The translations under genes and the position numbers were made by a program. Under the pieces are notes generated by a model. That model was not told the origin of the DNA and did no database searches. It worked only from the letters and a program-made list of their open reading frames with translations. A stretch of DNA of 64,000 nt from Ostreococcus lucimarinus (lineage: Eukaryota), in assembly GCA_000092065.1 (NCBI GenBank), contig CP000583.1; one strand, given 5' to 3'. Below are positions 1-64,000 of the stretch, in pieces (positions within the stretch are counted from its first letter, which is position 1; every line of letters starts with the position of its first letter).

Positions 1-1
1 C

Positions 2-244
2 GTCTGTCGACGTCGTTTACAAGTCTCCGGCTGGGTCCAAGCCGGCGTCCAAGCCGGCGGTCCCGTGTACACGGGCATGTTCGACTGTTTCCGTCGTACC
101 GTCGCCGAGGAGGGCGTCTCCGCCCTGTTCCACGGTCTCAGCGCCAACTACATCAAAATCATGCCCTCGATCGCCATCGCCTTCGTCGTCTACGATCAAC
201 TCAAGATCATTCTCAAGCCGGAAATCAAAATCTCCGCGGGCTGA
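2..244 (+). CDS. 3' terminal fragment (last ~80 codons) of a mitochondrial carrier family (SLC25) protein; the CDS enters from the left edge and ends at stop TGA 242-244
   Basis: Frame-2 translation ...GPVYTGMFDCFRRTVAEEGVSALFHGLSANYIKIMPSIAIAFVVYDQLKIILKPEIKISAG* matches the last repeat of mitochondrial carrier proteins. It is absent from the ORF track because it has no start in the window. Confidence 0.65.
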   Translation, partial: VCRRRLQVSGWVQAGVQAGGPVYTGMFDCFRRTVAEEGVSALFHGLSANYIKIMPSIAIAFVVYDQLKIILKPEIKISAG

Positions 245-498
245 GCGTCGACGCGACGGTCGCCGTCGCCGCCGTTCTGTTCGCCTCGACGCGTTTCGCC
301 CTCGCCTCGTCGCCCCTCGTCGCGCGACGGCGCGGCGCGCATCGCATCTATTTAATTTTCGAGATTCTCGACATCCTAGCCATCGCGCTCGCGTCCTCGC
401 GTCCTCGATCCCCGCTCGGCTCGCGTCCCGCTCGGCGTCTCGCCGAAAAGCGAAAAGTCGCGTCATTCCCCCGCGATCCGATCCATTCGTCATCCGTC

Positions 499-1298
499 AT
501 GTCCAACCCCGTGTGCTACTTCGACATCGAGATCGGCGGCCAGCCCGCGGGTCGCATCGAGATGACCGTGCGTCTTCGCTCGCGCGCGCGCGAACGCGAC
601 GCGCGCCCGACGCGCGCGACGTTCGATCGCATCGCCGCCGATCGCCGCCGCGCGGAGATTATTAGATTGCTTCCGGAACGACGATGACTGACGAATCGCG
701 CGCCTTCGTCGTCGTAGGTTCGCGCGGACGTCGTGCCGAAGACCGCGGGTGCGTGCGCGCGAGCGGCGGCGCGAATGATGCGCGCGCGCGGGTGATGATC
801 GATCGGGATGAGCGCGGCGCGTAATCCGATCGGTTGACTCGGCGGCGACGGGACGGCGACGAACGAACGAACGGAGACTGACGATGGGTTTCTCGCGCGA
901 TAGAAAACTTCCGAGCGCTGTGCACGGGTGAAAAGGGCTTCGGCTACGAGGGCTCGAGCTTCCACCGCGTGATCCCGGGGTTCATGTGCCAAGGCGGCGA
1001 CTTCACGAACCACAACGGCACGGGCGGCAAGTCCATCTACGGCAACAAGTTTGAAGACGAAAACTTTGTCTTGAAGCACACCGGACCGGGCATCTTGTCC
1101 ATGGCGAACGCCGGCCCGAACACGAACGGCTCGCAGTTCTTCTTGTGCACGGCTGATACCGCTTGGTTGGACGGTAAGCACACCGTCTTCGGCGCCGTGA
1201 GCAAAGGCATGGACGTCGTCAAGGCGATCGAAGCCGTCGGCTCGCAATCCGGCGCGTGCTCCAAGAAGGTCACCATCGCCAAGTCCGGCGTCCTCTAA
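499..1298 (+). CDS. Cyclophilin-type peptidyl-prolyl cis-trans isomerase, 3 exons: 499..567, 718..748, 904..1298 (164 aa)
   Basis: Exon 1 [23 protein letters not shown] ends at a GTGCGT donor. Exon 2 [10 protein letters not shown] also ends at GTGCGT. Exon 3 (E)[41 protein letters not shown]...[10 protein letters not shown] is a canonical cyclophilin A-like sequence. Both introns carry an ACTGAC branch motif about 30 nt before the AG. Confidence 0.9.
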
Positions 1299-1422
1299 GG
1301 GCGACGCGCGTCTGCGTTACGTAAACCTGCCTTGATACGACGAGTTGATCCACGAGCGATGAATCGTTATTACTACTTTACAATAAAATGACGAAGCCTA
1401 CAATCGCCACCGCGCGTCGCCT

Positions 1423-1962
1423 TCAACCGTTCCGCTTCTCCACGGTCTCCCACCCGCGCAACGCGACGAGCGAACTCAAATTCACCACCTGCGCCGCGAC
1501 GATCGGCGCCGGTATCTCCGCGGGCGCGATGACGTTCGGAAAGTCTATTCCGAGGACGATTTCCGTGCTCGCGATCACGACGACGCCGACGTCGCCTACG
1601 AAGGACGCCGTCGCCAAGCCGAACGCCGCCGCCGGGCCGCCGAGCGCCCAGAGCAACGTCAGCGCGCGCACGGGCGCGTCGAGGGCGTCGAACGACGCGA
1701 CGCCGCAGGCCGAGGATATCGGTCCCGCGCCGAAGCAGTCGGGGAGGTGCAGAAGACCGCCGGCGAGGAAGAGCGGCGCGAGGACGGCGCGGTAGCGCGA
1801 CAACCCATCGGTCGCATCGCGCGGGACGAGGGAGAAAGACGCTTCTCCCTCGTCGCTCGCGCGCGCGCGCGCGACGAGCGAGCGCGACTGCGCGCGAGCG
1901 ATCGGCGAGCGACGGGCGACGCGCGCGTGGCCGCGCGAGACGCCCGTCGCGGTCGCGAGCAT
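1423..1962 (-). CDS. Possible small organelle-targeted membrane protein (Arg/Ala/Ser-rich N-terminus followed by two Gly/Ala-rich hydrophobic helices); low confidence
   Basis: The minus-strand ORF from MLATATGVSRGHARVARRS... contains hydrophobic stretches (LAPLFLAGGLLHL, LLWALGGPAAAFGLATASFVGDVGVVVIAS) that are unusual for random CG-rich frames. However, it lies only ~80 bp from the stop of the upstream minus-strand gene, and I recognise no homology. Confidence 0.25.
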   Translation of the reverse strand: MLATATGVSRGHARVARRSPIARAQSRSLVARARASDEGEASFSLVPRDATDGLSRYRAVLAPLFLAGGLLHLPDCFGAGPISSACGVASFDALDAPVRALTLLWALGGPAAAFGLATASFVGDVGVVVIASTEIVLGIDFPNVIAPAEIPAPIVAAQVVNLSSLVALRGWETVEKRNG

Positions 1963-2039
1963 CGCGCGCGAGAGACGCGCTGTGAAGGCAGAGGGCACGA
2001 CGCGGCGCGCGCGATTAAATGATTTTGTTACACGGAGAT

Positions 2040-3960
2040 TTAACGAATCCACGGCGACGCCAGGCCGAACGGGCTCAGGGTGTCCATAATTTGCTTGTTC
2101 AGCGCGCGGCCGAGCACGACTTGGGCTTCGTCGGGGCGAATCGGAATGACGGGATGGCTGGCGCCGCCGGAAACGCCCGCGCCGGAGACGACGCATCTGC
2201 GTAAAAGAGAATTTCCAGCCTCTAAACCGCTGACGTAGGCGCGCTCTTGGCACAAGCCCTTAGCGCCGTGCTCTCTGTCGCCCATGCGCACCCAATCTCC
2301 CGCGCATACGATGTTTGAAATGGACGTTTCGAGCGGCGGTCTTTTCGAATACGAGCCTGGAGAGAACCAGGAAACCGCTCCCGGGTACCTTCGCACTTCA
2401 AAGTCGACAGCTTTGACGCCCTTGAATCCCGGTACGGCGGCCGGAAGGAGCTCGTCCGTTAATAGTTTTACGATATCATCATCGCTCAAGCACGCGATGG
2501 CGCCGCCGTTGTAGAAATCGGCGGCGATGACGCTTCCTTTTGGCTCTTCGCCACCCCACAATTCAACTTCCGAGTCTTTTTGCAACTGGTCCAACATGAA
2601 GAAAGTACCCCCGGCGCCACGAAGGGCTTCAAATCTACTGAATACATTCGCTGGATGCTGCACGTCCACGTACTGATCCAACCAGATTCGCGTCGCCACG
2701 ACGTCAATGCCGCCGAGCGACGCTGCGGCGCTAAACTCTGGCGCCATGCGAGCCAAGACGGGAGAGTTGGACACCACGCTCTTCATGCCCTTTGCGCCGA
2801 GCGCGAAGACCACCGCATCAACGTCTTTGATCACGCCTGCTTTCCCGCCGTCCTTTTTCAGGTAGTGCACCGCCGTCGCCTTTTTTGTCGCCTCGTCCAC
2901 TTCAACTTTGCTGACAAACGTCGAGCCCATGACTTTCAATCCGTATTCGCTCTGCAGGCGAGCCATCGTGGGCCCGACGATGACTTCGGCTATACTCTTC
3001 GTCTTGATCCAGCGCACGTCGAACGAGTCTTGGTGCGCCAACGCGTAGTAATACAACAATTCCATCACGACAGCCGCCGAAAGCTCCTCTGGTGGCTTGA
3101 ACAACCCGACGAGCAACGTCGGGCGAATGAAATCGTCCACCAGTCGCTTACTCAATCCCATGCGAATGAACAGCTCGTGCGCAGTGAGCCTATCGTACGC
3201 CTCAAACGTCTTCTCATCGCGATTCAAATCCAACATCGCGTACAGCAAGCCGACCATCGTCACCCTATCGCTCAGAGGCAGTCGTTTAAAGTTATCGAAA
3301 GTCGCAAACACCTGTCCGAGAGGGCTCGGGAGCGCCATCGAATCCCCAAACACCGGCGCCGTCGCCTCCAACCCGTCCGGCGACCAAAACGAACTCGGCG
3401 TGAATTCTGTGAACGCATCCTTTTCGTCGATGTTCATCTCTCGACACAGATCGGAGATATTAGGATAATCTTTCCAAAACCCTGAATCATCGCACAAAGT
3501 TTCGTTTCATCGTCAGTCGTCGCGCTCTCTCGCGCACGCGAGCGACGCGCGTCGTCGTTCTTTTCGTCGTCATTCTACACGCACCGCGTGTTCCCGCCTC
3601 GAACGGTTTCCCGCTCTTCGTCAGCGTCGGCGTCGCGCCCGTGGGGTCGTCTTGCACGTCGACGAGCGTCACGTCCGCCCCGGCTTCGCACAGCGATTTC
3701 GCGGCGCCGATGCCGCCCCAGCCGGCACCGATGACGACGACTTTGGATATCGCATTCGCGCGCGCTGACGACGTCGCTGACGCCGCGACGCGCGTCGACG
3801 CGCGCGCACGAGGACGAGCGCGGTGTTTGGTCGCGACGTGCGCGCGCGCGCGCGCGCGCGAGGCCTGCGCGCCGAGCATATTCGCGCTCTGCGCGCCGAC
3901 GAGTGACGTCGGTCGGGCGGCTCGAGCGCAGCCGAGCCGAACGCGAATTCGATGAGTCAT
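2040..3960 (-). CDS. FAD-dependent amine-oxidase family flavoprotein, phytoene/zeta-carotene desaturase-like, with predicted plastid transit peptide; 2 exons on minus strand: 3585..3960 and 2040..3481
   Basis: Exon 1 carries the dinucleotide-binding motif KVVVIGAGWGGIGAAKSLCEAGADVTLVDV and ends ...PFEAGTR at a GTGCGT donor. The intron (~103 nt) has branch site GACGACTGACG and acceptor CAG. Exon 2 (G)FWKDYPNISDLCREMNIDE...CAGDWV...HGAKGLCQERAYVSGLEAGN resembles PDS/ZDS-family desaturases. Confidence 0.75.
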
Positions 3961-4000
3961 CGGCGATGTGCTACTGGAGTGTTTTACAATAAAAGTACAA

Positions 4001-4687
4001 TCATCGCGCGCTCGCCAACGCGCCCTCTAACGTTTTCTTCGCCACGCTCTGCTGCGCAATGATTTCCTTGAGCGAGGCGACGAGCTTGTGCCGCTTGGCG
4101 GCGTGTCGCTCGAGCTCCGCCTCGACGACCGCGCGTCGCTCCTTTCGCTTTTTCTCGTTCTCCTTCAGCGCCACCGCGCGCTCCTCCCGCTCCATCTTGA
4201 TCGCTTTTTCGATGTCCTTCGCCTCTTCCTCGAGCTCCTCCTTCAACTGCAGCGCGCGGCGTTTGGCTCGTTCCGCCTCGGCGCGCGCCTCGCGCGTCTC
4301 CTCCGCGATCTCTCGATGTCTCGACGCTAATCTCGACGCCGCCGCCCGCGCTTTCGTCCCTCGCAGTTCGTGCTTAATGGCTTTTATCTCTTTCGCGATC
4401 GTCGTTTTACTGACGACGCGCGCGCGATCGGCCGCGTCGATCTCTCGAAGTCGGCGTTTCAAGAGCGCCGTCTTGAATCCTTCGAGCGACATCGTCGGCG
4501 TCGGTGGCTCGTGCGAGGCGTTGATGTAGCGAGGACGAAGGAAATCGGGTTCTTCGCGCGCGGGCATGGCGGCGATCGATGCCTTGAGCTCGGCGGGGGT
4601 GAGCTCGCGATCCATTTGAGAATTGTCGCGGCGCGCCCTAGTGTGCGGGGCGAAGGCGCGAGCGAGCGAAACGAATGCTTGCGTCAT
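4001..4687 (-). CDS. Lys/Glu/Arg-rich coiled-coil protein of unknown function (228 aa)
   Basis: Clean ATG-initiated ORF with charged heptad-like sequence (...KEELEEEAKDIEKAIKMEREERAVALKENEKKRKERR...) and balanced codon usage unlike the flanking CG-rich noncoding DNA. Confidence 0.5.
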   Translation of the reverse strand: MTQAFVSLARAFAPHTRARRDNSQMDRELTPAELKASIAAMPAREEPDFLRPRYINASHEPPTPTMSLEGFKTALLKRRLREIDAADRARVVSKTTIAKEIKAIKHELRGTKARAAASRLASRHREIAEETREARAEAERAKRRALQLKEELEEEAKDIEKAIKMEREERAVALKENEKKRKERRAVVEAELERHAAKRHKLVASLKEIIAQQSVAKKTLEGALASAR

Positions 4688-4724
4688 GATTACAGCGGGG
4701 GAGGGAACGAGCGCGATGGATTAA

Positions 4725-5519
4725 TTAAGCGGTGGTGGAAGTGAAATCAGCGAACGAGCGCTCGCGCATCTCGGGACATCCCGTGGGGGCGATTAAACCG
4801 CGCTCCAACGCGTTGGCCTTGACGCCGCGCGTGTACGCGACGGGGAATTTGTAGCCGAGACCGTCGTGGAATTGGTGGTAAACTTCGGCGGGGTAAAACG
4901 GTAGCTTGGCGCTGTCGTAAATCCACACGCTGTTGATGACGTCCGTTTCCGTGGGCTTGGCCTTGGGCGCCATGACGTTGCCCGAACCCGGAACGAGCTT
5001 CATGCCGTGCACGTTTGCCTCCTCGATCACCTTGAACAACGGCGAATCGATCCCACCCGGAAGCGCGATGCAGTTTCTATACCCTGGACCTGCGTCTTGA
5101 GGGTCCACGCGCTGCATTCCGAGTCCGGGAATCTTTTGGAAGCTCGCGAAATACGCGTCCGCGAGCGGCTTTAACTCGCTCGCGTTCGCCGCGTCCACGG
5201 CGACGACTTCGGCGTGACCCAATCGTTCGTACACCGTGTCCGCCGCGCCGTAATAGTAGCACACCGGTTTATCACCCTCTCTGACGCTCGCACCACCGCC
5301 GTATCCCACGACGGAGGTGATCGTGTCGTCCGTTCGCCCCAGCGAGAGCTCGGCTTCGTAAAACGTGTGTTGTCGTCCCCAAAAGCACCCGTTCCCAAAG
5401 TAGATATCGCGCGCGCGAAGCGATTCCGCCGTCGGTCCCGCGGCGGGCGCCGCGAGCGCGCCCTTCGGCGCCGTTCCGACGAGCGCGCCGAGCGCGAGCG
5501 CGCACGTAGACGCGAGCAT
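4725..5519 (-). CDS. msrA: Peptide methionine sulfoxide reductase MsrA with N-terminal signal/targeting peptide; the ORF is open further upstream to 5831
   Basis: Active-site motif GCFWG (YFGNGCFWGRQHTF), GHAEVV motif and C-terminal YHQ are all MsrA hallmarks. Start chosen at MLASTCALALGALVG (signal-like). The longer in-frame extension includes HRHRHHHKRR. Confidence 0.85.
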   Translation of the reverse strand: MLASTCALALGALVGTAPKGALAAPAAGPTAESLRARDIYFGNGCFWGRQHTFYEAELSLGRTDDTITSVVGYGGGASVREGDKPVCYYYGAADTVYERLGHAEVVAVDAANASELKPLADAYFASFQKIPGLGMQRVDPQDAGPGYRNCIALPGGIDSPLFKVIEEANVHGMKLVPGSGNVMAPKAKPTETDVINSVWIYDSAKLPFYPAEVYHQFHDGLGYKFPVAYTRGVKANALERGLIAPTGCPEMRERSFADFTSTTA

Positions 5520-5912
5520 CGACCGACGCTTGTGATGATGACGATGACGGTGCGCGTCGGCATCTTCATCGGTCGATGGCGTCGCCGACGCGACCGCGAC
5601 GACGCGACGGGCGACGGTTCTACCGCAAACGTTATCCGAGCGTTGGTTTCGCGCGGCGCGCGGCGCGCGCGGCGCGAGACGCGTCGTCGTCGCCGCCGCG
5701 AACATGTCGTTCGCCGGCTGGAGAGGTGCGTTGTGAAGGCCGAGGCGCGACCGCGACGAGCGAAAACGCGCGAGAGCGGGAAGTTCGATGCGATGGACGC
5801 TCTGATGAAACGTAAAATTCGTATTTTTCAACGCGTGCCTCTTAGACTTTTGCGGACGCGCGCGAAGCGATGCGCGACGACGCCGTCGTCGTCGTCGTCG
5901 TCGTCGTCGCGT

Positions 5913-6548
5913 TTAATACTTTCTGAAATTGAGACTCTCTCTCTCCGCCAGCATGGCGCGTCCGTACGCCTCGCAAAACTTCTTCTTCGCGTCCTCGCGA
6001 GACAACCCTTTGAGCTTGTTCCAAAAATCCCATCGCTCGCGATCGTCGTAGGCGATGCCACCGTGCGACGCCCACATGGGCTTTTCGCCGACGCAGTCGC
6101 CCTTCTCCGCCTGCTGCTTCGCCGCGTACAGCGCGTACCAATCATCCGGACGACACACCGCCCCTCCCGGCTTCGGCAGCATGCGCCACTTATGCACGTG
6201 TTCCTTATCCCAATTTTTCGCCAGCGTTTCGTACTCTTCCACCGCTGGACACTCCCACGTGACCTCCTCCTCCGTCTCTCGTCGTCGCTCCTCGACGAAC
6301 ACCTCGCCGCCGACGCTCGGCGCTTTCAATTCATTAAACGCGAACACCCGCTTAAAGTTCGACAGCGAGTTCACCGAGAACATTCGAAAGAATCCATCCA
6401 TATCCGCCCTTCGCGTGAGCGGCTTCGCGTCGTCGATCCCGGGCCGGACGAATCCCCGCGCCAGCGCCGTCTCCGCGACGTCCCGCGCCGTGACGTCCCT
6501 CACCAGGTGCCAACCTTTTCCAGAGCGCGCGAAATCGATCACCGCCAT
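5913..6548 (-). CDS. Acyl-CoA-binding domain (ACBP) protein, 211 aa
   Basis: C-terminal half ...WYALYAAKQQAEKGDCVGEKPMWASHGGIAYDDRERWDFWNKLKGLSREDAKKKFCEAYGRAML matches the ACBP fold signature (KQAxxGD...KPG...KW.AW..L.G.S.EDA...Y). Confidence 0.65.
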   Translation of the reverse strand: MAVIDFARSGKGWHLVRDVTARDVAETALARGFVRPGIDDAKPLTRRADMDGFFRMFSVNSLSNFKRVFAFNELKAPSVGGEVFVEERRRETEEEVTWECPAVEEYETLAKNWDKEHVHKWRMLPKPGGAVCRPDDWYALYAAKQQAEKGDCVGEKPMWASHGGIAYDDRERWDFWNKLKGLSREDAKKKFCEAYGRAMLAERESLNFRKY

Positions 6549-6771
6549 CGCGTCGCGCGTCCTCGGCGTCCGTCGTCGCGCGCCCTGCGCGTTTTAATTT
6601 TTTTTTCTCGTTTCACGTCGCGCGCGGCGTCGCGCGTCGTCGTGTGCGGCGCGCGTAACGCCCGCGAAACGTCCGTTCGGCGCCTCGAAATTCGTCAAAG
6701 ATTTGACATCGACTCGACGTCGCGTCGCGTCGACGCCCGCATCGCGCCGCGCGGCGATCGCGCGCGGCGCG

Positions 6772-6892
6772 ATGGACGACGACGCGTTCGAAGGCGACGA
6801 CGCGCTCGAGTTCTGCGACGGGCGCGGCGCGCGGTACGCGCGCGCGTCGTACGGCGCGGGAACGCCGTCGTCGTCGCTCAACGGTCGAGGTC

Positions 6893-6932
<40 letters not shown>

Positions 6933-8088
6933 GACGCGCGCGAGGGAACGCGACGACGACGACGACGACGCGAAAGACGCGGACGCGCGCGTCGGCGCGG
7001 TGCGAGCGCTGAGCGACAGCGACAGCGAGGAGGAGGAGGAGGAGGAGGACGCGCTCGGCGGGACGAGCGCGGCGAGAGCGTGGAGCGCGTACGATCCGTC
7101 CGCGGCGGCGAAAGTGTCGGGCGATGGCGCGCTAGCGGTGATAGAAGAGAAGGAACGCGTCGCGAGGGAGGCGGAGGAGAGGGCGAAGGCGCTGTTGAAC
7201 GCGAGAGGGAGACCGAAGCGCGACGCGGCGCTCAAGACGGAGAGAGCGAAGGCGAGCGAGGGAACCGACGTCATCGCCGCGACGTCGCGAAAGAAGCTCA
7301 GTGAGGGTGAGAAAAAAGTAGAAGGCGTGGCGACGGCAGTGGTGTGCGAGCGTTCGTCCATGCGAATCAGCGCGTCGGCGGAGGAGAGAGCGCCGGCGTC
7401 AAAGAAGACGAGCGGCGAAAAGAAGAAGCGCGCGCCGACGACGAAGACCGCGGTCACCAAGGCGAAAAAGTCGCAAAAGACGACGAATGATTCGAGTGCG
7501 ACGCACCGCGTGCTGTTGAGCTCGGGGTTCAGCCCGCGTCAGGTGAAGGCTTTGAGCAAGAAGATTGAGTCGCTCGGCGGCGACATCGCGACGTCGTTGC
7601 GCGACTTCACCGTCTTCGTCACCGAAGCGCCTTTGAAGCGAACGAAGAACGTGATGGCGTCAGCTTTACAGAATTGCCCGATCGTCAAGGCTGATTGGCT
7701 GGAAAAGTCCACGACGAGCGGGAAGTTTCTCCCGACGCAGAAATTTCTCCTCCGCGACAAAGCGTTTGAACGCGCGCACGCCTACAATCCAATGATCGAG
7801 CGCGACCATCCGTTTCGTGGCAAGACGTGGAGCATGTATGGCTCGACGGCATCCCCTAGCACTGGCGTAAACACCCGCGCCGGCGTCGAAGGCGTGGTCT
7901 TGGACTTACTCTCGCTCGGCGGGGCGAAACGCGCAACCGCCGACGGCGACTTCGTCCTTCGCCTCGACGCGGGCTCTTCGTCGTCAAAGACCCCCGACCG
8001 CGTGACCTACCTCAAAACCCCCAAAATCCCGATTTACACCCCATCCCACGTCCTCGCGGCGTGCCTCGACGGCGTTCTCCCGTCTTAG
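6772..8088 (+). CDS. BRCT-domain protein with long acidic (poly-Asp/Glu) N-terminal region; the ORF is open from 6703 using a TTG
   Basis: BRCT-like segment VLLSSGFSPRQVKALSKKIESLGGDIATSLRDFTVFVTEAPLKRTKNVMASALQNCPIVKADWLEKS. It is preceded by a (GAC)n-encoded D-run and an E-run, then a Lys-rich linker. Confidence 0.6.
6893..6962. repeat. (GAC)n trinucleotide repeat encoding poly-Asp inside the BRCT-protein CDS
   Basis: GACGACGACGACGACGACGACGACGACGACGG...GACGACGACGACGACGAC seen directly in the sequence. Confidence 0.8.
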
Positions 8089-8220
8089 CGCTCGTAAATA
8101 TCTCACTCCAAGTATAGCCATCAACACGGACTTTGAACGCTCGACACCGTCGCGCGCGCCCACGACGCCGTCTTTTCCGCGCTCGCCTCGTCGCGACGCC
8201 CCGAAGCGAGCAAAGGAACG

Positions 8221-9086
<866 letters not shown>

Positions 9087-9805
9087 GCTACTTTGTCGAG
9101 TCGTGGGTGAACAAAGAACGCGCGCGGTACGTGAAGATGAGCGCGACGAGTAAAACGCGATACTCTGTAACTAATCCGTCGGTTCTTTTACATCAAGCGC
9201 TCTCGCGAGCGTCGCCTCGCGCGTCGACGACTCGCCGAACCGTCGCCGTCGCGCCGAATCGCGCGGCGTTCAAACAATCAACCATCAATCGCGAAAGCAC
9301 ACCGAGCCCGTATTATTTCTTCTTATTACCCTTGCCCTTCTTCGCTCCCTTCTTCACCGCCTGTCGTCCCGCGCGCGTTCGCGTCGTCGGTCAGTCTCGC
9401 TTCGCGTTATCCAGTCCCCCGTCTCTCGCCCGCCCCCTCGCGCGTCTCCCGTCTCGATTCGCGCCCGCGCCCGCGCGCGTCTCCCCCCGCGCCTCCGCCG
9501 CGCGCCTTTCGAAGCGCGCGCGGTCGGCTCGCGCGTCCACGCACCTCCTCCGCCGCGATCTTTTCGTCGCGCGCGCGTCGCCATCGTCCCAGCGCGCTCT
9601 CCGCGTCCGCGCCCGAGCGCGCGGCGACGACGGCGCCGCCCACGAACGTCGCGCTCGCCACCGCAAACGCGGCGTTCAGCGTGCAGAACGGCATCGTCGC
9701 GAGTCGTCGTCCGCGCGCGCGAGTGCGGCGGCGACGGCGACGGTCGACCGACTGACCTAGAGCGTCGCCCCGCACACGCGCGCGCGCGCGCGCCGAGCGA
9801 CGACG

Positions 9806-10434
9806 ATGCTTCGAGCGATCGCGCGAGCGTCGCGAGCGGTCGCGGGCGTCGACGCGCGGCGACCGACGGGACGGGCGATCGACGCGCGACGCGCGGTCGG
9901 GACGTTCGTCGGCGCGGAGAGCGAGGAGTTGGCGTACGCGCCGACGAAAAAGGTGCGCGCGCGCGACGAGCGCGACGACGGCGCGCGCGACGGCGCGATG
10001 GGAGGACGACGACGATGCGCGCGCGTCGATGGACGGCGCGCGAAGGGACGAACGCGGGACTGACGCGACGCGCGCGCGCGAAAACGTAGGTGAAATTCGA
10101 ACCGACCGAACCGACGTTCATGACGCAGTTCACCCTGAACCGCGCGAACGCCAAGAGCACGATGGAGGGCGCGGAGGACGCCGAACGGTTGGTCGCGCGT
10201 CTGATCGGGATGCTCGGCGGGAGCTTGAAGACGTTTTACGTGACGCAGACGGGGGCGTTTGACGGCGTGTGCGTGTACACGTTTCCGAAAAACCACGACT
10301 CGAGGACGTTCACGTGCCTGCTGCGATCGAGCGCGGGGTACGATAGGATCGAGACGACGAAGTTGATGGCGAGCGCCGACGCCGCGATGTGCGCCAAGGC
10401 GGCGCGCGAGGTGGAGAAGCAGTTGAAGAAGTGA
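9806..10434 (+). CDS. Small organelle-targeted conserved protein of unknown function, 2 exons: 9806..9952 and 10090..10434 (~163 aa)
   Basis: Exon 1 MLRAIARASRAVAGVDARRPTGRAIDARR...ELAYAPTKK (presequence-like) ends at GTGCGCGCG. The intron has branch site GGGACTGACG 24 nt before TAG. Exon 2 VKFEPTEPTFMTQFTLNRANAKSTMEGAEDAERLVARLIGMLGGSLKTFYVTQTGAFDGVCVYTFPKNHDSRTFTCLLRS...EVEKQLKK* has non-CG-rich, protein-like composition. Confidence 0.5.
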
Positions 10435-10625
10435 GCTCGGGACGTTTCGGACGCCGCCGCGCCGAGTCGACGAATCGTCGATGCGCGCGCGCGTCGCGTC
10501 CCAGTTAGAATAACGCACCGTCTCACCACCATTCGCGCATATGTTGTAATTAGACCACGCGCAGTCGTCTCGTCGACGTCGTCTCGTCGTTCGTCTCCGA
10601 CGTCACTTCTCGAAGCGCCGCCGCG

Positions 10626-11764
10626 ATGCCGTCGCCGTTCCCCGAGCGCCCCTTCGGCGTCGTCGATTCCACCGCGTACGCGCTCGAGGGGATGTACATG
10701 CCCAATCCCGGGGAGTTCGAACCTCCAAAGCTCACTTACGACGACTCTAACGCGGTACGCGCGACTGTTTACGACGATTTCGACGACGATTGCGCAACCT
10801 CGAATCCGCGACTGACTCGAACGGTTTCGCGTCGTGTCAGCGAACGACGACGCTCGTGGGGGGTAAGAAAGCCGTGAAGACCGTGCAGTGGTCGGTGGGA
10901 GGCGATAAGCTCGCGTCCGGGGGAGTGGAGCACGACGTGCGCGTGCACGATGTCGAACACGGGGCGGGCACGGGACGAGGGGCGCAGACGCTTCGAGGAC
11001 ACGCGGGCGCGGTGGAGCAATTGCGGTTCGATCCGTCGCGTCAAGGAGGTGATCGCGCGCTGACTGTGAGTTCGGATAAAACGGCAAAGATTTGGGACGC
11101 GAAGAGCGGGAAATGCGCGGGGACGATCGAGATGAAGGAAGGATTGATGAACGCGGCGTGGTCGCCGAGCGGGCGGCACGTCGCCGTCGGGAGCAAGTCG
11201 GACGTGATCTCGATCGTCGACGTGACGACGATGAAGGTGATTTGGGAGCAAAAGTTCAAGTACGAGGCGAATGAGATGATGTGGGATAAGACCGGGAAAT
11301 CGTTCATGATGGCGACTGGAGAAGGGAAAATGGAAAAGTTTACGTTTGACGAGACGACGGGATCGTTGACGCCGCTTTCATCGCATTTTGCACATAATGG
11401 CGGGTGTTACTGCATGGCGATCGACCCTACCGGAAAGTATCACGCCATGGGTGCTGCAGATGCGATCGTGAGCTTATGGGAGTCTGAAACAAACATCTGC
11501 TACGACACTATCGTGCGCTTGGACTACCCGATTCGCTCAGTTTCCTACAGCCACGATAGCCGATATATAGCCGCCGCTTCGGAAGATTTAAAAATAGATG
11601 TCGCAGAGGTGATGACTGGCGATTGCGTGGCACAAATCAAAACGAAAGAGGCGATGAATACCATAGCGTTTCACCCGAAGGAATTGGTTCTGGCGTACGC
11701 CGGCGACGGGGGAGATATTTCGCTGTGGAGCGCGTTCACCGCCATCTCTGCAGGTACAAAGTAG
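10626..11764 (+). CDS. THOC3: THO complex subunit 3 (THOC3/TEX1) WD40 protein, 2 exons: 10626..10754 and 10868..11764 (alternative in-frame acceptor at 10841)
   Basis: Exon 2 KAVKTVQWSVGGDKLASGG...DKTAKIWDAKSGKCAGTIEMKEGLMNAAWSPSGRHVAVGSKSDVISIVD...MGAADAIVSLWESETNICYDTIVRLDYPIRSVSYSHDSRYIAAASEDLKIDVAEVMTGD... aligns along its whole length to THOC3. Exon 1 ends at a GTACGC donor, and branch site CGCGACTGACTCG lies upstream of the acceptor. Confidence 0.85.
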
Positions 11765-11840
11765 CGGGCGTCTTGTTGTATTACAGCGTAGAACTACATA
11801 GTCAAATCGTATCATACATTTCATCAATCCTGCGTTTTCA

Positions 11841-13487
11841 TCAATCTTGCGTTGAGCGAATGCCATAGCCAACGATGCAAATGGGCAGCGTTGGGTGTTT
11901 TATCGTGGAGGCGGACCGCCCAGTCATGACGACGTTTGTATTCGTCATTGTCGACGCATTTCGCGTCCATCTGGCGGTGGGAATCAAACAAGTCTTGCGC
12001 ATTTGCATCACATGCACACGAGCGGCGTGCAGGAGCGTCTCCGTCGGTTGCTTCCCTTCGGTGTGCACCGGGAGCTCATGACTGTACACCACGTGGCCAC
12101 CACTGCTCAGCGTGCGATCGAGTTGGCGATCTATGATGGTCACCACGACGCGCATACGGCCGGGACAAGTAGGCTGATGACTCCATGAACTCGGCGCGAG
12201 AACACTCAAACTCGCAACGAGCATGCTGGGCTCTTCACCACTCTTTGGGCTGACAATGTACTGGAGAGGAAACAGTTCATAATCGCGCAAAGTAAATCCA
12301 AAGTCTAAAGCCGCTCGCAAGGAAGAGTTCAAGACTTTACTCATTTCGAGCGCGATCCAAGGCGTGATGATGCACACACGCACTGATCTGGGAAGTGCTG
12401 AGACGTAAACGTACGGTGCAGTATCACCAAGCACGCCTTGATCTTCCACGTACACGTCTTCATTGCCAACGCTCAAATCGCTCGCGTCACTTCCATGCCA
12501 TTTCACCAACGGCGAATGACACGCTGGAATCACGGAAACGAGTGATCCAATACTGCCTTGCAATTGAACCTCCATGAGAGATCGATCGTGAGCGTCTCGC
12601 GGATTCAACGTCGCCGTCGCGATGTCCACCGTCAGGAGTGCGTCTGCGGTGTTGAGCGCGAACTTGCCACCGTCAACTAAATCTCTCATCACAGCGTCCG
12701 ATTTTCTCAACTTACGCCTCGGACTCATCTCATTCGCGTTAAACGCGTATGGATCACCGATGCACGTATCTTCTCCTTCGTCTCCAAGCTCGAGCGCATC
12801 ATCTTGCGGCGTCGCCGCCGGCGTCACGCCGCTCCAACTCGGATGAAACGGCGACAGCGCGGCGCTCACGTAACTCATGTGCGTCGCCGCGATCGCCGTC
12901 CCCGGCTTCACGCTCGCCGGCGACGGCAGTACCGTCACGCAGCACTTCTTCGCGATTCGTCCTCGTCCATCTCCATCCTCTCCTCCGTGCCTGCGCGCCT
13001 CCCCGTGCACCACCAGCGTCGAACGGTCCCAACTCTCGCACACGTGTACCCGCACGTTCGCCTCCGTCGGCGCATCCGCGAAAGCCCCACCGAAATCTTC
13101 GGACAACCCGCGCATTCCGCGTCCGAAATCGCCCATATCGCTCTCGAACAGCGGCGTCGTCGCGAGCAAGCGCGCGCGCGCCCCCGGTTGAAATTTCCAA
13201 ATTTGCAGCTCGAAGCTGAAATTCTCTCCTCCCTCCGCGCTGTAACTCACCAGATGATCGCCGTCCGCGGTGAAGCCGAGCAGGACGCACGAGAGCATCT
13301 TGCGAGCGTCGTCGATGACGCGCTCGATCGGGATCGTCAGCCGCGGTGGGATCGACCGGAAGATTTGTTCGGGCTTGGCACCAGACGCGGAGGTGAATTC
13401 GCGACGCGCGAGCCTGGACTGCACCGTGGACGCGCGCGCGCGGCGTTCGGCGTCGACGCGATCGTCGGAGCGTTCTTTTCGAATCAT
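11841..13487 (-). CDS. Conserved hypothetical protein (548 aa); weak DET1-like/beta-propeller-like N-terminal similarity
   Basis: Uninterrupted ATG-initiated 548-codon ORF with protein-like composition (e.g. LLGFTADGDHLVSYSAEGGENFSFELQIWKF). No confident family assignment from sequence alone. Confidence 0.5.
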   Translation of the reverse strand: MIRKERSDDRVDAERRARASTVQSRLARREFTSASGAKPEQIFRSIPPRLTIPIERVIDDARKMLSCVLLGFTADGDHLVSYSAEGGENFSFELQIWKFQPGARARLLATTPLFESDMGDFGRGMRGLSEDFGGAFADAPTEANVRVHVCESWDRSTLVVHGEARRHGGEDGDGRGRIAKKCCVTVLPSPASVKPGTAIAATHMSYVSAALSPFHPSWSGVTPAATPQDDALELGDEGEDTCIGDPYAFNANEMSPRRKLRKSDAVMRDLVDGGKFALNTADALLTVDIATATLNPRDAHDRSLMEVQLQGSIGSLVSVIPACHSPLVKWHGSDASDLSVGNEDVYVEDQGVLGDTAPYVYVSALPRSVRVCIITPWIALEMSKVLNSSLRAALDFGFTLRDYELFPLQYIVSPKSGEEPSMLVASLSVLAPSSWSHQPTCPGRMRVVVTIIDRQLDRTLSSGGHVVYSHELPVHTEGKQPTETLLHAARVHVMQMRKTCLIPTARWTRNASTMTNTNVVMTGRSASTIKHPTLPICIVGYGIRSTQD

Positions 13488-13678
13488 TCGTCGCTCATGC
13501 GGTGCGCGGTGCGGTGGTCATGATTGTCTGTTCTCGGCGAGGGCGACTGTGACGCTCGAACGCCGCGTGAGCGACGTGGACGCGACGCGCGACGCCCGAT
13601 GACGATGCGCGTTCGTACGAAGTTTTGTTATATTGAAATTGTCGAAATCGACGAACGCTCGCGATCGCGCGCGAGCGT

Positions 13679-15172
13679 TTACGTGGGATTGGAGAAGTTG
13701 AATATGCGCGCCGTGCAGTCGTCGCTCGCGGTGATGACTCGAGCGTAGTCGGGACTCATGGCGAAGTCTAAGATCCCTTTCGTGTGACCGTGCGCCTCTC
13801 GTTGACACGTAGACGTGCGGGCATCCCAGAGTCGCACGATGCCGTCGACGGATGTGCTGTGGGAGTGGAAAATAGATACTGAACGTAAGTCGAAGGAGCG
13901 CGGCGAAGCGAGTAGACGAAATGTCGCCAAATCGACGGCTTGAACGATGGAGTTGAGGTCTCAAAGCTCGGTGTCGCGTCGATGCGAGGCGAGTGATATA
14001 TGCAAGCTATGTCCACCACCGCGCGTTACGTGCAAACGCGCGAGGCCCTTATGTTGCGAAGTCAAACGACCGAAGCGACGCTCGAAGACGTACCTATACA
14101 AACACATGGTGTTCGGAATCCATCGAAGCTGGCTCACCGCACCACCGTGCGAGAGCGTACCTCTGGCTTGACACGAATTCGTGTCCCAAATGATAATTTG
14201 CTTATCCAGCGAGCCGGTGGCGCACACCGGCATGATGTCGCTGAATCCGACGGCTTCGATGGTTTCCGTGTGCGCCACGAGCGGCGCCAGAACTTTCCCA
14301 GTCGTCGTGCTCACCAATCGAGCGGTGTTGTCTTCGCTCCCGGTGATGGTTAATCCCAGCGTCGATGGATGAAACGCGACGCACGTGAGCGGACCGTCGT
14401 GGAACGGATGCCCGCGGAACGCGTGTTCGCACGCTCCCGTTCTCGGTTGCCACACTCGCAACGATCCGTCGTAAGACCCGGTGACGACTTGCTTACCGTC
14501 GGGCGTAAATCCACCGCACGACACGCGCTCACTGTGTCCACTGAACACTTGCATGAGCGCACCGTCGTCGCCGTTCCACATCCACGCCGTGAAGTCTTCG
14601 CTCCCCGCGAGCGTCACGCGTCCTCGCGGATGCCACGCCACCCACTCGATTCCCCCGCCCGGTCCCTCGAGCGCGCGTTCGACCGCGCCCGTCTTCCCAT
14701 CATAAATGCACACCTTTCCATCGAGTCCACCCGTGGCGAGCAAGCCACCGTCGGCGCTGAACGCCGCGCACGACACGCTCTCCCCGTGTCCTCCCAGCTC
14801 TCGCGCCTCCCCCGCGCCTCGTCTCAAATATCCCTTATCGTCCCCCCCGCCGCTCACCACCGTCGCCTCCGCGCCGTCGTTCGACCACGCCACCGCGTAC
14901 ACCGGCGCGTCGTGCGTCGCCGCCACGCATTCCGCGTCGTCCCTCGGCGGCGCGATCGTCGTCGACGCCGCCGCGTCCCGGTCCTCCGTCGTCGTCCCGT
15001 CCCCATCCATCGCCTCGTCCTCCGCCTCGTCCTCGTCGTCGCTCGACATCGGCGCCTCGTCGTCCTCGTCCAGGTCCGCGACCTCCTCGTAATCGTCCGC
15101 CGCGGGATCGATGAAGGCGTCCTCGACGTCGTCGTCGTCGTCCTCCGTCGCCGCCGCCGCCGCGTCGTCCAT
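13679..15172 (-). CDS. AAMP-like (angio-associated migratory cell protein) WD40-repeat protein with acidic N-terminus, 2 exons on minus strand: 14094..15172 and 13679..13856
   Basis: Start chosen at MDDAAAAATEDDDDDVEDAFIDPAADDYEE..., ahead of WD repeats (PVYAVAWSNDGAEATVVSGGGDDKGYL, GHGESVSCAAFSADGGLLATGGLDGKVCIYD, ...). Exon 1 ends ...IPNTMCLY at a GTACGT donor. The ~237-nt intron has acceptor CCCACAG. Exon 2 (S)TSVDGIVRLWDARTSTCQREAHGHTKGILDFAMSPDYARVITASDDCTARIFNF... The upstream Arg-rich part of the ORF-track ORF (to 15628) is rejected. Confidence 0.8.
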
Positions 15173-15364
15173 CGCGCTCGAGCGCCGCGCTCTATCGCCT
15201 CGCGCGCGCGCCGCGCGCTCGACCGCGGGCGACGAAATCGTCGCGCGCGTCGCGTCGACGGCGTCGGTCGCGATCGACGCGCGCGCGTCGTCGAGTGCGG
15301 CGGCGGCGCGACGGATGGTCGACGGACGGTCGACGACGCGCGCGCGCACACGACGACGCGCGCG

Positions 15365-16231
15365 ATGCTGCGCGCGATGCGTCGGCGCGCCGGCGCGCTC
15401 GCGCGAGAGGCGCGCGCGCGCGCGCGCGCGACGACGACGACGACGACGGCGACGGCGACGGCGACGGCGACGACGCGACCGCGAGGCTTGATGACGTTGT
15501 CGACGCGCGAGACGATTTCGTCGCGCGCGGCGCCGTGGACGGCGCTGACGACGACGACGGCGCCGACGACGACGGCGCCGACGACGACGACGCGCCGGGG
15601 CGCGCGAACGATGTTCATTCAGACGCAAACGACGCCGAATCCGATGAGCCTGATGTTTCAGCCCGGGCGCGAGGTGTACGCGGAGGGGTCGAAGAATTTT
15701 TCAAACGCGAGGGAAGCGATGGCGAGCCCGCTGGCGAAGCGGTTGTTCGCGATCGAAGGCGTCACGAATGTCTTCTTCGGGATCGACTTCGTGACGGTGA
15801 CGAAGGGCGAAGACGCGGAGTGGGAGACGGTGAAACCGCAGACGTTTGAGGCGATTACGAACTTTTACGCGAGCGGAGAGACGGTGATGGACGAGGAGAA
15901 ATTGGCGGCGAGCGGGACGGCGATCGCGGAGGACGACGATGAAATCGTGGCGATGATCAAGGAACTCCTCGAGACGAGGATTCGACCGGCGGTGGCGGAA
16001 GACGGGGGAGACATCGTGTTCAAGGCGTTCGATCCCGAGAGCGGGCTCGTGACGGTGCAGTTGCAAGGCTCTTGCGACGGGTGCCCTTCGTCGAGCGTGA
16101 CGCTGAAGAGTGGGATCGAAAATATGCTGATGCACTACGTGCCCGAAGTCAAGGGCGTGGTGCAGGCTGGGCAAGACGACGGCGAGATGGATTTGCTCGA
16201 CTTGGCGGATTTGCATCGAGGGCGAAAGTAG
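15365..16231 (+). CDS. NFU1: NFU1-type iron-sulfur cluster scaffold (NifU-like, mitochondrial type) with N-terminal presequence; the conserved domain starts at 15611, and an alternative start lies at 15491
   Basis: MFIQTQTTPNPMSLMF... (Nfu_N domain) and the C-terminal NifU CxxC motif SCDGCPSSSVTLKSGIENMLMHYVPEV. The upstream in-frame MLRAMRRRAGALAREARARA looks like a mitochondrial presequence. The remainder of the 620-aa track ORF (from 14369) is rejected as antisense of the AAMP-like gene. Confidence 0.85.
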   Translation: MLRAMRRRAGALAREARARARATTTTTTATATATATTRPRGLMTLSTRETISSRAAPWTALTTTTAPTTTAPTTTTRRGARTMFIQTQTTPNPMSLMFQPGREVYAEGSKNFSNAREAMASPLAKRLFAIEGVTNVFFGIDFVTVTKGEDAEWETVKPQTFEAITNFYASGETVMDEEKLAASGTAIAEDDDEIVAMIKELLETRIRPAVAEDGGDIVFKAFDPESGLVTVQLQGSCDGCPSSSVTLKSGIENMLMHYVPEVKGVVQAGQDDGEMDLLDLADLHRGRK

Positions 16232-16371
16232 CGACCCGCGCGCGTATCACATCATAACTTTCAGTCGGCGCCGTATAATAACTGAATTTCCACCATTCAT
16301 TGATTTAACGACGCCCGCGCGCGCGGTCGCGCGTCGAGCGTTCAACACCAATCATTTGTCGTCCCGCGACG

Positions 16372-17490
16372 ATGTCGTACGGCGCGACGCCCGGCGCGAC
16401 GATCGATGCCGATTCGTCGTTCGGGCGTCGACGCGAGGACGGCGTGCGCGTGTCGCCGCGCGCGCTGCTCGGCGCGATCGCGGTGGCGTGCGCGGCGGCG
16501 CTCGCGGCGCACGAGGTCGGACGGTCGACGGGCGCGCGGCTCGGATTGAAGGCGGGGCTGGGACTGTGCTCGTGCGAGTGTCGGTGCGACTCGGACGGCG
16601 GCGGCGGCGGCGGCGGCGCGCCGGCGCTGTCCGTCGCGCGAGGCGCCGCGGCGAACATGCCGAAGACGCTGTTGGATGTCGAGGTGACGGATCCGCGGCG
16701 TTGCGGGACGTTGGCGGCGGAGCGTAATTACAGCGCGTGGGTCCACTACGACGAACACGTCGAGGCGGCGGAGAAGCGAAACAGGTGCGCGTTTTACGAC
16801 ATCTTCGGCCCGTTCGCCGGGGACGAGACGGACGAACACCGGGTGACTGGATGTTCGGTCCCGGGCATGACGCCGCTGGGCGGATGCGGAACGGTGCGAG
16901 GCTGGCACAGAACGGCGTCGCAGGCGTACGCCATGGGCATGGGCAACGCGCCGTCGTCTAACGTCTGTCGACAGTTCGCCGCCCAACACGGTTACGAAGC
17001 GTGGCTCTGGCTCTCCCCGGCGCACCCCGAAGCCGCTCGCAGGAACTCGTGCGTCTTCTACAGCGCTTTCCACTCGGCGCACGCGGACGAGCCCGGGGAC
17101 GTCATTCACGGCACCGCGTGCACCAATCCTCACGCCTCCGTCGCCAACGGCTGTCGCAACCACGCGCGACACGCTCAAAACGAAATCGAGGGTTGGGCAC
17201 ACGCGACGCACACCTACGCAGAAGGCTTCGGCAAAGCCAAGGGTCCGGGTGACTGCAAGCGATACGCCAAGCAACACGGATACCCGAGTTTTCTCTTCAT
17301 CAACGAAAAGCACCCGTCCGCGCAGCACCGTTTCAGTTGCGCGTACTACCTCAGCAACGGGGCGGGCGAGGTTGAGCCGGGATGGGGGCCGTACTCTGCG
17401 TCGACGCAAATCGTCAACAGCGGGAACGACGACATTCACATTCTCGGGTGCGCCGACGACTCGAAGACGCCGCTCGAAGGGTGCGCGTGA
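16372..17490 (+). CDS. Novel cysteine-rich membrane/secreted protein with three tandem ~65-80-aa 4-Cys repeats (possibly WSC-like carbohydrate-binding modules)
   Basis: N-terminal hydrophobic anchor ALLGAIAVACAAALAA and a poly-Gly stretch. Three repeats follow the pattern C-x2-(F/Y)A-x-(Q/E)(H/R)(G/N)Y-x-(A/S)(W/F)(L/V)...R-x-(S/R)C-(A/V)(F/Y)Y...GC-x6-8-P-(L/V)-x-GC. Confidence 0.6.
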   Translation: MSYGATPGATIDADSSFGRRREDGVRVSPRALLGAIAVACAAALAAHEVGRSTGARLGLKAGLGLCSCECRCDSDGGGGGGGAPALSVARGAAANMPKTLLDVEVTDPRRCGTLAAERNYSAWVHYDEHVEAAEKRNRCAFYDIFGPFAGDETDEHRVTGCSVPGMTPLGGCGTVRGWHRTASQAYAMGMGNAPSSNVCRQFAAQHGYEAWLWLSPAHPEAARRNSCVFYSAFHSAHADEPGDVIHGTACTNPHASVANGCRNHARHAQNEIEGWAHATHTYAEGFGKAKGPGDCKRYAKQHGYPSFLFINEKHPSAQHRFSCAYYLSNGAGEVEPGWGPYSASTQIVNSGNDDIHILGCADDSKTPLEGCA

Positions 17491-17690
17491 GCCGAGCTCG
17501 GCGTCGTCCGTCGTCGAGACATTTTCCCCGACAGACGTCCCGAGCGACAAAGTGCAAGACACACAAGACATCATTTACCACTACAGTATACTGTACATTA
17601 AACGAGAATCGCGGCACCGGCGCCGGCGCGCGCGGCGACCCGCCGGACGGCGTCCGCGTCGTGTAATAATTCCACGAATGAACAAAGAAA

Positions 17691-18941
17691 TCATCGTCGA
17701 GCTAACTTGCGTTCGTCGCTATCGATCTTGCCGCCGAGAGCCTCTTCGAGTTCCGAAACGCCCGCCGCATCGGTGTCCGTTCGCCCGCTTAAGAGGCTCG
17801 AGAACCAGTTGTACGTCGACGTTCCGAGTCCGAGTCGACTTTGTAAGCTACATTTCGAGTCAGCCATTTCGTCCGTGAACCGGTCGGAGTCGCAGTGACA
17901 GCTGTGACCTTTCGGTTCGTTGAAGTTCAACACCGACGTCTTCACCGGGCACAACCCAAACGTTTGATCGAGCAACGTCTTGAACTTATTATCTCGCGCG
18001 ACGGCAACGATGGTGAGCTCGATCCCAGAATTCGGTGTGGCGAAAATATCATCCCACGCACCGTGATCGACTCTCAAGTACGCCGTCGGCGTGGCCTTTC
18101 CATCGGCATCCGCGCTCGCGCCCGCGAGATAGACTGAGTACCCGTACTGCGCGACGAGCTTAACTTCCCCCAGTAACGCCTTACGCTGCGCCTTGCTCGT
18201 AATCTCACGTCGCCAAATAATCGTACTGACTTTTCCACTCGCCAAACCTTTCTTGAACCGCGCGAATTGCGAGCGAGAGCGCTTCGCGTCGTTGATCAAA
18301 ACCGTCAGCTTCGCCTTGGGCGACGTCTTCGCGATTTGCTCAAACTCCTCATCGAGCTGTCGACTCACTCGTCGATCGTTCCATAACTTCTCCACTATCG
18401 AATTGTCGTGTCCGAGATCCTTCAGCGTCGCGCTCAACGTCTCCACCGCGCGCTCGTCCACGTACGTCCTCGTCTCGCACTCAAACGCTCCCGCGTTCGC
18501 CATCGCGTTCACCCAAAATCCCATCTTCGTCGCCATCCCCGCGTCCACGCTTCCCCGCCTTCGCATCACTCTCGCATCGTCGCCCTCGCGTCCGGACCCT
18601 GGTTCCGGCAATCCGATCGTCATCACCACGCACGGTCCCGGCGCGTGTCTCGCTCGCACCGTCAACGCCAGCTCCGCCGCGATGAAATCCGCCCGCGCCT
18701 CCCTCGCGCTGTAGTGACACGCCCGGTGCTCGAACCACGATCGCTGCGTCTCTTTCAGCGTTCGCACGCACCGCGCGTCCAGCGCCGGGTCGTACGCGCC
18801 GCCCAGCGATACCTGCGCGAGTCCGAGCGCGAGCGCGACGACGGTGGCGAGCGCGACGCACGCGGCGCACGCGCGGCCGCGCTTGACGCCCTGGCGCAGC
18901 GCGCGCGAGCGCCGACGAAGTTGCTCTTTGCTCAGCCCCAT
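17691..18941 (-). CDS. Hypothetical type II (signal-anchor) membrane protein, 416 aa, lumenal domain of unknown function
   Basis: ATG ORF with N-terminal basic stretch then TM (ACAACVALATVVALALGLAQVSL) followed by a large hydrophilic domain (...EKLWNDRRVSRQLDEEFEQIAKTSPKAKLTVLINDAKRSRSQFARFKKG...). Confidence 0.5.
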   Translation of the reverse strand: MGLSKEQLRRRSRALRQGVKRGRACAACVALATVVALALGLAQVSLGGAYDPALDARCVRTLKETQRSWFEHRACHYSAREARADFIAAELALTVRARHAPGPCVVMTIGLPEPGSGREGDDARVMRRRGSVDAGMATKMGFWVNAMANAGAFECETRTYVDERAVETLSATLKDLGHDNSIVEKLWNDRRVSRQLDEEFEQIAKTSPKAKLTVLINDAKRSRSQFARFKKGLASGKVSTIIWRREITSKAQRKALLGEVKLVAQYGYSVYLAGASADADGKATPTAYLRVDHGAWDDIFATPNSGIELTIVAVARDNKFKTLLDQTFGLCPVKTSVLNFNEPKGHSCHCDSDRFTDEMADSKCSLQSRLGLGTSTYNWFSSLLSGRTDTDAAGVSELEEALGGKIDSDERKLARR

Positions 18942-19059
18942 CTCGGCGCGACGAGGACGCGCGCGCGGGCGTCGACGAATGCGGACCGATCGATCGATGT
19001 AATCGCGTCGCGACGCCGTTACAGGACGAGGCGCCGGGACGGGACGAAGAGACGCGACG

Positions 19060-19743
19060 CTAGACCGGACGGAGCGCCTCGCCCCTGAGCGCGGCCTCGC
19101 GCGCGCGACGAGCGATGCGAGGCGTTAAAAGCTCGCCGAACTCGCACCAAAACTTGCCCTGCTCGCGCTGCGCGAGACGCACGGCGTCGCGCTTGGCCCA
19201 ACCGGCGCGCCGACGATGGCGCCGCGAGCGACCGCGCACGGGCAAATCGCCGAGTTTCAACCCGCCCAGGGGATCGCCGGCGTCGACGGCGTCGATCACG
19301 CGATCCTCGATCGTCTGTCGGTGGCCGATCTGCTGCAAACCGACGAGCTCGGTGAGGGTGTTCAGATCGAAGACGCCCGGATATCGTCTGCCGCCGACGC
19401 GCCACGTCGGCGTCGTCGCGCACCGCGCGCACGTCAAGCACCTCGACGCGTTCCCGCAATCGACGTAGTGCTGTCGCCATCGCGTCGGGAGGAGCTCGGC
19501 GAGGAGTTGTTTTTGTTGCTTGCACTTCTCGCACCACGGCGCGCCGAGGAGCGCGACGTCGAGTCGACGCAGCGCCTGGCCGAGCGCGCGGATTTTGTCC
19601 CCATCGGTGTCATCGTTCGCGCGCGTCGCGCTCTGCGCCTCCGCGGCGCGACGCGCGCGAGCGGAGAGCTCGACGTCGTCCTTGCGCGCGTGTCGAGGCT
19701 CGCACGCGCGCGTGCGCGCGCGGAGATTGATCGCGAGCGCCAT
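19060..19743 (-). CDS. Thioredoxin-fold protein with WCxxC motif (WCEKC)
   Basis: VALLGAPWCEKCKQQKQLLAELL...YVDCGN...TPTW...YPGVFDLNTLTELVGL resembles a thioredoxin-like fold. N-terminal Arg-rich stretch. Confidence 0.45.
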   Translation of the reverse strand: MALAINLRARTRACEPRHARKDDVELSARARRAAEAQSATRANDDTDGDKIRALGQALRRLDVALLGAPWCEKCKQQKQLLAELLPTRWRQHYVDCGNASRCLTCARCATTPTWRVGGRRYPGVFDLNTLTELVGLQQIGHRQTIEDRVIDAVDAGDPLGGLKLGDLPVRGRSRRHRRRAGWAKRDAVRLAQREQGKFWCEFGELLTPRIARRAREAALRGEALRPV

Positions 19744-19899
19744 CGCGGCGTCGAATGCGGGTTCGAACTTTCAAGCCGCGGGGACGCGCGCGGAACTTTG
19801 CGACGCGCGCGACGCGCCTTCGCGAGCGCGCGCGAGAGAGAACGTCCGTGAGTATGATTAGCATCGCACGGCGCGAACGCGCGCGTCGTTGAGCGCACG

Positions 19900-22800
19900 A
19901 TGACGCGTGGAGAGCGCCGCGCGCGCGGCAACGCTGGGACAACGGCCGGACGACGCGCGCGCGGTGCTCGAGCGCTGTGCGCGATCGCGCTCGCGCGCGC
20001 GCTCGTGGGTGACGTTTCGCGCTACTTTGTGCTCGCGCAGACGGTCAGCACGGGAGCGCCGCTGGTCGGGGCGACGAACGGCGCCGCGCAGGCGGTGCTG
20101 GACTTCGCGAGCGCGCCGGGCGGACGGTGCTCGCCGAACGACGACTCGAACACGATGGCGTGCGAAAAGCTCGAACCGCCGTCGACGAAGAATTACGCGT
20201 CGTTTGACTTTTATGTGAACGACGTCAACGGCGCGCGGTGCGATAAGTGTGGGAGGGAGTGTAGTTTGGACGGCGCCGCGTGGGCGTATTGCGGCGCGAC
20301 GCCGGTGTGGTACTTTGGGTTGTCGTACGGGCAACACCAGTTCAAGGTGCGAGGACTCGGTGGAGATAACGTCGCGGGGACGGCCGTGGTGTATGACTGG
20401 ATGAATGAAGAACCGTTGAAGGTGGAGTGGGATTCGGGATATTCCACGCCTTCGTCGTACTTGAATTCAAACGCTGTGTTGACGTTTCATTTGGCGTCGT
20501 CGCGGCCGAGCTCAAATTACGTGCAGTTTGAATACAGTACGACGAATGATTACATCAAGACGTTCACGCGATTATCGATTGGGGTGACATCGGTGAGCGT
20601 GACACCGAGTTATGGGTCGAATAGGTTTACATTCAGGGCGATATCCATAGAGTCGTTCACGGGGAAATCGCTCACCGAGTCTTCGGTGAACGAGATTGAG
20701 CTTTTGTACGTCGCCGATAACGTCAACCCCTCGTTGGCCTTCGTGAGTGGACTCGCAAACGGAGGAACGACGCAGAAAGGATCGATGGAGTACGTAATTA
20801 GCGCTTTAGACGTGGACCCAACGAATGGATACGAATCTGGATTGGCAACGCTCGACGTGCAGCTCTTTCGGCTGGATAACGGGGCAACGTCGCCGTCGCC
20901 GTTGCGCGCATGGACGACGTATCACACATTTAGTGGCGCTCCTGTGGACAAAAACGTAACGGTGACTTTAACAAACATCGCGTCGCTGGCGGACACGACG
21001 TATAAATTAGAGATTAGAGCTACAGATCTTGCAGGAAACGTCGCAACAACGATTGGTAGGACTTTCGTCGTGCAGTTGTCAAGCTTGGTGAACGTTCCCG
21101 ATTCGTCTGGTCTGAGTGCGTCGACCACAGAGCGGCTACAGACGACGTCTGGGGCGATTAAACTAGCTTCACAGCCATCAGATGGATCTCTCGTACCCGT
21201 TGCGTACGAGGTGAGCGCAATCGTCGGCGGCACTCTTGTGCTTGAATCAGCGACGAGCGTGGCTTTGGCCAACAACACGCTTGTCACGGCATCAGATGCG
21301 CTCAATGGTTTCAGGTTCACGCCTACGGCTGGATTTTATACGAACGATCAGTACGCGAGTACGTTTGGTTTTGATTTGAAGCCTTCCACGAGCACGTCAG
21401 ACTTGTCTCAAGTCGTCAATTTACCTGCGCATTCCACCATCACCGTCACAGCGACGAATGATCCACCCGTAGTGAGTGTCACAGCGCACTACAAGTTGAC
21501 CCCAATACACGTGTCGGACGGTGCGAACATTGGAACCGTGGTACGTGATATTTTAGATGCTAACGTCATCGATTATGATTACCTCTCGTCGAACAACACT
21601 GTTCCTTACGGCTTCGCCGTTGTGGGCGCCGACGAGACGCGAGGCGCGTGGCAGTTTTCAACGAATGGTGGTTCTTCATGGACAAATTTCAACACTGCTG
21701 GTGCGTTGAGTACGACGAATGCATTAATGCTCACGGCGACGACAAACGACCGAGTGCGATTTGTACCCACGGCAACGACTCTCCAGGATCAGTTCATCGC
21801 TTCCTTTGCGTTTAAAGGTTGGGATGGCACGACGAGCGAAGCGACAGGAGCCACTGGCATTGACATCACAACGAGTGGACATACGGCAACGACTGGATCG
21901 ATTAGCGTTTCAACCGTCACTGCCACCATTCTTGTGCGTGGTCTTTCTCATAGTTTATTCGAGCAAGCTGCACAAACGACAACAGCGAGCTCACGACAAG
22001 CGTACAGCGCAGCACTTTACAGTTGCCCGCCGACGCACCGGCGAAGTATTCGTATCCCCGTCGCTGCAACGTCGAGCACGTCCTCTTCTTGTGCGGGCAC
22101 CACGTCAACCGCTCAGCCTAAGATAAAGGCTTCGTCAGCTCTTACGGTCTCACCTCCTTGGACGATCGAGGCTTGGGTGCGTCGCGATGCTTGGCTCAGC
22201 GAACAGACGTTATTTCAGAATCCAAGCGATTTGAGTGCAGTCATGCTCGAAATGAGCGACGCAAGCGGGAAGGTTGGTGTCGTGCCGCCGTCGGGTGTGA
22301 GCGGTGGTACATTTAACTATGCAGCTCCACTGGGGACTTGGGTGCACTTGGCCTTCGTCATGTACGAGAACAATCATCCTTCCGCTTACAGCGCGCCTGG
22401 GGCGAATTTGCGCCTCATCGTAAACGGCGTCTTTCACAGCGAAATCACAAACGTCGGTTTCGCCATGCCACATGGCATCATCGGTGGTTCTGGTCTCGCT
22501 GGATTCTCGATCGATGAGGTGCGATTTTGGTCCATCGCCCGATCGACGGAAGATATTTACACCAACATGAATCGTTTTGTCGCGGGCACGGAGACTGGGC
22601 TCGTATCGTACGTTCCCTTTGACGCGGGATGCGGTAGCACCGTGGTCGACAGAGACAGCGGAAGCTCGACCACTTGGACGCTCGTATCTCACGAGTGGAT
22701 TGATGCGCGCATATTTTCCTGCGCTTCGTTGACCTCCGTATCGCCTGCAAGCGTGAATTTGTACAACACTTCAAATTTGCAGCTCACTGGCGAGCGCTTT

Positions 22801-25602
22801 ACTCGTCCGGCTTTGGGTTGGGGATCGAGCTCTGTCGCATCATTTGACGGCACCAACGCGGTTTGTATTTTCGGTTCATCGACTATTGGAAATATGACTA
22901 CAGTGGCCACAGTTGTAAACGACGGTTTGGTACAGTGTGCGCCTCCGGACTCGACGAATGGCATCGCTGTGGTAACGCCAGTGTTTTGCGACTATTCTCT
23001 TGGTTGTTGCACGAGTGAGACCCCTATTGATTATTATCTCGCAGCGAGTCGACCTTACGACTCGAATTACGTTTCTTACGGTGTGAACACACCACCGATG
23101 TATGATCAACCGGCGCTCAGGTACAGTGTTGGAGAAATCACATCAGTGATGCCTTCGACGATAGACTGGGCTCTCGGCGCCGTTGTGACTCTGGCTGGTT
23201 ATGGATTTTCGACGCCGATGGATACGAATTTTGGTGCTCAACCCCCAAAGTGCGTGTTTCGAGCTCGACTTCCGTCGAAGACTGCTTGGGCTACCTTTCA
23301 CGTTACAGATGCGGCCGTGCTGTCGGATAGTGTGGCCAAGTGTGAGTATCCTGGTTCTGCTGTGACTGCTTCGCTTGAAGCGCGATATAGCGTCGAGGTA
23401 GCGTTGGCATACTTCTACGACCACGTGGATTCGATCCATCTCATATCAAACGGATGGATCACAGTAGTAGTTTCAAGTTATACTTTGTACACCGGACTCG
23501 ACGAGCCGCTCACGGAGATTTCGGACTTAGGAGGCAGTGTGGTTTCGATCACCGCGATATACACCAAATCTGACACGGCGGGGGAATTTGCAGATCACAC
23601 CTCTGGACGGGTATCGTCTCTGGACGTGGCGTGTGCTTTCGGTACAGTGCACCCCGTTTCAGCTCGTCACAACGCATCTGAGACCTTTGAGTGCGTCGCT
23701 CCAGCGGCACCGAGGGCTGTGCCCACAGATGTCCCGCTTTCAGTGACTTTGTTTGCGTCGTCGATGTTCACTTCGTATTCGCGTCTCGAGCTTCTCACTC
23801 AGACCGGAGACATTTCTTACGTCGCGCAACCGGTGGTTTCAGCAATATGGCCTCTGAAAATCTTTTCAGTGGCGACGAATGCGCCTAATTTTCAGGTCAT
23901 TGGGTCCAACTTCCCGAGTTCGAGCACGACGTGTCAGCTCAACAACAAGTATTACTCGGCGACGTGGTCGAGTGCGAGTCGAGTGCAATGCAACACCGTC
24001 ACGAGCGGTGGAGCATCACCTGGTTTCCAAGCAGTTTACGTGGGTAACAATTTACTCAAGATGGACGAAGCTTTCTCTCCAGGTGACGCTCACGTGATGA
24101 TACGAGATGATGTTTACGTGGGCGCCGTCGTATCCGGCGGAGCGGCAGGACCTCTGTACGGAGGGTGGGCGCTCACCGTCTCGGGATCCGGATTCCTTCC
24201 TGGGGACGGGTGTTCGTTACACGCCTATCCAGGAGAGCTCAATGGAAGTGGTGATGATCCCACAGCTGGAGAGTTTGTAAGCAGCGCTTTGATGAGGTGT
24301 CTCGCTCCGAAAGTGGAAGAAAATTCGGTGAATTGGGATTTAACGTCAGACGGCGGCGGTTGGGCGACGCACCTGGTCGCGCGTCTCGCCATTCAGACGT
24401 TTTCTGATGCACTCGATAATAATGCAGTGGTCATGAAAGTAGTAGACGGTATCAACAACGTTAGTGCGGTGGCAAATTTGTATGCTACCATGACGTCTGC
24501 TGAGCTCATATCTACCGATCCCGTGTACTTGAATGTCGATGGCGGCACCTCCGTCGCCATCATTGCAAAGAATGGAACTGCTTCTCTTTTGAGTACTTCG
24601 TGTCGATTTGGGACTATCCAAGTCTTGGCAGATTGGGGTTGGTCGAACACTTCTTCGACGACGCGAATGCGATGCGTTTCACCCTCTTTCGGCGCGTACA
24701 GCACAAACGGAATTCGACTATCAGTGTCTCAGGGCGACCCTGGACATCACGGTGAAACAGTCGTTTCGGCCGCCTTGACAATGATGAGGCCGTTAGATGA
24801 TCTAACTTCAACGCTCAACAATGGTTTGAACATCGTTGGGCCATTCTCGTCGGTGCCAAGCGCACAGTTGGCGTTGTACGAGTGCTACATAAAGGGCGAC
24901 CGGAACTTCGTGACGGGGTCGTTCGAGTTGGCATCCTCACAGAACGAGGGCAGTTGTTCCCTGAGACAGGCTTCCATGAATCTCGTATCACGTTCAGATT
25001 TCGCGTTTTACACTACCGCGATTGCGATAAGGGGTGGTGAAGATGTTGCGTTACCCATCACGCTTCAATACATCGCGCCGCCGATTGTGTCGTCCGTCAC
25101 GGTGAGCGCCCGCCCGCCGCCTTACGGTTATCGACCGGCGTTTGCTACCAGTAATTGCACGACACTCGAAGATGCACCATTGCTGACGTACGATAACGCT
25201 CACGGTGTGTACGAAGGTCGACCCCAGACACCGTACGAAGTGGAAAAATTTGCCTTGTCCTCTCTGCCAATTTTCGGCGGCGCTTGGTGGCACGTCTCGA
25301 ACGCCATCGGCACGCCCGTGAATGTTTACGGTCGATTCTTTCGATCGCCACAAGACGGAGGAGACATTCGTATCTTATTTCAGCACGCCGGTGAGATCGC
25401 TTCGACCTCTGCGCACTTCGTTTCGTCAGCACTCGTGCGCGTAGAGGTGCCCATCGACGTCGACGCCGAGCACGAAACCGAGGTTCGCGCCTCCGTGGAC
25501 GACGGCGCATCTTGGTCCAGCGAGCGCTTCACGTTCATGATTCCAGAATTAGATTACGTCAACCGTGACTTGCAAACGGTCGAGCAAGGATGTGCGGCGT
25601 AA
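19900..25602 (+). CDS. Giant (1900 aa) single-exon secreted/cell-surface multidomain protein containing a LamG/concanavalin-A-like (pentraxin-like) domain and multiple beta-sandwich (IPT/Ig-like) repeats
   Basis: 5.7 kb uninterrupted ORF. Signal-like N-terminus (ALCAIALARALVG). LamG-like block ...TLFQNPSDLSAVMLEMSDASGKVGVVPP...WVHLAFVMYENNHPSAYSAPGANLRLIVNGVFHSEITNV...GFSIDEVRFWSIARSTEDIY. Many Thr/Ser/Val-rich beta-strand segments. GC visibly lower than neighbouring genes. Confidence 0.75.
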   Translation: MTRGERRARGNAGTTAGRRARGARALCAIALARALVGDVSRYFVLAQTVSTGAPLVGATNGAAQAVLDFASAPGGRCSPNDDSNTMACEKLEPPSTKNYASFDFYVNDVNGARCDKCGRECSLDGAAWAYCGATPVWYFGLSYGQHQFKVRGLGGDNVAGTAVVYDWMNEEPLKVEWDSGYSTPSSYLNSNAVLTFHLASSRPSSNYVQFEYSTTNDYIKTFTRLSIGVTSVSVTPSYGSNRFTFRAISIESFTGKSLTESSVNEIELLYVADNVNPSLAFVSGLANGGTTQKGSMEYVISALDVDPTNGYESGLATLDVQLFRLDNGATSPSPLRAWTTYHTFSGAPVDKNVTVTLTNIASLADTTYKLEIRATDLAGNVATTIGRTFVVQLSSLVNVPDSSGLSASTTERLQTTSGAIKLASQPSDGSLVPVAYEVSAIVGGTLVLESATSVALANNTLVTASDALNGFRFTPTAGFYTNDQYASTFGFDLKPSTSTSDLSQVVNLPAHSTITVTATNDPPVVSVTAHYKLTPIHVSDGANIGTVVRDILDANVIDYDYLSSNNTVPYGFAVVGADETRGAWQFSTNGGSSWTNFNTAGALSTTNALMLTATTNDRVRFVPTATTLQDQFIASFAFKGWDGTTSEATGATGIDITTSGHTATTGSISVSTVTATILVRGLSHSLFEQAAQTTTASSRQAYSAALYSCPPTHRRSIRIPVAATSSTSSSCAGTTSTAQPKIKASSALTVSPPWTIEAWVRRDAWLSEQTLFQNPSDLSAVMLEMSDASGKVGVVPPSGVSGGTFNYAAPLGTWVHLAFVMYENNHPSAYSAPGANLRLIVNGVFHSEITNVGFAMPHGIIGGSGLAGFSIDEVRFWSIARSTEDIYTNMNRFVAGTETGLVSYVPFDAGCGSTVVDRDSGSSTTWTLVSHEWIDARIFSCASLTSVSPASVNLYNTSNLQLTGERFTRPALGWGSSSVASFDGTNAVCIFGSSTIGNMTTVATVVNDGLVQCAPPDSTNGIAVVTPVFCDYSLGCCTSETPIDYYLAASRPYDSNYVSYGVNTPPMYDQPALRYSVGEITSVMPSTIDWALGAVVTLAGYGFSTPMDTNFGAQPPKCVFRARLPSKTAWATFHVTDAAVLSDSVAKCEYPGSAVTASLEARYSVEVALAYFYDHVDSIHLISNGWITVVVSSYTLYTGLDEPLTEISDLGGSVVSITAIYTKSDTAGEFADHTSGRVSSLDVACAFGTVHPVSARHNASETFECVAPAAPRAVPTDVPLSVTLFASSMFTSYSRLELLTQTGDISYVAQPVVSAIWPLKIFSVATNAPNFQVIGSNFPSSSTTCQLNNKYYSATWSSASRVQCNTVTSGGASPGFQAVYVGNNLLKMDEAFSPGDAHVMIRDDVYVGAVVSGGAAGPLYGGWALTVSGSGFLPGDGCSLHAYPGELNGSGDDPTAGEFVSSALMRCLAPKVEENSVNWDLTSDGGGWATHLVARLAIQTFSDALDNNAVVMKVVDGINNVSAVANLYATMTSAELISTDPVYLNVDGGTSVAIIAKNGTASLLSTSCRFGTIQVLADWGWSNTSSTTRMRCVSPSFGAYSTNGIRLSVSQGDPGHHGETVVSAALTMMRPLDDLTSTLNNGLNIVGPFSSVPSAQLALYECYIKGDRNFVTGSFELASSQNEGSCSLRQASMNLVSRSDFAFYTTAIAIRGGEDVALPITLQYIAPPIVSSVTVSARPPPYGYRPAFATSNCTTLEDAPLLTYDNAHGVYEGRPQTPYEVEKFALSSLPIFGGAWWHVSNAIGTPVNVYGRFFRSPQDGGDIRILFQHAGEIASTSAHFVSSALVRVEVPIDVDAEHETEVRASVDDGASWSSERFTFMIPELDYVNRDLQTVEQGCAA

Positions 25603-25893
25603 TGAGCAGTAGAACCCATAGCTTTTAGTAATACTAGCGCGAACTAAGCAAGTTGTGCGAGGGGACTTTGAAGGTGGAGGGGGGCGGATCGGGCGACGAA
25701 GAGAGAAAAGAAACATTATTTACGTGAGTTCCCATAACAAACGGACATGAAGATTATGTTCTAGTGAAAGAGCGTTTTTACTCTCACACCGCCTCACGTA
25801 CCTCTTACACCGGCCCACTCAAGACTCGGGGGAATCGTACTTCAGCGTGGTCAAATTATACGTACACAAAAACCGACCCTTCGCGAAACGCAC

Positions 25894-27158
25894 TTAGAGG
25901 TCTTGGCTCCACGTCATGCGGAGTTGGACGTCGTCCGGGTTCACGCCACCGTCCTTGGAGAACGGCACTCGGAGCTCGTACTTGTCCTTGGTGACGGAAA
26001 GCTTACCGTTCACATCTTGGTCGACTTCAGCCTTGACGCCGACGCCTTCAATGCCAGAGTAGTTGACAGTGGCCTTGTGCGTCGCCTTTTGGGAGTTGAC
26101 GTTGACAACAGACTTGACGCCGAGGTTGACGTCGCCGTTCGTGTAACCCAAGTCGACGGTGGCGTTTTGGCTCGGCACGTCGTATTCGACGGACGCGGTG
26201 ACGTCGTTGACCTTGAGCACGTCGGTCAAGTTGACCTTGACGGAGGCGCGGTCGGCGCCTTGCGTGTCGCCGTCGACCTTGGAGCCGGCTTGCGCGAGCG
26301 TCACGGTGACATCGCCGAGCTTGTCGTGGTTGGTGGAGATTCTCAAAGAACCAGCTTGACCCTATTCATTCAAAAAGTACATCGCGTCGTCGTCAGTCAC
26401 CCAGTCGTCGCGAAATAGAGTCGAGAATTCATCTTCGCGCGCGTTCGCCGCGCCGCTGACTGTGCGCGTGCGCGCGCGCTCGCCCTCGTCGGTACGCACC
26501 GACTTGATGTTTTGGATCCCGAGCGAGACGTCGCAGTCTTGGCCCGCGAGTTCCGCGGACTTGTTCACGGTAACATCGTAATCAGAGATGTTGGACAACC
26601 CAACCAAGGAATCGGCGTCGATGTTGTGCGACACGCCATTCTTGGAAGAAATGCTGCGTGGGGCAAAAAGGGCACGCCAGGGTCAGTCGCTGAATTGCGA
26701 AGGATTTCTTCTTCCCCCTCCGCGCGCGCGCGCGTTCGCGCCACCGCGCGCGACGCGTTCGAAGACGCGTAATCTTTATCATCGCATGCGACATCCCTCG
26801 TCCGCGTTCCACCACCGCGCGACGCGACACGCGCGGCATCGATGGCGCAATTAATCGCTAAACGAGAAAGAATCCTCGCGTCGGCGCCCCCGATCGCGCG
26901 CACCTCGGGCGGTAGTTCGGCTTGGCGTTCAGCGACACCGAACCGGAGCCGTTGCAGATCGGCGCGGAGGCGGAGATTTTAAAAGAATCTTCCGCGCACG
27001 AACCGTTACCGCCGACGACAATCTGCGCGCGCGCGAAACCAGTCGAGACAAAGTCAGTCGCTGACGTGTCGATGCGTCGCGAATCCCTATAATTCCCATC
27101 GCGCGATTCATCGCTCGCGTCGTCGCGTCGCGAGACGTACGCGACCGGACATGGACAT
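25894..27158 (-). CDS. Beta-strand-rich porin-like protein (VDAC/OEP-like candidate), 4 exons on minus strand: 27141..27158, 26904..27022, 26500..26653, 25894..26361
   Basis: Exon 1 is ATG TCC ATG TCC GGT CGC (MSMSGR) in a GCCACCATG Kozak context, ending at a GTACGT donor. Every intron has a GTGCGY donor, an ACTGAC branch site and an AG acceptor, and the frame is preserved throughout. Assembled protein ...IVVGGNGSCAEDSFKISASAPICNGSGSVSLNAKPNYRP-S-ISSKNGVSHNIDADSLVGLSNISDYDVTVNKSAELAGQDCDVSLGIQNIKS-GQAGSLRISTNHDKLGDVTVTLAQAGSKVDGDTQGADRASVKVNLTDVLKVNDVTASVEYDV...KYELRVPFSKDGGVNPDDVQLRMTWSQDL* shows alternating polar/hydrophobic beta-strand character. Confidence 0.55.
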
Positions 27159-27439
27159 GGTGGCTTCGTTCATTTTGTGAGTGAGTGTTTTTGTTTTGCG
27201 TGGGTGCGGTGGCGTGAGTGCGTGTTCGAACCGTGCGGACGAACGACGACGCGTCGATGAGTGCGGGCGCGATCGTCCCCGTCGTCCCCGTCGTTCCCGC
27301 GCGATCGGGATCGATATAAATCGTGTCGGGGGGTCAAATCGCGCATTGTACTTGTTTTTACGCCATGTACGTCGAAAATGATGCCCTCGAAGATTCCCTC
27401 GACGGCCGCGCGCGAAATGCTGACGCGGCATCGCGCGCC

Positions 27440-27520
27440 GTCGCGTATCTGTGATACATGTTTTTTATTTAGATTTAATATTGTTATTATACGTATATTT
27501 GTGCCAGCGCATACCCCCAC
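27440..27520. promoter_or_regulatory. AT-rich island inside the bidirectional intergenic region between the porin-like gene (minus, ATG 27158) and RPL11 (plus, ATG 28004)
   Basis: TGATACATGTTTTTTATTTAGATTTAATATTGTTATTATACGTATATTTGTGCC is the only strongly AT-rich block in a region that is otherwise above 70% GC. It lies near GATCGATATAAATCG (27305) and a GTCCGAATGTCCGAATGTCCG direct repeat (27590). Confidence 0.4.
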
Positions 27521-28003
27521 CCCGTCGTCCTCGCGAAAAAGCGTGGGGGGGTGGAAAAAGGCGCGCGCGGTCGGTCGGCGTCCGAATGTCCGAATGTCCG
27601 CCGAGCCGTCCGTGTGTGCGTCGCGTCTCGCGTTCGCGCGACGCGACGCCCGCGGCGCGCGACCGCGCGCGTCGGTCTTTTGTCGTCGCGCGACCGCACG
27701 AGTCATCATGGTGCGTTCGCGGCGAAGCGCGCGATCGATCGCGCGCGATGGCGCGGACGCGCGACCGCGCGCGCGACCGCGCGGCGTCGGTCGCGGCGCG
27801 GCGTCGCGCGGAAGCGCGGAAGCGCGATGATGGAATAGGGTTTTCGTGCGCGCGGTGGCCGACGACGACGACGACGACGACGGCGCCGGCGACGCGCGCG
27901 AGCGGTCGGCGATGGACGATACGGACGGTGGTGGATGTTCGCGTCGCGCATCGCGCGTCGATGGGGCGCGAACGGCGATGGAGGTGATGGAATCGAAGGA
28001 TGA

Positions 28004-28567
28004 ATGACTGACGACGGATCGATCTTCGCGGTGCAGGCTGAGAAGACTGAGAACCCCATGCGGGCCATTCGCATTCACAAGCTCGTGATCAACATTTGCG
28101 TTGGGGAGAGCGGTGATCGTCTCACGAAGGCGGCGAAGGTGTTGGAATCGATCACTTCTCAACAACCGATCTTCTCCAAGGCGCGATACACCGTGCGTAC
28201 GTTCGGTATTCGACGTAACGAAAAAATTTCCTGCCACGTCGCCGTCGGTAACCGCGACAGGGCCATGACGATTTTGGAGAACGCGCTCAAGGTGAAGGAA
28301 TTCGAGTTGCTCAAGAAGAACTTTAGTGCCACGGGTAACTTTGGCTTCGGTATCTCCGAGCACATTGATCTCGGTATCAAGTACGACCCGTCCACGGGTA
28401 TTTACGGGATGGATTTCTACGTGGTGTTGGAGCGTCCGGGCTACCGCGTCGCCCGTCGCCGTAAGCAGCAAAAGAAGATCGGCAAGCAGCACAAGCTCAC
28501 CAAGAAGGATGCGATGTTGTGGTTCCAACAAACCTTCGAAGGCGTCATTTTGAACAAGGCGTACTAA
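28004..28567 (+). CDS. RPL11: 60S ribosomal protein L11 (uL5), single exon
   Basis: [153 protein letters not shown]... is near-identical to eukaryotic RPL11. Confidence 0.95.
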
Positions 28568-29010
28568 GCGATTGCAGACGCTTCCCGTAGCTGTAGCCCC
28601 AGTTCCCGCGACGCGCGCGCTTTGTAACGCCACGTCACGTTCGTTCTAAAACCCTCTCACCGCATCGAGCGCGCGCGAATCACGACCCGTTCCGTCTCGC
28701 GCCGCGGATCCCCGCGCCGACGCCGCGCGCCGCGGCGGACCCGAGCCTCGCGTTCGCCCCGCGTCCCGGTCTCAGACACCCGGAAAACGCCCGACCCCAT
28801 CTTGCGCGCGCGCCCGCCGCCATCCGCCGCCGCACCGCGCGTCGTCGTCCGCGCGCGAATCAGCGCCGACGAAGGGAGGGTTTAATCGCTCGCGCCCGCG
28901 CCCGCCGTCGTCGAGCGCTCCGCGCTCTCCTCGCGCTCGAACGCGCGCGCGCGCGCTCGAGGGGGCGTCGACGTCGTTTTATCGCCGGCTCGACCGCGAC
29001 GAGGATAAAC

Positions 29011-30231
29011 ATGGCGACGGAGGCCACGGTCGAGGTCGACGCCGCGATCGCGCGCGATAAAGCGGTGAAGGACGCTTCGTTGGAGGCGTGCGAGAAGAAA
29101 TGGGGCGAGACGGCGTCGATCTTCGAGTACGGGAGCGCGGCGAATCCGGACATGAGGCCCATCCCGGTGCTCGTGCACCCGCCGGATTTGCACGAGCGCG
29201 GAGAGACGCGAGTGATCCCGTTTGATATCAATGATTTCTTGGAGATTGAGGAATCGTGTACGTCGCCGAATCTCATGGCGTCGTTCGTGAGGATCGTGAA
29301 GGGGGAGGCGATCGAGACGAGCGCGAACGCGACGAGTCAGGCGTTTTACGTGATTCGAGGGAACGGAACGAGCGAGGGCGAACACGGTAAGATTTCGTGG
29401 AGCACCGGGGATTTGTTCGTCGTGCCGGTGACGAGGGGGAAGATTCACCACGTGTGTGTCGATGCGGAGTCCATGGGTGGGGCCGCGCTGTACTGGGTGC
29501 ACGATGAACCCCTGATGAGCTACCTGGGCGTGAATCCGTCGAGCGAGAAGAAGTTTGAACCGACGCTGTATCGCCGTGAGGAGATGCTCGCGCGCGTCGA
29601 AGAAATCAAGCACGCGAGCGACCGCAGCAACAACCGGTGCGGTGTGTTACTCGGCAATACCGCGTGCTCGCAGACAAAGACGCTCACGCACGTTTTGTGG
29701 TCTCTGTTGAACTCGATTCCGGCGCAAAGCGTACAACGTCCGCACAGACACAACTCCATCGCCCTCGATCTCGCGGTCGCGGCGAAGCCGGGAGTGTACA
29801 CGCTCATGGGCAAGGAGATCGATCGCAACGGATTCATCATCGATCCCATTCGTTGCGACTGGGTCCCGGGCGGCGTCTTCATCACGCCCCCTGGGTGGTG
29901 GCACTCGCATCACAACGAGAGCGACGACGTCGCCTGGGTGTTGCCCATGCAAGACGCTGGTCTGTACACCCATCAGCGCACCTTAGACATTCGATTTGTC
30001 GATGACGAAATCGCTCTTCATGCTGAGGGTAAAATTCGAGGCAGCGCCTTCGCTGTGACGAACAAGCAGTACTTGCAACTCGCCCAAGTTGGCGGCTCGG
30101 TGCCGACGCCCAAGGGTGAGGCGGCCATGAAGCGCGTGCTCAGTGTCGAGTGCATGAGCATGCATGGCGACACGAAGCGCGCGCGAGCGACACAAATCGG
30201 CTCCGCCATCACGTCCCCGACCAAGGAATAA
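29011..30231 (+). CDS. Bicupin dioxygenase-like protein (gentisate 1,2-dioxygenase-like cupin family)
   Basis: 406-aa ATG ORF with two cupin-like halves and His-rich metal-site context (QRPHRHNSIALDLAVAAKPGVYTLMGKE...GVFITPPGWWHSHHNESDDVAWVLPMQDAGLYTHQ). Confidence 0.7.
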   Translation: MATEATVEVDAAIARDKAVKDASLEACEKKWGETASIFEYGSAANPDMRPIPVLVHPPDLHERGETRVIPFDINDFLEIEESCTSPNLMASFVRIVKGEAIETSANATSQAFYVIRGNGTSEGEHGKISWSTGDLFVVPVTRGKIHHVCVDAESMGGAALYWVHDEPLMSYLGVNPSSEKKFEPTLYRREEMLARVEEIKHASDRSNNRCGVLLGNTACSQTKTLTHVLWSLLNSIPAQSVQRPHRHNSIALDLAVAAKPGVYTLMGKEIDRNGFIIDPIRCDWVPGGVFITPPGWWHSHHNESDDVAWVLPMQDAGLYTHQRTLDIRFVDDEIALHAEGKIRGSAFAVTNKQYLQLAQVGGSVPTPKGEAAMKRVLSVECMSMHGDTKRARATQIGSAITSPTKE

Positions 30232-30343
30232 ATTATGGACGACGACGACGACTTTGATCACCGAACGAAGCCGTCGATATAGCAAGATTCTCTAATCCTA
30301 TAATGAAACCATCTAGTCTGTAACTAACTACTCCTTCTCTCTA

Positions 30344-31657
30344 CTACTTCCCAGGCAGCTTGACGCGAAAACAAACGAAACTGAATACCATCATCAACGC
30401 GCACAGCCCAAGCAACACTCGATCGCTCGATCGACTGGCAACGAGCAACAACGCGACGACCAAGATGTTGAGCGGGATCCGGAAAGCGCTCGTCATGGTC
30501 GCTCGCATCTTGTTCGGCACGTACTTTGCCCGTAGTATGGACATCACGGGCCAATAAATCCCCAAACCGAACTCAAACGCGCAAAACGCGGCGAGTGTGA
30601 CCCAATACCCCGTGAACAACACGGCGATGGAAAAGCTGACGGCGGAGCCCACGAGAACCATCCGCAGAAGATTCTCGGCGGGAATCCTAGCCTCCAGCAC
30701 CTTGAACGCCTGGCTTCCGAACATTTTACACACCATGAACGCGCTGAACACGGATCCGTATGGCACCGTGGCGTCTATCGCCGACCTTTTCTCTAGAACT
30801 GGCGTCCATACGAAGACAAAGAGATGCAACGCGCCTTCGTAGAGAGAATTCGCCGCACCGAGGCGAAACAACTCCACCGAGCTCATAATCATTCTCACCG
30901 CACTAGAGATGCTCACCGCGCCGACTTGCGTATCATCGACCGCGGATGACCCTGGCGCCCCCAAATTTGCCGCGCTCGTCCGATTACTCCATAAAAACTT
31001 CGCCCCCGCGGCGCACAGCAACAGCGACAAGGCGCCGACGTCAAACGCCGGCGCGTACACGTTCTTCGACATCATCACCACGCTTCCTGACGTATCCGCC
31101 TCCGCCCCCATCTCGAGCCTAACCTCGTCCATTCCAATCCACGAGAACTGGCTCGATTCAGCGAATTCAACGACAAAATTCCCCACCAATCCCGCCAGCA
31201 CCGCGCTCGCCCCGTTGAACAACGTCGCCACGCTAAACACTCCCGCCAACTTTTTCCTATCGATCCCCATCGCGTCCGCCTCCGTGATCACCCACGACTC
31301 AAAGTTTGTAAACAACAACGAATACGCAATCCCCCCGAGTATCCGGCTCGCGATCAGCGTCGTCATCGCGCTCGACCGCAGCAACAAACAGCTCGCCGCG
31401 TACAGCGTCCCGTACGCCACCGCGAGCGCTCGGTGCCCGCGCGTGTCCCCGAGCGCGGCGCACGTCGTCCCGATCGTCGCGCTCACGACGTACCCGAGCA
31501 CGTATATGTATCCTATCTCTCGTTTCACCAGTCCGTGTCGGCGGTAGGCGGCGTACAGGTACGCCCCTTGGATCCAATCTCCGAACGTTCCGAGCGCGTA
31601 CACGGCGACGTATCTTCGGACGAGCGCGGCGTCGCTCGCGAGGCGAGGCGAGTTCAT
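30344..31657 (-). CDS. MFS_5 family transporter (molybdate-anion transporter MOT2 / MFSD5-like)
   Basis: N-terminal signature GTFGDWIQGAYLYAAYRRHGLVKREIGYIYVLGYVVSATIGTTCAALGDTRGHR is typical of MOT2/MFSD5, and the protein has about 12 hydrophobic segments. Confidence 0.8.
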   Translation of the reverse strand: MNSPRLASDAALVRRYVAVYALGTFGDWIQGAYLYAAYRRHGLVKREIGYIYVLGYVVSATIGTTCAALGDTRGHRALAVAYGTLYAASCLLLRSSAMTTLIASRILGGIAYSLLFTNFESWVITEADAMGIDRKKLAGVFSVATLFNGASAVLAGLVGNFVVEFAESSQFSWIGMDEVRLEMGAEADTSGSVVMMSKNVYAPAFDVGALSLLLCAAGAKFLWSNRTSAANLGAPGSSAVDDTQVGAVSISSAVRMIMSSVELFRLGAANSLYEGALHLFVFVWTPVLEKRSAIDATVPYGSVFSAFMVCKMFGSQAFKVLEARIPAENLLRMVLVGSAVSFSIAVLFTGYWVTLAAFCAFEFGLGIYWPVMSILRAKYVPNKMRATMTSAFRIPLNILVVALLLVASRSSDRVLLGLCALMMVFSFVCFRVKLPGK

Positions 31658-31967
31658 GGCGATGCCCTTGAAGTTGACTACGCCGACCGACGGCGAGGCG
31701 ATCGAGCGCGGCGAAGTGAAGTCACGGCGCGATGGCGATTCGAGCGCATCGCCCGGGCGTCGGCGCGCGCGCCGGGCGACGCGCTCGCGAGGGACGCGCC
31801 GAGGGGACGATCGACGCGCGATGCGGACGTGGAACTCGCGAGACGAAGCGCTCGGGATGTGGTCTGAGTTTTGTTGATTCGAAAATCGTTTTTATTAAAA
31901 TGCAATCTTCTAAGTTGGTAGAGAGACGAGTTGGTAGAGAGACGACGCGAGAGCGACGTCACGCACG

Positions 31968-32612
31968 GTGAACCGCTTAGTAGAAGCCGAAGCCCTTGGC
32001 CGCGTTGGTGAGGACGTTGGAGTGAACCGGGTCCGCAACGTGGGATTGCCAGTTGGCGATCGGGCCTTCTTGGGTGGCGAGCGCTTGGAAGATGCAGCCC
32101 AACCACGCGAACATGGACAAGCGGCAGTGCTTGAGCTCCTTGATCTTGAGTTCTTCAAGGTCGCCAGACTCGGCGAGGCCGAGCGGGTCGAAGCGTCCAC
32201 CCGGGTTGACGTCACCGACGGTGAGGCCATCATCGAACGGAGAGTCGGAGATACCGGTACGGTACGCTTCCGCGGCGCCGACGAGAACGATCTCGATGAT
32301 GAGAACGTTCCAGAAGGACGGGTAGCCAGAGCCTTCCGGCGCGAGCGGGGCGACGGCGCCCGGGAACTTGTCCGCGACGGCGGTGCAGTCATCCGGGGTG
32401 CACAAGGTACCCGCGGTGAACCACGGGATGCCGGTGCCGTTTTCGGCGGCCCACGCACCGGTGACGCCAAGCATCGCCCAGCGGCCGTGGATCACTTCAC
32501 GCTCGGCGTTCTTTTCGTCGCCGAACGGGATGATCGGGGATTCGCCACCGCCCGGGTAGGTACCGAATTCCGGGTAGATGTCAGCCTTGACCGTCGTGGA
32601 GACAGACTTGGC
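31968..32612. repeat. Inverted repeat arm A (LHC exon 2 + 9 nt of 3' flank); the identical partner is 33979..34623
   Basis: Identical translated strings in both orientations in the ORF track (e.g. MIHGRWAMLG..., MNRLVEAEALGRV..., MSATAVQSSGVHK... each occur twice). Direct comparison shows identity through the exon, with divergence ~10 nt past the stop. Confidence 0.85.
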
Positions 32613-33152
32613 CTGCGATCGAACGAAGTTTATATTCTCCAGTCAGTCTCGTCGTCTCGTGATCGCGCACGCCCATCCGTCGTCGTCCGCCGACGCGCCC
32701 GCCGCTCTAAAAAGTCTGTTCCCCCCCCGATCCACGTTTTCACGGTTCACGACTCGTGCCGACCCCCATCCGCGGCGATAAGAGCGAAACCGTATCTCGC
32801 GCGCGGCGTCCCGCCCGATCGCCCGCGTCGCGCGCGCGTCGCCCGCGACCGACGCCTCGACCCCCGACGTCGCGCGACGCGCGCGACACATTTCCAGCAT
32901 CCACCGCGCGCCGTCCCGCGCCCGTCCGCGCGACACCGCCCGCGCGAGGGCGCCGCGCGCGATCGCCCACCGCGATCGATCGCCCGATCGTTCGTTCGTT
33001 CGTTCGACGCGCGCGCGTCGCGTCCCTCGCGCGCGTCGTCGTCCCGCGCGTCGTCGCGCGTCGCGCGAAGGCTAAAAAATACGCACTTGGATCTTGGTCG
33101 CCTTGAAGGCGGCGACGCGGCCGACGAAGGAGGAAGCGAGAAGGGCAGACAT
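31977..33152 (-). CDS. Light-harvesting chlorophyll a/b-binding protein, copy A; 2 exons on minus strand: 33087..33152 (MSALLASSFVGRVAAFKATKIQ) and 31977..32612
   Basis: Exon 2 AKSVSTTVKADIYPEFGTYPGGGESPIIPFGDEKNAEREVIHGRWAMLGVTGAWAAENG...GGRFDPLGLAESGDLEELKIKELKHCRLSMFAWLGCIFQALATQEGPIANWQSHVADPVHSNVLTNAAKGFGFY* has the LHC helix-1 and helix-3 signatures. The 474-nt intron runs GTGCGT...GAGACTGACTGG...CGCAG. Confidence 0.85.
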
Positions 33153-33488
33153 TACGACTGAGTGTGCGTGAATGCCGCGCGCGGCGCGCCACCGGTGGCG
33201 GTCGAGGCGCGCGCGCGGGCGCGGCCTCGCGGCGAACGAGATCTTCCGTGATGGGCGAAATACGGCGTGGAATGCGTGAATATCTCGCGATCGGGGTGTT
33301 TTATGTTTTATGCGTCGCGGCGCGCGCGATCGAGATCGCGATCGACGCGTTCGGGTTCGCGCGTCGCGCGCGATCGATCGTGCGTCGATCGATCGCGCGA
33401 TCGATCGATCGATCGATGGCGCGCGATCGATGGCGCGCGATCTCGCGCGCGCGCGCGAGCGGCATACCTGCACACGCACATTTCTACA
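33153..33488. promoter_or_regulatory. Shared divergent promoter / 5' UTR region of the head-to-head LHC gene pair, containing a (CGAT)n/(CGCGATCGAT)n microsatellite at about 33340..33430
   Basis: The region between the two divergently oriented ATGs is centred on CGCGCGATCGATCGTGCGTCGATCGATCGCGCGATCGATCGATCGATCGATGGCGCGCGATCGATGGCGCGCGATC. The two 5' UTRs are similar but not identical. Confidence 0.5.
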
Positions 33489-34614
33489 ATGTCTGCCCTT
33501 CTCGCTTCCTCCTTCGTCGGCCGCGTCGCCGCCTTCAAGGCGACCAAGATCCAAGTGCGTATTTTTTAGCCTTCGCGCGACGCGCGACGACGCGCGGGAC
33601 GACGACGCGCGCGAGGGACGCGATCGCATCGCGCGCCATCGATCGACGGCGTGAGATACGCGACATCGCGCGCGCGGCGCGCATCGCGTCGTCGCGACGC
33701 GGGACGTGCGACGCCGCGAAGGGCGTCGCGGGAAGCGATGTCGATGATTATTTGTGATCGCGACGCGACGCGCGTCGGCGTCGCGACGCGTCGCGACGGG
33801 CGAGCGGGCGCTCGATCGCCGCGGCGATAGGATAACCGCGATACGGATATTTTCTATCTGTTTGTTTGACTGGACGAAGCGCGGGCGCGGGGCGGAGGAC
33901 GCGGGTGATTGGATCGATCGTTCGAGCGAAGAGAGGAGACTGACGAAAGAAACGCGATGTGTTTTACGAAATGAACAGGCCAAGTCTGTCTCCACGACGG
34001 TCAAGGCTGACATCTACCCGGAATTCGGTACCTACCCGGGCGGTGGCGAATCCCCGATCATCCCGTTCGGCGACGAAAAGAACGCCGAGCGTGAAGTGAT
34101 CCACGGCCGCTGGGCGATGCTTGGCGTCACCGGTGCGTGGGCCGCCGAAAACGGCACCGGCATCCCGTGGTTCACCGCGGGTACCTTGTGCACCCCGGAT
34201 GACTGCACCGCCGTCGCGGACAAGTTCCCGGGCGCCGTCGCCCCGCTCGCGCCGGAAGGCTCTGGCTACCCGTCCTTCTGGAACGTTCTCATCATCGAGA
34301 TCGTTCTCGTCGGCGCCGCGGAAGCGTACCGTACCGGTATCTCCGACTCTCCGTTCGATGATGGCCTCACCGTCGGTGACGTCAACCCGGGTGGACGCTT
34401 CGACCCGCTCGGCCTCGCCGAGTCTGGCGACCTTGAAGAACTCAAGATCAAGGAGCTCAAGCACTGCCGCTTGTCCATGTTCGCGTGGTTGGGCTGCATC
34501 TTCCAAGCGCTCGCCACCCAAGAAGGCCCGATCGCCAACTGGCAATCCCACGTTGCGGACCCGGTTCACTCCAACGTCCTCACCAACGCGGCCAAGGGCT
34601 TCGGCTTCTACTAA
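33489..34614 (+). CDS. Light-harvesting chlorophyll a/b-binding protein, copy B (identical protein to copy A); exons 33489..33554 and 33979..34614
   Basis: Same exon sequences as copy A in inverted orientation. The 424-nt intron runs GTGCGT...GGAGACTGACGAAAG...GAACAG, and only its first ~65 nt match the copy A intron. Confidence 0.85.
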
Positions 34615-34623
34615 GCGGTTCAC
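33979..34623. repeat. Inverted repeat arm B (partner of 31968..32612)
   Basis: See arm A. A second short inverted pair covers exon 1 plus the first 65 intron nt (33022..33152 vs 33489..33619). Confidence 0.85.
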
Positions 34624-34914
34624 CGCCTTGGTAGCTTCGTCATAGGGTAGCTTGATCGGCGGCCGTCGACTTCGCGTCTACGGTCACCTCCAAGATTTCT
34701 CTGACAGCGCTGGGAATTCCCGACTGCTTTTGGGGCTTTGTCTCTTCAATAACATTCGTTTTAATGATGCATCTCTCGATGTTTGATTACTCTTCGCCTC
34801 CGCGTCGCCGTCGCCGCGCTCTGGATAGCCCGCAGACGCGCGTCCCGGCATCTTGCCCCACACACGCGCGCGCGCGTTCCCTTCGCCCCCGTGGCCGGAT
34901 CGAACGCGAAGAAC

Positions 34915-36462
34915 ATGGCGACGACGATCGCTTCGCGCGCCGTCGCGGCGACGACGCCCCGCGCGCGCGCGCGCGCGCGAACGAATCCCCGCGCGTCGTC
35001 CACCTCGCGTCGGACCCGCGCGATCGCCGACGCCAACGCCGAGGCGACGGCCGAGGACGCGCGCGAGCTCGCGGCGTGGTTATCCTACGACAAGGGCGTG
35101 GACGCGAGCGGATTAGTGTTCAAAGAGGGCGCGAGAGGCGAGGTGGAGGTGGCCCTGCGCGGAGACGTCGACGCCGGGGCGCGCGTGCTCGCGGTGCCGC
35201 AAGACTGCGCGGTGACGTCCGTGGACGTCGACGCGCACCCGATCGTCAGCGGATTGGCCAAGGGGCGACCAGAGCTCGTCGGGTTGGCGCTGTGGTTGTG
35301 CGCGGAGCGCATCAAGGGTGGAGCGAGCGATTGGGCGCCGTACGTGAAGACGCTCGCGGCGAATCCAGACGCGCCGTTGTTTTGGACCGAGGCGGAAGAT
35401 TTCGCGCTGTTGAAGGGGTCGCCGATCGTGAATGATGCGGTAGAACGCTCGAGGAGCGCGAGGGAGGAATATGCGGCTATCGTGGAGGTCATTAAGGGTG
35501 ATCCCACGGCGTTTCCCGCGGAGGCGTACGAGTTTTTCACCGAGGAGCGCTTCGTGGACGCGCTGGCGACGGTGTGCGCCAAGGCGACTTGGTTACCCAC
35601 GGCATCGTGCTATGCGTTGGTGCCTTTGTTAGACGTCATCACGATTGCTGGATCTCCGGTGCCGGGCGTTTCACCGCCCTCGGCGAAGGATGGAATCGCG
35701 CGGTGCGCTGCGGATTACGACGTCGACAGCGCGTGCGTGGTTTTATCCGCCGTCGTCAAGGCGCCGGCGAACTCGCGAGTCGTACAGTTGGATCCGTTGC
35801 AAAGGAACAACGGTGAGCTGTTCTTGAACACTGGTCGCGTTGATCAGAAGCATCCAGGGGATTATTTGTACATGCGGACCGAGATTCAGCCCTCCGATCG
35901 CTTATTTTCGGCGAAGAAGCAAGTCCTCGAGGGTATGGGTTTCACCGCCGAAAACCAGTACTTTCCGGTGTATGAAGATCGTATGCCGACCCAGTTGTAC
36001 TCTTATCTTCGTTTTGCCCGCGTTCAAGATCCCGGTGAGATGATGGCGGTGTCGTTTGAGGAGGATAAAATCGTTTCGGTGATGAACGAATACGAAATTC
36101 TTCAGCTTCTCATGGGCGATTGTCGAGAGTTAATGTCTGAATACGACACGAATGAGGAAGACGAGCTGAACCTGTTGAAGCTCTCGGACACGATGCGCGT
36201 GCGAGAGATCGAGGCGGCCAAGCTTAGAATGTCCGAGAAGAAGCTCATCGGTTGCACGATGACGGCGGTTCGCAAGCGCTTGGCGCCGATTCGTGGCATC
36301 CCAACCAAGCAAGGCATGGAAGACCCGAACCAGGATCTTTTAGACATTTTCAACGCGATCGAGAGCATTCCAAATAAGCCAAAGGAAATGATGGAAGACT
36401 TCAAGAAGTGGGCGCGTGGGGACTACGAAGACATCCCCAAAGGCGGGGGTGGCTGCGGGTAG
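34915..36462 (+). CDS. SET-domain protein-lysine N-methyltransferase, Rubisco LSMT-like, with plastid-type transit peptide; the ORF is open from 34783
   Basis: Start chosen at MATTIASRAVAATTPRARARARTNPRASSTSRRTRA. SET/Rubisco-substrate-binding architecture is indicated by ...ELFLNTGRVDQKHPGDYLYMRTEIQPSDRLFSAKKQVLEGMGFTAENQYFPVYEDRMPTQLYSYLRFARV... Confidence 0.75.
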   Translation: MATTIASRAVAATTPRARARARTNPRASSTSRRTRAIADANAEATAEDARELAAWLSYDKGVDASGLVFKEGARGEVEVALRGDVDAGARVLAVPQDCAVTSVDVDAHPIVSGLAKGRPELVGLALWLCAERIKGGASDWAPYVKTLAANPDAPLFWTEAEDFALLKGSPIVNDAVERSRSAREEYAAIVEVIKGDPTAFPAEAYEFFTEERFVDALATVCAKATWLPTASCYALVPLLDVITIAGSPVPGVSPPSAKDGIARCAADYDVDSACVVLSAVVKAPANSRVVQLDPLQRNNGELFLNTGRVDQKHPGDYLYMRTEIQPSDRLFSAKKQVLEGMGFTAENQYFPVYEDRMPTQLYSYLRFARVQDPGEMMAVSFEEDKIVSVMNEYEILQLLMGDCRELMSEYDTNEEDELNLLKLSDTMRVREIEAAKLRMSEKKLIGCTMTAVRKRLAPIRGIPTKQGMEDPNQDLLDIFNAIESIPNKPKEMMEDFKKWARGDYEDIPKGGGGCG

Positions 36463-36505
36463 TTTTAGAAAATTTTAAGCGCGTTTATATTAATGTACCC
36501 ACTCT

Positions 36506-38317
36506 CTACTTGCTAATGTCTTCCTCGTCTTCGTCTTCGTCCTCGTCCTCGTCCTCGTCCGCACTTTTGTCGAAAATTTGTTCCAAAGCGTTGACGACGT
36601 CAGCGTTCGTATCCATCAAGAAGAAGAGATCGTCGAGTAACGCTTGCTGAGTCTCTTCTTCCGTTTCGAATTCACGCTGCGGCAGCTCCTCTAATTCCAT
36701 GAAGTCATTGATCTCGAGGTTGAAGTACGCCTGCTTCAGAGCCTTGACTTCATCTTCGCTCACGACGGAGGTTACTACGCCTGGGGCCATGGTACCGAGA
36801 CGCCCGCATCGACCGGCTCGATGTAAATAACTGCTCGTTGAAGGAGCGTCTAAACTATAAATGTGCTGAATATTTGGCATATCCAGCCCCCGCTCACTTT
36901 CAGACGTGCACACTAATATGCTAGCCTTGTTGTTCTTGAAATCTTGAACCGTTCGCAAAGCCTCGGTGCCCTCGGGGAGCAACATCAACAGCTTGTGTTC
37001 GCCCCAGAGCGCCTTCCGCACGGGCCCAGCCGTAACTTTCGCCGCTTCGCTATTCGGAACAAAAATGAACGTTCGCGGCGGTGGTGCATCTTCTCCTGCT
37101 TCTTCGAGATCTTTACGAAGCTGTCGCGTGAGTGCGATAAGCTTGCGAGAACGGTCCTTCACGACGAGCATTCGGTGCGTGATGCCCGGGGGCACGCGCA
37201 TACCGCCGCCCGTGGTGATCCAAATGGGATCCTTCATTAGACCTTTAGATGTGCACCGATCGACGATCTCTTGCGACAACGCCACGCCACTAAGACACAC
37301 GCATCGGTCCTCCATCACTGGCTCGTATGGTGACGGTTTGAGCAACACATCCATCGCATCTGGGTGCTTGTCGAAGAGCACATCCGCTTCGTCGGCGATG
37401 ATGAATTGTGCCAGATCCACCTCTAAATCTCCTTGTAGCTTCAAATCTTTGAGCTCTTCGGGCGTTCCGACGACGATTTCCGCGATGCATAAGTCGGGAT
37501 CCGGATTCAACACGTGCTTTTCAAAATCAAACGCGCCCTTCACCTTCACGCCGCGGGGACCGATGTATCTAAAGATGTTACCCGAATCTCCTGGTCTCTG
37601 CGTGCTCACGTTCCCTCCGAGTATGCGCCATATCAGCATAGAGTTCTGTACCACCAGTTCTCTCGTCGGCACGATCACCAGCAACTGCAGCATCCCTCTC
37701 CCCACGTAATTCAACCCGTCGATGCTCGGCATGAGGTACGCCAGCGTCTTCCCGCTCCCCGTCTGACTCGAAATAACCACGTCGTTCACGTTCATCATCG
37801 CCAGCGCCGCCCGTCGCTGAATCGCCGTGGGATATCGGAACCCTAAATCCTCCGCCCGAGACGCGATCCAGTTCGCCATTCCGAGCGACCGCCAATCGAG
37901 CAACTGCTCCCGCGGGTCCGTCATCCCTTGCACGCGCCGCAGCTTTTCCGACACCCTCTGCGCCAACCCGTAATCCTCCTCAAATATCGCCTTATTCAGC
38001 GCCGTGGTGAGAATGTTTTCATCCTCCGTCCCGTCCGCGTCGAACCCATCGAGCGCAGACGCGTCGCTCGCTCCGTCGTCACCGGTCCCGCCGTCACCGA
38101 ACGGCGCCGCGTCTCGCGCGCGCAATCGGTCGCCTCGCGCGCGCGGGCCCGCGCGCGGACGCGCGCGACGCGTCGATGACGACGCTCGCGACGTCCGCGC
38201 CCGTCGCGGGACGCTCGCGCGATGTCCGCTCGCGACGCGCATGCCGCGGTCGTTCGCGCGCGTCGAGTGACGTCGCGCCCGCGCGCTCGAGGCGACACGA
38301 GCGCGTCGCGGTTTCAC
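36506..38317 (-). CDS. DEAD-box ATP-dependent RNA helicase (603 aa) with Arg-rich N-terminal targeting-like region and acidic (Glu/Asp)n C-terminal tail
   Basis: Helicase motifs SQTGSGKT (motif I), PTRELV, IADEADVLF (DEAD), TSESERGLD and HRAGRCGR (motif VI). The C-terminus ...DEDEDEDEDEEDISK is encoded by (GACGAG)n-type repeats at 36521..36560. Confidence 0.9.
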   Translation of the reverse strand: MKPRRARVASSARARRHSTRANDRGMRVASGHRASVPRRARTSRASSSTRRARPRAGPRARGDRLRARDAAPFGDGGTGDDGASDASALDGFDADGTEDENILTTALNKAIFEEDYGLAQRVSEKLRRVQGMTDPREQLLDWRSLGMANWIASRAEDLGFRYPTAIQRRAALAMMNVNDVVISSQTGSGKTLAYLMPSIDGLNYVGRGMLQLLVIVPTRELVVQNSMLIWRILGGNVSTQRPGDSGNIFRYIGPRGVKVKGAFDFEKHVLNPDPDLCIAEIVVGTPEELKDLKLQGDLEVDLAQFIIADEADVLFDKHPDAMDVLLKPSPYEPVMEDRCVCLSGVALSQEIVDRCTSKGLMKDPIWITTGGGMRVPPGITHRMLVVKDRSRKLIALTRQLRKDLEEAGEDAPPPRTFIFVPNSEAAKVTAGPVRKALWGEHKLLMLLPEGTEALRTVQDFKNNKASILVCTSESERGLDMPNIQHIYSLDAPSTSSYLHRAGRCGRLGTMAPGVVTSVVSEDEVKALKQAYFNLEINDFMELEELPQREFETEEETQQALLDDLFFLMDTNADVVNALEQIFDKSADEDEDEDEDEDEEDISK

Positions 38318-38561
38318 CGCCTCGTCGTCGATCGACGGTCAAGGGTCGACGCGAAACTAGATCGTGAACCTAAAATGAGGTTCACATTCGTCGATGGCGT
38401 CGATCGATGGACGGTTTCGAGGCAACCTGCGCGCGCGAAACTGAAATGAGGTTCGGCGTCACCGATCGCCGTGATCGACGCGCAAACCTGGGGCGCGACG
38501 TCGAACCCGTCGCGGCGCGCGTCGAACCTGGGACGGCGCGCAATCATCGACGCGGGAAACT

Positions 38562-39816
38562 ATGCGCGCGTCGTCATCGCACGCGCGCGCGCGTGTCGGT
38601 AGAAATCATGTTCACGCGTCGCGCGCGCGCGCGCGTGGGGTGGACGGTGGACGGCCTTCGCGTGTGGCGACGGCGGAACCGTCGCTAATTCGGGAAGGAT
38701 TGGTGTCGAGCCGTGGGACGCGGGGCGGGGCGCGCGTGCTGGTTCAAACGGGCGCGATCGATCCCGCGAGCGCCGTGTCGGCGGTCCAGGGGTTCGTGCT
38801 CGACGGGTCGCCGGGTTTGCGTGCCGCGGCGATGGCGAATACCGCGGTGTTTACGAGCGGCTTCGGCGTCTTGCGACTCGGGTTGACGCTCGCGGGTATC
38901 GCGCACTCGTGGTTTCTCGGAACGGTGCGTGAATCGCCAGAAACACGCGTGGCGATGCGCATTTAGATTTTTTGTCGCGAGTGCGACGCTCGAACGACCG
39001 TGGGAGGTGATGACAGATGACAGATACTTCCGAGCGCGCGCAACGCGGACCGACAATCGTCGGTGCAGCGACGGCCGCTCCGTGAGCGAGTATCAAAATA
39101 TTAGTTTTCAATCTGATCCCGGAGGTTTCTGATAGTTCTGAGACTCGTTTTTTGTGCGTTCGACAGACTGACTCGCTTTTCCCGCGCGCACGCAGGTCGT
39201 CATGGCGGCGTTTGGTGTCGGAGGATACGCTCTCGTGTGCGCCTACTTCATCGTCGGCAGTGCGGTGACAAAGATAAAATTGAAGGAAAAGCAAGCCGAG
39301 GGGATAGCGGAGGCGCGGGGAGGGCTTCGTGGCCCCGGAAGCGTGTGGGGGAGCGGGACGGCGGGGATTTTGTGCGCTATTGCGGCGCTTTCGGGATGGA
39401 CACCCGTGTCGTTGGAACTCTGGCGGATCGGTTTCGTGGCGAGCTTTTGCAGCAAACTCAGCGACACCACCGCAAGTGAGATCGGCAAGGCCTACGGCAA
39501 GACGACCTATATGAGCACGCCACCGTTCAAGTTAGTTCCCAGAGGTACGGAGGGCGCCGTTAGCGTCGAAGGAACCGTGGCTGGTATCGTCGTATCGGGT
39601 CTGTTCGCCGGGCTTGCGTTCATCATCGGTCAACTGGATGCCGTCGGCGTCGGTGTATGCGTCCTCGCTGCCTTCATCGCGACGACCTTCGAGAGCATGC
39701 TCGGGGCGGCTGTGCAGGGTAGAAAAGGATTTGATTGGATGTCTAACGACGTGGTGAACGGAATACAGATCACGCTCGCGGCTGGGGTGGCCATCGCGTT
39801 GAGAACAATCGTCTGA
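38562..39816 (+). CDS. DUF92/TMEM19-like integral membrane protein, 2 exons: 38562..38924 and 39196..39816
   Basis: Exon 1 ...GIAHSWFLGT ends at a GTGCGTG donor. The 271-nt intron has branch site GACAGACTGACTCG and acceptor CGCACGCAG. Exon 2 VVMAAFGVGGYALVCAYFIVGSAVTKIKLKEKQAEGIAEARGGLRGPGSVWGSGTAG... (RGG.R motif) plus further TM segments. Confidence 0.7.
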
Positions 39817-39946
39817 GTCGACTAGATTCGAATCATCGTCGCGACGACACTCGTAGTAAAATTTACAAACTAGATAGAATTTAACAGATGGCTAGTTCAG
39901 GACCCCTTTTCTGTCATCCGGCACGGATAATGAAAAATCTCGTTCC

Positions 39947-40885
39947 TCACGACCCCTCCGACGTCGCCGCCCTTTGTTTATCATCGCACCGCGTCACGAA
40001 ATCATGAACCTCGTCGGCAAACTTTTTCGGTTCTTCGAGGTACAACCAATGCCCACAGTTTTCGAAAATCTTCAACTCCGAATCGGGAATCATCTCAGCC
40101 ACCGCTTTGATGCCATCTATGGGAAATATTTTGGTTTCACGTCCCGCCAGGACGAGCGCCGGGATGGTCATGTGTCGACACTCGCTTCGCCAGTCTTGGT
40201 GCGTGTGGTCGTACATCAGCTCGCACAACGCCTCGGGACAGCACTCGAGCGTCTCGCTCTTCACCATGGCGAGCACGTCGGGATCAACGACACTGAGATC
40301 GTGAAAGCAAGCCTCGGCGTTACCATCCGCGAACGTAGACATATCTCTTCTCACAGCCGCCGCCAACGCCTCGTAACTCGCCGCGTCGTAACAACCCAAA
40401 CTCCCCAGCTCCCAATCCGGGCGTCTATTCTGCAACGGGGCCTGATCCACGAGCACCGCGCCGATGACGCTCACCTCGGTCGCATCGCTCCCCCCTCCGA
40501 CGCGCCATCGCGCGCCGCACAACTGTAAGAGCGACCAAACGACCGCGCATCCCATCGACGCGCCGACGAGCACGAACCCGCTCGGCGACAGTCTCGCCGC
40601 CGCCTGCTCCAGGACCTCCCGCAGGTCCATCGCCAGCCGCGCGACGGTGTGGCCGCGTCCCGGACGGTCGCTCCCGCCGTGCCCTCGAAGATCGAACGCG
40701 ATCGTCGCGGGAAAGTCGTCGCGCGCCGCGCGCATCGCCGGCGACCAGTACGCCGCCGTCCCGCTCCAACCGTGGACGAGGACGACGACGGGGCGATCGC
40801 GCGCGGGCGTAGCGCCGCCGACGACGGCGCGGAGGCGAACGCGGCCGCCGTCGACGGGGTCCAGGTCGAGCGCGGTCCACGGCAT
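39947..40885 (-). CDS. Alpha/beta-hydrolase fold protein (ORF extends to 40924 with an earlier Met)
   Basis: HGW oxyanion-region motif VVVLVHGWSGTAAYW and nucleophile elbow GASMGCAV (GxSxG). About 310 aa. Confidence 0.75.
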   Translation of the reverse strand: MPWTALDLDPVDGGRVRLRAVVGGATPARDRPVVVLVHGWSGTAAYWSPAMRAARDDFPATIAFDLRGHGGSDRPGRGHTVARLAMDLREVLEQAAARLSPSGFVLVGASMGCAVVWSLLQLCGARWRVGGGSDATEVSVIGAVLVDQAPLQNRRPDWELGSLGCYDAASYEALAAAVRRDMSTFADGNAEACFHDLSVVDPDVLAMVKSETLECCPEALCELMYDHTHQDWRSECRHMTIPALVLAGRETKIFPIDGIKAVAEMIPDSELKIFENCGHWLYLEEPKKFADEVHDFVTRCDDKQRAATSEGS

Positions 40886-40943
40886 CGCGCGTCGACGAGT
40901 GTTTGGGAGCGAGGTCGATTGCAAAGGGCGGCGTCGCTCGGTT

Positions 40944-43112
40944 CTAAAGACGAGATTTAATTTTGGTGTCCAACGGACCCTGAGCGAGGGTGCGACCCTG
41001 AATGGCGCAGTTCTCTAAGTAAGGACACGGTTGGTACAGACCGCCGTACTTGGTGGACCAAGCGCGGAGCTTGGCGGCGATCACGGCGGGGCCGACGGAG
41101 TCGCCCCAGTGGACGACGCCGCCTCGAAAGGCAGGGAAGCCCATGCCTAAGATTGCCGCGGTGTCGATATCGCCAGCCTTGACGACGATGCCTTCGGAAA
41201 GAACTCTGCACGCTTCGTTGACGACCGGGAAAAAGATCATCTCAGCGATCTCTTGCGGACTCAAGCCCGCCGGAATGGGCGAACCGTCGAGCGGAAGTTT
41301 GGACTGCGCTCGGGACGCGGCGATGAGCATCTCGACACCCTCGGAATCAGGCGTGGCCCGGCGCTTATTGTCGTACTTGTAAAATCCAGCACCGGACTTC
41401 TCGCCCAATCTTTTGTTCGCGAGCAACGATGGGATGAGGGGCGAGCGGTAGACTCGATCGGGGAAATCGTCGATGAAGTTCTGCCCGACGTGAACGCCGA
41501 CATCGTGACCGACCAAATCACCCAAACGGAACGGACCCATGGGCATTCCAAACATCATTATCGCACGATCGATGGCGTACGGATCGCACCCAATATCCAC
41601 GAGCACCGTCGCGCTCATGGTGTACGGAAAGAAGATACGGTTGACGGCGAATCCGGTGCAGTTTCCCACGACGACAGGCGTCTTCTTAATTTGTTTACTC
41701 AAGCCCAAGGTGTCCACCAAAATCTGCGCCGGAGTCGCGTCGGTACGAATAATTTCGAACAGCTGCATGACATGAGCAGGTGAAAAGAAATGAGCACCCA
41801 CGATGCGCTCTGGGTTCTTCATTTTGGCGGCGATTTTTGTAATGTCGATGGTACTCGTGTTCGTGCTCAAGATGCAATCAGGCTTGCAAATCCTCTCCAA
41901 CTCACAGAAGATCTTTTGCTTGAGAGGTAAGTTTTCAATGACAGCCTCGATGACCATATCACACTGACGGAAATCTTGATCTGTGAGTGTAGGCTTGACG
42001 AGCGACATCAGCTGGCGCGCCTTGTCTTCAGTCATCCTGCCTTTACGAACCATGCTCGTCAAGTTTGATTGAATGCGACCGACGCCCGCGTCCAAAAACT
42101 CTTGCTTGATCTCTTTCAACACGACTTGAATTCCAGCGAGCAAGCACGCCGTGGCGATTCCACTCCCCATCAAACCGCCTCCGACGACGCCGACTGACTT
42201 CATCGGTCGAGGCTTAAGGCCGACGTCCGTGATTCCCGGAACTACGTTCGTCGCGCGCTGAGCGAAGAAGAAGTGAACCAAACCTTTCGCGGCAGGCGAT
42301 GATACAGCCTTTTTAAAGTTTTCTGCCTCGCGCTTCAGTCCCTCTTCAGGGCCTTGGGCGAGTCCGACCGAGATGGCATCGACGCAAAGCGCCACGTGCG
42401 GCATCACTGACTGCACTCGCTTGGCCTTCTTGCTCGCCTCCTTGAGAATCATCTCCGTAGACTTGGGATCTGGTAGTTTGTCTTTACGATACATCGAAAG
42501 CTCCCGCTTCACGGAGCCACTCGCGATCGCCTTCGCCAACGCCGACGCCTCGGCGACGATTCTTGACGGGTCCGCAATTTTGTCAACCAATCCAAGTTTC
42601 AGCGCCTCCTCCGCCTTGATCGACTTGCTCTTCAGCATCATCTCCAGGGACTTCTCCAAGCCCACCAACCGCGGCAGGCGTTGAGTGCCACCAAACCCAG
42701 GAATCACTCCCAACTGAAGCTCAGGCAACCCCAACTGCGCCCTCGGCGTCGCCACGCGCGCGTTGCACGACATCGCCACCTCCAATCCCCCTCCTAGAGC
42801 CAAGTTTTCGATCGCCGCCACGCACGGCTTACTTCCACCCTCCACGTATCGGCACAGAATCGCGTTAAAATCGCCCACGTCGTTCGACGGCTTCCCCTGG
42901 GTCGACTTTCTCAATTGCGTAATGTCGAAACCGCCGCTAAACTTTCCGCCCGCCCCGTGGATGACGATCGCGCGCACGTTCGAGTTTGCCTGCGCGTCCT
43001 TTACCGCGCGCTCGAGTCCCTCGAGTACCGGCACCGCCAGCGCGTTCACCGGGGGGTTATTCAGCTCGATCACCGCCACGCCGTCGTCGATTTTCGTCGT
43101 CACCGGGGACAT
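40944..43112 (-). CDS. Peroxisomal fatty-acid beta-oxidation multifunctional protein (enoyl-CoA hydratase/isomerase + 3-hydroxyacyl-CoA dehydrogenase), C-terminal PTS1 -SRL
   Basis: N-terminal crotonase fold (VAVIELNNPPVNAL...AIVIHGAGGKFSGGFDI) and central 3HCDH NAD-binding GVVGGGLMGSGIA. The 722-aa ORF ends ...KIKSRL*. Confidence 0.95.
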   Translation of the reverse strand: MSPVTTKIDDGVAVIELNNPPVNALAVPVLEGLERAVKDAQANSNVRAIVIHGAGGKFSGGFDITQLRKSTQGKPSNDVGDFNAILCRYVEGGSKPCVAAIENLALGGGLEVAMSCNARVATPRAQLGLPELQLGVIPGFGGTQRLPRLVGLEKSLEMMLKSKSIKAEEALKLGLVDKIADPSRIVAEASALAKAIASGSVKRELSMYRKDKLPDPKSTEMILKEASKKAKRVQSVMPHVALCVDAISVGLAQGPEEGLKREAENFKKAVSSPAAKGLVHFFFAQRATNVVPGITDVGLKPRPMKSVGVVGGGLMGSGIATACLLAGIQVVLKEIKQEFLDAGVGRIQSNLTSMVRKGRMTEDKARQLMSLVKPTLTDQDFRQCDMVIEAVIENLPLKQKIFCELERICKPDCILSTNTSTIDITKIAAKMKNPERIVGAHFFSPAHVMQLFEIIRTDATPAQILVDTLGLSKQIKKTPVVVGNCTGFAVNRIFFPYTMSATVLVDIGCDPYAIDRAIMMFGMPMGPFRLGDLVGHDVGVHVGQNFIDDFPDRVYRSPLIPSLLANKRLGEKSGAGFYKYDNKRRATPDSEGVEMLIAASRAQSKLPLDGSPIPAGLSPQEIAEMIFFPVVNEACRVLSEGIVVKAGDIDTAAILGMGFPAFRGGVVHWGDSVGPAVIAAKLRAWSTKYGGLYQPCPYLENCAIQGRTLAQGPLDTKIKSRL

Positions 43113-43447
43113 AATTCCAGGTTTCCGATTCGGTACGGATTATCGTCGACGCCGATCGCGCGCGGGCGCGTTCGAGGTCGCGCGTCGGTGTGAAGGCGCG
43201 AAAGGCGGTCACACTCGCGATCGGTCGTCGTCTGCGCGTCGCGAGGCGTCGAACGTCGTCGAGTGGCGGTGCTTCGACGGACGGCGACAGTTACGCAGTC
43301 ACGGCGTCGGCGACGCGACTGGCGACTGGAGCGACGGAACCGCGAGCGACGGAATGAGGGTAACAGCCTCGCGAACGGCGATATAATTTGAATTGAAACG
43401 GCGACGATTCGTCACGGGGCGATCGCGAATGAACTCTGAGGACGGAA

Positions 43448-45870
43448 TCACACGGCGAACGCGACCTTGGTCGCCGAAGCTGGCGCGGCGTCGGTCTGGT
43501 TGGGGTCCAACTCGGAATTCTTCTTTTTCAGCGCCGAGACGAGGTTCTTGTCGGAGAAAGACTGCATCGCTCGAGAATTATTTTGAACGGCTTCCACGGC
43601 GTATCGATCGCCGTCGATGAGACGGCGATCGAGGGCACGTCTCACGTAGAGCGTGACGCCGGAGACGAGTATCAGGCAGAGGGACACAATGGGGGAGACG
43701 TATCGCCACACTGCGACAAGAATCTCGATGAAGTCGATCGTTTCCTTGATTTCATCGTAAAACGCCTCGTCCATGTCGTACTCGAGGCTGGTCCAGGAGA
43801 TTGGAACGAGGGCTTCGTCACCGCTCGAGGCGCCGGACCAGAGCGTGGTGTAGAAAGTATCCGTCGGGTCAATTTTGAAGTTTTGTTGGATCGGAACTCG
43901 CATGCCCACGGTGTTACCGCTGCGCTCGTAAATCATGATCTCGATATCATGTATCGTGGCGTTCGGGGCGAACGGAGATGAAGAAGAGGTCGGATCGATG
44001 TACCCGCCGAAGACTCGGGGGTCGGCTCGATGACCGTGAGGAAGCGTGTACACACTCGGGATGAGCTCGAACCCGCTCACGTTGAACGTGCCGTGAAATT
44101 CCGTGTTGCGCCCACACGCAGTCTGATCTACTGGACAAGCCAAGAACTCTTCGTGCGCGATAGCGTACGTTTCGACAGAGACCTTGGAATTCTTCTTGAC
44201 CGTCTTGCCTTGCTGGTGTCGCAGCGTGAGGGAGCGTTTCAAATCTAATCCCATGCCAAAATCTGCCCAGGCAACGACATCAACTGAACTTCCGTGGATC
44301 TTAATAGCGTGATATTGTCCAGAAGCAATTGTTTTGCCTACGACGTTCTCGACATGCGACGTGTGAGGGTACGTGATTGGTCCCGCGGCGCCGTCAGAAC
44401 GGCGCAACACATTCGTCGCGTTCTCGGGCGAGTTCACGCCGGTTGCGATGCGATAGGGCGTAGATCCGTAGACATAAGCCCACGTAGAAGTATCATTCAC
44501 ACTCCACGGCACGTGATCGTCGTCGATCGTCGTCGCGTTGCGAATCTTTGTCACCGATCGAATGAGTCTTCTAGGATCGTTTGCCGCATACTGCGCGGAG
44601 ACGACGGGATCCTCGTATCCAAAAATCCACTCTCGAACGGTGCGTTTGATCAACATTCCGCTAGATTGTGGGCCAAGAGCGGGTCCAAGAGACGCTTGAA
44701 ACGCGTTCGCTCCGTAGGTCGACGAGATATGAGTCAGGTATCCTTTCCAAAGCTGCGCGTGAAGCGCCGAGATCGTAAACGTCGCCGCCAATGTCGTCGT
44801 GTCCATAGTCAGCATACCCACGGCTGTCATGCCCGTGGAATCGCCGACAACGGCCTGATACAGCGCACTCGACGTCGGCGAGCTTATCGCGACGACAGAA
44901 ACGGGCTGAGAAGCCTGAGTGGCGGCCCAAGATGCGTATTCAGGAACAGACGGGAAGCCGGTTAGAAACGCCGCCGGCACGCCCAAGGCAGCGAGTTGGG
45001 TCACCGATAGTCCCCCAAGAGGGCTCGCTGTGAAGATTTGTTCAACTGCAAGCGCCTGTAAAGCGGTAGGCCCTCCAAGAGCCGCCGCGACGAGGTTAGG
45101 AAACGCCGCCCCGAGCGTTGGGTCGTTCGCCATGGCGCCAAAAAGCTGAGTGATACCGCCGACCAACCCCGAGAGCGTTTGCGGGATTGCGGTGTACAGG
45201 ATGTTCGCTTCGCTCCCTGCCGTCTTCACCATGCCGATGTACGCCAAGTTGAAAGACACGATCTATGATGAAGAGTGAGAAGTTATGAAACTAAATGAAG
45301 CGCTCTAGTTAGTATACCTCGTCGTTCATTGAGCATCCGTCGCAAAAGTTTGCAGCGTCCATGTCCGCATAGAGCGTCGACACAAAGGATACTTCCGTGT
45401 CGTCGTTCGAAAAAGTAATATTCTGACGCTTGTTCACAGTGTTCGAAATAACGTACGGACCCACTTCCACGAGTGCCGGGGGATGAGTACCGGCGAGAAC
45501 TTGACTCGGGTTGGTGATGTTCCAGAAATAAATGCTCGCCTTGAGATTATTCTCGCATCTGGTGGTGCTGGTTACCCAGCACTTATCGCCCCGGTCAATC
45601 TTATAATCGGTGATCAAGCTCAGCGCAGGGACGTAGAGATACGCCAAACATAAGCTCGTGCCTAAAAATAACGTCGCACCGACTAAGACAGCCTGCAAAG
45701 TTGGTGTGAGCTCGCGTCGGCTGCGGTGAAGAAACACATGGCAAACTCACGTGACAGAAGAAATTTTTCCTGCTCGACTCCAAGCCACCGTACGTGCTGA
45801 GCACCTTGGTCGGCGCAGCACTCCGTTCATCGACCTCGATCGTGTCTAACGTGTCGTACTGGGTCGACAT
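43448..45870 (-). CDS. CD36 / scavenger receptor class B (LIMP-2) family protein, 3 exons on minus strand: 45751..45870, 45318..45692, 43448..45262
   Basis: Exon 1 MSTQYDTLDTIEVDERSAAPTKVLSTYGGLESSRKNFFCH ends at a GTGAGT donor. Exon 2 AVLVGATLFLGTSLCLAYLYVPALSLI (N-terminal TM) ...ASIYFWNITNPSQVLAGTHPPALVEVGPYVISNTVNKRQNITFSNDDTEVSF... matches CD36 sequence FWIFDVQNPQEV...GPYTY...DNTVSF. Exon 3 carries the large ectodomain and a C-terminal TM (IEILVAVWRYVSPIVSLCLILVSGVTLYV). The introns are short (58 and 55 nt) and AT-rich, unlike the others in the window. Confidence 0.8.
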
Positions 45871-45956
45871 CGCGGCGTGCACTGAGGTTGATATTCTATT
45901 CTTGGCTCGCGACGTCGTCAACAATCGCGTCTTTGTTTTGTTACAAATCATGTTCC

Positions 45957-46940
45957 CTAGTCCTGCTTATCGTGCTCATCGGGCGTCGCCCAGTACTGCG
46001 GGGTGTCCAAATCAGTCATCAATCCCCAGCCGTACATCAAAGTGATGAGAAGGCCCCAGAAGATGATCACCCCCATCACGAGCTGCGCCTGCGTCTCGCA
46101 CAGCGCGCCGCACTCGGGCGCCTCCGATTGCTCCAGCGCCAGCAGCGCGCGCCCCGTGGCGCCGTCCTCGACCTCACCGCACTCGAGCGCGCTCGCACCG
46201 GCTGATTCATAAAACACGCCTACGGCGGCGATACCCTCGCGCTCGACCGTCTCCAAATCGTTCGCGAACGCCTCGCCCGCGCCTCGCGCGTCGTCCCCGC
46301 ACGTCGCCACCACCGCTCGCAGCCTCCCTCCCGCGGCGCCCTCGCGCGCGTCCAAGTACGCGCGCAACGGATCACGCGCGTACACGATCGTCTCCATCCC
46401 ATCGACGCTCGCCAGCTCATCCTCGCACTCGACCGACGCGAAGACGCGCCGCGCCCCGTCGCTCTCCTCGATCGCCCGCCGCACCGCGTCCGCCCTCACC
46501 CGCGCGTTCGGCGCGAACGTCCCGCGACGCTTCCCATCGCCCTCGCCGCGCACCCGTCGCAGCGCGTCCCTTCGCGCGTCCCCATCGTCGCCGAACCGTC
46601 CTCGTCGAACGAGCGCGAGCTCGGCCTCGTCGTCCTCCTCGTCCTCGTCGCGCGTCCCGATCGCCGCCGACGTCCTCGCGCGCGCGCCGACCCCTCGATC
46701 GCGCGTCCGATCGCCGTCGCGCGCGCCGACGACCGCGACGACGCCGTCGTCCATCGCGCGCGCGTCGTACGTCGTCTCGAACGCGTCGCCTCGATCGTTC
46801 GCCCGCGCGCTCTTCGCGCGCGCCGTTCGCGCGCGCACGAGCGCGCCGTCGCTCGCGCGCGCCGCGAGCGCGACCGCGACGACGAGGACGACGAGCGTCG
46901 CGCGCGTCGGCGTCGCCGCGCGTCGCGCGCCGCGCGGCAT
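45957..46940 (-). CDS. Hypothetical type I membrane protein (signal peptide + C-terminal TM), low-complexity Asp/Arg/Gly-rich ectodomain
   Basis: N-terminal ATLVVLVVAVALAARASDGA and C-terminal LVMGVIIFWGLLITLMYGWGL hydrophobic helices. However, the middle is CG-rich with Arg/Asp/Gly-rich low complexity, so this could be partly spurious. Confidence 0.4.
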   Translation of the reverse strand: MPRGARRAATPTRATLVVLVVAVALAARASDGALVRARTARAKSARANDRGDAFETTYDARAMDDGVVAVVGARDGDRTRDRGVGARARTSAAIGTRDEDEEDDEAELALVRRGRFGDDGDARRDALRRVRGEGDGKRRGTFAPNARVRADAVRRAIEESDGARRVFASVECEDELASVDGMETIVYARDPLRAYLDAREGAAGGRLRAVVATCGDDARGAGEAFANDLETVEREGIAAVGVFYESAGASALECGEVEDGATGRALLALEQSEAPECGALCETQAQLVMGVIIFWGLLITLMYGWGLMTDLDTPQYWATPDEHDKQD

Positions 46941-46948
46941 GCCGCGCG

Positions 46949-48019
46949 ATGCGTCGCGATGTGACGATTTCGCGGCCGCAGACCCGCGCGCGCATGCGCG
47001 CCGCGCTCGGACCGCGCGCGCGCGTCGCCATGTCCGTCGAGCGCGCGCGCGCGGACGCGCGCTCGGACCGCGCGCGCGCGCGACCGCGCGCGACCGCGGA
47101 CGCGCTCGAGGACCTGCGCGTGCGATGCGCGCACTGCGACGCCGTCTTCGCGCCGCGCGCGCTCGAATACGGCGCCGACGCGCGACGATTCGCGAGCGAG
47201 ACGCTGCGAGACGCGTTCGACGCGCTCGAGCGGGACGAGGAGACGAACGGGTTCTTGCTGCGAGGGCGCGAGCGCGGCGACGCGGCGCACCGGGGGCTGG
47301 CGCGGGCGTGCGACGAGCTGAGGAAGACGATGTCGCTCACGGAGGCGAACGCGACGCTGGGGCGAGGGGCGATGCACGTGTTCTCGACGAAACAGGCGAG
47401 GGCGCTGCTGACGAGCGCGGGGGCGGTCGGGGAGGGAGAGGGAAGGTTGAGATGGTTTTTGGACGTCGGCGCGGGGTGCGGCGAGGTGACGGAGACGCTG
47501 GCGAAGAATTTTGAAAAGACGTGCGCGACGGAGAGCTCGCGAGGGATGGCGAAGCGATTGAGAGAGCGTGGATTTGATGTCGTGCTCGAGAGCGACACGA
47601 TCGAGGACGTCGTGGGGGACGTGCGGCGGCTGGGGGAGGATTTGGACGAGGACGGGTTCGACGTCGTCGCGGCGTTGAACCTGTGCGATCGAATCGACGC
47701 TCCGGTGACGCTCATGTCGCAGTTAAAGCGCGCGTTGAAACCCGGGACCGGGGTTTTGATATTAGCCATCGTCGTTCCGTTCCGTCCATTCGTCGAGGGC
47801 GCGGACGGGACGCGAACGAAACCCAGCGAAACCGTCGACGCGCCGAGCTCGGGATCGTGGGAGGCGGGCGTCGAGGCGCTGTGGGAAAATTTAATCGCTC
47901 CCGCGGGATTCGAGCTCATCAGGCTCGCCCGGGTGCCGTACATATCCGAGGGCGATCACCTCTTCGACGCGTACGTCCTGGACGACGCCGTGTTCGTGTT
48001 GAGGGCGCCGGCTCGATGA
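46949..48019 (+). CDS. METTL9/DREV-like SAM-dependent methyltransferase (start uncertain; internal Met candidates at ~47030)
   Basis: LLGRGAMHVFSTKQARALL motif and class I MTase motif I FLDVGAGCGEVTETLAKNFEKTCATESSRGMAKRLRERGFDVV. The N-terminal ~80 codons are Arg-rich. Confidence 0.6.
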   Translation: MRRDVTISRPQTRARMRAALGPRARVAMSVERARADARSDRARARPRATADALEDLRVRCAHCDAVFAPRALEYGADARRFASETLRDAFDALERDEETNGFLLRGRERGDAAHRGLARACDELRKTMSLTEANATLGRGAMHVFSTKQARALLTSAGAVGEGEGRLRWFLDVGAGCGEVTETLAKNFEKTCATESSRGMAKRLRERGFDVVLESDTIEDVVGDVRRLGEDLDEDGFDVVAALNLCDRIDAPVTLMSQLKRALKPGTGVLILAIVVPFRPFVEGADGTRTKPSETVDAPSSGSWEAGVEALWENLIAPAGFELIRLARVPYISEGDHLFDAYVLDDAVFVLRAPAR

Positions 48020-48115
48020 ACCGACGTCCCGAGCGCGCGAGCGGGACGCGCTGTAATTCAACGCTTCATTCCTAGCCTCCCCGCGCGCCCGCGCGCGCTT
48101 TCGCCGCGAGCGACG

Positions 48116-49586
48116 ATGTCGACGGCGTCCACGTCGTCGTCGTCGTCGACGTCGGCGCCGATGACGGCGAGCGAGATTCGCGCGCGCGTGCGACGCCAAA
48201 AAGTCGACCCGCGCGTGTCGCTGGACGTCTACTTCAGAACCGCCGAACACGTGCATCTACAGGTGCGCGCGCGCTCGCGACGCGCTCGCGACGCGCGCCG
48301 ACGGTAGAACTCTCGAGCGCGCGCGCGCGAAGCGCGAGCGACGACGGCGACGACGGGAAAAGGGGACGCTCGATTGGATTGGGACGCGGCGTCGGTTGAC
48401 CGAACGCGAGCGACGCGCGCTCGCGACGCGCGGAACGACGGCGCCGCGAGACTGACGGCTCGCGATGCGATGTGCGCTCGTCGCGATCGCGCAGGCAAAG
48501 ATTTATAGGAGCGAAGGAAACTTGCCGCAGCTGTACAGGCTGTTGTACGCGTACGCGTCGGTGGTGTTGGATACGATGGCGGAGCACGGCGACTGGGACG
48601 ACGTAAAGTACGCCGAGCGGGTGAAACGGGAGAAAACGAGGACGGAGGAGGCGTTAGCGGAGATGGAGTCATTGAAACCGGTGATCGATGCGGAGGCGGA
48701 GGCGTGGAGACGATCGGCACCGCGGCGCGGGGCGAAGTCGGCGGCGGTCGGAGCCGCCGCCGGCGCGTCGTCGTCGTCCACAAAGGGCGCGACCGGGGGG
48801 GATGGGGACACGAACAGGAACACGACGGTACCTAAAGCGAGCGGAGAGACGCTGACGAAGCACTCGATGTTCGACGGGCGTCTACCGAGTGCCACGGACA
48901 CGGCGACGGCGGCTCGAACGGCGGCGGCGAACCCGAGCGGAGCCGTCGTCGAAAAGAGTACCACCGCGCCCGCACCGAGCGTGGGGACGCGACAAGAAAA
49001 CGCAGCGAGACACGCCCACTCGCTGTTACCTCCGCCGCCACCGCCGCCTCCAGCGCTCGGGGATGGGGACTCCGCGGCGTTTTCGCAGAGCCTGATGCGC
49101 AACGCGGCGAGCGTGGATTTCCAACCCAAAGTCATCGTCCAGATTCCCACCACGGACGAGGCGGCCACGGACCACACGCGCTTAGACACCCGTCTAAAGC
49201 TGTACAACCTGCGCGAGAAAGTCGTCCGCGGCGACGGGAACTGCCAATTCCGCGCCGTCGCCGATCAACTCTTTCGCGACCAAGAGCGTCACGCCGAGTG
49301 TCGCGCCGTCGTCGTCGATCAACTCCGCCGCGCCTCCGAAGACTACGCTCCCTACGTTCCCGAAGATTTCGACGCGTACGTCGAATCCATGGCCAAGGAC
49401 ACCGCGTGGGGCGATCACATCACCCTTCAAGCCGCCGCCGACGCCTACGGCGTTCGCATGTGCGTCATATCCAGCTACCGGGACAACTTTCTCGTCGAGA
49501 TCACCCCCAAGACGGCGCGCAGCGCGCGCGTGTGTTGGATCTCCTTCTGGGCCGAGGTACACTACAACTCCGTGTACCCCGCGTAG
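48116..49586 (+). CDS. OTU-domain deubiquitinase-like protein, 2 exons: 48116..48262 and 48495..49586
   Basis: Exon 1 MSTASTSSSSSTSAPMTASEIRARVRRQKVDPRVSLDVYFRTAEHVHLQ ends at GTGCGCGCG. The 232-nt intron has branch site GCGAGACTGACGG and acceptor CGCGCAG. Exon 2 AKIYRSEGNLPQLYRLLYAYASVVLD... ends with the OTU catalytic core VVRGDGNCQFRAVADQLF...DTAWGDHITLQAAADAYGVRMCVISS...WAEVHYNSVYPA. Confidence 0.8.
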
Positions 49587-49679
49587 TCTCCCAGCCCTCG
49601 TCGCGCTCGGTCCCTCGTCGCCGCCGCCGCCGCGCCGAGTCCCTCGTATCCACCGTTCACGACTCACGACGAATGCTGT

Positions 49680-51119
49680 ATGGGTAAACAGTATGCTTCA
49701 CGCCACGGTGCCGAGGCCGTGTTCGACGTCACCGCGCGCGTCACATCGCGCGCCATGTCCGCGACGGCGTGCAAGTTTTACCTCGCCGGCGCGTGCCGGA
49801 ACGGCGCGTCGTGTCGATTCTCGCACGACGCCGACGCGAGCGCGAGCGCGAGCGCGCGCGCGTCGACGGAGACGCGCGAGCGATGCAAATTCGTCGACGC
49901 CCCCGGTGGGTGCACGTTCGGCGATCGATGCAAGTACGCGCACGGCGCGAGCGACGCCGGCGCGAGCGACGTCGCGAGGGCGTTCAGTCGCGTGACGCTC
50001 GCCACCGGGGCGGGACGCGGGATGTCGGCGAGCGCGACGGCGTTCGCGCCGGGAGGGACGCGGGGGAACGCGAACGCGAACGGCGCCGAATACGAACACG
50101 GCGAAGAGGAGGACGAAGATTGGGGATACGTGGACGAACACGGGAATTGGGTGTCGTTCGACGACGAGGGCGAGGGCGCGAGGGAGTTTTTGGCGGCGCA
50201 GTTGCCGGACGAGGACGAGCTGTTGGGACTGACGAGCGAGGGGCCGAGCGGGGCGGGCGACGACGCGTGGGGGTTCTTCGACGAGGGCGGGAATTGGGTG
50301 TCGCTCGAGGGAGAGGGACAGCGGTACCTACAAACGCAGGAAGATTTGGTGCGTTGAGGACGATGGGCGTCGACGAGGAAGAGGGAGCGATGACGAGGAG
50401 GATGTACACTACGCGCGACGAAGTATTCGCCGCGACTGAATTCCGACGATTGTAATTTGATTCACGCAAGCGCTAACGATTATGCATGAGTCTGACGGCT
50501 TGCGCGTTTTCATTCCTCGCAGGGCATCGGTCGGGAGGACTCGTTCGTCGACGACGGCGTCGACGAAAGCGCGGATGAGGACGCGGAAGCGGAGGACGCG
50601 GAAGTCGCGCGACTCGAGGCTTCGCAAAATTTAGAGTGCGTGGTGTGTTTGGAAGTCGTCGTCGAGAAACCTCGCTTCGCGGATCGACGATTCGGGCTGT
50701 TGAACGCGTGCGAGCACTGCTTTTGCCTGAATTGCATTCGCGGATGGCGTCAGGGAGGAACGCAGCGAGGGGCCGAAGCGAGCGCTTCGAGCAACGAACA
50801 AGCGCGCATGTGCCCGATTTGTAGGACGACTTCTCACTTCATTACGCCGACGACGTCGTGGCCGAGAAACGACGAAGAAAAGACACAGATGATCGACTCG
50901 TACCGAGAACGGATGGGCAAAATACCGTGCAAACATTTCGACGGCGGCGACGGCACGTGTCCGTTTGGAACTTCGTGTTTCTACGAACACAGATACCGCG
51001 CTACGGGCGAGTTGGAGAGCGCCGAAGTACGGAAAAGCACCGCTTCAGACGGGAGTTTGAACATCCTCACTCCGGTTCGATTGAGCGATTTCATCCAGAC
51101 GTCGAGAAGGTTTAGATAG
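49680..51119 (+). CDS. MKRN: Makorin-type E3 ligase (two CCCH zinc fingers + C3HC4 RING + C-terminal CCCH), 2 exons: 49680..50348 and 50523..51119
   Basis: CCCH fingers CKFYLAGACRNGASCRFSH and CKFVDAPGGCTFGDRCKYAH. Exon 1 ends ...QTQEDL at a GTGCGT donor. The intron has branch site GAGTCTGACGG and acceptor CCTCGCAG. Exon 2 GIGREDSF...ECVVCLEVVVEKPRFADRRFGLLNACEHCFCLNCIRGWR...MCPICR (RING) ...IPCKHFDGGDGTCPFGTSCFYEH (final CCCH). Confidence 0.85.
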
Positions 51120-51213
51120 ATAGCGAACGTAGAGTTGATAAATGAAAAATGTTTACAATGCGTGGCAACTCGTTCGATGGTGGGTCTAAGGGTCGCGATT
51201 TCTTCGATCGTGT

Positions 51214-54200
51214 CTAAGGTTCATAACTCAAGTTCGGTCCCAACCAGCGTTGCACTTCAGAGAGCTCCATCTTTTTGCGGCCCGCGTATTCTTCAACTTG
51301 GTCAGACGTAAGCTTACCGACGTTGAAATATTCAGAGCACGCGCCTGCGAAGTACAAGCCAGAGACCGAGGCCGAGGGAAGCATGGCGAACGTCTCGGTA
51401 AGTTCGACGCCAATTTCTTCCTTGACCTTCATCAAGTCCCACATTGTCGCCTTTTCCGTGTGATCTGGCTGGGACGGATAACCCGGCGCTGGACGAATGC
51501 CTTGATATTTCACCTTGAGTAAGTCTTCGCAGTTGAAAGACTCATCCTTGGCGTAACCCCAGTCATCCTTACGGACGCGCTCGTGGAGCAACTCCGCGAA
51601 CGCTTCAGCGAGGCGATCAGCCAAGGCTTCCGCCATGATGTAGGAGTAATCGTCGTTCGCAGCCTTGAACTCGGCCGTAAGCTCATCGAGACCAAATCCA
51701 GCAGAGCACACGAACATACCGAGGTAATCCTTCACACCGCTATCCTTCGGGGCGATGAAGTCACTGAGCGCCATGTACGGCTCGTCGGTGTCTTTTTCGG
51801 CTTGCTGGCGGAGCGTGTAGAAAGTGTGGTGCGTCGTTGTCCGGCTTTCATCTGTGTAAACGACGATGTCATCGCCAACGGAGTTGGCCGGGTAGAAACC
51901 ATAAATACCCTTGAGAGTAAGTCTCTTGTTTTGCTTGATTTTTGTGATCATCGCGTTGGCCTCGTCGAAGAGCTTCTTCGCCTCGGGGCCGACAGTTTCA
52001 TCGTTGAAAATCTTCGGGTAGCCACGGTTCGGGTAGCGACCACGCAGCTGCCACACCTGGAAGAACGGATTCCAGTCAATGTACGGAAGCACATCGTCGA
52101 TCGACACCTCCATCGCCTTGGCTCCGCAGAACTTGGGAGTGACAGGGACATTCGGCGCGGCGGTGAAGTCCACCGGTTTCACAGTTGCTCTCGCCTTTTG
52201 GAGGGTAAGGTATTTACGATCCTCTAAACCAGCGTAAAATTCGTCACGCATCTCAGCGTACGTTTCATTGATGTCGTCCATGAAGTCAGCGTGCTTCCTC
52301 TTGTCCAACAAGGTCTGAGCCACTGGCACCGCACGCGAGGCATCGAGAACGTGAATCACACCGCCGGAGTAGTTTGGCGTCAGCTTCACCGCAGTGTGCA
52401 TCTTAGACGTCGTCGCACCGCCGATGAGAAGCGGGATTCTCATACCTGCCTTTTCCATCTCCTTTGCGACGGTCACCATCTCATCCAATGACGGTGTGAT
52501 CAAGCCCGAAAGACCCAAAATGTCAGCCTTGCTCTCTCTCACCGCATCTAAAATCTTTTCACAGGGACACATCACGCCAATGTCAATAACCTTGAAGTTA
52601 TTGCACCCTAAAACGACGGCAACAATGTTCTTACCGATGTCGTGCACGTCACCCTTCACCGTGGCGATCAAAAAGGTACCGGCGGTACTGGCTTCAGTGC
52701 TGCCGGTGAGAGCCTTTTCCGCATCCATGAAAGGGATAAGGTGGCCGACAGCCTTCTTCATCACACGGGCAGATTTAATAACTTGCGGCAAAAACATCTT
52801 ACCGGCGCCAAAGAGATCACCAACCACATTCATGCCGTCCATCAGTGGACCTTCGATGACTTCCAGGCAAGACTTGTACTTGTCGCCCACGCGGCACTCT
52901 TCCGTGTCAGCGATGCAGAACTCGTCAATCCCCTTGATGAGGGCATATTCGAGTCGCTTTTCGCACGGCTGGTTACGCCATTCCTTACCCGACCCAGCAG
53001 CCTTCACGGCACCACCGCCAGCGGCACCCTTCTTGCGAAGGTTGCAAGGAGTGGACTTCGGGTCAAGCGTCGCCGCAAATTCGAGCATGCGCTCAGTGGC
53101 GTTGGTGCATCTGTTCAAGAGCACGTCTTCGACGTATTCCAACAACTCCTTGTCCATCTTCTCGTACACATCCTCTTCGACTTGCGCGGCGTTCACGATA
53201 CCCATGTCCATACCGGCCTTGCAGGCGTGGTACAAGAAGGCGCTGTGGAACGCGCGGCGCACGGGCTCGTTGCCGCGGAAGGAGAAGGCCAAGTTGGACA
53301 CGCCTCCGCTGATTTTGCAACCAGGGCAGAGACGCTTGATCTCGCGAGTAGCGTTGATGAAGTCAACGCCGTAGTTGTTGTGTTCTTCCATGCCCGTGCC
53401 GATCGTAAGAATGTTCGGGTCAAAGATGATGTCTTGCGGGTTGAAGCCAAGCTGTTCGACCAAGAGCTTGTAAGCGCGGCAGCAAATGCGCACCTTCTCA
53501 GCTTCAGTCGCCGCTTGCCCTTCCTCGTCGAACGCCATCACGACGACGGCGGCGCCGTGACGCTTCACGATCTTCGCGTGATGCAAGAACTCTTCCTCAC
53601 CACCCTTGAGGGAGATAGAGTTCATGATGCACTTGCCTTGGCTGCACTTCAAGCCAGCCTCGACGACGTGGAACTTGGAAGAGTCAATCATGAAAGGAAC
53701 CTTGGAGGCGTCCGGCTCGGAAACGAGCAAGTTCACAAAGCGAGACATGGCAGTTTCGCCGTCGATCAAGCCGTCGTCCATGTTGATGTCAATGACGTGC
53801 GCACCGTGCTCGACTTGCTTGAGCGCGATGGCGAGAGCCTTCTCAAAGTTACCATCGACGATGGCCTTCTTGAAGATGGACGAGCCCGCAACGTTGCACC
53901 GTTCACCGAGGTTGATGAACGTCTTGCGGTAGTCATTTTCGTTCGGCACATAGTTGAACGGCTCGAGACCGGAGATGCGCATAATTTCTGGCACATCGTG
54001 CTTCTTGCGCGGCGTGTACGGTGCCACCATCTGGGCGAGAGCGCCGATGTGGTCATCCGTGGTGCCGCAGCAGCCACCGATGCCATTCAACAACCCCTTC
54101 TCGAGGAAGACGCGGCAGTCTTCGGCCATTTCAGCACCCTTTTGATCGTAACCACCCATGGCGTTCGGCAAACCGGCGTTAGGGTACGCGAACACCCAGC

Positions 54201-55365
54201 AGTCGGCGCACTTGCTCAAGTTCTCAATGTACGGGACCATGTCCTTGGCGCCGAGAGCGCAGTTCAAGCCAACAGCCATCGGCTTGGCGTGGCTGACGGA
54301 GTTCCAGAACGCCTCGTTCGTTTGGCCAGACAAGGTACGACCGGAGTTGTCGACGATGGTGCCGGAGATGAACAACGGAAGACGCGTACCGTAAGCCTCA
54401 AAGAACTTCTCAATGGCGAAAATCGCCGCCTTGGCGTTGAGCGTGTCAAAGATCGTTTCAACCAAAATCAAGTCCACACCACCCTCGACGAGTGCCTCAA
54501 TCTGCTCGTAGTACGCGTCAACAATCTCGTCGAACGTACACGCGCGGAACGCCGGGTTCTCGACGGATGGAGACACCGAGAGTGTTCTGTTCGTCGGACC
54601 AATGGCGCCGGCGGCAAAGCGCGGCTTGGCCGGATTTTGCTCCGTAAACTTCACGCACGCCGCCTTCGCCAAGCGAGCAGCGGCCAAGTTCATGTCGCGC
54701 ACTTCTTCCTTCTTGTCGAGCTCGTAGTCCGCCTGCGCGATCATCGTCGAAGAGAACGTGTTCGTCTCGATGATGTCGGCGCCCGCGGCGAGATACGCCT
54801 CGTGGATTTCAGAGATAACCTCCGGCTTCGTCAGCACCAAGATGTCGTTGTTCCCCTTCAAGTCATGCGTATGATTCTTGTAACGATCACCACGGAAGTC
54901 ATCCTCGCTCAGCTTGTACTTTTGCACCGCCGTTCCCATCGCGCCGTCGATCACCATCACGCGCTTTTGCATGATACCCTCGATGACGTCGAACGCCGCC
55001 GACTTCTTCAACGAATCCACCCACTTCGCGTACTTCGGCACCTTCGCTCTGTTTGTCTTCGGTTTCACCTTCGGGTACAAGTCGTAGTACCCCGGCGCGT
55101 CCCCGAACCGCTTCACCTCGTGCTCCTCCATCGCCTCCGCCCCGCTCAGTTCCAGGGCGAACGCGGCGATGATGCCGATCGGCGCCAAGATCGGCGTCAA
55201 CACGACGAACAACGCGGCGAACAGCGCGGCTATGGGCCAGGTCGCTAAGATGATAATCGCCCCTCGCTTACCGCTCCGACGAGACGCGTTGTACCATCGC
55301 GCGTAGGCGAGTCTCAGCGCCGGACCGTCGATGGCCGTCATCACGCGGGCGAGCGGCGACGCCAT
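51214..55365 (-). CDS. metH: Cobalamin-dependent methionine synthase (MetH), single exon; the conserved core begins at about 55131 (MEEHEV...) and there is an in-frame upstream extension containing a hydrophobic segment; the track ORF runs to 55968
   Basis: Full-length collinear MetH modules: Hcy-binding (VIDGAMGT...), pterin-binding, B12-binding (...[11 protein letters not shown]...) and AdoMet activation domain (...[21 protein letters not shown]...), with about 1300 aa conserved. The upstream in-frame [78 protein letters not shown] sits in a good Kozak context (AAACCATGG). Confidence 0.95.
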
Positions 55366-55694
55366 GGTTTCGCGACTCACGGCGCGCGCGCGACGCCGCT
55401 CGGGAGGTCTTCGCGCGAGCGTTCGCGCGAAGAGAATTCCTTCGTGCCGCGGACGCGACGCGCGCGTGCGTGTGACGCGCGCGAGGGCGTCTGAGGGCGA
55501 CGCGCGCGCGGCCGCCGTCGCTCGAGGAGTCGCTTCGAGTGGATAGCGCCTGCGCCTGCGGAAAATCGAATTCGACGAGTCAGGACTCGTCGGCAGTCCC
55601 CGAATGACGTTTCTCCCGCGAGACGCGCGAGGGACGAGGGCGATTGAGGACGCGAAGCGTGGATCGGTGTGACAAAAACTAACGATTTGGCGCG

Positions 55695-56804
55695 TCACGT
55701 CGTCGCCTTGGTGGATTGCGAGGGACGACCGACGTCGTAGCCGCGAGTGATTTTGGGCGAACTCTTGAGCTTGTCGCGACGCTTGCGCTGAAACGCGAAT
55801 TGACGCTCGCGGAAAATCTGAGGAATGTCTTTTCCCGTGGTTTCCATCTCCTTCTTGTAGGATTCGAGCACGATTCGAACGTCTTGGACGTTTAAGCGGA
55901 CGATGGACTCGAGGAATGGCATCAAGTCCAGCAGGGCGGTGTCTTTGGAGCCGTCTTCGTACGTCCACGGTTTGATGGGAATGACGTTGGCGGCGTGAAG
56001 CTCGGCGCTTCTCGGTTTGCTGCTAATGTACAAAATCTGCCCCATGTCCCGATTGAGCTTGCTTAAATCTCTGATGTACTCTCCGTTCTTGTACTGCGCT
56101 GATTCCCGATACAAACGATGAGTGACGTATCTCGTCGGGTCCAAGCGTTCGATGATCGGGTCGCCGTACGTCATCAACTGATCCGTGAAAATCACCATCT
56201 CGTAAAACTGCGACATGTGCTTCAGGAACGCGTCCACTCCGGGTCTCTTGAAAACCCTCCACCCGCGCTCGCGCTTCCAATTGGAGTTTATCAGCGTATC
56301 ATCTAAGTCTAACACCAGCGTGTGCGGAATGTACTCGGCTTGCGCCGGGTGATCGGGCAGCAACTTATCGCTGATCGGATCGAGATAATTATGCGACTGA
56401 TCGTCCATCCACTGACGAAACTTCAACACTTGTTCGACCAATCCTCCGTACGCGCCCTCGAGCGGCGTCCCGCGCATCGTCGTCGGCACGTGTTCGCCCG
56501 CCTCGACGCGTTTCGCCAGTTCCTCCGTCGTGCTCGCGTACATCGACCCCCCCACCACGCACCCCACGCCCGCTCCGACCACGAGCGCCGCGGTTCCGAG
56601 TCCATCGGATATCTTACTCGCCGTCGTCGGCGCTTTCGCCGCTTCTTCGCGCGCATCGCCGAACCAGCGTCGTTTCGTTCCTCCGCGCCAAGGATTCGCC
56701 GTCGCGTTCGGCGAGCTCCCGCGCCCGATCGCGCGCTCGCGTCCGCTCGGCCCGCTCGCGACGCCGCGCGCGCATCGCGCGAGTCGATCGGCGACGCGTC
56801 GCAT
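55695..56804 (-). CDS. TIM50: Mitochondrial inner-membrane presequence translocase subunit TIM50 (FCP1-like phosphatase domain); the track ORF is open to 57551 but the upstream part is rejected
   Basis: Start chosen at [14 protein letters not shown] (presequence-like). TM segment [22 protein letters not shown], then FCP1/NIF domain [49 protein letters not shown]... Confidence 0.85.
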
Positions 56805-56940
56805 CGCCGCCGGTCTCGCGTCGCGTCGCGCGCGCGCGTTTTTGTGACGAATGCGCGAGTCGATCGTCGATCCCAATCGTGAATTCCGCACAAATACGCG
56901 CGCTCGCGCTCGCGCGCGTCTCTCGCGTCGCTCGTCGAGC

Positions 56941-57926
56941 ATGGGGAACGCGCAGAATAAGGCGCGAAACGCCTCGGACGGCGCGTCGGCGCCGGAGACG
57001 CGCGCGAGACGAAGCAGGGACGGGCGAGGGCGGGACGCGAGTCGGAGCAACGGCAGCGAGAGCGCGCGCGGCGCGGCGAGCGAGAGCGGCGAGCGAGGGC
57101 ACGGGGGATGGGAGGGCGCGGATGCGCTTTCGTACGGGTGCGCGCGCGATCGCGACGGCGAACGAGGGAGGGAAACGCGCGCGGGGCGCGCGGGGAAGAG
57201 AGTCCCGAGCGCGAGGGCGCGGCGCGGCGACGCGCGGCGACGAGGACACGACTGACGAACGCGCGCGCGAACAGACCGCAAACGCCCACGGTGCCGATAC
57301 CCGGCGGGGAGGGTGGAGGGGTGAATTACCCGGCGTGGGCGACGACGGAACCGGCGCTGGTGCCGGTGGCGATAAATTGGACCCAAGGCGGGAACAGCGT
57401 GGAGGTGGAGGGGAGCTTTGATAACTGGCAGTCTCGGCAGACGCTGCATCGGAGCGGGAACAGGGAGTTTGCGATCGTGATGTCGCTGCGACCGGGGGTG
57501 TATCAGTACAAGTTTATAGTGGATGGACAGTGGAAATACGCGCCGGATCAACCGGCGATGTACGACGAGATTGGCAACGTGAACAACGTGTTGGAGGTGC
57601 AGGAATACGTGCCAGAAATTTTGGATAGCTTGGATGCGTTTACGGCGCCGGCGTCGCCACCGGCGAGCTACGATTGCGCACCGTTTAACTCGGACGACTT
57701 TGCAAAGGAACCGCCACCGCTACCACCGCAGTTGCACATGACTCTGTTGAACATGCCCATGGTGCCCGACGCGCCGAATTTGCTCCCGCGACCGCAACAC
57801 GTGGTGCTCAATCACACGTATTGCGACGGGACAAAGTCGGAGAGCGGAGTGCAGGTGCTCGGAACGACGCACAGATATCGATCAAAGTACATCACGGTCG
57901 TCTTCTTGAAAGCCACGCAATCGTAG
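56941..57926 (+). CDS. AMPK/SNF1 kinase beta (regulatory) subunit with N-myristoylation motif, CBM48 glycogen-binding domain and ASC domain; 2 exons approx 56941..57137 and 57275..57926
   Basis: MGNAQNKARNASDG (MGN myristoylation start). Exon 1 ends at GTGCGCGCG. The intron has branch site GACACGACTGACG and acceptor GAACAG. Exon 2 ...GGVNYPAWATTEPALVPVAINWTQGGNSVEVEGSFDNWQSRQTLHRSGNREFAIVMSLRPGVYQYKFIVDGQWKYAPDQPAMYDEIGNVNNVLEV... and C-terminal ...HVVLNHTYCDGTKSESGVQVLGTTHRYRSKYITVVFLKA. Confidence 0.8.
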
Positions 57927-57969
57927 AATTGAGAATTCCAACTTCAACATCTAGCCTAAAAGCCTAAAT

Positions 57970-60555
57970 CTACGCGCACGTTCCCACGCACGCCGCCGCG
58001 CAGTCCGATTTCCATTCGTACTGACGCTCGTTCGCGTCGCCGACGCACATCCAACCGCCCGCGTTCTCGGAATCACGGAAAAATGCGTGCTCGAGCGCTC
58101 GACCCGCCGTCGGACGCTCGCTCGGATCCCAGGAGAGCAACTTGCGAAGCAGGCGCAGAGTCCAAACAGATTCAAAGCCGACGGAGAGGGGATCGCGCTC
58201 CTTGAAAACCTCCATCAACGCCGTCTCCGTGCAATCCCACGTCAGTAAAGGTGCGACTTGTGTGTTTGGAGGCACTATGCATAGTTCGAGCATCGCGCGC
58301 AGTCGGTAAGCGACCGCGCGAGCTTTTGGATGCACGCCGCGCAATTCTCGCTCGAGCGCCAATCGGGTCGTCTTGCGCGAGATTTGAGAAAACGCCTTGG
58401 GCGAGCCAAGCGCTAAAACTTCCGCCATCATCACGCCGAGCGACCACATGTCGTATTTTGACGTTCGCTCCACCCCACGATCATCACCGAAGAGAACTTC
58501 TGGAGGACTATATTCCGAAGTTTCTTGCGCCATGGACGGGCCGGAGGCTCCGTAAAGTTCCGAGCGACTACGAGCGTCCACGGCACTTCCGAAATCCCCG
58601 AGCCGAGCCTCGACGAAGTCGCCGTCAAGTTTGACGAATACGTTCGCAGGCTTAATGTCTCTGTGTACAATGCCAAATTTGGCGTGACTAACATCCACGG
58701 CGGCGAACACGTGCCTCAAAATTGTCTTCAGCGTTCGACGACCTTTGCGTTGAAGGCGCATGTCTCGCCACCATTCGCTTTGCGTGACAAGTTGCAAACC
58801 TTGCGATCCACCAACGGCTTCGGGGGCGTAAATGAGACGTTCGAGGGACTCGCCTTCGTCTTTGAAGACAAGCCATTGTTCGCTTCCACTCGATGGCGTT
58901 CTCTCAAAGGTGTGTACAAATCTCGCCAAGTGGGGTGACGAGCCGCAGAGCAGCCTTCCGAAGTACACCTCGCGCTCTGCGCTCAATCGTAAATCCGAGC
59001 CCTGATGCAACAGAATACGCTTCAAAATTACCCTGGACGATGCAAACGCATCTGATATTGTGTCAGGAGCGGGTTTACAATCCCATTCGTGCTCCGTCTC
59101 CCGCGACAACTTGCCACGCCACACCTCTCCGAAATGACCTCGAGCGAACGGGCGCTCGCCGGCGGCGAACGCATCTTCCTCGAAATTATCACCACTCGCA
59201 TCGACGATATCGACGTAAGAAGTGATGGCATTTGAGACACTCCCTTTTTCGCTCGTTCCAGGTGCTAACGCTAACGCTGCGAGCGCGCCTTCGATAGCAC
59301 TTTGCTCAAACGTCTTTCCGATGTCAGCCATCGGAAGTTCTTCGTAGTAATCGTCGTACCGGAACGGGATCTCTGCGGGTGAGTGAGGACCGGATGACCA
59401 TGCGATCATTTCCGTGATTTCATAAGCTGAAATACGCGCACCCACTCGGGGGATTTCAGCGACCAGGTCGGAAGGAGTGTGTTGAAGCGCCCCGTGCGCG
59501 ACGCTTTGAATTGGCCGACCCGAGGATAGCGCCCCGAGCGCGACGTTATCGGAGGCCCCAAGGCTAAGCGCACATTTGAGTGCGCGCTCGATTCCACTTC
59601 GCATGCCGCGTGTACTTGCTTCGCTAAACTCTATCGCATCCCAGCTCTCAGCAGCTTCATTTGCTGTGTCGGACCCGGCGTCGCCTCCGAGCGCGATGAC
59701 GGGAACGTTTTCGGCGCGTTCGCAGTCGTGTTTCCCATCGAACACGAACGCGCACGCATCGTCCGCGCGTAGAGCGTCGGTCGTTCCATCGCTTGTTAAT
59801 ATCAATCCCATTTCGTCCCTTTTCCATCGCCTGCGCATGATCTCCGGCGTGGCCACCACGCCAAACGCTTTATGCCTCGCGCCGCCGAGTGCGCGAGTGA
59901 CAAGAAGTTCTCCCCCCACGCGCAGTTTCCCACGCGCGCGCACTATCTTCACTCCTAGCGCATCTAATCGTTTTCTTTCGTTTTCGTTATCTAATCCATG
60001 ATCTTGTGTCAAACGTCGCGCCTTGGCGCGTCCTGACGAATCCGCAAAGCACGCGTACGCCGCGCTATCGCCCGCATGCGCCACCGCGAATCCATCCTCT
60101 CCGCTCGCCGCGAGCACCACCGTCGCCCCACCGCTCGAGCTCGACCGCGCCCAAAATTCGTCCAATTTCGCGATCGTCGTCTCCAGCGCTTTCGCGACGG
60201 CGCGTGACGCCGCCGCGGTCGCGCCGTCGCCGAGCGCGTCTTTGAAAATCTCCGCCGCCGCCAGCGTTGTCGACCTCGACGCCGCACCGCCGTCGTGCCC
60301 GTCGAACACGCCCACGAGATGGAGATGATGAGCACCACCGACGACGCACGCGTCTTCCTGAGCGCGACGGCGGCCTCGCGCGCGCGCGCACGCGCGTTCG
60401 AGTTCGAGCTCTGGGACAGCGGGCGCGTCGAGCGCGCGCAGCGCACCGATGACGAGCGCGATCGCGGCGACGAGCGAAGCGCGGGTGATGAGGAACGGCC
60501 TCAACGGTGCGACCTTCGTCGCCGGCGCGCGCGCCTCCGCGCGCGCGCGCGACAT
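57970..60555 (-). CDS. Membrane-anchored PP2C phosphatase - Ser/Thr protein kinase fusion protein (861 aa)
   Basis: N-terminal TM LVAAIALVIGALRAL. PP2C domain (VGVFDGHDGGAASRS...HAGDSAAYAC...GASDNVALGALSS). C-terminal kinase domain (HFGEVWRGKL...VILKRIL...VHRDIKPANVFVKLDGDFVEARLGDFGSA...YSPPEVLF...DMWSLGVMM). Confidence 0.85.
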   Translation of the reverse strand: MSRARAEARAPATKVAPLRPFLITRASLVAAIALVIGALRALDAPAVPELELERACARARGRRRAQEDACVVGGAHHLHLVGVFDGHDGGAASRSTTLAAAEIFKDALGDGATAAASRAVAKALETTIAKLDEFWARSSSSGGATVVLAASGEDGFAVAHAGDSAAYACFADSSGRAKARRLTQDHGLDNENERKRLDALGVKIVRARGKLRVGGELLVTRALGGARHKAFGVVATPEIMRRRWKRDEMGLILTSDGTTDALRADDACAFVFDGKHDCERAENVPVIALGGDAGSDTANEAAESWDAIEFSEASTRGMRSGIERALKCALSLGASDNVALGALSSGRPIQSVAHGALQHTPSDLVAEIPRVGARISAYEITEMIAWSSGPHSPAEIPFRYDDYYEELPMADIGKTFEQSAIEGALAALALAPGTSEKGSVSNAITSYVDIVDASGDNFEEDAFAAGERPFARGHFGEVWRGKLSRETEHEWDCKPAPDTISDAFASSRVILKRILLHQGSDLRLSAEREVYFGRLLCGSSPHLARFVHTFERTPSSGSEQWLVFKDEGESLERLIYAPEAVGGSQGLQLVTQSEWWRDMRLQRKGRRTLKTILRHVFAAVDVSHAKFGIVHRDIKPANVFVKLDGDFVEARLGDFGSAVDARSRSELYGASGPSMAQETSEYSPPEVLFGDDRGVERTSKYDMWSLGVMMAEVLALGSPKAFSQISRKTTRLALERELRGVHPKARAVAYRLRAMLELCIVPPNTQVAPLLTWDCTETALMEVFKERDPLSVGFESVWTLRLLRKLLSWDPSERPTAGRALEHAFFRDSENAGGWMCVGDANERQYEWKSDCAAACVGTCA

Positions 60556-61214
60556 GGCGTCGTGTGGCGTCGTCGCGCCGGGACAGTTACAGTCGAGTCG
60601 AGCGGCTAAATGGTACAGACTACATCGCTATGGCTATCGGACTACGCTGCGCGGTTTCTGGGTCTGCGTCGTCGACTACGACCTCATTCCGCAACAAAAC
60701 CCCCGCGAACGATGTGCCGATCGTCGCGAACGCAATCACGAGCCATATCCACCGCGGTGCTCGTCCGTGAGGCTTCTCTTCCGTCGTCGCTTCGTCCGCC
60801 GTCTGCGTTCGCGAGCTCCGCGTCAGTCTCGTCCCACTCGCGTCTCCGCGTCGCGTTCGATCGACCCGAGGTGTTCGTGGCAAAAAGTAGAGCGCACGGC
60901 GTGGTCTAAACCGCGCGCTCGTCGCAAGCCGACGAGCTGTTTGATGTATCCCGGATCATGAGTACGACCGCCATTTGTCGAGCGGCTATATAGATACACC
61001 GGGAAAACGAGACGAGACGCGCGTTCGAGGCGCGTTCGAGGCGAAGGAAAGACGCACATCGACGGTGGACGACATCGGAGGCGACGATCGAGCCCGCGCC
61101 CGAAGGCGGGTCGCGGGCTGGATTGTGGCGAACCAGGACGCGTCGGCGGGGTACCCTAGGCGCGGGCGGCGCTTACGTTTTGTTACAATGCCTGAGTGTG
61201 TGCTGCTGATCTGG

Positions 61215-62333
61215 CTAGGCTCGCTCGGTGGCAAACGCCATTTCTTCTGAGAATTCCCAAAGCTTGGACGCCAAGCGTGGGTCGCGGCTGGGAAGGCTCG
61301 ATTTCACCGGGAGACATTTGGAAAAGAACGTGCCCGGCGGAAGCTTGGGGGCGGTGAGGCAATACAGCGGCGTCACGACGGCGTCTTCGAGCGACGAAGT
61401 CACCGTAGATTTCAATAAACCCGAAAGAAATGAGCCGCCCGGGAACGCGAGAGATCGCTCGAGCTCGAGCTCCGTCATGCCCGGGGTCGCCGCGACGCAT
61501 CGAACGGGCGAACCATTCTTTGCCAATCTCTCCGACAACGTCCACGCATGCAAGAGATTGGCGAGTTTACTCTGTCCGTAAGAGTTTATCGGCGTGTATC
61601 CCATCTCACTGTTTAAGTTCACGAAATCGATCCCTCTGCTAGGTTTAATCGTCCCCTGTCGCACTCGATAGGTGAAGTGGTGCAAATTTGAGCTGAGGTT
61701 CACCACGCGTCCTTCTCGCCCCGACGCCGCCGCCGTGCGCACGAGCTCATCCATCAACAGCGCGGTCAATTTGAAATGTGCGAGATGATTCACCGCAAAC
61801 TGTCGCTCGATGCCATCGCTCGTGAGTCCAAACTCTACCATCGTCGCCGTCTCGGCGTTTAATATCCCATCTAACGCCCACGCCTTGGCGCAAAACGCCT
61901 TCACGAAGCTTTCGATCGTCTCCAACTTTTCCAGATCGCAGTACAACATCACCACTTCTCCCTCATTCGGCGACTCGCGCGTCGTCGCCTTCGCACCGTC
62001 TGCGTCGCCTTCTTCGTCTCGCGTCGTCGACTCCGTCGTCTCCGGTTCGCGCTCGAAGGCTCCCTCTCCCGCCTTGACGTCCGCGCACGCGCACACCACG
62101 CGCGCTCCCGCGCGCGTCAATCTTTTCGCGCACTCCACCGCGATCGCCGTCGTCGGTACGCCCGTGATGACGTACGTGCGTCCGCTCAAGTCGACCGATC
62201 GATTGCGTCCCAGCGCGTCGTTTTCATCGCCCTCGCGCGTCGCGCCGTCGCTCGATTCCCCGTCCAGCGCGCGCGCGGAGTACCCGGCGCATCCGGTGAA
62301 GCTGTCGCGCACGGCGCGCCACGCCGCGTCCAT
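61215..62333 (-). CDS. Short-chain dehydrogenase/reductase (SDR, retinol-dehydrogenase-like) with an acidic insert
   Basis: Rossmann TYVITGVPTTAIAVECAKRLTRAGARVV. NNAG-like region LNAETATMVEFGL, NHLAHF and catalytic YGQSKLANLL (YxxxK). Confidence 0.8.
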   Translation of the reverse strand: MDAAWRAVRDSFTGCAGYSARALDGESSDGATREGDENDALGRNRSVDLSGRTYVITGVPTTAIAVECAKRLTRAGARVVCACADVKAGEGAFEREPETTESTTRDEEGDADGAKATTRESPNEGEVVMLYCDLEKLETIESFVKAFCAKAWALDGILNAETATMVEFGLTSDGIERQFAVNHLAHFKLTALLMDELVRTAAASGREGRVVNLSSNLHHFTYRVRQGTIKPSRGIDFVNLNSEMGYTPINSYGQSKLANLLHAWTLSERLAKNGSPVRCVAATPGMTELELERSLAFPGGSFLSGLLKSTVTSSLEDAVVTPLYCLTAPKLPPGTFFSKCLPVKSSLPSRDPRLASKLWEFSEEMAFATERA

Positions 62334-62453
62334 CGCGCGCGTCGCACTGCCGTCGGTCGCGTTCGCCCGGTTGTCCCACGGCGAGCGCTCGCTCGTCCGC
62401 GCACATCACCGCGCGCGCGCGTCGCGGCGCCCTCGCGCGCGCGCGCCGCGGCG

Positions 62454-64000
62454 GCATGGGTCCGAATCGCGGCGGCGGCCGCCGCACGGGCGGCGGCGGG
62501 CACCAGGCGGGACAAAACGCCATGGACAAGGCGAAGCTGAAAAAGGAAAAGGAAAAGGCTGCGAAGCGCGGAAGCCGCGCGGAGGCGGCGGAGCGGGCGA
62601 ACAAGCCGGAATTTCTGCAGTCCAAGACGACCGGAAAGGGCTCAGGGACGAGGCCGGGGGCGGAGGGGCGAGGGGTGGAGGAGGTGGTGATGAGCGCGAA
62701 TTGCGCGGCGATGGTGACGGAGACGCTGCGGCGGCTGGACGTGTCGACGAACGCGATGCCGCGCGTCGGATCGAGCTCGAGCGTGGATGTCAGGCACGAC
62801 GTCGATAGGGAAGATGTACTGCGGAAGGCGGCGCAGGCGATCGGGAAGAAGGGGTTTAGTGAGGGATTGATTGAACGCGCGCTCGCGGCGACGCGGCGAG
62901 CGGCGGATGTCGAGCGAGACGCGTGCGAAGGATTTAATGAACAGAAACGACGAGCGATCGCGCGGGCGATGGATTGGTTGATATTGAATGCCGATAAAAA
63001 TGAACTTCCAGCTGCGTTACGACCGGAGGTGAAAGGAAAGACGAAAGGTAAAGGTGGTGACGAAGCCGCGGCGAAGGACGACGCCGAGGGCGCGATTGAG
63101 GCTTTTGTTCGCGCCGGTTTCACCGTCGACGCCGCTCGGACAGCCATGCGAGGAGCAAAGGGCGATGTCAGCCGCGCACTCGACGATCTGTGCGCCGCAC
63201 TCGGACCGAGTCGCGAGGAGGCGCTCGCGGAGGCGATGGAGGCGTTTGCGGACACAGGAGCGGATTCCGCGAGCGAGGACGACATTCGCGAAGTGTTGCG
63301 CAACGCACAGTACGATGAGTTGAGCGAACTCCCTCGCGATCTTTACAAGCAACGAGGGTATAACCCGGCGTCGGGCACGGCATCTATGGCTGTGGAGATC
63401 GCGGGTATCGTAGCTTTGGGTGCCGCCAAGCAGTATGCCGCGGACTTTTACGTGAGTTTCAAGGACGCGCCGCTGTACCCATTCGAGCTTCCACGCTTGT
63501 CGTTTTCTCATCCCACGCTAGACACGGAACGATCGATCGCAGTCTCGGTGGCGATGATGCGACACGCTGCGTCCCTTGTAGGACAGCCCATGATCGACGA
63601 CATCATAGAGTGGCTTCAAGGGAGCGGTCCTTTGGAGGCGATAGAGGAAGCGCGCGAACGCGCGATGGCGCCCGCGCTCGAGCCAGCGAAGAAGAAAGTT
63701 ACAGGCGCGAAGGCGATTCCAGCACCAAAAGGAGGCATTCTGGCTCCACCAACGCAGACCAAAGAAGAGCGCAAGAGAGAACTCGAGCGTCGACGCGAAC
63801 TTGCAGCCGAAGCCGAGAAGACGAGAGCGCGAGTCGAGGCGCAGACAGAGGCGGAGGCACAGACGATTGCCGAAGCGAAGACGAAGAAACTCGCCGAGGC
63901 AATCTTAAAGGAGGAAGAGAAGCGCGCGAACGACCCGCGCGTGATCGCCGAAAGCGAGCGACTGAAAACGGAGTTGACCAAATTCTGGAACGATAAGAAG
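62454..64000 (+). CDS. 5' portion of a large gene running off the right edge: Lys-rich N-terminus, UBA-like domain and alpha-helical region (possibly the N-terminal region of a DHX57/DHX29-like DExH helicase); open to the window end
   Basis: ATG at 62454 opens a frame with no stop through 64000, which is not listed in the track because it has no stop. UBA-like AIEAFVRAGFTVDAARTAMRGAKGDVSRALDDLCAAL. Coding-like composition throughout. Sits divergent from the SDR gene with about 120 bp between the ATGs. Confidence 0.55.

What the first reader, a model, noticed from the sequence alone, without database searches (positions are those of the whole stretch)
499..57300. Highly stereotyped intron grammar: GTGCGT/GTACGT donor and (G)AGACTGACG branch site
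Every intron I could reconstruct begins G|GTGCGT, G|GTGCGC or |GTACGT. Each also contains ACTGAC, usually in the longer form GAGACTGACGATG, located 25-45 nt upstream of a (C/T)AG acceptor. This holds for both cyclophilin introns, the PDS-like intron, both NAC-alpha introns, the small-protein intron (branch site at 10047), the THOC3 intron, the three porin-like introns, both LHC introns, the DUF92 intron, the OTU intron, the makorin intron and the AMPK-beta intron. The introns are 100-470 nt, extremely CG-rich, and several share a CGAACGAACGAACG motif. Such rigid signals resemble those of intron-poor yeasts or introner-element families that spread as repeats, and they can be used to find further missed exons.
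Basis: seen in the sequence. Interest (0 to 1): 0.6.

Follow-up and report, generated by a model that had tools for sequence, protein, structure and literature searches.

The report
Known strict intron signals of Ostreococcus
The window is from the tiny marine green alga Ostreococcus lucimarinus, and its introns do share an unusually rigid start (GTGCGT) and branch site (GACTGAC), but this was measured genome-wide and published in 2008, and the introns are not copies of a spreading repeat.

Summary
The window is Ostreococcus lucimarinus CCE9901 nuclear DNA, on a 982,987-bp record outside the atypical chromosome 2. I modelled 19 introns in 14 genes. All 19 start GT[G/A]CG[T/C]. Seventeen contain ACTGAC and 16 contain GACTGAC. 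The branch A lies 19-39 nt before the 3' end, and the acceptor is the first YAG downstream in all 19.

Spliced RNA contigs confirm 12 introns at the exact junction. Five more (plus several RNA-confirmed ones) match NCBI proteins exactly or are colinear with homologues.

- NAC intron 1 has AATTAAC, not ACTGAC.
- The makorin intron has GTCTGAC, and it is unspliced in all five RNA contigs that cover it.
- The (CGAA)n motif occurs in only two introns.

The grammar is already published. Irimia & Roy 2008 report 87% ACTGAC, 66.5% GACTGACG, a GTGCGTG donor and a 20-35 nt branch-to-AG distance. Verhelst 2013 extends it to the Mamiellophyceae. Roy & Bowser 2022 found that U1 snRNA is unchanged.

The yeast-like reading is supported. 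The introner reading is not, because the introns share no sequence, terminal repeats or target-site duplications.

Verdict: ordinary, already known, low interest.

The parts
568..717 (+). Cyclophilin intron 1 (150 nt). Donor ACC|GTGCGT, branch GATGACTGACGAAT (A at 691), acceptor TAG.
   Evidence: The spliced 164-aa product equals XP_001416738.1 exactly. The related species (L050) has an intron at the same position with the same grammar. No RNA contig was obtained.
749..903 (+). Cyclophilin intron 2 (155 nt). Donor CGG|GTGCGT, branch GGAGACTGACGATG (A at 881), acceptor TAG. Contains (CGAA)3.
   Evidence: Exact NCBI protein match. Orthologous intron present in L050.
3482..3584 (-). Donor GCG|GTGCGT, branch GACGACTGACGATG (A at 3513), acceptor CAG.
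   Evidence: The exact spliced junction is present in 5 RNA contigs, L001 and L003-L006. The product equals XP_001417029.1. The intron is absent from the orthologue in L050/L051.
8257..8441 (+). NAC-alpha intron 1 (185 nt). Donor GAG|GTGCGT. It has no ACTGAC; the likely branch is GAAATTAACGACG (A at 8409). Acceptor CAG.
   Evidence: Spliced in 6 RNA contigs, L008-L013. Sequence shown.
8476..8649 (+). NAC-alpha intron 2 (174 nt). Donor ACG|GTACGT, branch AGACACTGACGATG (A at 8616), acceptor CAG.
   Evidence: Spliced in 6 RNA contigs, L008-L013.
9361..9544 (-). Donor GAG|GTGCGT, branch GCGAGACTGACCGACG (A at 9391), acceptor CAG.
   Evidence: Found by scanning with the grammar. Spliced in L009, L010, L013 and L014. 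The product equals XP_001417032.1.
9953..10089 (+). Donor AAG|GTGCGC, branch CGGGACTGACGCGA (A at 10063), acceptor TAG.
   Evidence: The product equals XP_001416741.1. Spliced in L014 and unspliced in L008. GYD domain.
10755..10840 (+). THOC3 intron (86 nt). Donor GCG|GTACGC, branch CGCGACTGACTCGA (A at 10815), acceptor CAG.
   Evidence: The spliced 328-aa product (start at Met23) equals XP_001416742.1. There is no RNA proof: L014 is unspliced and the spliced junction is absent from JGI contigs.
27023..27140 (-). Intron 1 of the 257-aa 'porin-like' protein, which has no Pfam hit (118 nt). Donor CGC|GTACGT, branch AGCGACTGACTTTG (A at 27054), acceptor CAG.
   Evidence: Spliced in 10 RNA contigs, L022-L031. 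The product equals XP_001417037.1.
26654..26903 (-). Intron 2 of the 257-aa protein (250 nt). Donor GAG|GTGCGC, branch AGCGACTGACCCTG (A at 26683), acceptor CAG.
   Evidence: Spliced in 10 RNA contigs.
26362..26499 (-). Intron 3 of the 257-aa protein (138 nt). Donor TCG|GTGCGT, branch GGTGACTGACGACG (A at 26393), acceptor TAG.
   Evidence: Spliced in 10 RNA contigs.
27711..28036 (+). Ribosomal protein L11 (uL5) intron, directly after the start codon (326 nt). Donor ATG|GTGCGT, branch AATGACTGACGACG (A at 28011), acceptor CAG.
   Evidence: The product equals XP_001416745.1. Spliced in L032.
33555..33978 (+). Intron of the prasinophyte LHC gene, plus-strand copy (424 nt). Donor CAA|GTGCGT, branch GGAGACTGACGAAA (A at 33943), acceptor CAG.
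   Evidence: The product equals ABO95040/ABO95332. It is spliced in JGI metatranscriptome contigs L035-L039; L035, L036, L037 and L039 run on into this copy's own 3' UTR.
32613..33086 (-). Intron of the LHC gene, minus-strand copy (474 nt). Donor CAA|GTGCGT, branch CGAGACTGACTGGA (A at 32643), acceptor CAG. Contains (CGAA)4.
   Evidence: The protein is identical to the plus-strand copy. Only the first 69 nt of the intron are shared with the other copy. L034 may derive from this copy.
38925..39195 (+). DUF92 / VTE6-like intron (271 nt). Donor ACG|GTGCGT, branch ACAGACTGACTCGC (A at 39171), acceptor CAG.
   Evidence: The junction SWFLGT|VVMAAFG is colinear with Bathycoccus, Astrephomene and Coccomyxa homologues. 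Orthologue P0312 reads through an intron at the same site, starting 'VR' (GTGCGT). No exact protein or RNA match was found.
48263..48494 (+). OTU deubiquitinase intron (232 nt). Donor CAG|GTGCGC, branch CGAGACTGACGGCT (A at 48455), acceptor CAG.
   Evidence: Spliced in 7 RNA contigs, L015-L021.
50349..50522 (+). Predicted makorin intron (174 nt). Donor TTG|GTGCGT, branch GAGTCTGACGG (not ACTGAC; A at 50495), acceptor CAG.
   Evidence: The intron is needed to join the CCCH-finger ORF to the RING ORF, which has no start of its own. The orthologue's ORF also ends LVR*. However, it is unspliced in 5 of 5 RNA contigs, L015-L019, and the spliced junction is absent from JGI contigs.
57138..57274 (+). 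AMPK beta-subunit intron (137 nt). Donor CGG|GTGCGC, branch CACGACTGACGAAC (A at 57255), acceptor CAG.
   Evidence: The spliced 282-aa product is in the collection. Spliced in L007.
60803..61057 (-). Candidate intron only (255 nt). Donor GAT|GTGCGT, branch ACGAGACTGACGCGGA (A at 60823), acceptor CAG. It lies either in a 66-aa ORF or in the 5' leader of the PP2C-kinase gene.
   Evidence: It matches the full grammar. No exact protein match was found. The downstream ORF is hypervariable, with premature stops in environmental haplotypes. No RNA evidence was obtained.

Best explanation
These are ordinary U2-type GT-AG spliceosomal introns from the intron-poor, high-GC bulk of the Ostreococcus lucimarinus genome, that is, everything outside the atypical half of chromosome 2. 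In this genome the splice signals are held close to a single consensus. The donor is G|GTGCGT, the branch site is GACTGAC(G), there is no marked polypyrimidine tract, and the acceptor is the first YAG about 20-40 nt downstream of the branch A.

Shown here: the signals are present, the introns are removed from RNA at exactly these boundaries, and the introns are unrelated singletons whose interiors are not conserved between species or paralogues.

Inferred from established knowledge of splicing. The donor is read by U1 and then U6 snRNA. With the standard ACUUAC of U1, positions +1, +2, +5 and +6 pair, +3G wobbles and +4C mismatches. The branch sequence pairs with the GUAGUA of U2 and bulges the A. 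The 3' site is then found by scanning to the first YAG.

From the literature. The rigidity goes with low intron density, as in hemiascomycete yeasts. It is not explained by a changed U1 snRNA.
For: - Organism and locus: exact protein matches to O. lucimarinus CCE9901 entries on a 982,987-bp record.
- Splicing: exact spliced junctions for 12 introns in independent Logan and JGI RNA contigs.
- Protein-level support: my spliced models give exact NCBI protein matches for the cyclophilin, GYD-protein, 65-aa-protein, THOC3, 257-aa-protein, RPL11 and LHC genes, and RNA contigs encode the NCBI ZDS-like protein contiguously. Homologue colinearity supports the DUF92 intron.
- Signal statistics: donor GT[GA]CG[TC] 19/19, ACTGAC 17/19, motif-to-AG distance 16-36 nt.
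- Acceptor: first YAG downstream in 19/19, with pyrimidine content only 34-73%.
- Published values for EST-confirmed non-chromosome-2 introns of this species (PMC2483917): 87.2% ACTGAC, 66.5% GACTGACG, donor GTGCGTG, branch-to-AG distance 20-35 bp, acceptor preference CGCAG.
- Other species: the same grammar is reported for canonical Mamiellophyceae introns (PMC3879977). I also saw it in six introns of a related species' contig.
- U1: the pairing sequence is standard in five Mamiellales (bioRxiv 10.1101/2022.06.08.495308).
- No ORF in the window requires an intron that lacks the grammar. RNA contigs covering roughly half the window show no other gaps.
Against: - Two predicted introns, makorin and THOC3, are colinear with the genome in every RNA contig that covers them. 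Their spliced junctions were not found in JGI contigs.
- One candidate (60803-61057) has no support beyond the motif.
- The roles of U1, U6 and U2 are inferred, not tested here. The +4C and the G preceding ACUGAC do not pair with canonical U1 and U2.
- With only 19 introns the sample is small.
- The search for introns lacking the grammar rests on ORF continuity, so UTR introns could have been missed.
Confidence: 0.95

Rival explanations
1. The introns are copies, or decayed copies, of an introner-like mobile element that carries its own splice signals. This happens in Micromonas pusilla, Micromonas commoda (ABC-IE/IE-C) and Aureococcus.
For: The IE-C introners of Micromonas RCC299 carry the same GACTGACG branch motif (PMC3879977). 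The ZDS-like intron is present here but absent from a related species, so some turnover of introns does occur.
Against: - There is no sequence similarity among the 19 introns beyond CG-rich low complexity.
- Lengths range from 86 to 474 nt.
- There are no target-site duplications or terminal inverted repeats.
- The cyclophilin introns sit at conserved positions in another species, with unrelated interiors.
- The literature classes these as singleton canonical introns.
Confidence: 0.03
2. The rigid, atypical signals reflect co-evolved or duplicated spliceosomal RNAs. Examples would be a U2 or U6 variant complementary to GACUGAC or GUGCGU, or a second spliceosome that serves the bulk genome separately from chromosome 2.
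For: - Irimia & Roy raise this possibility explicitly.
- The near-invariant G before ACUGAC (17/19) and C at donor +4 (19/19) are not explained by pairing to canonical U2 and U1 (plus textbook snRNA sequences).
- The G and A preferred at the two positions upstream of GACUGAC (14/19 and 10/19) would extend pairing with U2 nucleotides C40 and U39. This is my inference.
Against: - U1 keeps the standard ACUUAC in five Mamiellales.
- Only single copies of the spliceosomal RNAs were reported in O. tauri, as cited.
- No snRNA gene lies in the window.
- I could not retrieve the U2 or U6 sequence.
Confidence: 0.08
3. The pattern is an artefact of CG-rich composition combined with the reader choosing motif-bearing boundaries.
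For: The hexamers alone are at chance frequency in the window. Shuffled sequence still yields about 4.5 composite sites.
Against: - Twelve junctions are fixed independently by RNA contigs, and further models by exact matches to annotated proteins.
- Seventeen of 27 ACTGAC copies fall in 3% of strand space (P about 1e-19).
- All 17 composite sites are modelled introns.
Confidence: 0.01

Closest known systems
Canonical (non-chromosome-2) spliceosomal introns of Ostreococcus lucimarinus, as characterised by Irimia & Roy 2008 (PLoS Genet 4:e1000148)
   Same: The species is the same. The donor consensus is GTGCGT(G). ACTGAC frequency is 89% here against 87% published. The extended motif is GACTGACG. 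The branch-to-AG distance is about 16-36 nt against 20-35 nt published. Acceptors are of the C-R-C-A-G type. The signals are strong and intron density is low.
   Different: Nothing of substance differs. GACTGACG is somewhat rarer here (53% against 66.5%), and information content at +3 to +6 is higher (about 6.1 bits against 4.8 bits). Both differences are within what 19 introns can show.
Canonical introns of Mamiellophyceae (Micromonas RCC299 and CCMP1545; Verhelst et al. 2013)
   Same: The donor is AG|GTGCGT and the branch motif is NCTGAC. They are singleton introns without mutual similarity.
   Different: In Micromonas the branch point is reported 43-52 bp from the acceptor. Here it lies 19-39 nt away. 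Micromonas also carries introner families.
Introns of intron-poor hemiascomycete yeasts (GTATGT donor, TACTAAC branch)
   Same: A near-invariant donor hexamer and branch heptamer occur in a genome with few introns. There is a pyrimidine at donor +4 without a compensating U1 change. Introns are biased to the 5' end of the gene: in 12 of 14 genes the first intron lies in the first third of the coding sequence.
   Different: The consensus sequences differ (GTGCGT and GACTGAC), in keeping with a 61% GC genome. The lineage is independent, so the similarity is convergent.
Introner elements (Micromonas D-IE and ABC-IE/IE-C, Aureococcus, fungal introner-like elements)
   Same: They are sense-oriented, spliceosomal and strong in their signals. 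IE-C shares the GACTGACG branch motif.
   Different: Introners are defined by high sequence identity among many copies and a narrow length range. These introns share no sequence and vary more than five-fold in length.

Membership tests
U2-type GT-AG spliceosomal introns | GT at the 5' end and AG at the 3' end | tested here: met
   19 of 19.
U2-type GT-AG spliceosomal introns | Precise removal from RNA | tested here: met
   Exact junctions for 12 introns in RNA contigs. Makorin and THOC3 were seen only unspliced. For cyclophilin (both introns), the minus-strand LHC copy, DUF92 and the 60803-61057 candidate, no RNA contig settles the junction.
U2-type GT-AG spliceosomal introns | A YTRAY branch site upstream of the acceptor | tested here: met
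   CTGAC in 18 of 19 and TTAAC in one, 19-39 nt from the 3' end. Actual branch usage (lariats) was not tested.
O. lucimarinus canonical non-chromosome-2 intron class (Irimia & Roy 2008) | Donor consensus GTGCGT(G) with high information content | tested here: met
   GTGCGT 11, GTGCGC 5, GTACGT 2, GTACGC 1. About 6.1 bits over positions +3 to +6.
O. lucimarinus canonical non-chromosome-2 intron class (Irimia & Roy 2008) | ACTGAC in about 87% of introns and GACTGACG in about two thirds | tested here: met
   17 of 19 (89%) and 10 of 19 (53%).
O. lucimarinus canonical non-chromosome-2 intron class (Irimia & Roy 2008) | Branch-to-AG distance of roughly 20-35 bp | tested here: met
   16-36 nt by their definition.
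O. lucimarinus canonical non-chromosome-2 intron class (Irimia & Roy 2008) | Located outside the low-GC, intron-dense part of chromosome 2 | tested here: met
   The window is 61% GC. The record is 982,987 bp. The introns are 86-474 nt long and 54-77% GC, not 40-65 nt and AT-rich. The chromosome number itself was not read from a record title.
Introner elements | Many introns in one genome with high mutual sequence identity | tested here: not met
   No similarity among the 19 introns except between the LHC paralogues. No extra copies in the window or in the fetched loci. A genome-wide test was not possible.
Introner elements | Transposon hallmarks: target-site duplication and terminal inverted repeats | tested here: not met
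   Junction microhomology is 0-5 nt. The longest terminal inverted run is 11 nt of GCGC low complexity.
Introner elements | A narrow, family-specific length | tested here: not met
   Lengths range from 86 to 474 nt.
U12-type (minor spliceosome) introns | RTATCCTT donor and a TCCTTRAC branch site 10-15 nt from the acceptor | tested here: not met
   No donor resembles ATCCTT. NAC intron 1 has a TTAAC branch but a GTGCGT donor, and its branch lies 32 nt from the 3' end.

The most novel reading that the evidence does not exclude
The ZDS-like intron (3482-3584) may be a recent, lineage-specific gain that arrived carrying a complete G|GTGCGT ... GACGACTGACG ... CAG signal set. It is absent from the colinear orthologue of a close relative and from a more distant relative's contiguous ORF. 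If so, Ostreococcus would still be creating introns from a source that carries the grammar, such as a cryptic low-copy introner related to the Micromonas IE-C elements that share GACTGACG. Part of the uniformity of the signals would then be inherited rather than selected.
Probability: 0.07. Interest if true: 0.45.

Novelty: already known. Interest (0 to 1): 0.12.

Why it matters
As a finding it adds nothing new. The donor, branch motif, spacing and acceptor preference of these introns were quantified from ESTs in 2008, and the obvious follow-up on U1 co-evolution has been done. Its practical value is modest but real. In this genome a three-part rule (GTRCGY, then GACTGAC, then the first YAG 19-39 nt later) had no false positives among 17 sites in 64 kb, with one site unverified. 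That makes it a useful check on gene models, which for Ostreococcus are known to contain unreliable intron calls.

Tried and rejected
- Hexamer enrichment window-wide: ACTGAC and GTGCGT alone are at chance frequency. Only their placement is informative.
- Introner test: all-against-all intron BLAST, a search of the window and loci with each intron, and TSD/TIR checks were all negative.
- Shared CGAACGAACGAACG motif: present in only two introns.
- Exact-protein look-ups for my DUF92, makorin and 66-aa models found nothing under either start codon. A chimeric homologue search gave no 100% hit for them.
- Spliced-junction scans of JGI contigs for makorin and THOC3 found no matches.
- An Rfam scan of the window for snRNA genes found none.
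- Selection against cryptic branch sites: CTGAC is depleted outside introns (64 against 109 expected). It is not an outlier among 5-mers that contain stop codons (rank 77 of 1024), so I do not claim avoidance.
- Introns lacking the grammar: a coding-potential and ORF inventory of about 42 genes found none required.
- U1 co-evolution: already tested and rejected in the literature.
- Population variation in splice signals: the environmental contigs are 99.7-99.9% identical to the window, so they are uninformative.

Full report
**Identity of the window.** A 488-codon ORF at 2043-3506 (minus strand) found 100%-identical proteins. Their cluster contains XP_001417029.1 of Ostreococcus lucimarinus CCE9901, on a 982,987-bp record. 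Spliced products that I modelled from the window then matched further O. lucimarinus entries exactly:
- cyclophilin, XP_001416738.1
- a GYD-domain protein, XP_001416741.1
- a 65-aa protein, XP_001417032.1
- THOC3, XP_001416742.1
- a 257-aa protein, XP_001417037.1
- ribosomal protein L11, XP_001416745.1
- the prasinophyte LHC protein, ABO95040/ABO95332

The window is 61% GC. It belongs to the normal, high-GC part of the genome rather than the low-GC region of chromosome 2.

**Checking the observation.** The bare hexamers are not enriched. ACTGAC occurs 27 times against 23.6 expected, and GTGCGT 67 times against 64.7. What is non-random is where they lie.

I then scanned both strands for the composite GT[GA]CG[TC] ... 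ACTGAC ... YAG. The composite occurs 17 times, against 4.5 +/- 2.2 (maximum 12) in 200 dinucleotide-preserving shuffles. All 17 sites are modelled introns.

Seventeen of the 27 ACTGAC copies fall on the sense strand of introns. Introns occupy 3.1% of strand space, which gives a binomial P of about 1e-19.

The final set is 19 introns in 14 genes. The figures are as follows:
- Donor: +1G 19, +2T 19, +3 G16/A3, +4C 19, +5G 19, +6 T14/C5. Exon position -1 is G in 14.
- Branch site: ACTGAC 17, GACTGAC 16, GACTGACG 10.
- Branch A to intron end: 19-39 nt.
- Acceptor: CAG 15, TAG 4. It is the first YAG after the branch A in 19 of 19.
- The branch-to-acceptor segment is only 34-73% pyrimidine, so there is no marked polypyrimidine tract.
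- Lengths are 86-474 nt and pooled GC is 66%.
- CpG observed/expected is 2.05 in introns, 1.3-1.6 in sampled exons and 1.61 window-wide.

- NAC-alpha intron 1 (8257-8441) has no ACTGAC. Its likely branch is GAAATTAACGACG.
- The makorin intron has GAGTCTGACGG rather than ACTGAC.
- THOC3 uses GTACGC, a fourth donor variant.
- CGAACGAACGAACG is a short (CGAA)n run found in only two introns.
- Two introns that fit the grammar were missed. One lies in RPL11, directly after the ATG (27711-28036). The other lies in the 65-aa protein gene on the minus strand (9361-9544).

**Independent evidence that these are real introns.** Exact-sequence look-ups returned assembled RNA contigs (Logan assemblies of sequencing runs and JGI metatranscriptomes) that are 99.7-100% identical to the window. 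These contigs lack precisely the predicted intervals:

| Intron | RNA contigs with the exact spliced junction |
|---|---|
| ZDS-like | 5 |
| NAC intron 1 | 6 |
| NAC intron 2 | 6 |
| 65-aa protein | 4 |
| GYD protein | 1 |
| 257-aa protein, each of 3 introns | 10 |
| RPL11 | 1 |
| LHC, plus-strand copy | 5 (4 run on into its own 3' UTR) |
| OTU | 7 |
| AMPK-beta | 1 |

That makes 12 introns confirmed at the exact junction. The two cyclophilin introns, THOC3 and the second LHC copy rest on exact identity of my spliced product to the NCBI protein.

DUF92/VTE6 rests on colinearity with homologues from Bathycoccus, Astrephomene and Coccomyxa. In addition, one orthologue's gene call reads straight through an intron at the same codon, beginning 'VR', which is GTGCGT translated.

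Two predictions remain unproven at the RNA level. The makorin intron is colinear with the genome in all five contigs that cover it, although those same contigs splice the neighbouring OTU intron. THOC3 is unspliced in the single contig that covers it. Neither spliced junction exists in JGI contigs.

The makorin intron is still needed to join the CCCH fingers to a RING domain whose ORF has no start codon. Its donor is conserved in a diverged orthologue whose ORF also ends LVR*. I therefore regard it as real but poorly or conditionally spliced. This is an inference.

A nineteenth site (60803-61057, minus strand) fits the grammar but has no other support. The ORF downstream of it is hypervariable and carries premature stops in environmental haplotypes. 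If it is real, it is more likely a 5'-leader intron of the PP2C-kinase gene.

**Are there introns that break the grammar?** A codon-usage scan and an ORF inventory of about 42 genes found no gene that needs another intron. The RNA contigs cover roughly half the window. They show no gaps relative to the genome other than the introns listed above. UTR introns in the uncovered regions cannot be excluded.

**The introner hypothesis.**
- All-against-all comparison of the 19 introns yields only 14-34-nt matches of GCGCGACG-type low complexity.
- Searching the window, two environmental contigs and a related species' contig with every intron finds only such compositional hits.
- The one true match is the first 69 nt of the two LHC introns. 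It belongs to a 91%-identical 5' block of an inverted gene duplication. The remaining 340-390 nt of the two introns are unrelated, while exon 2 is 100% identical over 650 nt.
- Junction microhomology is 0-5 nt. The longest terminal inverted run is 11 nt of GCGC.
- In a related species (contig L050; ZDS protein 85% identical), the two cyclophilin introns sit at the same codons. They have G|GTGCGT donors, GACTGAC branches and TAG acceptors, but unrelated interiors.
- The RPL10 and mitochondrial-carrier genes on that contig follow the same rule.

Selection therefore maintains the signals. The introns are not copies of one another.

**What is already known.** Irimia & Roy 2008 (PMC2483917) devote a section, 'The Peculiar Case of Ostreococcus', to exactly this. 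Among 319 EST-confirmed O. lucimarinus introns outside chromosome 2:
- 87.2% contain ACTGAC and 66.5% contain GACTGACG.
- The donor consensus is the atypical GTGCGTG (4.8 bits).
- The branch-to-AG distance peaks broadly at 20-35 bp.
- The acceptor prefers CGCAG.

They interpret this as convergence with intron-poor yeasts. They contrast it with the weak signals of the intron-dense part of chromosome 2.

Verhelst et al. 2013 (PMC3879977) report AG|GTGCGT and NCTGAC for canonical introns across the Mamiellophyceae and class them as singletons. They note that only the Micromonas IE-C introners share the GACTGACG motif.

Roy & Bowser 2022 (bioRxiv 10.1101/2022.06.08.495308) searched five Mamiellales for a U1 snRNA complementary to the GYGCGY donor. 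They found only the standard ACUUAC.

My 19 introns reproduce the published numbers closely: 89% against 87% for ACTGAC, and 16-36 nt against 20-35 nt for the distance.

**Mechanism.**
- Shown: precise excision at these boundaries, and conservation of the signals but not of intron interiors.
- Inferred from textbook spliceosome biology: U1 and then U6 read the donor. With canonical U1, positions +1, +2, +5 and +6 pair, +3G wobbles and +4C mismatches. U2 GUAGUA pairs with ACUGAC with a G.U wobble and a bulged A. The first YAG beyond about 19 nt is used as the acceptor.
- Also my inference: the G and A preferred at the two positions upstream of GACUGAC (14/19 and 10/19) would extend pairing to U2 C40 and U39. 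The near-invariant G immediately before ACUGAC would face U2 A38 and is unexplained.
- I could not obtain the U2 sequence of Ostreococcus to test for a compensating change. The window holds no snRNA gene.

**Verdict.** The 'intron-poor yeast-like' interpretation is supported and the 'introner' interpretation is not. The whole pattern is already in the literature for this very species, so interest is low. The only loose end with some novelty potential is the ZDS-like intron. It is present in O. lucimarinus but absent from the colinear orthologue of a close relative. It is also absent from a more distant relative whose Tara record gives a contiguous 1803-nt ORF. Whether this is a gain or a loss is unresolved.

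Noticed in passing
window 3482-3584 (-); L050 3202-3317: The ZDS-like intron is absent from the orthologue in a related Ostreococcus-like species. There the 571-aa ORF is contiguous and the sequence is colinear across the insertion point. It is also absent from a more distant relative whose Tara record gives a contiguous 1803-nt ORF. This is an intron presence/absence difference of unknown polarity.
   Followed up: partly
window 50349-50522 (+) and 10755-10840 (+): The makorin intron is one of the two that lack ACTGAC. It is retained in 5 of 5 RNA contigs that splice the adjacent OTU intron. The THOC3 intron is retained in the one contig that covers it. This may be regulated or inefficient splicing.
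   Followed up: partly
window 31966-32615 (-) and 33976-34625 (+): The two divergently oriented LHC genes are 100% identical over 650 nt: exon 2, the last 3 nt of the intron and 11 nt of 3' UTR. They are 91% identical over the 5' UTR, exon 1 and the first ~80 nt of the intron. The intron interiors are unrelated. This looks like gene conversion with a sharp edge at the 3' splice site.
   Followed up: partly
window 53032-55041 (-), within the methionine synthase ORF 51217-56022; L040, L043, L045-L048: Several environmental contigs that are about 99.7% identical to the window carry an in-frame tandem duplication of about 2 kb inside MetH. It gives a 2084-aa product with the S-methyl_trans and Pterin_bind domains doubled, against 1383 aa in the window and in L041 and L044. 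It is either a real polymorphism or an assembly artefact.
   Followed up: no
window ~60690-60770 (-), upstream of the PP2C-kinase gene: This is a dimorphic, hypervariable segment. Environmental haplotypes carry one of two unrelated sequences that differ by 27 nt, and several scaffolds break here with runs of N. The adjacent candidate intron and exon are 100% conserved.
   Followed up: partly
whole window: CpG is over-represented: observed/expected is 1.61 window-wide, 2.05 in introns and 1.3-1.6 in sampled exons. This is unusual for a genome reported to have CG methylation.
   Followed up: no
window 27708-27713 (+): The RPL11 intron interrupts the gene immediately after the ATG start codon (ATG|GTGCGT). 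Exon 1 therefore contributes only the initiator methionine to the protein.
   Followed up: yes
Its exact sequence is nevertheless listed in 295 blocks of the collection (nearly all contigs under 2 kb, every one read being spliced), so it seems to be an abundant transcript of unknown function.
   Followed up: partly
L022 1-1512: The first 1.5 kb of this JGI metatranscriptome contig encode a 371-aa product and do not match the window. The rest of the contig is colinear with 20383-27248. The contig is either chimeric or reflects a rearrangement in an environmental strain.
   Followed up: no
window 19858-25599 (+): A single 1914-codon ORF lies in a stretch of distinctly lower GC (53-54% against 61% for the window) and has weak codon-usage signal. 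RNA contig L022 covers it without any intron.
   Followed up: no

Follow-up and report, generated by a model that had tools for sequence, protein, structure and literature searches.

A 372-aa protein encoded in the window (the whole 64,000-nt stretch of DNA that was analyzed) carries three tandem four-Cys repeats, each of which is predicted to adopt the PAN/apple fold. From profile searches and modeling, the repeat module is best called a new sequence family within this known fold. We consider, with somewhat better than even confidence, that the gene encodes a type II surface glycoprotein of a Mamiellales-type picoalga, with three divergent PAN-fold ligand-binding modules, probably glycan-binding ones.

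The gene and the layout of its product

The ORF, an N-terminal hydrophobic anchor-like segment and a poly-Gly linker are present as originally predicted (Table 1). An identical copy of the 372-aa protein was called on 190 contigs (NCBI, JGI, ENA, Logan and Tara), chromosome-sized ones (0.96 Mb) included; the protein is listed in 391 index blocks, and marine metagenomes contain its gene in abundance. Cluster labels read only 'hypothetical protein'. Gene order was constant across the contigs examined (NFU1-type gene, three-repeat gene, two unannotated genes). Neighboring genes are of the WD40/DCAF and NFU1 types, the intergenic spacers are short and the GC content is ∼61%; with the abundance in marine metagenomes, these features fit an Ostreococcus-like member of the Mamiellales. 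Homologues were found at 80–89% (89 and 84) and at 41–44% (44 and 41) identity, and the Cys framework is conserved in all of them.

Table 1. Features of the three-repeat gene and of the loci around it; positions are those of the window.
Feature	Position	Strand	Evidence or remark
CDS, three-repeat protein	16372..17490	+	complete, 372 aa + stop, ATG start (ORF list)
N-terminal tail, aa 1-30, RRRED basic patch	16372..16461	+	sequence; low pLDDT, no domain
Hydrophobic segment, aa 31-47, ALLGAIAVACAAALAAH	16462..16512	+	highest Kyte-Doolittle window; position kept in all homologues
Juxtamembrane Cys cluster, C66-S-C68-E-C70-R-C72	16567..16587	+	5-sequence alignment
(GGC)7 microsatellite, Gly76-Gly82, flexible hinge	16597..16617	+	sequence
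Repeat 1, aa 92-172, 4-Cys PAN-like	16645..16887	+	family HMM E=2.4e-18; Cys 111/139/161/172
Sequon N119-Y-S in repeat 1	16726..16734		conserved
Repeat 2, aa 173-261, 4-Cys PAN-like, the repeat modeled	16888..17154	+	HMM E=6e-24; Cys 199/227/250/261
Repeat 3, aa 262-371, 4-Cys PAN-like	17155..17484	+	HMM E=8.1e-20; Cys 295/323/360/371
Antisense ORF, 410 aa	16342..17574	-	spans the whole gene
Long overlapping ORFs	14369..15628	both	GC-rich low-complexity DNA; poly-Arg, poly-Thr or poly-Asp
ORF, 416 aa, immediately downstream, convergent	17691..18941	-	N-terminal hydrophobic anchor-like segment; no Pfam match
Gene, 227 aa	19060..19743	-	called in metagenomic contigs; no Pfam match
ORF, 1900 aa	19900..25602	+	TIG, Laminin_G_3 (ConA-like) and Big_13 matches; GC 0.535-0.543 (flanks 0.63-0.67)

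The gene is under purifying selection. Relative to the 84% homologue (P0003), dN/dS was 0.089/0.299 (∼0.3), and substitutions per site at the three codon positions were 0.103, 0.087 and 0.179, a third-position bias. A partial transcript in MMETSP encodes a close relative of repeat 2. The presence of the antisense ORF indicates that long ORFs arise easily at such GC content, as would be expected if the plus-strand ORF were itself an artefact of GC-rich DNA. The third-position-biased divergence and the dN/dS in the plus frame, the Cys framework kept across homologues with 41–89% identity, the confidently predicted repeat fold and the relative's transcript all argue against this reading. Fold prediction, selection and the family search refute it for practical purposes, and we attach a negligible probability to it. 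The antisense ORF, which shadows the gene, is itself the GC-rich artefact, because selection acts on the plus frame. The three-repeat ORF is a real gene, with a transcript known here from a relative.

The start M-S-Y-G-A is kept across homologues of the 372-aa protein in the alignment. In some metagenomic strains (P0001) the gene call runs to 414 aa, 42 more, and begins with MYHIITF..., because an indel just upstream of the ATG brings another upstream frame into phase. The conserved start speaks for the 372-aa form as the genuine product.

In every metagenomic contig examined, the convergent 416-aa ORF lies next to the gene; its product, too, may be a membrane protein that lacks annotation. 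The domain matches of the 1900-aa ORF suggest a giant surface/adhesion-type protein, and its GC content, clearly under that of its flanks, could reflect different codon usage or a foreign origin. The long overlapping ORFs at the other side sit between a divergent WD40 gene (-) and the NFU1-type gene (+). The NFU start was called at very different positions in different contigs, with products of 194–302 aa.

As to a type II single-pass topology, one hydrophobic segment was seen. Its most hydrophobic 19-mer comprises aa 31–49 (ALLGAIAVACAAALAAHEV, mean Kyte-Doolittle 1.89), and a helix at aa 29–56 appears in the low-confidence full-length model. There is no second TM segment and no GPI-like tail in the 372-aa protein. 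The segment would be a signal-anchor or, less likely, a cleaved signal peptide. With an anchor, the N-terminal tail would be cytoplasmic and the C-terminus outside, because the Cys-rich C-terminal part needs an oxidizing compartment.

In the five-sequence alignment of the C-S-C-E-C-x-C cluster (aa 66–72), C68, C70 and C72 never vary and C66 almost never does. By analogy with the stalk cysteines of type II receptors, the cluster, with its even number of Cys just outside the membrane, may serve inter-chain disulfides. Neither this cluster nor a conserved 'G-W' extension of each repeat unit had been mentioned in the original prediction. The Gly-rich linker is ∼45 aa long, and its poly-Gly hinge differs in length and composition between homologues (GGGEG; GGDSNGGGSGERAP); it is therefore a hypervariable linker. 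The protein terminates one residue past the last Cys of repeat 3.

The last 12 Cys of the protein form three groups of four. Similarity between the three repeats exceeds chance (pairwise BLASTP: R1–R2, E=2e-10; R2–R3, E=9e-17; R1–R3, E=6e-8). A family profile built from 72 sequences matched the ORF three times (E 2e-18 to 6e-24), and the family HMM matched nothing else in the window translated in all six frames. The prediction of three tandem repeats, each with four Cys, is thereby borne out. Their predicted size (∼65–80 aa) falls short: by the boundaries set here, the three units have 81, 89 and 110 aa, with a conserved 'GW...' N-terminal extension, and the alignment places a ∼20-aa insertion after the second Cys of repeat 3. 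The predicted motif (C-x2-FA-x-QHGY...) fits repeat 1 less well than repeats 2 and 3.

Identities were computed repeat by repeat among the window protein and two homologues (P0004 and P0047). Repeats of the same number were 44–48% (R1–R1), 43–65% (R2–R2) and 51–55% (R3–R3) identical, and different repeats were 22–33% identical. Same-number repeats being closest, the triplication is old and maintained, and predates the species of the three proteins. Another group of proteins (P0049, P0051 and P0053) likewise combines an N-terminal anchor with a CxC motif (at a place equivalent to the Cys cluster in P0049 and P0051) and three modules, with long linkers between the modules. No one-to-one repeat correspondence was detected between this group and the window protein. 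The locus of P0049 (L019) showed no synteny with the neighbors of the three-repeat gene, and therefore the orthology of this distant three-repeat homologue is unproven.

The fold and sequence family of the repeat module

The structure of one repeat, as the original prediction had proposed, was modeled with AlphaFold2, using repeat 2 and the 72-sequence alignment. The model (pLDDT 92.9, pTM 0.83) has the elements H8–14, E15–20, H24–33, E38–42, E54–58 and E74–78, and shows the one helix on an antiparallel β-sheet that marks the PAN/apple superfamily. The full-length model, from five sequences, was weak (pLDDT 49.8); the H-E-E-E pattern appears in it three times. In a Foldseek search of the PDB, nine prekallikrein/FXI apple entries came out on top (probability 0.96–1.00, TM-score 0.53–0.57). 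Structural scores were highest for the apple domains of plasma prekallikrein/factor XI (9.8 and 9.4), followed by the Sarcocystis lectin SML-2 (8.0), the Toxoplasma MIC4 apple domains (7.6 and 7.5), the plasminogen PAN domain (7.5), the HGF N domain (7.4), a PAN-containing fungal copper oxidase (7.2), AMA1 (6.8), yeast Wsc1 (6.6), Kremen WSC (6.1) and MANEC (5.3). By these rankings, the module is a PAN/apple-fold domain, with WSC as a more distant structural cousin, and by the modeling each repeat is predicted to adopt this fold.

Sequence comparison gave no such signal. Searches of Pfam-A (2025) yielded no match for the protein or any of 12 repeats at E≤10 beyond noise (Peptidase_M78 at 0.02–0.05, DUF2828 and DUF2478, all rejected); the models PAN_1 (PF00024), PAN_2, PAN_3 and PAN_4 (PF14295) were likewise without a match to the protein or the 12 repeats at that threshold. 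Nothing significant was found when PDB sequences were compared with the protein and the repeat profile (the best was GIP receptor, E 0.24). The hhalign probability of the family profile was 0.2% against a small, heterogeneous ad hoc alignment that had been assembled from the canonical PAN segments of family members. The original prediction had named no confident known domain, and had held that a strong profile hit to a well-characterized one would refute it; the profile searches returned no PAN or WSC HMM match, and no such hit exists at the sequence level, the fold alone being common. With no sequence-level homology to PAN or WSC, the argument for common ancestry comes from the fold.

A profile of the 12 repeats was searched exhaustively against 1.84 billion cluster representatives (clusters at 50% identity). 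It matched 166 representatives at E≤1e-3, of which 48 reached E≤1e-10 and 8 reached E≤1e-30. The k-mer prefilter of a word-indexed homologue search proved too strict for these sequences, and that search therefore returned only four clusters with the protein and only two with the 72-sequence profile. Family proteins have 77–1513 aa and one to four copies of the module (up to five matched stretches), and their amino-acid composition spans very AT-type to GC-type. An extracellular binding module, as the original prediction suggested, is plausible; that it should be lineage-specific does not hold, the module being present in at least 166 clusters of very different compositions, giant-virus contigs included. 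The module goes unmentioned in a paper on chlorophyte receptor kinases and in one on OtV hypervariable regions.

The family consensus reads ...(V-x-G-W)...T-P-E-x-C-R-x2-A...Y-x-A-W-G-x-R-N-x2-H-P...R-N-T-C-F-x-Y...G-N-x2-D-x2-H-x-T-G-C-x2-P-G...G-C. In 189 of 238 domains all four Cys keep the register (most of the others are alignment-edge cases), and Ala31 of the helix motif C-x3-A is found in 92% of the 238. In the repeats of the window the four Cys (C27/C55/C77/C88) keep the register, Ala31 and D70 are present, and a His occupies or adjoins positions 46 and 73. They lack the W-G-[YH]-R-N strand motif of the family (G40/R42/N43), and have W-L-W-L, W-V-H-Y or F-L-F-I-N instead. Without the Arg42 motif, the algal repeats may bind other things than the viral and protist members do, or nothing. 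An N-Q-T sequon stands directly before Cys1 (alignment positions 21–23) in many viral and protist members, and is absent in the algal repeats.

The PAN core has two disulfides that tie a C-x3-C helix to the central strands, and the apple subtype has six Cys, paired C1–C6, C2–C5 and C3–C4. The new module has four Cys and a C-x3-A helix. The second helix Cys being replaced by Ala, only one of the two PAN core disulfides can exist. By alignment with apple domains, Cys1, which opens the long helix, and Cys2, on the central strand, would form this conserved core disulfide; Cys3 and Cys4, which flank a short C-terminal loop, would form the other pair. With this predicted pairing, the module would exhibit another way of stabilizing the PAN fold, with one core disulfide and one C-terminal loop disulfide.

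The nearest structures differ from the module in several respects. The apple domains of FXI and plasma prekallikrein (7qox, 6o1g and 6i44) are 9–12% identical to it, with no HMM or hhalign signal. They have six Cys rather than four and C-x3-C rather than C-x3-A in the helix, whereas the module lacks their N-to-C clasp disulfide and has an extra C-terminal G-C...G-C loop. FXI and prekallikrein are vertebrate plasma proteins, in contrast to an algal membrane protein that has no protease domain. The apicomplexan lectins (Sarcocystis muris SML-2, 2yil; Toxoplasma gondii MIC4, 2ll4 and 4a5v) are 7–11% identical to the module and have another Cys framework. Since the module matches neither the profile nor the Cys framework of any curated PAN, apple or WSC family, a new family appears to be its proper place.

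Domain partners and viral relatives

Pfam scans of 108 family members for co-occurring domains never covered the module itself. Matches were found to F5/8 type C (discoidin) in six members, Ricin-B lectin in five, TSP1 in four, Tectonin, canonical PAN_1/PAN_4 and B-lectin in three each, and PA14, collagen and T4 tail-fibre in one each. The PAN matches fall outside the module, so that a canonical PAN domain and the new module occur in one protein (e.g., P0058, with PAN at aa 231–278). Many members have an N-terminal TM anchor, then a long coiled-coil, collagen or Pro/Thr-rich stalk, and then one to three distal modules. This design is that of surface adhesins and lectin receptors, and implies an N-in/C-out orientation with the module distal and extracytoplasmic.

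The best matches of the model in a viral structure library were uncharacterized giant-virus proteins (E 2.7e-6 to 7.8e-4, TMq 0.70–0.82, 18–29% identity), a protein of Bathycoccus sp. RCC716 virus 2 (A0A7S6NYG7, E 9.6e-5) among them. The unnamed top accessions (C7U0.., G4Y.., E5E.. and G9E..) are ones that we take to resemble prasinovirus entries. Annotated viral PAN/apple proteins (Marseillevirus, Pandoravirus and CeV-01B) have the superfold in common with the module, are likewise common in the proteomes of giant viruses and occupy ranks 9–30 in this library; they match the model far more weakly (E 0.06–0.7) than the unannotated family members, which the Pfam PAN models do not detect.

Searches of IMG/VR with subfamily alignments returned nine loci, including a 148-kb UViG and two GVMAG contigs; there was no close copy of the algal protein in IMG/VR, and a search with P0123 gave no close relative either. 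One locus (L005) encodes a 546-aa protein made of a TM anchor, the module, a Pro-rich stalk and a TM segment. In a second (L022, IMG/VR UViG_3300021960_007723, 6277-8531), a gene for a TM anchor, coiled-coil and module adjoins a discoidin (F5/8 type C) gene, and a GDP-mannose-dehydratase / DegT aminotransferase / epimerase cluster and a Pox_A22 resolvase gene lie nearby. This region is a possible viral neighborhood of glycan synthesis and glycan binding.

Proposed function and alternative readings

In the reading that we favor, the protein would have a single-pass N-terminal anchor with the N-terminus inside and the C-terminus outside. Outward from the membrane would come the CxCxCxC cluster, a short Gly-rich hinge and three anciently diverged modules of ∼85 aa, each predicted to have a Cys1–Cys2 core disulfide and a Cys3–Cys4 disulfide closing the C-terminal loop. 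The modules would act as extracellular ligand-binding units close to the membrane. Tandem modules would confer avidity, to which disulfide oligomerization through the CxCxCxC cluster might add, and the single conserved sequon is consistent with a glycoprotein. The ligand would most likely be a glycan, given the lectin domains in family members and the high place of apicomplexan apple lectins in the structural ranking. A protein ligand, as with the FXI apple domains, would also be possible if less likely; PAN/apple domains bind proteins as often as glycans, which counts against a preference for glycans. The 30-aa tail has no signaling domain, suggesting a role in adhesion or recognition rather than that of an enzyme-coupled receptor.

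Being rich in Ala, with A-L-A-A at its end, the hydrophobic segment could be cleaved. The three-module protein would then be cut after A-L-A and released, or retained peripherally, as a secreted soluble lectin or matrix protein. The short, Ala-rich h-region followed by an A-x-A-like site (AALA↓AH), and the want of a second TM segment or GPI-like tail, fit such a product; however, signal peptides rarely have a charged n-region as long as 30 aa, the helix predicted with low confidence extends over aa 29–56, clear N-terminal TM anchors with a stalk behind them are seen in many members of the family, and a conserved Cys cluster just past the segment would be typical of membrane-proximal stalks. 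We therefore regard secretion as unlikely. The WSC likeness and the cell-wall-binding role that the original prediction entertained fare worse. Wsc1-type sensors have an N-terminal WSC head, a Ser/Thr-rich stalk, a C-terminal TM segment and a cytoplasmic signaling tail, the opposite topology to that of the algal protein, whose anchor is N-terminal and followed by a short Gly hinge. In comparison with WSC domains (PF01822; Wsc1, 7pz2; Kremen1, 5fws), the module has no HMM match even at E≤10, four Cys instead of eight (four disulfides) and a structural score that ranks them below the apple domains. Ostreococcus-type cells have no cell wall, which makes a cell-wall-binding module unlikely if the alga is of this type. 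A WSC-type sensor of cell-wall integrity or stress, or a cell-wall-binding module, is thus highly improbable.

A further reading places the protein at the host–virus interface. The recognition module would be common to Mamiellales and giant viruses, possibly via horizontal transfer, and the algal protein would be a virus receptor, a decoy, or a binder of self-glycans that viruses mimic. The giant-virus proteins at the top of the viral structural matches (A0A7S6NYG7 included), the family members on the UViG and GVMAG contigs, the resolvase, sugar-nucleotide and discoidin genes close to a module gene, and the TM-stalk-head construction of viral members all fit this reading. In contrast, a close copy of the algal protein is lacking in IMG/VR, the algal repeats reach only ∼25–43% identity with any non-orthologous member and differ from the family at its most conserved strand motif, and a common extracellular fold in host and virus is no proof of interaction. 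We consider it rather unlikely. In its fullest form, the module would be a distinct, unrecognized lectin-type domain of an arms race between marine algae and giant viruses: viruses, including prasinoviruses, would show it on stalk tips to attach to host glycans, and the three-module version of Mamiellales would bind like ligands as a self-recognition protein, receptor or decoy. This, too, we hold to be on the improbable side; if it were true, the gene would offer a direct way into the study of virus attachment and resistance in Ostreococcus.

A type II surface glycoprotein with three PAN-fold modules does not overturn current understanding, and no surprising mechanism is demonstrated; the addition is incremental but useful. 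The domain family is undetected by current libraries, and assigning it to the PAN/apple fold would give an annotation to hundreds of marine-protist and giant-virus proteins now labeled 'hypothetical'. Ostreococcus-type cells being naked, their few surface proteins are prime candidates for cell–cell and cell–virus recognition. The module pairs repeatedly with lectin domains and occurs in viruses of Mamiellales, and for both reasons this protein can be tested as a candidate for the recognition of surface glycans.

Follow-up and report, generated by a model that had tools for sequence, protein, structure and literature searches.

Near-identical gene copies that encode the same mature protein, are often adjacent, are sometimes divergently transcribed, and cluster by species are familiar from the Lhcb1/cab and RBCS genes of plants and green algae. 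The major chlorophyll a/b antenna protein specific to prasinophytes is Lhcp2, the Lhcp gene family is expressed at very high levels, and the founding description of the Lhcp2 family is reportedly that of Six et al. in 2005. Clustering by species has been documented for LHCII genes, the plant LHCII pattern has been read as differentiation after species divergence, and the major-antenna genes of Ostreococcus are present in multiple copies (PMC2323573). Structural work on O. tauri Lhcp trimers has been published (PMC10097422), and for Micromonas LHCP2.1 through LHCP2.7 are listed, LHCP2.1 and LHCP2.2 being inseparable by RNA-seq read mapping (PMC5344333). Another comparable system is provided by ribosomal-protein duplicates in fungi, for which cDNA donors were inferred from homogenization of the CDS only (PMC6993855). 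In the literature we searched, we found no published description of Lhcp conversion blocks confined to exons, of conserved head-to-head Lhcp synteny, or of moving intron boundaries within such a pair.

We analyzed a window of 64,000 nucleotides from Ostreococcus lucimarinus (contig CP000583.1) containing two such genes. Both belong to a known family and are already annotated: their CDS are 702 nt long without any difference, and the 233-aa product matches ABO95040.1, ABO95332.1, ABO96997.1, and ABO99981.1 letter for letter, so that there are at least four identical annotated O. lucimarinus proteins, named "prasinophyte light harvesting complex". The product matches Pfam PF00504 Chloroa_b-bind (E = 1.2e-24, 88 bits versus a cut-off of 22.3), lies in a 90% protein cluster that also includes O. 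tauri and Bathycoccus Lhcp proteins, and is 90% identical to the M. commoda "prasinophyte specific chlorophyll a/b-binding protein". Both genes are annotated here as Lhcp2, a prasinophyte-specific antenna protein, and at the gene level they are the same as the Mamiellophyceae Lhcp2 family of Ostreococcus, Micromonas, and Bathycoccus. The other O. lucimarinus loci of the family are known here from environmental contigs alone, several of them chimeric.

The copy on the minus strand, whose downstream neighbor is an MFS_5 transporter gene (30344-31657, minus strand) used below as a synteny anchor, consists of a 66-nt exon 1 bearing the transit-peptide start (33087-33152), a 474-nt intron (32613-33086, GTGCGT...CGCAG, with a branch-point-like CTGAC at 32632-32636), and a 636-nt exon 2 that includes the TAA stop (31977-32612). 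The copy on the plus strand, on the LSMT side, consists of a 66-nt exon 1 with its ATG at 33489 (33489-33554), a 424-nt intron (33555-33978, GTGCGT...AACAG, with a branch-point-like CTGAC at 33940-33944), an exon 2 that includes the TAA stop, is identical to that of the minus copy, and is backed by a Pfam match and transcripts (33979-34614), and a 3′ UTR of at least 214 nt (34615-34828), of which the first 11 nt alone are common to the minus copy. A repeat search of the window returned two perfect inverted-repeat pairs, each with 100% complementarity between arms: i) a 650-nt block (left arm 31966-32615, right arm 33976-34625) made up of exon 2 flanked by 11 nt of 3′ UTR and 3 nt of intron; and ii) a 136-nt block (left arm 33018-33153, right arm 33488-33623) made up of exon 1 flanked by 1 nt of 5′ UTR and 69 nt of intron. 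Identical sequence totals 786 nt; it begins 1 nt upstream of the ATG and stops 11 nt past the stop codon, and within the introns it is found only in the first 69 nt and the last 3 nt (CAG). Beyond these limits neither the intron interiors nor the 5′ and 3′ flanks of the two copies give a convincing pairwise alignment; scored against dinucleotide shuffles, the similarity left between the intron interiors is weak (z = 4.3), and that between the flanks does not exceed chance (z = 1.8 and 0.9). The homogenized tracts are discrete, with abrupt edges and unrelated sequence outside, in the window, in O. tauri, in M. commoda, and in a sister lineage represented by environmental contigs L044 and L046, which we call lineage B. 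A previous sequence-only reading of this DNA had described a head-to-head LHC pair with identity on the exons, introns of 474 and 424 nt with differing interiors, a shared intron 5′ stretch of ~65 nt, and divergence within ~10 nt of the stop; the two inverted blocks, the gene models, and the alignment of the copies, in which the introns are indeed not identical, agree with this description, except that the shared intron stretch is exactly 69 nt long and identity ends 11 nt after the stop.

Perfect identity over this length could reflect a very recent inverted duplication, as the sequence-only reading had allowed, the copies being alike simply for want of divergence time; but such a duplication would have left the introns, UTRs, and promoter identical as well, and these are at or near chance similarity. 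Comparison of orthologous loci, which that reading had called for, shows moreover that O. tauri, lineage B, and M. commoda share the pair in syntenic position. Specifically, i) the O. tauri gene order RPL5, cupin, MFS, Lhcp, opposite-orientation Lhcp, and a Rubis-subs-bind gene matches the context in the window, the two O. tauri CDS are identical to one another, and the O. tauri identity blocks measure 682 nt (100%) and 123 nt (94%); ii) the 3′ flanks of O. lucimarinus and O. tauri, when matched by position, are significantly similar (z = 14.4 and 12.1) whereas the cross-paralogue comparison is much weaker (z = -0.5 and 2.3), and each copy is therefore older than the split between these two species; iii) the lineage B contigs are colinear with the window at 94.4% (~6% diverged), and their position-matched introns are 93% identical to the window for the plus copy and 89% for the minus copy, versus ~69% in the cross comparison; iv) M. 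commoda has two head-to-head Lhcp pairs whose identity is likewise limited to the exons (713 + 89 nt and 653 + 89 nt), one of them adjoining the orthologous MFS gene, which in O. tauri as well as in M. commoda is placed and oriented as in the window, and a search for synteny on the second, non-MFS side in M. commoda found none, so that the MFS side alone matches; and v) in a reef Micromonas species another pair is found, its copies identical to each other and set off from M. commoda by 9 fixed differences. The duplication scenario is refuted by introns and flanks that match their orthologues position by position in different lineages, and we consider it exceedingly improbable. Two-sided synteny and the position-matched flanks show that the Lhcp2 pair, each copy with its own 3′ flank, was already present in the last ancestor common to the two Ostreococcus species; judging from MFS-side synteny it was probably present in the ancestor shared with Micromonas, although the latter dating is weaker than the Ostreococcus-wide one because the M. 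commoda synteny is one-sided. Whether the MFS-adjoining pair is a single ancestral locus, homogenized continuously since before the Ostreococcus/Micromonas divergence (Mamiellales family level), we regard as an even bet.

Within genomes dS is 0 in O. lucimarinus, O. tauri, M. commoda (where it holds among all four copies), and the reef Micromonas, compared with 0.12 within Ostreococcus and 0.63 to Micromonas between genomes, so that paralogues are closer than orthologues. The O. tauri CDS differ from those of the window at 26 sites (dN 0.012, dS 0.124) and the M. commoda exons differ at 94-96 sites; these differences are mostly synonymous, and every one of them is common to both copies. Because the copies are identical within genomes while all between-species differences are common to both, we think it very probable, on comparative grounds, that this is an ancient head-to-head Lhcp2 pair whose exons are held identical by recurrent DNA-templated gene conversion. 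The suggestion of the sequence-only reading that gene conversion is ongoing, homogenizing essentially the exons alone, gains support from the same two observations. If instead purifying and codon-usage selection had fixed one optimal sequence in each copy without exchange, high synonymous conservation across genera and exons nearly invariant between lineages ~6% diverged overall would be expected, and both are seen; synonymous constraint is very strong (among 178 degenerate invariant codons, 91 do not vary between three genera), so part of the paralogue identity is expected even without conversion. Selection alone, however, would have to place the same 26 and 94-96 mostly synonymous differences in both copies, and neutral intron substitutions are common to the copies as well; parallel fixation of all of them is not credible, and we give this explanation hardly any weight. 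A localized synonymous-constraint element in exon 2 was also considered and rejected, conservation there being high but evenly spread.

The intron edge of the exon 1 block is most informative in lineage B, where the exons differ little from the window (1/66 sites in exon 1, 0/636 and 2/636 in exon 2; 0-1.5%) but the first 69 nt of the intron differ at 6/69 and 7/69 sites (9-10%), on a par with the remaining intron (25/356 and 47/405 sites; 7-12%). The substitutions in this segment between O. lucimarinus and lineage B are common to both copies in each lineage; transfer of neutral substitutions between copies is thus seen as 6-7 intron 5′ changes shared by the pair. Because the segment diverges at the rate of the rest of the intron and yet the copies stay alike, we interpret the 69 identical bases as neutral spillover of the exon 1 conversion tract, with an edge that shifts between lineages. 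Exact identity at the 5′ and 3′ ends of the intron extends for 69 and 3 nt in O. lucimarinus, 61 and 3 nt in lineage B (~82 nt at the 5′ end with 1 mismatch allowed), and 11 and 35 nt in O. tauri; the repeat arms of M. commoda L010 take in ~5 nt of intron at the 5′ end and ~49 nt at the 3′ end, and ~80 nt of intron is co-homogenized in the reef Micromonas.

The sequence-only reading had seen an apparently protected element in the 5′ part of the intron, and the segment might indeed be selected, as an intron enhancer or a splicing or regulatory RNA, with identity maintained by constraint. The two copies do not differ in it, nor do strains L023 and L002, and it sits close to the promoter, a position from which intron enhancers are active in other green algae. 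Protection is nevertheless contradicted by the 9-10% divergence in lineage B, far above that of the exons, and undercut further by O. tauri and Micromonas, in which identity extends into other parts of the intron. Moreover, O. tauri, M. commoda, L014, and the BRCT-locus paralogue keep the first 7-13 nt at the donor site and no more, the segment is low-complexity and CG-rich, and an Rfam scan of introns and promoter gave only matches far under the gathering score, mostly on the self-complementary (CGAT)n. A functional element is therefore, in our view, very unlikely. Micromonas-type introner elements were rejected separately: in the 64-kb window the intron interiors are non-repeated, matching only short CG-rich low-complexity stretches.

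The spillover bears equally on the nature of the donor. Conversion could in principle be templated by cDNA or mRNA, spliced transcripts serving as repair templates so that exon sequence alone is homogenized; homogenization that is almost limited to the CDS and spans an unalignable intron would fit this, as would the very high expression of the family, for which multiple metatranscriptome contigs encoding the exact Lhcp2 protein were recovered. A model of this kind has been published for fungal ribosomal-protein genes (PMC6993855). In every lineage examined, however, the identical blocks run past the splice junctions into the intron ends, and the lineage-shared intron substitutions require an intron-containing donor; in addition, the transcribed UTRs are homogenized for 1 and 11 nt only, despite the length of the 3′ UTR. 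The intron spillover speaks against cDNA-templated conversion as the sole route, and we consider it very unlikely. The UTR argument is itself a weak one, in that a non-homologous recipient would block transfer anyway.

The divergent intergenic region (33153-33488) separates the two ATGs by exactly 336 nt, close to the ~340 bp given in the sequence-only reading, and contains the (CGAT)n array mentioned there, a (CGAT)~12 microsatellite (33371-33417) that is variable between strains, absent in O. tauri, and lineage-specific. Conserved TSS-proximal motifs are located at 33159-33176 for the minus gene and 33461-33478 for the plus gene, ~285 nt apart, and the head-to-head start sites lie less than 1 kb from each other; one shared bidirectional promoter for both Lhcp2 copies is plausible. 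The intergenic regions of four species have no k-mer of at least 7 nt in common, and the evening-element-like word AATATCT occurs only in that of the window. Environmental metatranscriptome contigs L034, L035, L036, and L038 show the plus-copy intron spliced out, and spliced transcripts with plus-copy UTRs encode exactly the 233-aa protein; plus-copy transcripts have 5′ ends at 33464-33480, and their contigs reach 3′ to 34780-34828. The minus-copy UTR was present in 0 of 6 retrieved transcript contigs, compared with plus-copy UTRs in the 4 spliced ones, and a scan for the minus-copy 3′ UTR returned genomic contigs only and no transcript. Splicing as modeled is therefore confirmed by environmental transcripts for the plus copy, and no transcript specific to the minus copy was recovered.

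We propose that gene conversion between the inverted copies, and also with Lhcp2 copies elsewhere in the genome, would overwrite new mutations and so maintain two separate blocks of homology, exon 1 with its surroundings and exon 2. Conversion would start and resolve only where the copies remain similar: purifying selection, together with strong codon-usage selection on a very highly expressed gene, would keep the exons similar, and unconstrained intron interiors, UTRs, and promoter halves, having drifted past recognition, would act as conversion barriers and so produce the very sharp limits of the blocks at the ends of the CDS. We infer both the route, homologous-recombination repair templated by the paralogue, and its frequency; dosage or codon selection presumably also plays a role in the Lhcp2 pair. 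Crossing-over between the inverted 650-nt arms may occasionally flip the 1.36-kb promoter/exon 1/intron cassette. Some short-read contigs link the plus intron to the MFS flank, but the cassette has the reference orientation in lineage B and in all three spanning contigs, and these joins are probably chimeras.

Short-read assemblies break at repeats of 650 nt or are joined wrongly across them, and many chimeric contigs were observed. Contigs L001-L008, L043, L048, and L052 join the plus intron to several differing flanks; these joins are probably chimeras formed in assembly across the 650-nt repeat and do not, in our view, testify to additional plus-intron loci or an inversion isomer, the spanning contigs L023, L044, and L046 agreeing with the window. 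In L009, exon 2 has 21 differences in its first 171 nt and 0 in its last 465 nt. A mosaic conversion tract was considered for this contig and rejected, the 5′ part being the exact Bathycoccus Lhcp2 N-terminus; L009 aligns to Bathycoccus through an AT-rich intron, and its junction lies within 86 nt over which the two genera do not differ; it is therefore a chimeric contig fusing Bathycoccus and Ostreococcus sequence. Given such errors, one might ask whether assembly or polishing has artificially homogenized two merely similar copies in the window as well; but the same architecture is found in the independent contigs L023, L044, and L046 that span the locus, and the same pattern in the finished O. 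tauri and M. commoda genomes, which leaves an artefact with a negligible probability.

We wish to be clear that the Lhcp2 pair represents a clean but ordinary case of a well-known process; its importance is modest, and it opens no new biological question. Its value is that of a teaching-grade case: lineage-specific changes at the neutral intron edge, common to both copies, make it possible to tell conversion apart from a recent duplication, from the action of selection alone, and from repair templated by cDNA. It also cautions that species-wise grouping of LHC paralogues need not signal independent duplication, and it exposes a practical hazard, since identical Lhcp2 exons break or mis-join metagenome assemblies, L009 being an instance. 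If the single ancestral locus is real, the two genes would rank among the longest-lived examples of a nuclear protein-coding pair evolving in concert, and would be a natural system in which moving edges in a neutral intron point to a donor of genomic DNA, not cDNA.

Among known systems, the Lhcb1/cab and RBCS clusters resemble the Lhcp2 pair in consisting of near-identical copies that group by species; they differ in that the positional orthology of the Lhcp2 copies across species can be demonstrated directly, so that conversion becomes separable from independent duplication. The mammalian long-lasting conversion pairs (PMC2720389) are alike in having paralogues that remain closer than orthologues over long periods and along defined stretches, but they involve other organisms and genes, whereas the inverted Lhcp2 pair occupies 2.7 kb of a genome that is compact and haploid. 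The fungal ribosomal-protein duplicates (PMC6993855) are likewise highly expressed and long-lasting, with paralogue dS far below intron divergence and with diverged flanks; unlike them, the Lhcp2 genes have intron ends that were co-converted together with shared substitutions, which argues for genomic DNA donors.

The two Lhcp2 genes lie head to head, and their coding sequences of 702 nt each are identical, specifying a 233-residue product with a Chloroa_b-bind domain. In the gene models the + copy comprises exon 1 at 33489-33554, a 424-nt intron at 33555-33978, and exon 2 at 33979-34614 (+ strand), and the - copy comprises exon 1 at 33152-33087, a 474-nt intron at 33086-32613, and exon 2 at 32612-31977 (- strand). 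Inspection of 31700-34900 and a repeat search yielded two inverted-repeat pairs of 100% complementarity, 650 nt at 31966-32615/33976-34625 and 136 nt at 33018-33153/33488-33623; the blocks begin 1 nt 5′ of each ATG, end 11 nt 3′ of each stop codon, and take in the first 69 and last 3 nt of the intron. Past these edges the copies do not align: judged by dinucleotide shuffles, flank similarity is at chance level and the intron interiors retain only weak residual similarity (z = 4.3). The exon-confined identity described in the sequence-only reading is thus upheld by repeat search and alignments with small numerical corrections, the shared intron stretch being 69 rather than ~65 nt and divergence setting in 11 nt after the stop rather than within ~10.

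These genes are members of the Lhcp2 family and have been annotated before. The exact 233-aa sequence appears under at least four O. lucimarinus accessions as 'prasinophyte light harvesting complex, chlorophyll binding', Lhcp proteins of O. tauri and Bathycoccus fall in the same cluster, and the best named match in a broad search is an M. commoda 'prasinophyte specific chlorophyll a/b-binding protein' (90%). Ostreococcus major-antenna genes exist in multiple copies (PMC2323573), and a Micromonas gene list comprises LHCP1, LHCP2.1-2.7, LHCP3, and LHCP4, of which LHCP2.1 and LHCP2.2 cannot be told apart where reads map (PMC5344333). The MFS protein beside the pair is found in many marine metagenomes, Tara Oceans assemblies included, a spread that fits abundant Ostreococcus.

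Comparison with related genomes reveals that the pair is old. Specifically, i) the order on O. tauri chromosome 3 is RPL5, cupin, MFS, Lhcp, Lhcp in opposite orientation, and a Rubis-subs-bind gene, and matches the window on both sides, because L044, a contig of the sister lineage B, connects the + side of the window with the same Rubis-subs-bind gene; ii) position-matched 3′ flanks of O. lucimarinus and O. tauri resemble each other significantly (z = 14.4 and 12.1), whereas cross-paralogue flanks do so much less (z = -0.5 and 2.3), and each copy with its own flank is therefore older than the split between these species; and iii) in M. commoda an Lhcp pair is likewise arranged head to head, and after its minus copy, in the same orientation, comes the MFS_5 orthologue (amino-acid identity 50-58% by tblastx), with no synteny on the side away from MFS_5. 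Very recent duplication, which had been proposed to explain the identity, is at odds with old introns and flanks and with synteny on both sides in O. tauri, and we reject it. The locus may have been homogenised as a single unit since before the Ostreococcus/Micromonas split, and crossing-over may occasionally have inverted the central cassette as a side effect.

Lhcp pairs also occur in other settings. A second M. commoda pair adjoins an alpha-amylase gene, and a reef Micromonas species has its pair at the ANAPC8/BRCT locus. This second Lhcp2 locus (NADAR, ANAPC8, Lhcp2, BRCT) is conserved in all three genera, as read from L045, L047, and L049-L051 (Ostreococcus), L053-L060 (Bathycoccus), and L014 and L015-L022 (Micromonas); Ostreococcus, Bathycoccus, and one Micromonas lineage have a single Lhcp2 gene there, a different Micromonas lineage has two head to head, and the Ostreococcus copy is transcribed (L033).

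Within genomes, dS is 0 for the window, O. tauri, and reef Micromonas pairs. It is also 0 among all four M. commoda copies, which are spread over two chromosomes; three are identical, and the fourth has 2 nonsynonymous differences. Between genomes, the window differs from O. tauri at 26 CDS sites (dS 0.124) and from M. commoda at 94-96 sites in exon 2 (dS 0.63), and M. commoda differs from reef Micromonas at 9 (dS 0.06); every exon difference between genomes is common to the paralogues of a genome. Selection alone, without exchange, would leave neutral changes common to both copies unexplained, and we give it little weight. A duplication that is old, with copies that are nevertheless identical species by species, is by definition concerted evolution, and the abrupt tracts point to gene conversion; the sequence-only reading is supported on these two counts. 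Exon-confined blocks recur in O. tauri (682 nt at 100%, 123 nt at 94%) and in two M. commoda pairs (713 + 89 nt; 653 + 89 nt). Among degenerate invariant codons, 91 of 178 are identical in five taxa from three genera.

Lineage B is near enough for introns to be aligned by position, and its position-matched introns are 93% and 89% identical to those of the window, against ~69% in cross comparisons. Differences between O. lucimarinus and lineage B in the LSMT-side (+) and MFS-side (-) copies amount to 1/66 and 1/66 in exon 1, 0/636 and 2/636 in exon 2, 6/69 and 7/69 in intron nt 1-69, and 25/356 and 47/405 in the rest of the intron; the 69-nt segment thus changes as fast as neutral intron sequence, contrary to what a functional or, as had been suggested, a protected intron 5′ element would lead one to expect. 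Its new bases are common to both lineage-B copies, which are identical to each other for 61 nt and, one mismatch apart, alike to about nt 82. Past the first 7-13 nt at the splice donor, no conservation of this CG-rich, low-complexity segment was found in O. tauri, Micromonas, L014, or the BRCT-locus paralogue, and no Rfam family matched it at gathering score. The segment is homogenised rather than protected. Comparable spillover covers 11 nt exactly at the intron 5′ end and 35 nt, branch point included, at the 3′ end in O. tauri, ~5 and ~49 nt in M. commoda (L010), and ~80 nt at the 3′ end in reef Micromonas. Since the 69 nt lie inside the tract, the conversion donor contains the intron, and a cDNA donor, which would not co-convert intron sequence, is therefore disfavoured as the sole route here.

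Nor is an assembly artefact a credible source of the identity, given the agreement among independent assemblies. The 44-kb contig L023 runs colinear with window 34670-27342 (98.6%), both 650-nt arms are 100% identical, the two introns differ from those of the window by 0 and 1, and what varies is the flanks and the microsatellite between the genes; L044 and L046, from lineage B (94.4% identity with the window), have the same architecture and orientation. Most short-read contigs stop roughly a k-mer's length inside exon 2 or are fused to the wrong partner, the expected effect of a perfect 650-nt repeat. In L001-L008, L043, L048, and L052 either the + copy intron leads into one of at least four distinct 3′ flanks (BRCT, alpha-amylase, MFS, FtsH, and others) or the contig doubles back over the inverted repeat; chimeric joining at that perfect 650-nt repeat is the probable cause, more so than a real inversion or extra loci. 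Metagenome contig L009 (1-1115) switches from Bathycoccus to Ostreococcus exactly at an 86-nt exon 2 run (window 34150-34235) that has the same bases throughout in O. lucimarinus and Bathycoccus prasinos (compared over L058 4031-5148), and is an inter-genus assembly chimera. A local hot spot of divergence between the window and the L023 strain lies at 28568-30231, where a spacer (28568-29010) differs by ~10% and a cupin-like ORF (29011-30231) by 2.6%, the adjoining RPL5 (L11e) and MFS genes differing by 0-0.08%. The 3′ flank of the - copy contains a perfect 16-nt tandem repeat in 2 copies (AGTTGGTAGAGAGACG, 31913-31945), and a block of changes with an indel in L023 falls exactly within it (31923-31938).

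In six short contigs a 702-nt ORF without interruption encodes precisely the 233-aa protein. Four (L034, L035, L036, L038) match the + copy and jump from the end of exon 1 to exon 2, confirming the intron removal modelled for this copy; their 5′ ends lie at 33464-33480 and they reach its own 3′ flank to 34780-34828, giving a 5′ UTR of ~10-25 nt and a 3′ UTR of at least 214 nt. The 3′ UTR in L033 is that of the BRCT-locus copy, whereas the one in L037 belongs to none of the identified copies. The UTR of the - copy is in none of the six, and a scan for it returned only genomic contigs, which does not disprove expression of that copy. P0001, a transcript-derived protein of a relative (97% identical), also spans the exon junction, and in all introns a branch-point-like CTGAC precedes the acceptor by 35-45 nt.

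A GCATTCCTGCACAC-like motif, GCAT(T/A)C..GCACAC, precedes the ATG by 10-30 nt in every Lhcp2 copy of Ostreococcus and Micromonas (33461-33478 on the + and 33159-33176 on the - strand; also L039, L010, L011, L014, L015, and L005). The environmental transcript 5′ ends coincide with it, and it probably serves the family as a conserved core-promoter or start-site element; this motif aside, the intergenic regions of different species have no common word of 7 nt or more. The (CGAT)~12 array at 33371-33417, within the 336-nt intergenic region, varies among environmental strains (changes at 33416-33432) and is missing from the equally long O. tauri region (342 nt); its behaviour is that of a variable microsatellite and not of a conserved promoter element. 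AATATCT, an evening-element-like core, occurs once (33279-33285); the intergenic regions of the M. commoda pairs and of reef Micromonas lack it. From geometry alone, a shared bidirectional promoter is plausible.

We consider it very probable that the two genes arose long ago by inverted duplication and that recurrent DNA-templated gene conversion has held them together. Under selection for protein sequence and for codon usage the exons would stay alike enough for continued recombination, and unconstrained sequence would drift into heterology, which would halt the tracts. A literature search, with the founding Lhcp paper outside its range, returned no description of this exon-confined Lhcp2 pattern in Mamiellophyceae; the process itself is already classical. 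The cab/Lhcb and RBCS families are classical cases of it, and mammalian gene pairs undergo the same process as the Lhcp2 pair. So do fungal ribosomal-protein paralogues, for which the proposed donor is cDNA (PMC6993855), whereas the Lhcp2 donor contains the intron.

Follow-up and report, generated by a model that had tools for sequence, protein, structure and literature searches.

Introns of two styles were described in Ostreococcus lucimarinus in 2008 (PMC2483917). The canonical intron of this alga has a GTGCGTG-like donor and carries ACTGAC (extended, GACTGACG) 20-35 nt from the 3' splice site (PMC2483917), and 12.85% of 319 EST-confirmed introns outside chromosome 2 were without ACTGAC (Irimia & Roy 2008, PMC2483917). 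Short introns with weak signals are on record from the half of chromosome 2 that is low in GC (PMC2483917, PMC2367439, PMC3879977); the small introns of the BOC1 region in Micromonas were delimited as shorter than 75 nt and below 43% GC (PMC3879977), and a range of 40-65 bp was given in PMC2367439. On the protein side, SR-B homologues, operationally defined by an ectodomain between one N-terminal and one C-terminal transmembrane helix, have been reported in seven chlorophyte taxa and were inferred to date from the last eukaryotic common ancestor, some of them with expansions at the apex (PMC10715195). The supplement of that study also lists an Ostreococcus tauri CD36 protein, XP_022838591.1 (595 aa), with the architecture 'CD36-TM', the Bathycoccus and Micromonas proteins being TM-CD36-CD36-TM. 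The presence of a CD36 receptor in a unicellular alga, which the first-pass annotation had regarded as notable in itself, is thus already published.

The locus studied here lies in a window of 64,000 nt from O. lucimarinus CCE9901, by which the whole stretch of DNA analysed is meant. Joining three exons of the minus strand (45870-45751, 45692-45318 and 45262-43448) gave a single in-frame protein of 769 aa, and removal of the two introns left one ORF of 2310 nt. The coordinates of the gene and introns given in the first-pass annotation, the intron lengths of 58 and 55 nt and the donors GTGAGT and GTATAC were all reproduced. The features are as follows.

45751..45870, minus strand: exon 1, 40 codons with the ATG at 45870; predicted cytoplasmic N-terminal tail
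45693..45750, minus strand: intron 1, 58 nt, phase 0, GTGAGT...TTGCAG, GC 0.55, no CTGAC
45710-45706, minus strand: candidate branch site CTCAC of intron 1, its A 14 nt from the 3' splice site
45318..45692, minus strand: exon 2, 125 codons; predicted N-terminal transmembrane helix and first part of the CD36 ectodomain
45612-45692, minus strand: predicted N-terminal transmembrane helix, residues 41-67 (hydropathy peak)
45263..45317, minus strand: intron 2, 55 nt, phase 0, GTATAC...CATAG, GC 0.35
intron 2 bases 7-9, minus strand: in-frame TAA
45279-45275, minus strand: candidate branch site CTCAC of intron 2, its A 13 nt from the 3' splice site
43448..45262, minus strand: exon 3, 604 codons and the stop codon (43448-43450); remaining ectodomain, predicted C-terminal transmembrane helix and cytoplasmic tail
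43634-43732, minus strand: predicted C-terminal transmembrane helix, residues 676-708 (hydropathy)
44663..45190, minus strand: insertion of about 175 aa (residues about 190-365) rich in Ala, Leu, Thr, Gly and Ser, which splits the CD36 profile match

The joined protein matched the Pfam CD36 family (PF01130) with 112 bits and E=3.4e-32, the curated cut-off being 26.5 bits, and the match crossed the junction of exons 2 and 3 without interruption. Each of the two longer exons was also recognized by itself, exon 2 over profile positions 48-117 (E=1.4e-12) and exon 3 over positions 142-461 (E=4.5e-15), so that the two ORFs are complementary halves of one CD36 domain. The in-frame join and this match bear out the proposal of one CD36-like gene cut by two short introns, and the profile search of the joined protein that had been suggested placed it in the CD36 family. 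Solved LIMP-2 structures were matched directly, though weakly, over residues 93-146 (E=2.9e-5); a profile search of the solved structures in the PDB, with an alignment of mostly C-terminal sequence as query, returned no match. In a Kyte-Doolittle scan the only hydrophobic segments were at residues 41-67 and 676-708, one on each side of the ectodomain as in the SR-B definition. The AlphaFold2 model of an orthologue (P0002), built from an alignment of 11 sequences, had helices at 39-61 and 668-733, at positions matching the two transmembrane segments; its mean pLDDT was 38.6, with the barrel region below 50, too low to confirm the asymmetric beta-barrel with an internal tunnel that characterizes the family, and helices at pLDDT 70-85 occurred only within the segment of the apex insertion. 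According to this model, the insertion of about 175 aa is a probable helical expansion of the apex. The chain is predicted to begin with a short tail in the cytoplasm and a first transmembrane helix, to continue with an ectodomain of some 610 aa whose helical apex is expanded, and to close with another transmembrane helix followed by the C-terminal tail.

Fifteen other introns were resolved in the window. All of them have a GT(G/A)CG donor and ACTGAC, with lengths of 86-474 nt and the branch A 19-39 nt from the 3' splice site. The CD36 introns begin instead with GTGAGT and GTATAC, and CTGAC is absent from both, the nearest sequence being CTCAC 13-14 nt from the 3' end. The observations of missing ACTGAC and of CTCAC-like candidate branch sites were therefore sound, as was that of two styles coexisting within 64 kb, given the sharp difference between the CD36 introns and the 15 canonical ones. 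In all, 2 of 17 introns in the window are without ACTGAC, which is close to the published 12.85%. The motif is diagnostic only inside resolved introns, since over the whole window it was found 27 times against 23.6 expected. The description of both introns as AT-rich applies to intron 2 (GC 0.35) and fails for intron 1, with a GC of 0.55 against 0.43 in 30 nt of flanking exon on either side. A TACTAAC is indeed present just behind the donor of intron 2, at intron bases 4-10. Because of this position, and because it is not conserved in L010 (94% identical) or L002 (86%), it was rejected as a branch site and is best read as chance.

An alternative intron of 73 nt, from a donor at 45793 (GTACGG) to an acceptor at 45721 (CGCAG), has ends that look canonical. 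It was ruled out because it deletes the conserved YGG...KNFFCH of exon 1 and contradicts the continuous ORF of the orthologue L001 described below. A screen of the window for further short introns, using an ORF-joining test and the GC3 pattern, was noisy, and only CD36 intron 2 and an intron in THOC3 were convincing; more short introns may be present within the window. The MsrA-like gene (4728-5912), in which a missed intron had been suspected, is complete in one ORF.

The same introns were found in relatives. Both lie at identical codon boundaries in at least eight lineages with 59-100% amino-acid identity, and at the same boundaries in all Ostreococcus-like genomic relatives recovered from metagenomes. 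Their lengths vary between 54 and 69 nt for intron 1 and between 52 and 58 nt for intron 2, and every copy either is not a multiple of three or carries an in-frame stop, so that the frame would be broken if it were retained. Intron sequences could not be aligned between lineages; the exons are conserved, and the motif APTKVLSTYGG...KNFFCH of exon 1 is kept with its ATG in all relatives. The donors at the two sites in relatives include GTGCGT, GTACGG, GTACGC, GTACGA, GTACGT and GTGCGC. Canonical branch motifs were also found at these sites, CTGAC in intron 1 of L011, GACTGAC or AACTGAC in intron 2 of L013, L017 and L028, and ACTAAC in intron 2 of L023 and L027. In the Micromonas-like L039 (67% GC) an intron of 245 nt occupies site 1, with GTGCGT, CTGAC at -49 and GCGCAG, which fits the canonical Micromonas pattern of PMC3879977; intron 2 is absent from L039 and from L041. 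One 64%-identical orthologue, L001, has on a contig of 2470 nt an uninterrupted ORF of 776 aa which lacks exactly the two intron segments. The closest genomic relative of L001 is only 73% identical, and the contig could be an intron-less genomic orthologue and not derived from mRNA.

These comparisons run against the suggestion that the two styles indicate a different origin, since every Ostreococcus-like relative has these introns too, and both sites carry canonical signals in some relatives. Judged from sequence, the two CD36 introns do not form a class that has an origin or machinery of its own, because their positions are conserved and their orthologous sites in relatives carry canonical signals. 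They would be old resident introns which shrank while their signals drifted from the species consensus (GTGCGTG / GACTGACG / CGCAG). Intron 1 would be older than the split of the Ostreococcus-like and Micromonas-like lineages, having stayed long, GC-rich and canonical on the Micromonas-like side. Intron 2 is common to all Ostreococcus-like lineages, with the canonical branch motif persisting in some. Removal of both introns would be carried out by a single U2 spliceosome through intron definition, the motifs suggesting a branch point yUnAy (CTCAC) 13-16 nt upstream of the 3' splice site. Recognition of intron 2 may also be helped by the drop in GC, 0.35 against about 0.5. The locus is very probably, as far as sequence comparison can tell, a single, vertically inherited CD36-type gene of O. 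lucimarinus with two old, miniaturised, ordinary introns.

The resemblance to the introns of the outlier chromosome was recognized correctly as far as shortness and weak signals are concerned, and it might be taken further: the CD36 introns could be true members of the BOC1/chromosome-2 class, either moved out together with the gene or marking a small local domain of low GC. With 58 and 55 nt both are below the 75 nt used for Micromonas, and intron 2 with 35% GC is below 43% as well (PMC3879977). GTGAGT agrees with the GTRNGT preference of chromosome 2, neither intron has ACTGAC (PMC2483917), and the gene, with GC 0.555 and GC3 0.66, is at the low end of the window. However, intron 1 with 55% GC exceeds the 43% limit, its orthologue in L039 is long, GC-rich and canonical, and intron 2 carries GACTGAC or ACTAAC with GTACG or GTGCG donors in other lineages. 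The surroundings are also not those of the low-GC outlier region, as the window has 61% GC and consists mostly of intron-less genes, and both intron-less genes and canonical introns (15 in the window) lie in the flanks. The protein order number 1685, compared with published gene counts of 684 for chromosome 1 and 489 for chromosome 2, would place the locus on chromosome 3 and not on chromosome 2. The local compositional domain that had been proposed finds no support, since the GC3 of 0.66 is low yet within one standard deviation of the window mean (0.74, sd 0.09), GC3 is as low or lower in five to six further genes of the window, and gene order with the neighbours is conserved in L002. Of the lower GC that had been noted relative to the neighbours, only the comparison with the upstream one (0.73) stands; the downstream neighbour MFP (0.57) is equal. 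Membership in the BOC1/chromosome-2 class is accordingly unlikely.

In GenBank the locus is split into two proteins, XP_001417043.1 (594 aa), which covers exon 3 only and starts from an internal ATG, and XP_001417044.1 (142 aa, 'partial'), to which exon 2 was assigned; exon 1 is missing from both. If these records were correct, there would be two separate genes and no splicing. Consistent with this, the exact 769-aa product was not found in a collection of 15 billion proteins, and a protein search with the N-terminal 209 aa returned no spliced O. lucimarinus product. Nevertheless, it is very improbable that two genes are present, since the ORFs are complementary halves of one CD36 domain and the 594-aa model is without the N-terminal transmembrane helix which defines the family and is present in the Bathycoccus and Micromonas orthologues. 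In addition, every lineage has kept exon 1, the reading frame and the GT/AG boundaries, whereas the intron interiors diverge freely, and one orthologue has a single continuous ORF. The gene was apparently split in GenBank because predictors tuned to the strong intron consensus missed both weak-signal introns. The O. tauri model of 595 aa is shaped like the 594-aa one, and both public Ostreococcus CD36 models miss the two introns. The listing of the O. tauri protein only as 'CD36-TM' (PMC10715195) follows from the lack of the N-terminal helix in the public Ostreococcus models.

Horizontal acquisition of the gene would account for both the atypical introns and the lower GC, and the GC below the window mean as well as the fact that the CD36 family is best known from animals could be quoted in its favour. 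This reading is hardly tenable: orthologues occur at 35-100% identity across Mamiellales-like contigs, one intron position is common to Ostreococcus-like and Micromonas-like lineages, the SR-B homologues reported in seven chlorophyte taxa were inferred to be as old as the last eukaryotic common ancestor (PMC10715195), and the GC3 is within one standard deviation. The chance that intron 2 (GTATAC...) is of the U12 type and removed by the minor spliceosome is negligible. Its GTAT start resembles the U12 donor GTATCCTT, but in place of a conserved RTATCCTT the donor at this site in relatives is GTACGC, GTACAC, GTACGA, GTATGT, GTACGT or GTGCGC, and the branch motif TCCTTRAC was found in none of the copies.

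The case corrects an annotation and adds neither a new kind of intron nor a foreign gene. In the reference genome of this picoalga, two GenBank entries ought to be combined into a single protein of 769 aa, and the 595-aa model of O. tauri should probably be extended likewise; with the N-terminal transmembrane helix regained, the Ostreococcus proteins would count as bona fide SR-B homologues. One orthologous intron takes the strict canonical or the short weak-signal form depending on the lineage of Mamiellales, and its occurrence in either form argues against separate origins or machineries for the two styles. This has a modest bearing on the splicing of lax introns in the otherwise constrained Ostreococcus genome, a question open since 2008. 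It is conceivable, though rather doubtful, that the pair belongs to an under-annotated population of very small, weak-signal introns on ordinary Ostreococcus chromosomes. If so, the confinement of weak-signal introns to the low-GC outlier region would in part be an artefact of annotation. CD36 intron 1 would then document the passage from a canonical intron, such as the 245-nt Micromonas-like form with GTGCGT and CTGAC, to a mini-intron spliced without strict signals, and the locus would offer a concrete handle on the coexistence of strict and lax introns under one spliceosome.

Compared with the described systems, the CD36 introns share with those of BOC1 and chromosome 2 (PMC3879977, PMC2367439) the short length (40-75 nt), the weak or absent branch motif and GTRNGT-like donors; the AT-richness of that class is matched by intron 2 and not by intron 1. 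Unlike BOC1 introns, they lie outside the low-GC outlier region and have orthologous copies with canonical signals. With the non-consensus minority outside chromosome 2 (PMC2483917) they have in common the GT-AG ends, the lack of ACTGAC and the high-GC, intron-poor setting. That minority was given only as a percentage, whereas the CD36 pair provides two resolved examples, both very short and apparently old, whose counterparts at orthologous positions in relatives carry canonical signals. The canonical introns of Ostreococcus and Micromonas (GTGCGTG ... GACTGACG ... CGCAG) would be of the same GT-AG, U2-type chemistry, but even the shortest of the 15 in the window (86-474 nt) is longer than either CD36 intron, and the candidate branch A of the CD36 introns is 13-14 nt, not 19-39 nt, from the 3' splice site. 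At the protein level, the corrected O. lucimarinus product of 769 aa differs from the public Ostreococcus models (594 and 595 aa) in having the N-terminal helix. It shows the TM-CD36-CD36-TM architecture of the chlorophyte SR-Bs Micromonas commoda XP_002507467.1 and Bathycoccus prasinos XP_007511991.1 (Boohar et al. 2023, PMC10715195), and shares with them an ectodomain of about 610-650 aa and a Pfam match that an insertion interrupts at the position of the apex.

The gene structure was established by joining three minus-strand exons in frame, which gave a protein of 769 aa and agreed with all intron and exon coordinates of the first-pass annotation.

45870-45751, minus strand, CD36 exon 1
45692-45318, minus strand, CD36 exon 2
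45262-43448, minus strand, CD36 exon 3
Between exons 1 and 2, minus strand, intron 1 (58 nt, phase 0, GTGAGT...TTGCAG, GC 0.55)
Between exons 2 and 3, minus strand, intron 2 (55 nt, phase 0, GTATAC...CATAG, GC 0.35)

The joined protein matched the Pfam CD36 profile with 112 bits (E=3.4e-32), confirming a single gene of this family. The first matching stretch, residues 89-190, crossed the exon 2/3 junction at 165/166. When the exons were searched singly, exon 2 matched profile positions 48-117 and exon 3 positions 142-461; the two ORFs are complementary halves of one CD36 domain. Only two hydrophobic helices were found, one at residues 41-67, whose start coincides with that of exon 2, and one at residues 676-708; they give the hairpin topology of the family. 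The Pfam match was split by an insertion of ~175 aa (residues ~190-365) rich in Ala, Leu, Thr, Gly and Ser. In an AlphaFold2 model of an orthologue this insertion was the only confident part, with helices at pLDDT 70-85; the mean pLDDT was 38.6 and the rest was unusable. Lineage-specific helical expansions have been described at the ectodomain apex (PMC10715195).

GenBank splits the gene (43448-45737) into XP_001417043.1 (594 aa), which is exon 3 begun at an ATG within it, and a 'partial' protein of 142 aa, XP_001417044.1, which is the exon-2 ORF; exon 1 is absent from that annotation. The exact 769-aa sequence was not found in a collection of 15 billion proteins. The presence of CD36 in an alga, at first thought notable, had precedents, as homologues from Micromonas commoda (812 aa) and Bathycoccus (875 aa), both given as TM-CD36-CD36-TM, and from O. 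tauri (595 aa, 'CD36-TM' only) were already tabulated (PMC10715195). The O. tauri protein XP_022838591.1 (595 aa) appears to be cut down as the O. lucimarinus model is. The joined protein regains the architecture common to the M. commoda and Bathycoccus homologues. The analysis thus yields a genuine correction of the annotation, together with a good illustration of intron miniaturisation.

Evidence for splicing came from relatives; one metagenome scan yielded 32 loci. A 2470-nt contig from a metagenome, L001, encodes an uninterrupted 776-aa orthologue (64% identity) from which precisely the two putative introns are missing. The size of the contig and its short flanks hint at an mRNA origin, and its nearest genomic relative is only 73% identical in nucleotides. 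Both introns lie at the same codon boundaries in all genomic lineages spanning the region (at least eight, with 59-100% amino-acid identity and 51-62% GC). Their lengths range from 54 to 69 nt for intron 1 and from 52 to 58 nt for intron 2, and their interiors are unalignable between lineages whereas the flanking exons are conserved. Each intron copy has either a length that is not a multiple of three or an in-frame stop.

An 81-kb syntenic contig with 86% identity, L002, keeps the order of the neighbouring genes (MetH, OTU, methyltransferase, CD36, MFP, hydrolase, DUF92). The CD36 gene stands directly upstream of MFP, a multifunctional protein of fatty-acid beta-oxidation (ECH and 3HCDH), and of an alpha/beta hydrolase (39950-45870), an order kept in L002 (9553-15123) and not in a Micromonas-like contig. 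A lipid-handling link with these neighbours is possible, as is coincidence in so compact a genome. The CD36 ATG follows the stop of the upstream gene after a spacer of 86 nt (45871-45956, minus strand), which holds two elements.

45941-45945, minus strand, TGTAA, which we take to be the green-algal polyadenylation signal
~45894-45903, minus strand, AAGAATAGAA motif

Several diverged lineages keep the AAGAATAGAA motif at ~25-35 nt before the ATG; it is possibly an initiator or another core promoter element.

The window has 60.9% GC and ~35 tightly packed genes, most without introns. A 722-aa ORF (40944-43112, minus strand) is identical to XP_001417042.1 of O. lucimarinus CCE9901, number 1685 in proteome order; from this order and the published gene counts of chromosomes 1, 2 and 3 (684, 489 and 589; PMC2367439) we infer that the window lies on chromosome 3. 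The CD36 coding sequence has GC 0.555 and GC3 0.663, below the mean of the remaining window genes (0.74, sd 0.09). The TIG/LamG ORF (0.59), PP2C-kinase (0.63) and DCAF15-like (0.66) genes are equal or lower, and the adjoining MFP has 0.70. The CD36 gene thus ranks low in the window without being an outlier. The local compositional domain once proposed is not supported, and there is no sign of a foreign origin. The TIG/LamG ORF, a single frame of 1914 aa (19858-25599) that has TIG and LamG-like domains and the lowest GC3 in the window, explains a low-GC block at 21-26 kb; compositional heterogeneity between genes is thus common here.

Fifteen other introns in the window were resolved, partly by hand. 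An unnamed gene has three of them and cyclophilin two; the amine oxidase, GYD, THOC3, uL5, DUF92, OTU, AMPK-beta, small TM protein and two LHC genes have one apiece. All 15 have a GTGCG or GTACG donor and ACTGAC (nearly always GACTGAC). They measure 86-474 nt, and 19-39 nt separate the branch A from the 3' splice site. The cyclophilin gene (499-903) has introns at 568-717 and 749-903 around a 31-nt micro-exon (718-748), and in the uL5 (RPL11) gene (27708-28036) the first coding exon is ATG alone, followed by a 326-nt canonical intron. The two LHC (chlorophyll a/b-binding) genes are divergently oriented and form a perfect inverted duplication.

31966-32615 and 33976-34625, 650-nt arms, 100% identical
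33018-33153 and 33488-33623, 136-nt arms, 100% identical

The arms span exons and intron starts, and the intron interiors are unlike (474 vs 424 nt). This pattern resembles gene conversion sparing most of the intron.

Neither CD36 intron contains CTGAC; each has CTCAC, with its A 14 nt (intron 1) or 13 nt (intron 2) from the 3' end. The first-pass annotation described both introns as AT-rich, which held for intron 2 only. The contrast with the other 15 introns is real. A TACTAAC beside the intron 2 donor is missing even from the lineage with 94% identity, and chance is its likeliest explanation.

A separate origin of these introns is not supported by the related lineages. Donors at site 1, the position of intron 1, are GTGAGT, GTGCGT or GTACGG, and L011 has TCTGAC there. 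At site 2, that of intron 2, they are GTACGC, GTACAC, GTACGA, GTATGT, GTACGT or GTGCGC, with GACTGAC or AACTGAC in L013, L017 and L028 and ACTAAC in L023 and L027, 16-19 nt from the 3' end. The contigs L039 and L040 (67% GC), probably Micromonas, carry a more distant orthologue with an intron exactly at site 1 (...RNYIHH|ANLLFF..., against ...KNFFCH|AVLVGA... in O. lucimarinus).

L039 3747-3991, site-1 intron, 245 nt, 76% GC, GTGCGT...CTGAC at -49...GCGCAG
L039 4211-4381, extra canonical intron, 171 nt, GTGCGTG donor, with none there in Ostreococcus

The L039 gene has further interruptions downstream of these. Intron 2 is missing from this orthologue and from a second distant one, L041. Intron 1 is thus older than the genus split, and intron 2 occurs at least throughout the genus. 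These sequences show that one and the same orthologous intron may take either the canonical form or a short, degenerate one, and that the CD36 introns are not a lineage of their own. The ordinary U2 spliceosome would remove both, by intron definition. The A of CTCAC, which lies 13-14 nt before the 3' splice site, is the putative branch point, and the GC drop at intron 2 may help its removal.

The two intron styles were already known. Of the EST-confirmed introns that are not on chromosome 2, 87.15% have ACTGAC, with a GTGCGTG donor (PMC2483917). Chromosome 2 has short introns whose donors are GTRNGT and which have no branch motif in common (PMC2483917, PMC2367439). Two of the 17 introns resolved in the window are without ACTGAC, in agreement with the published minority of 12.85%, and the CD36 introns would belong to it. 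The L039 site-1 intron follows the pattern that PMC3879977 gives as canonical for Micromonas.
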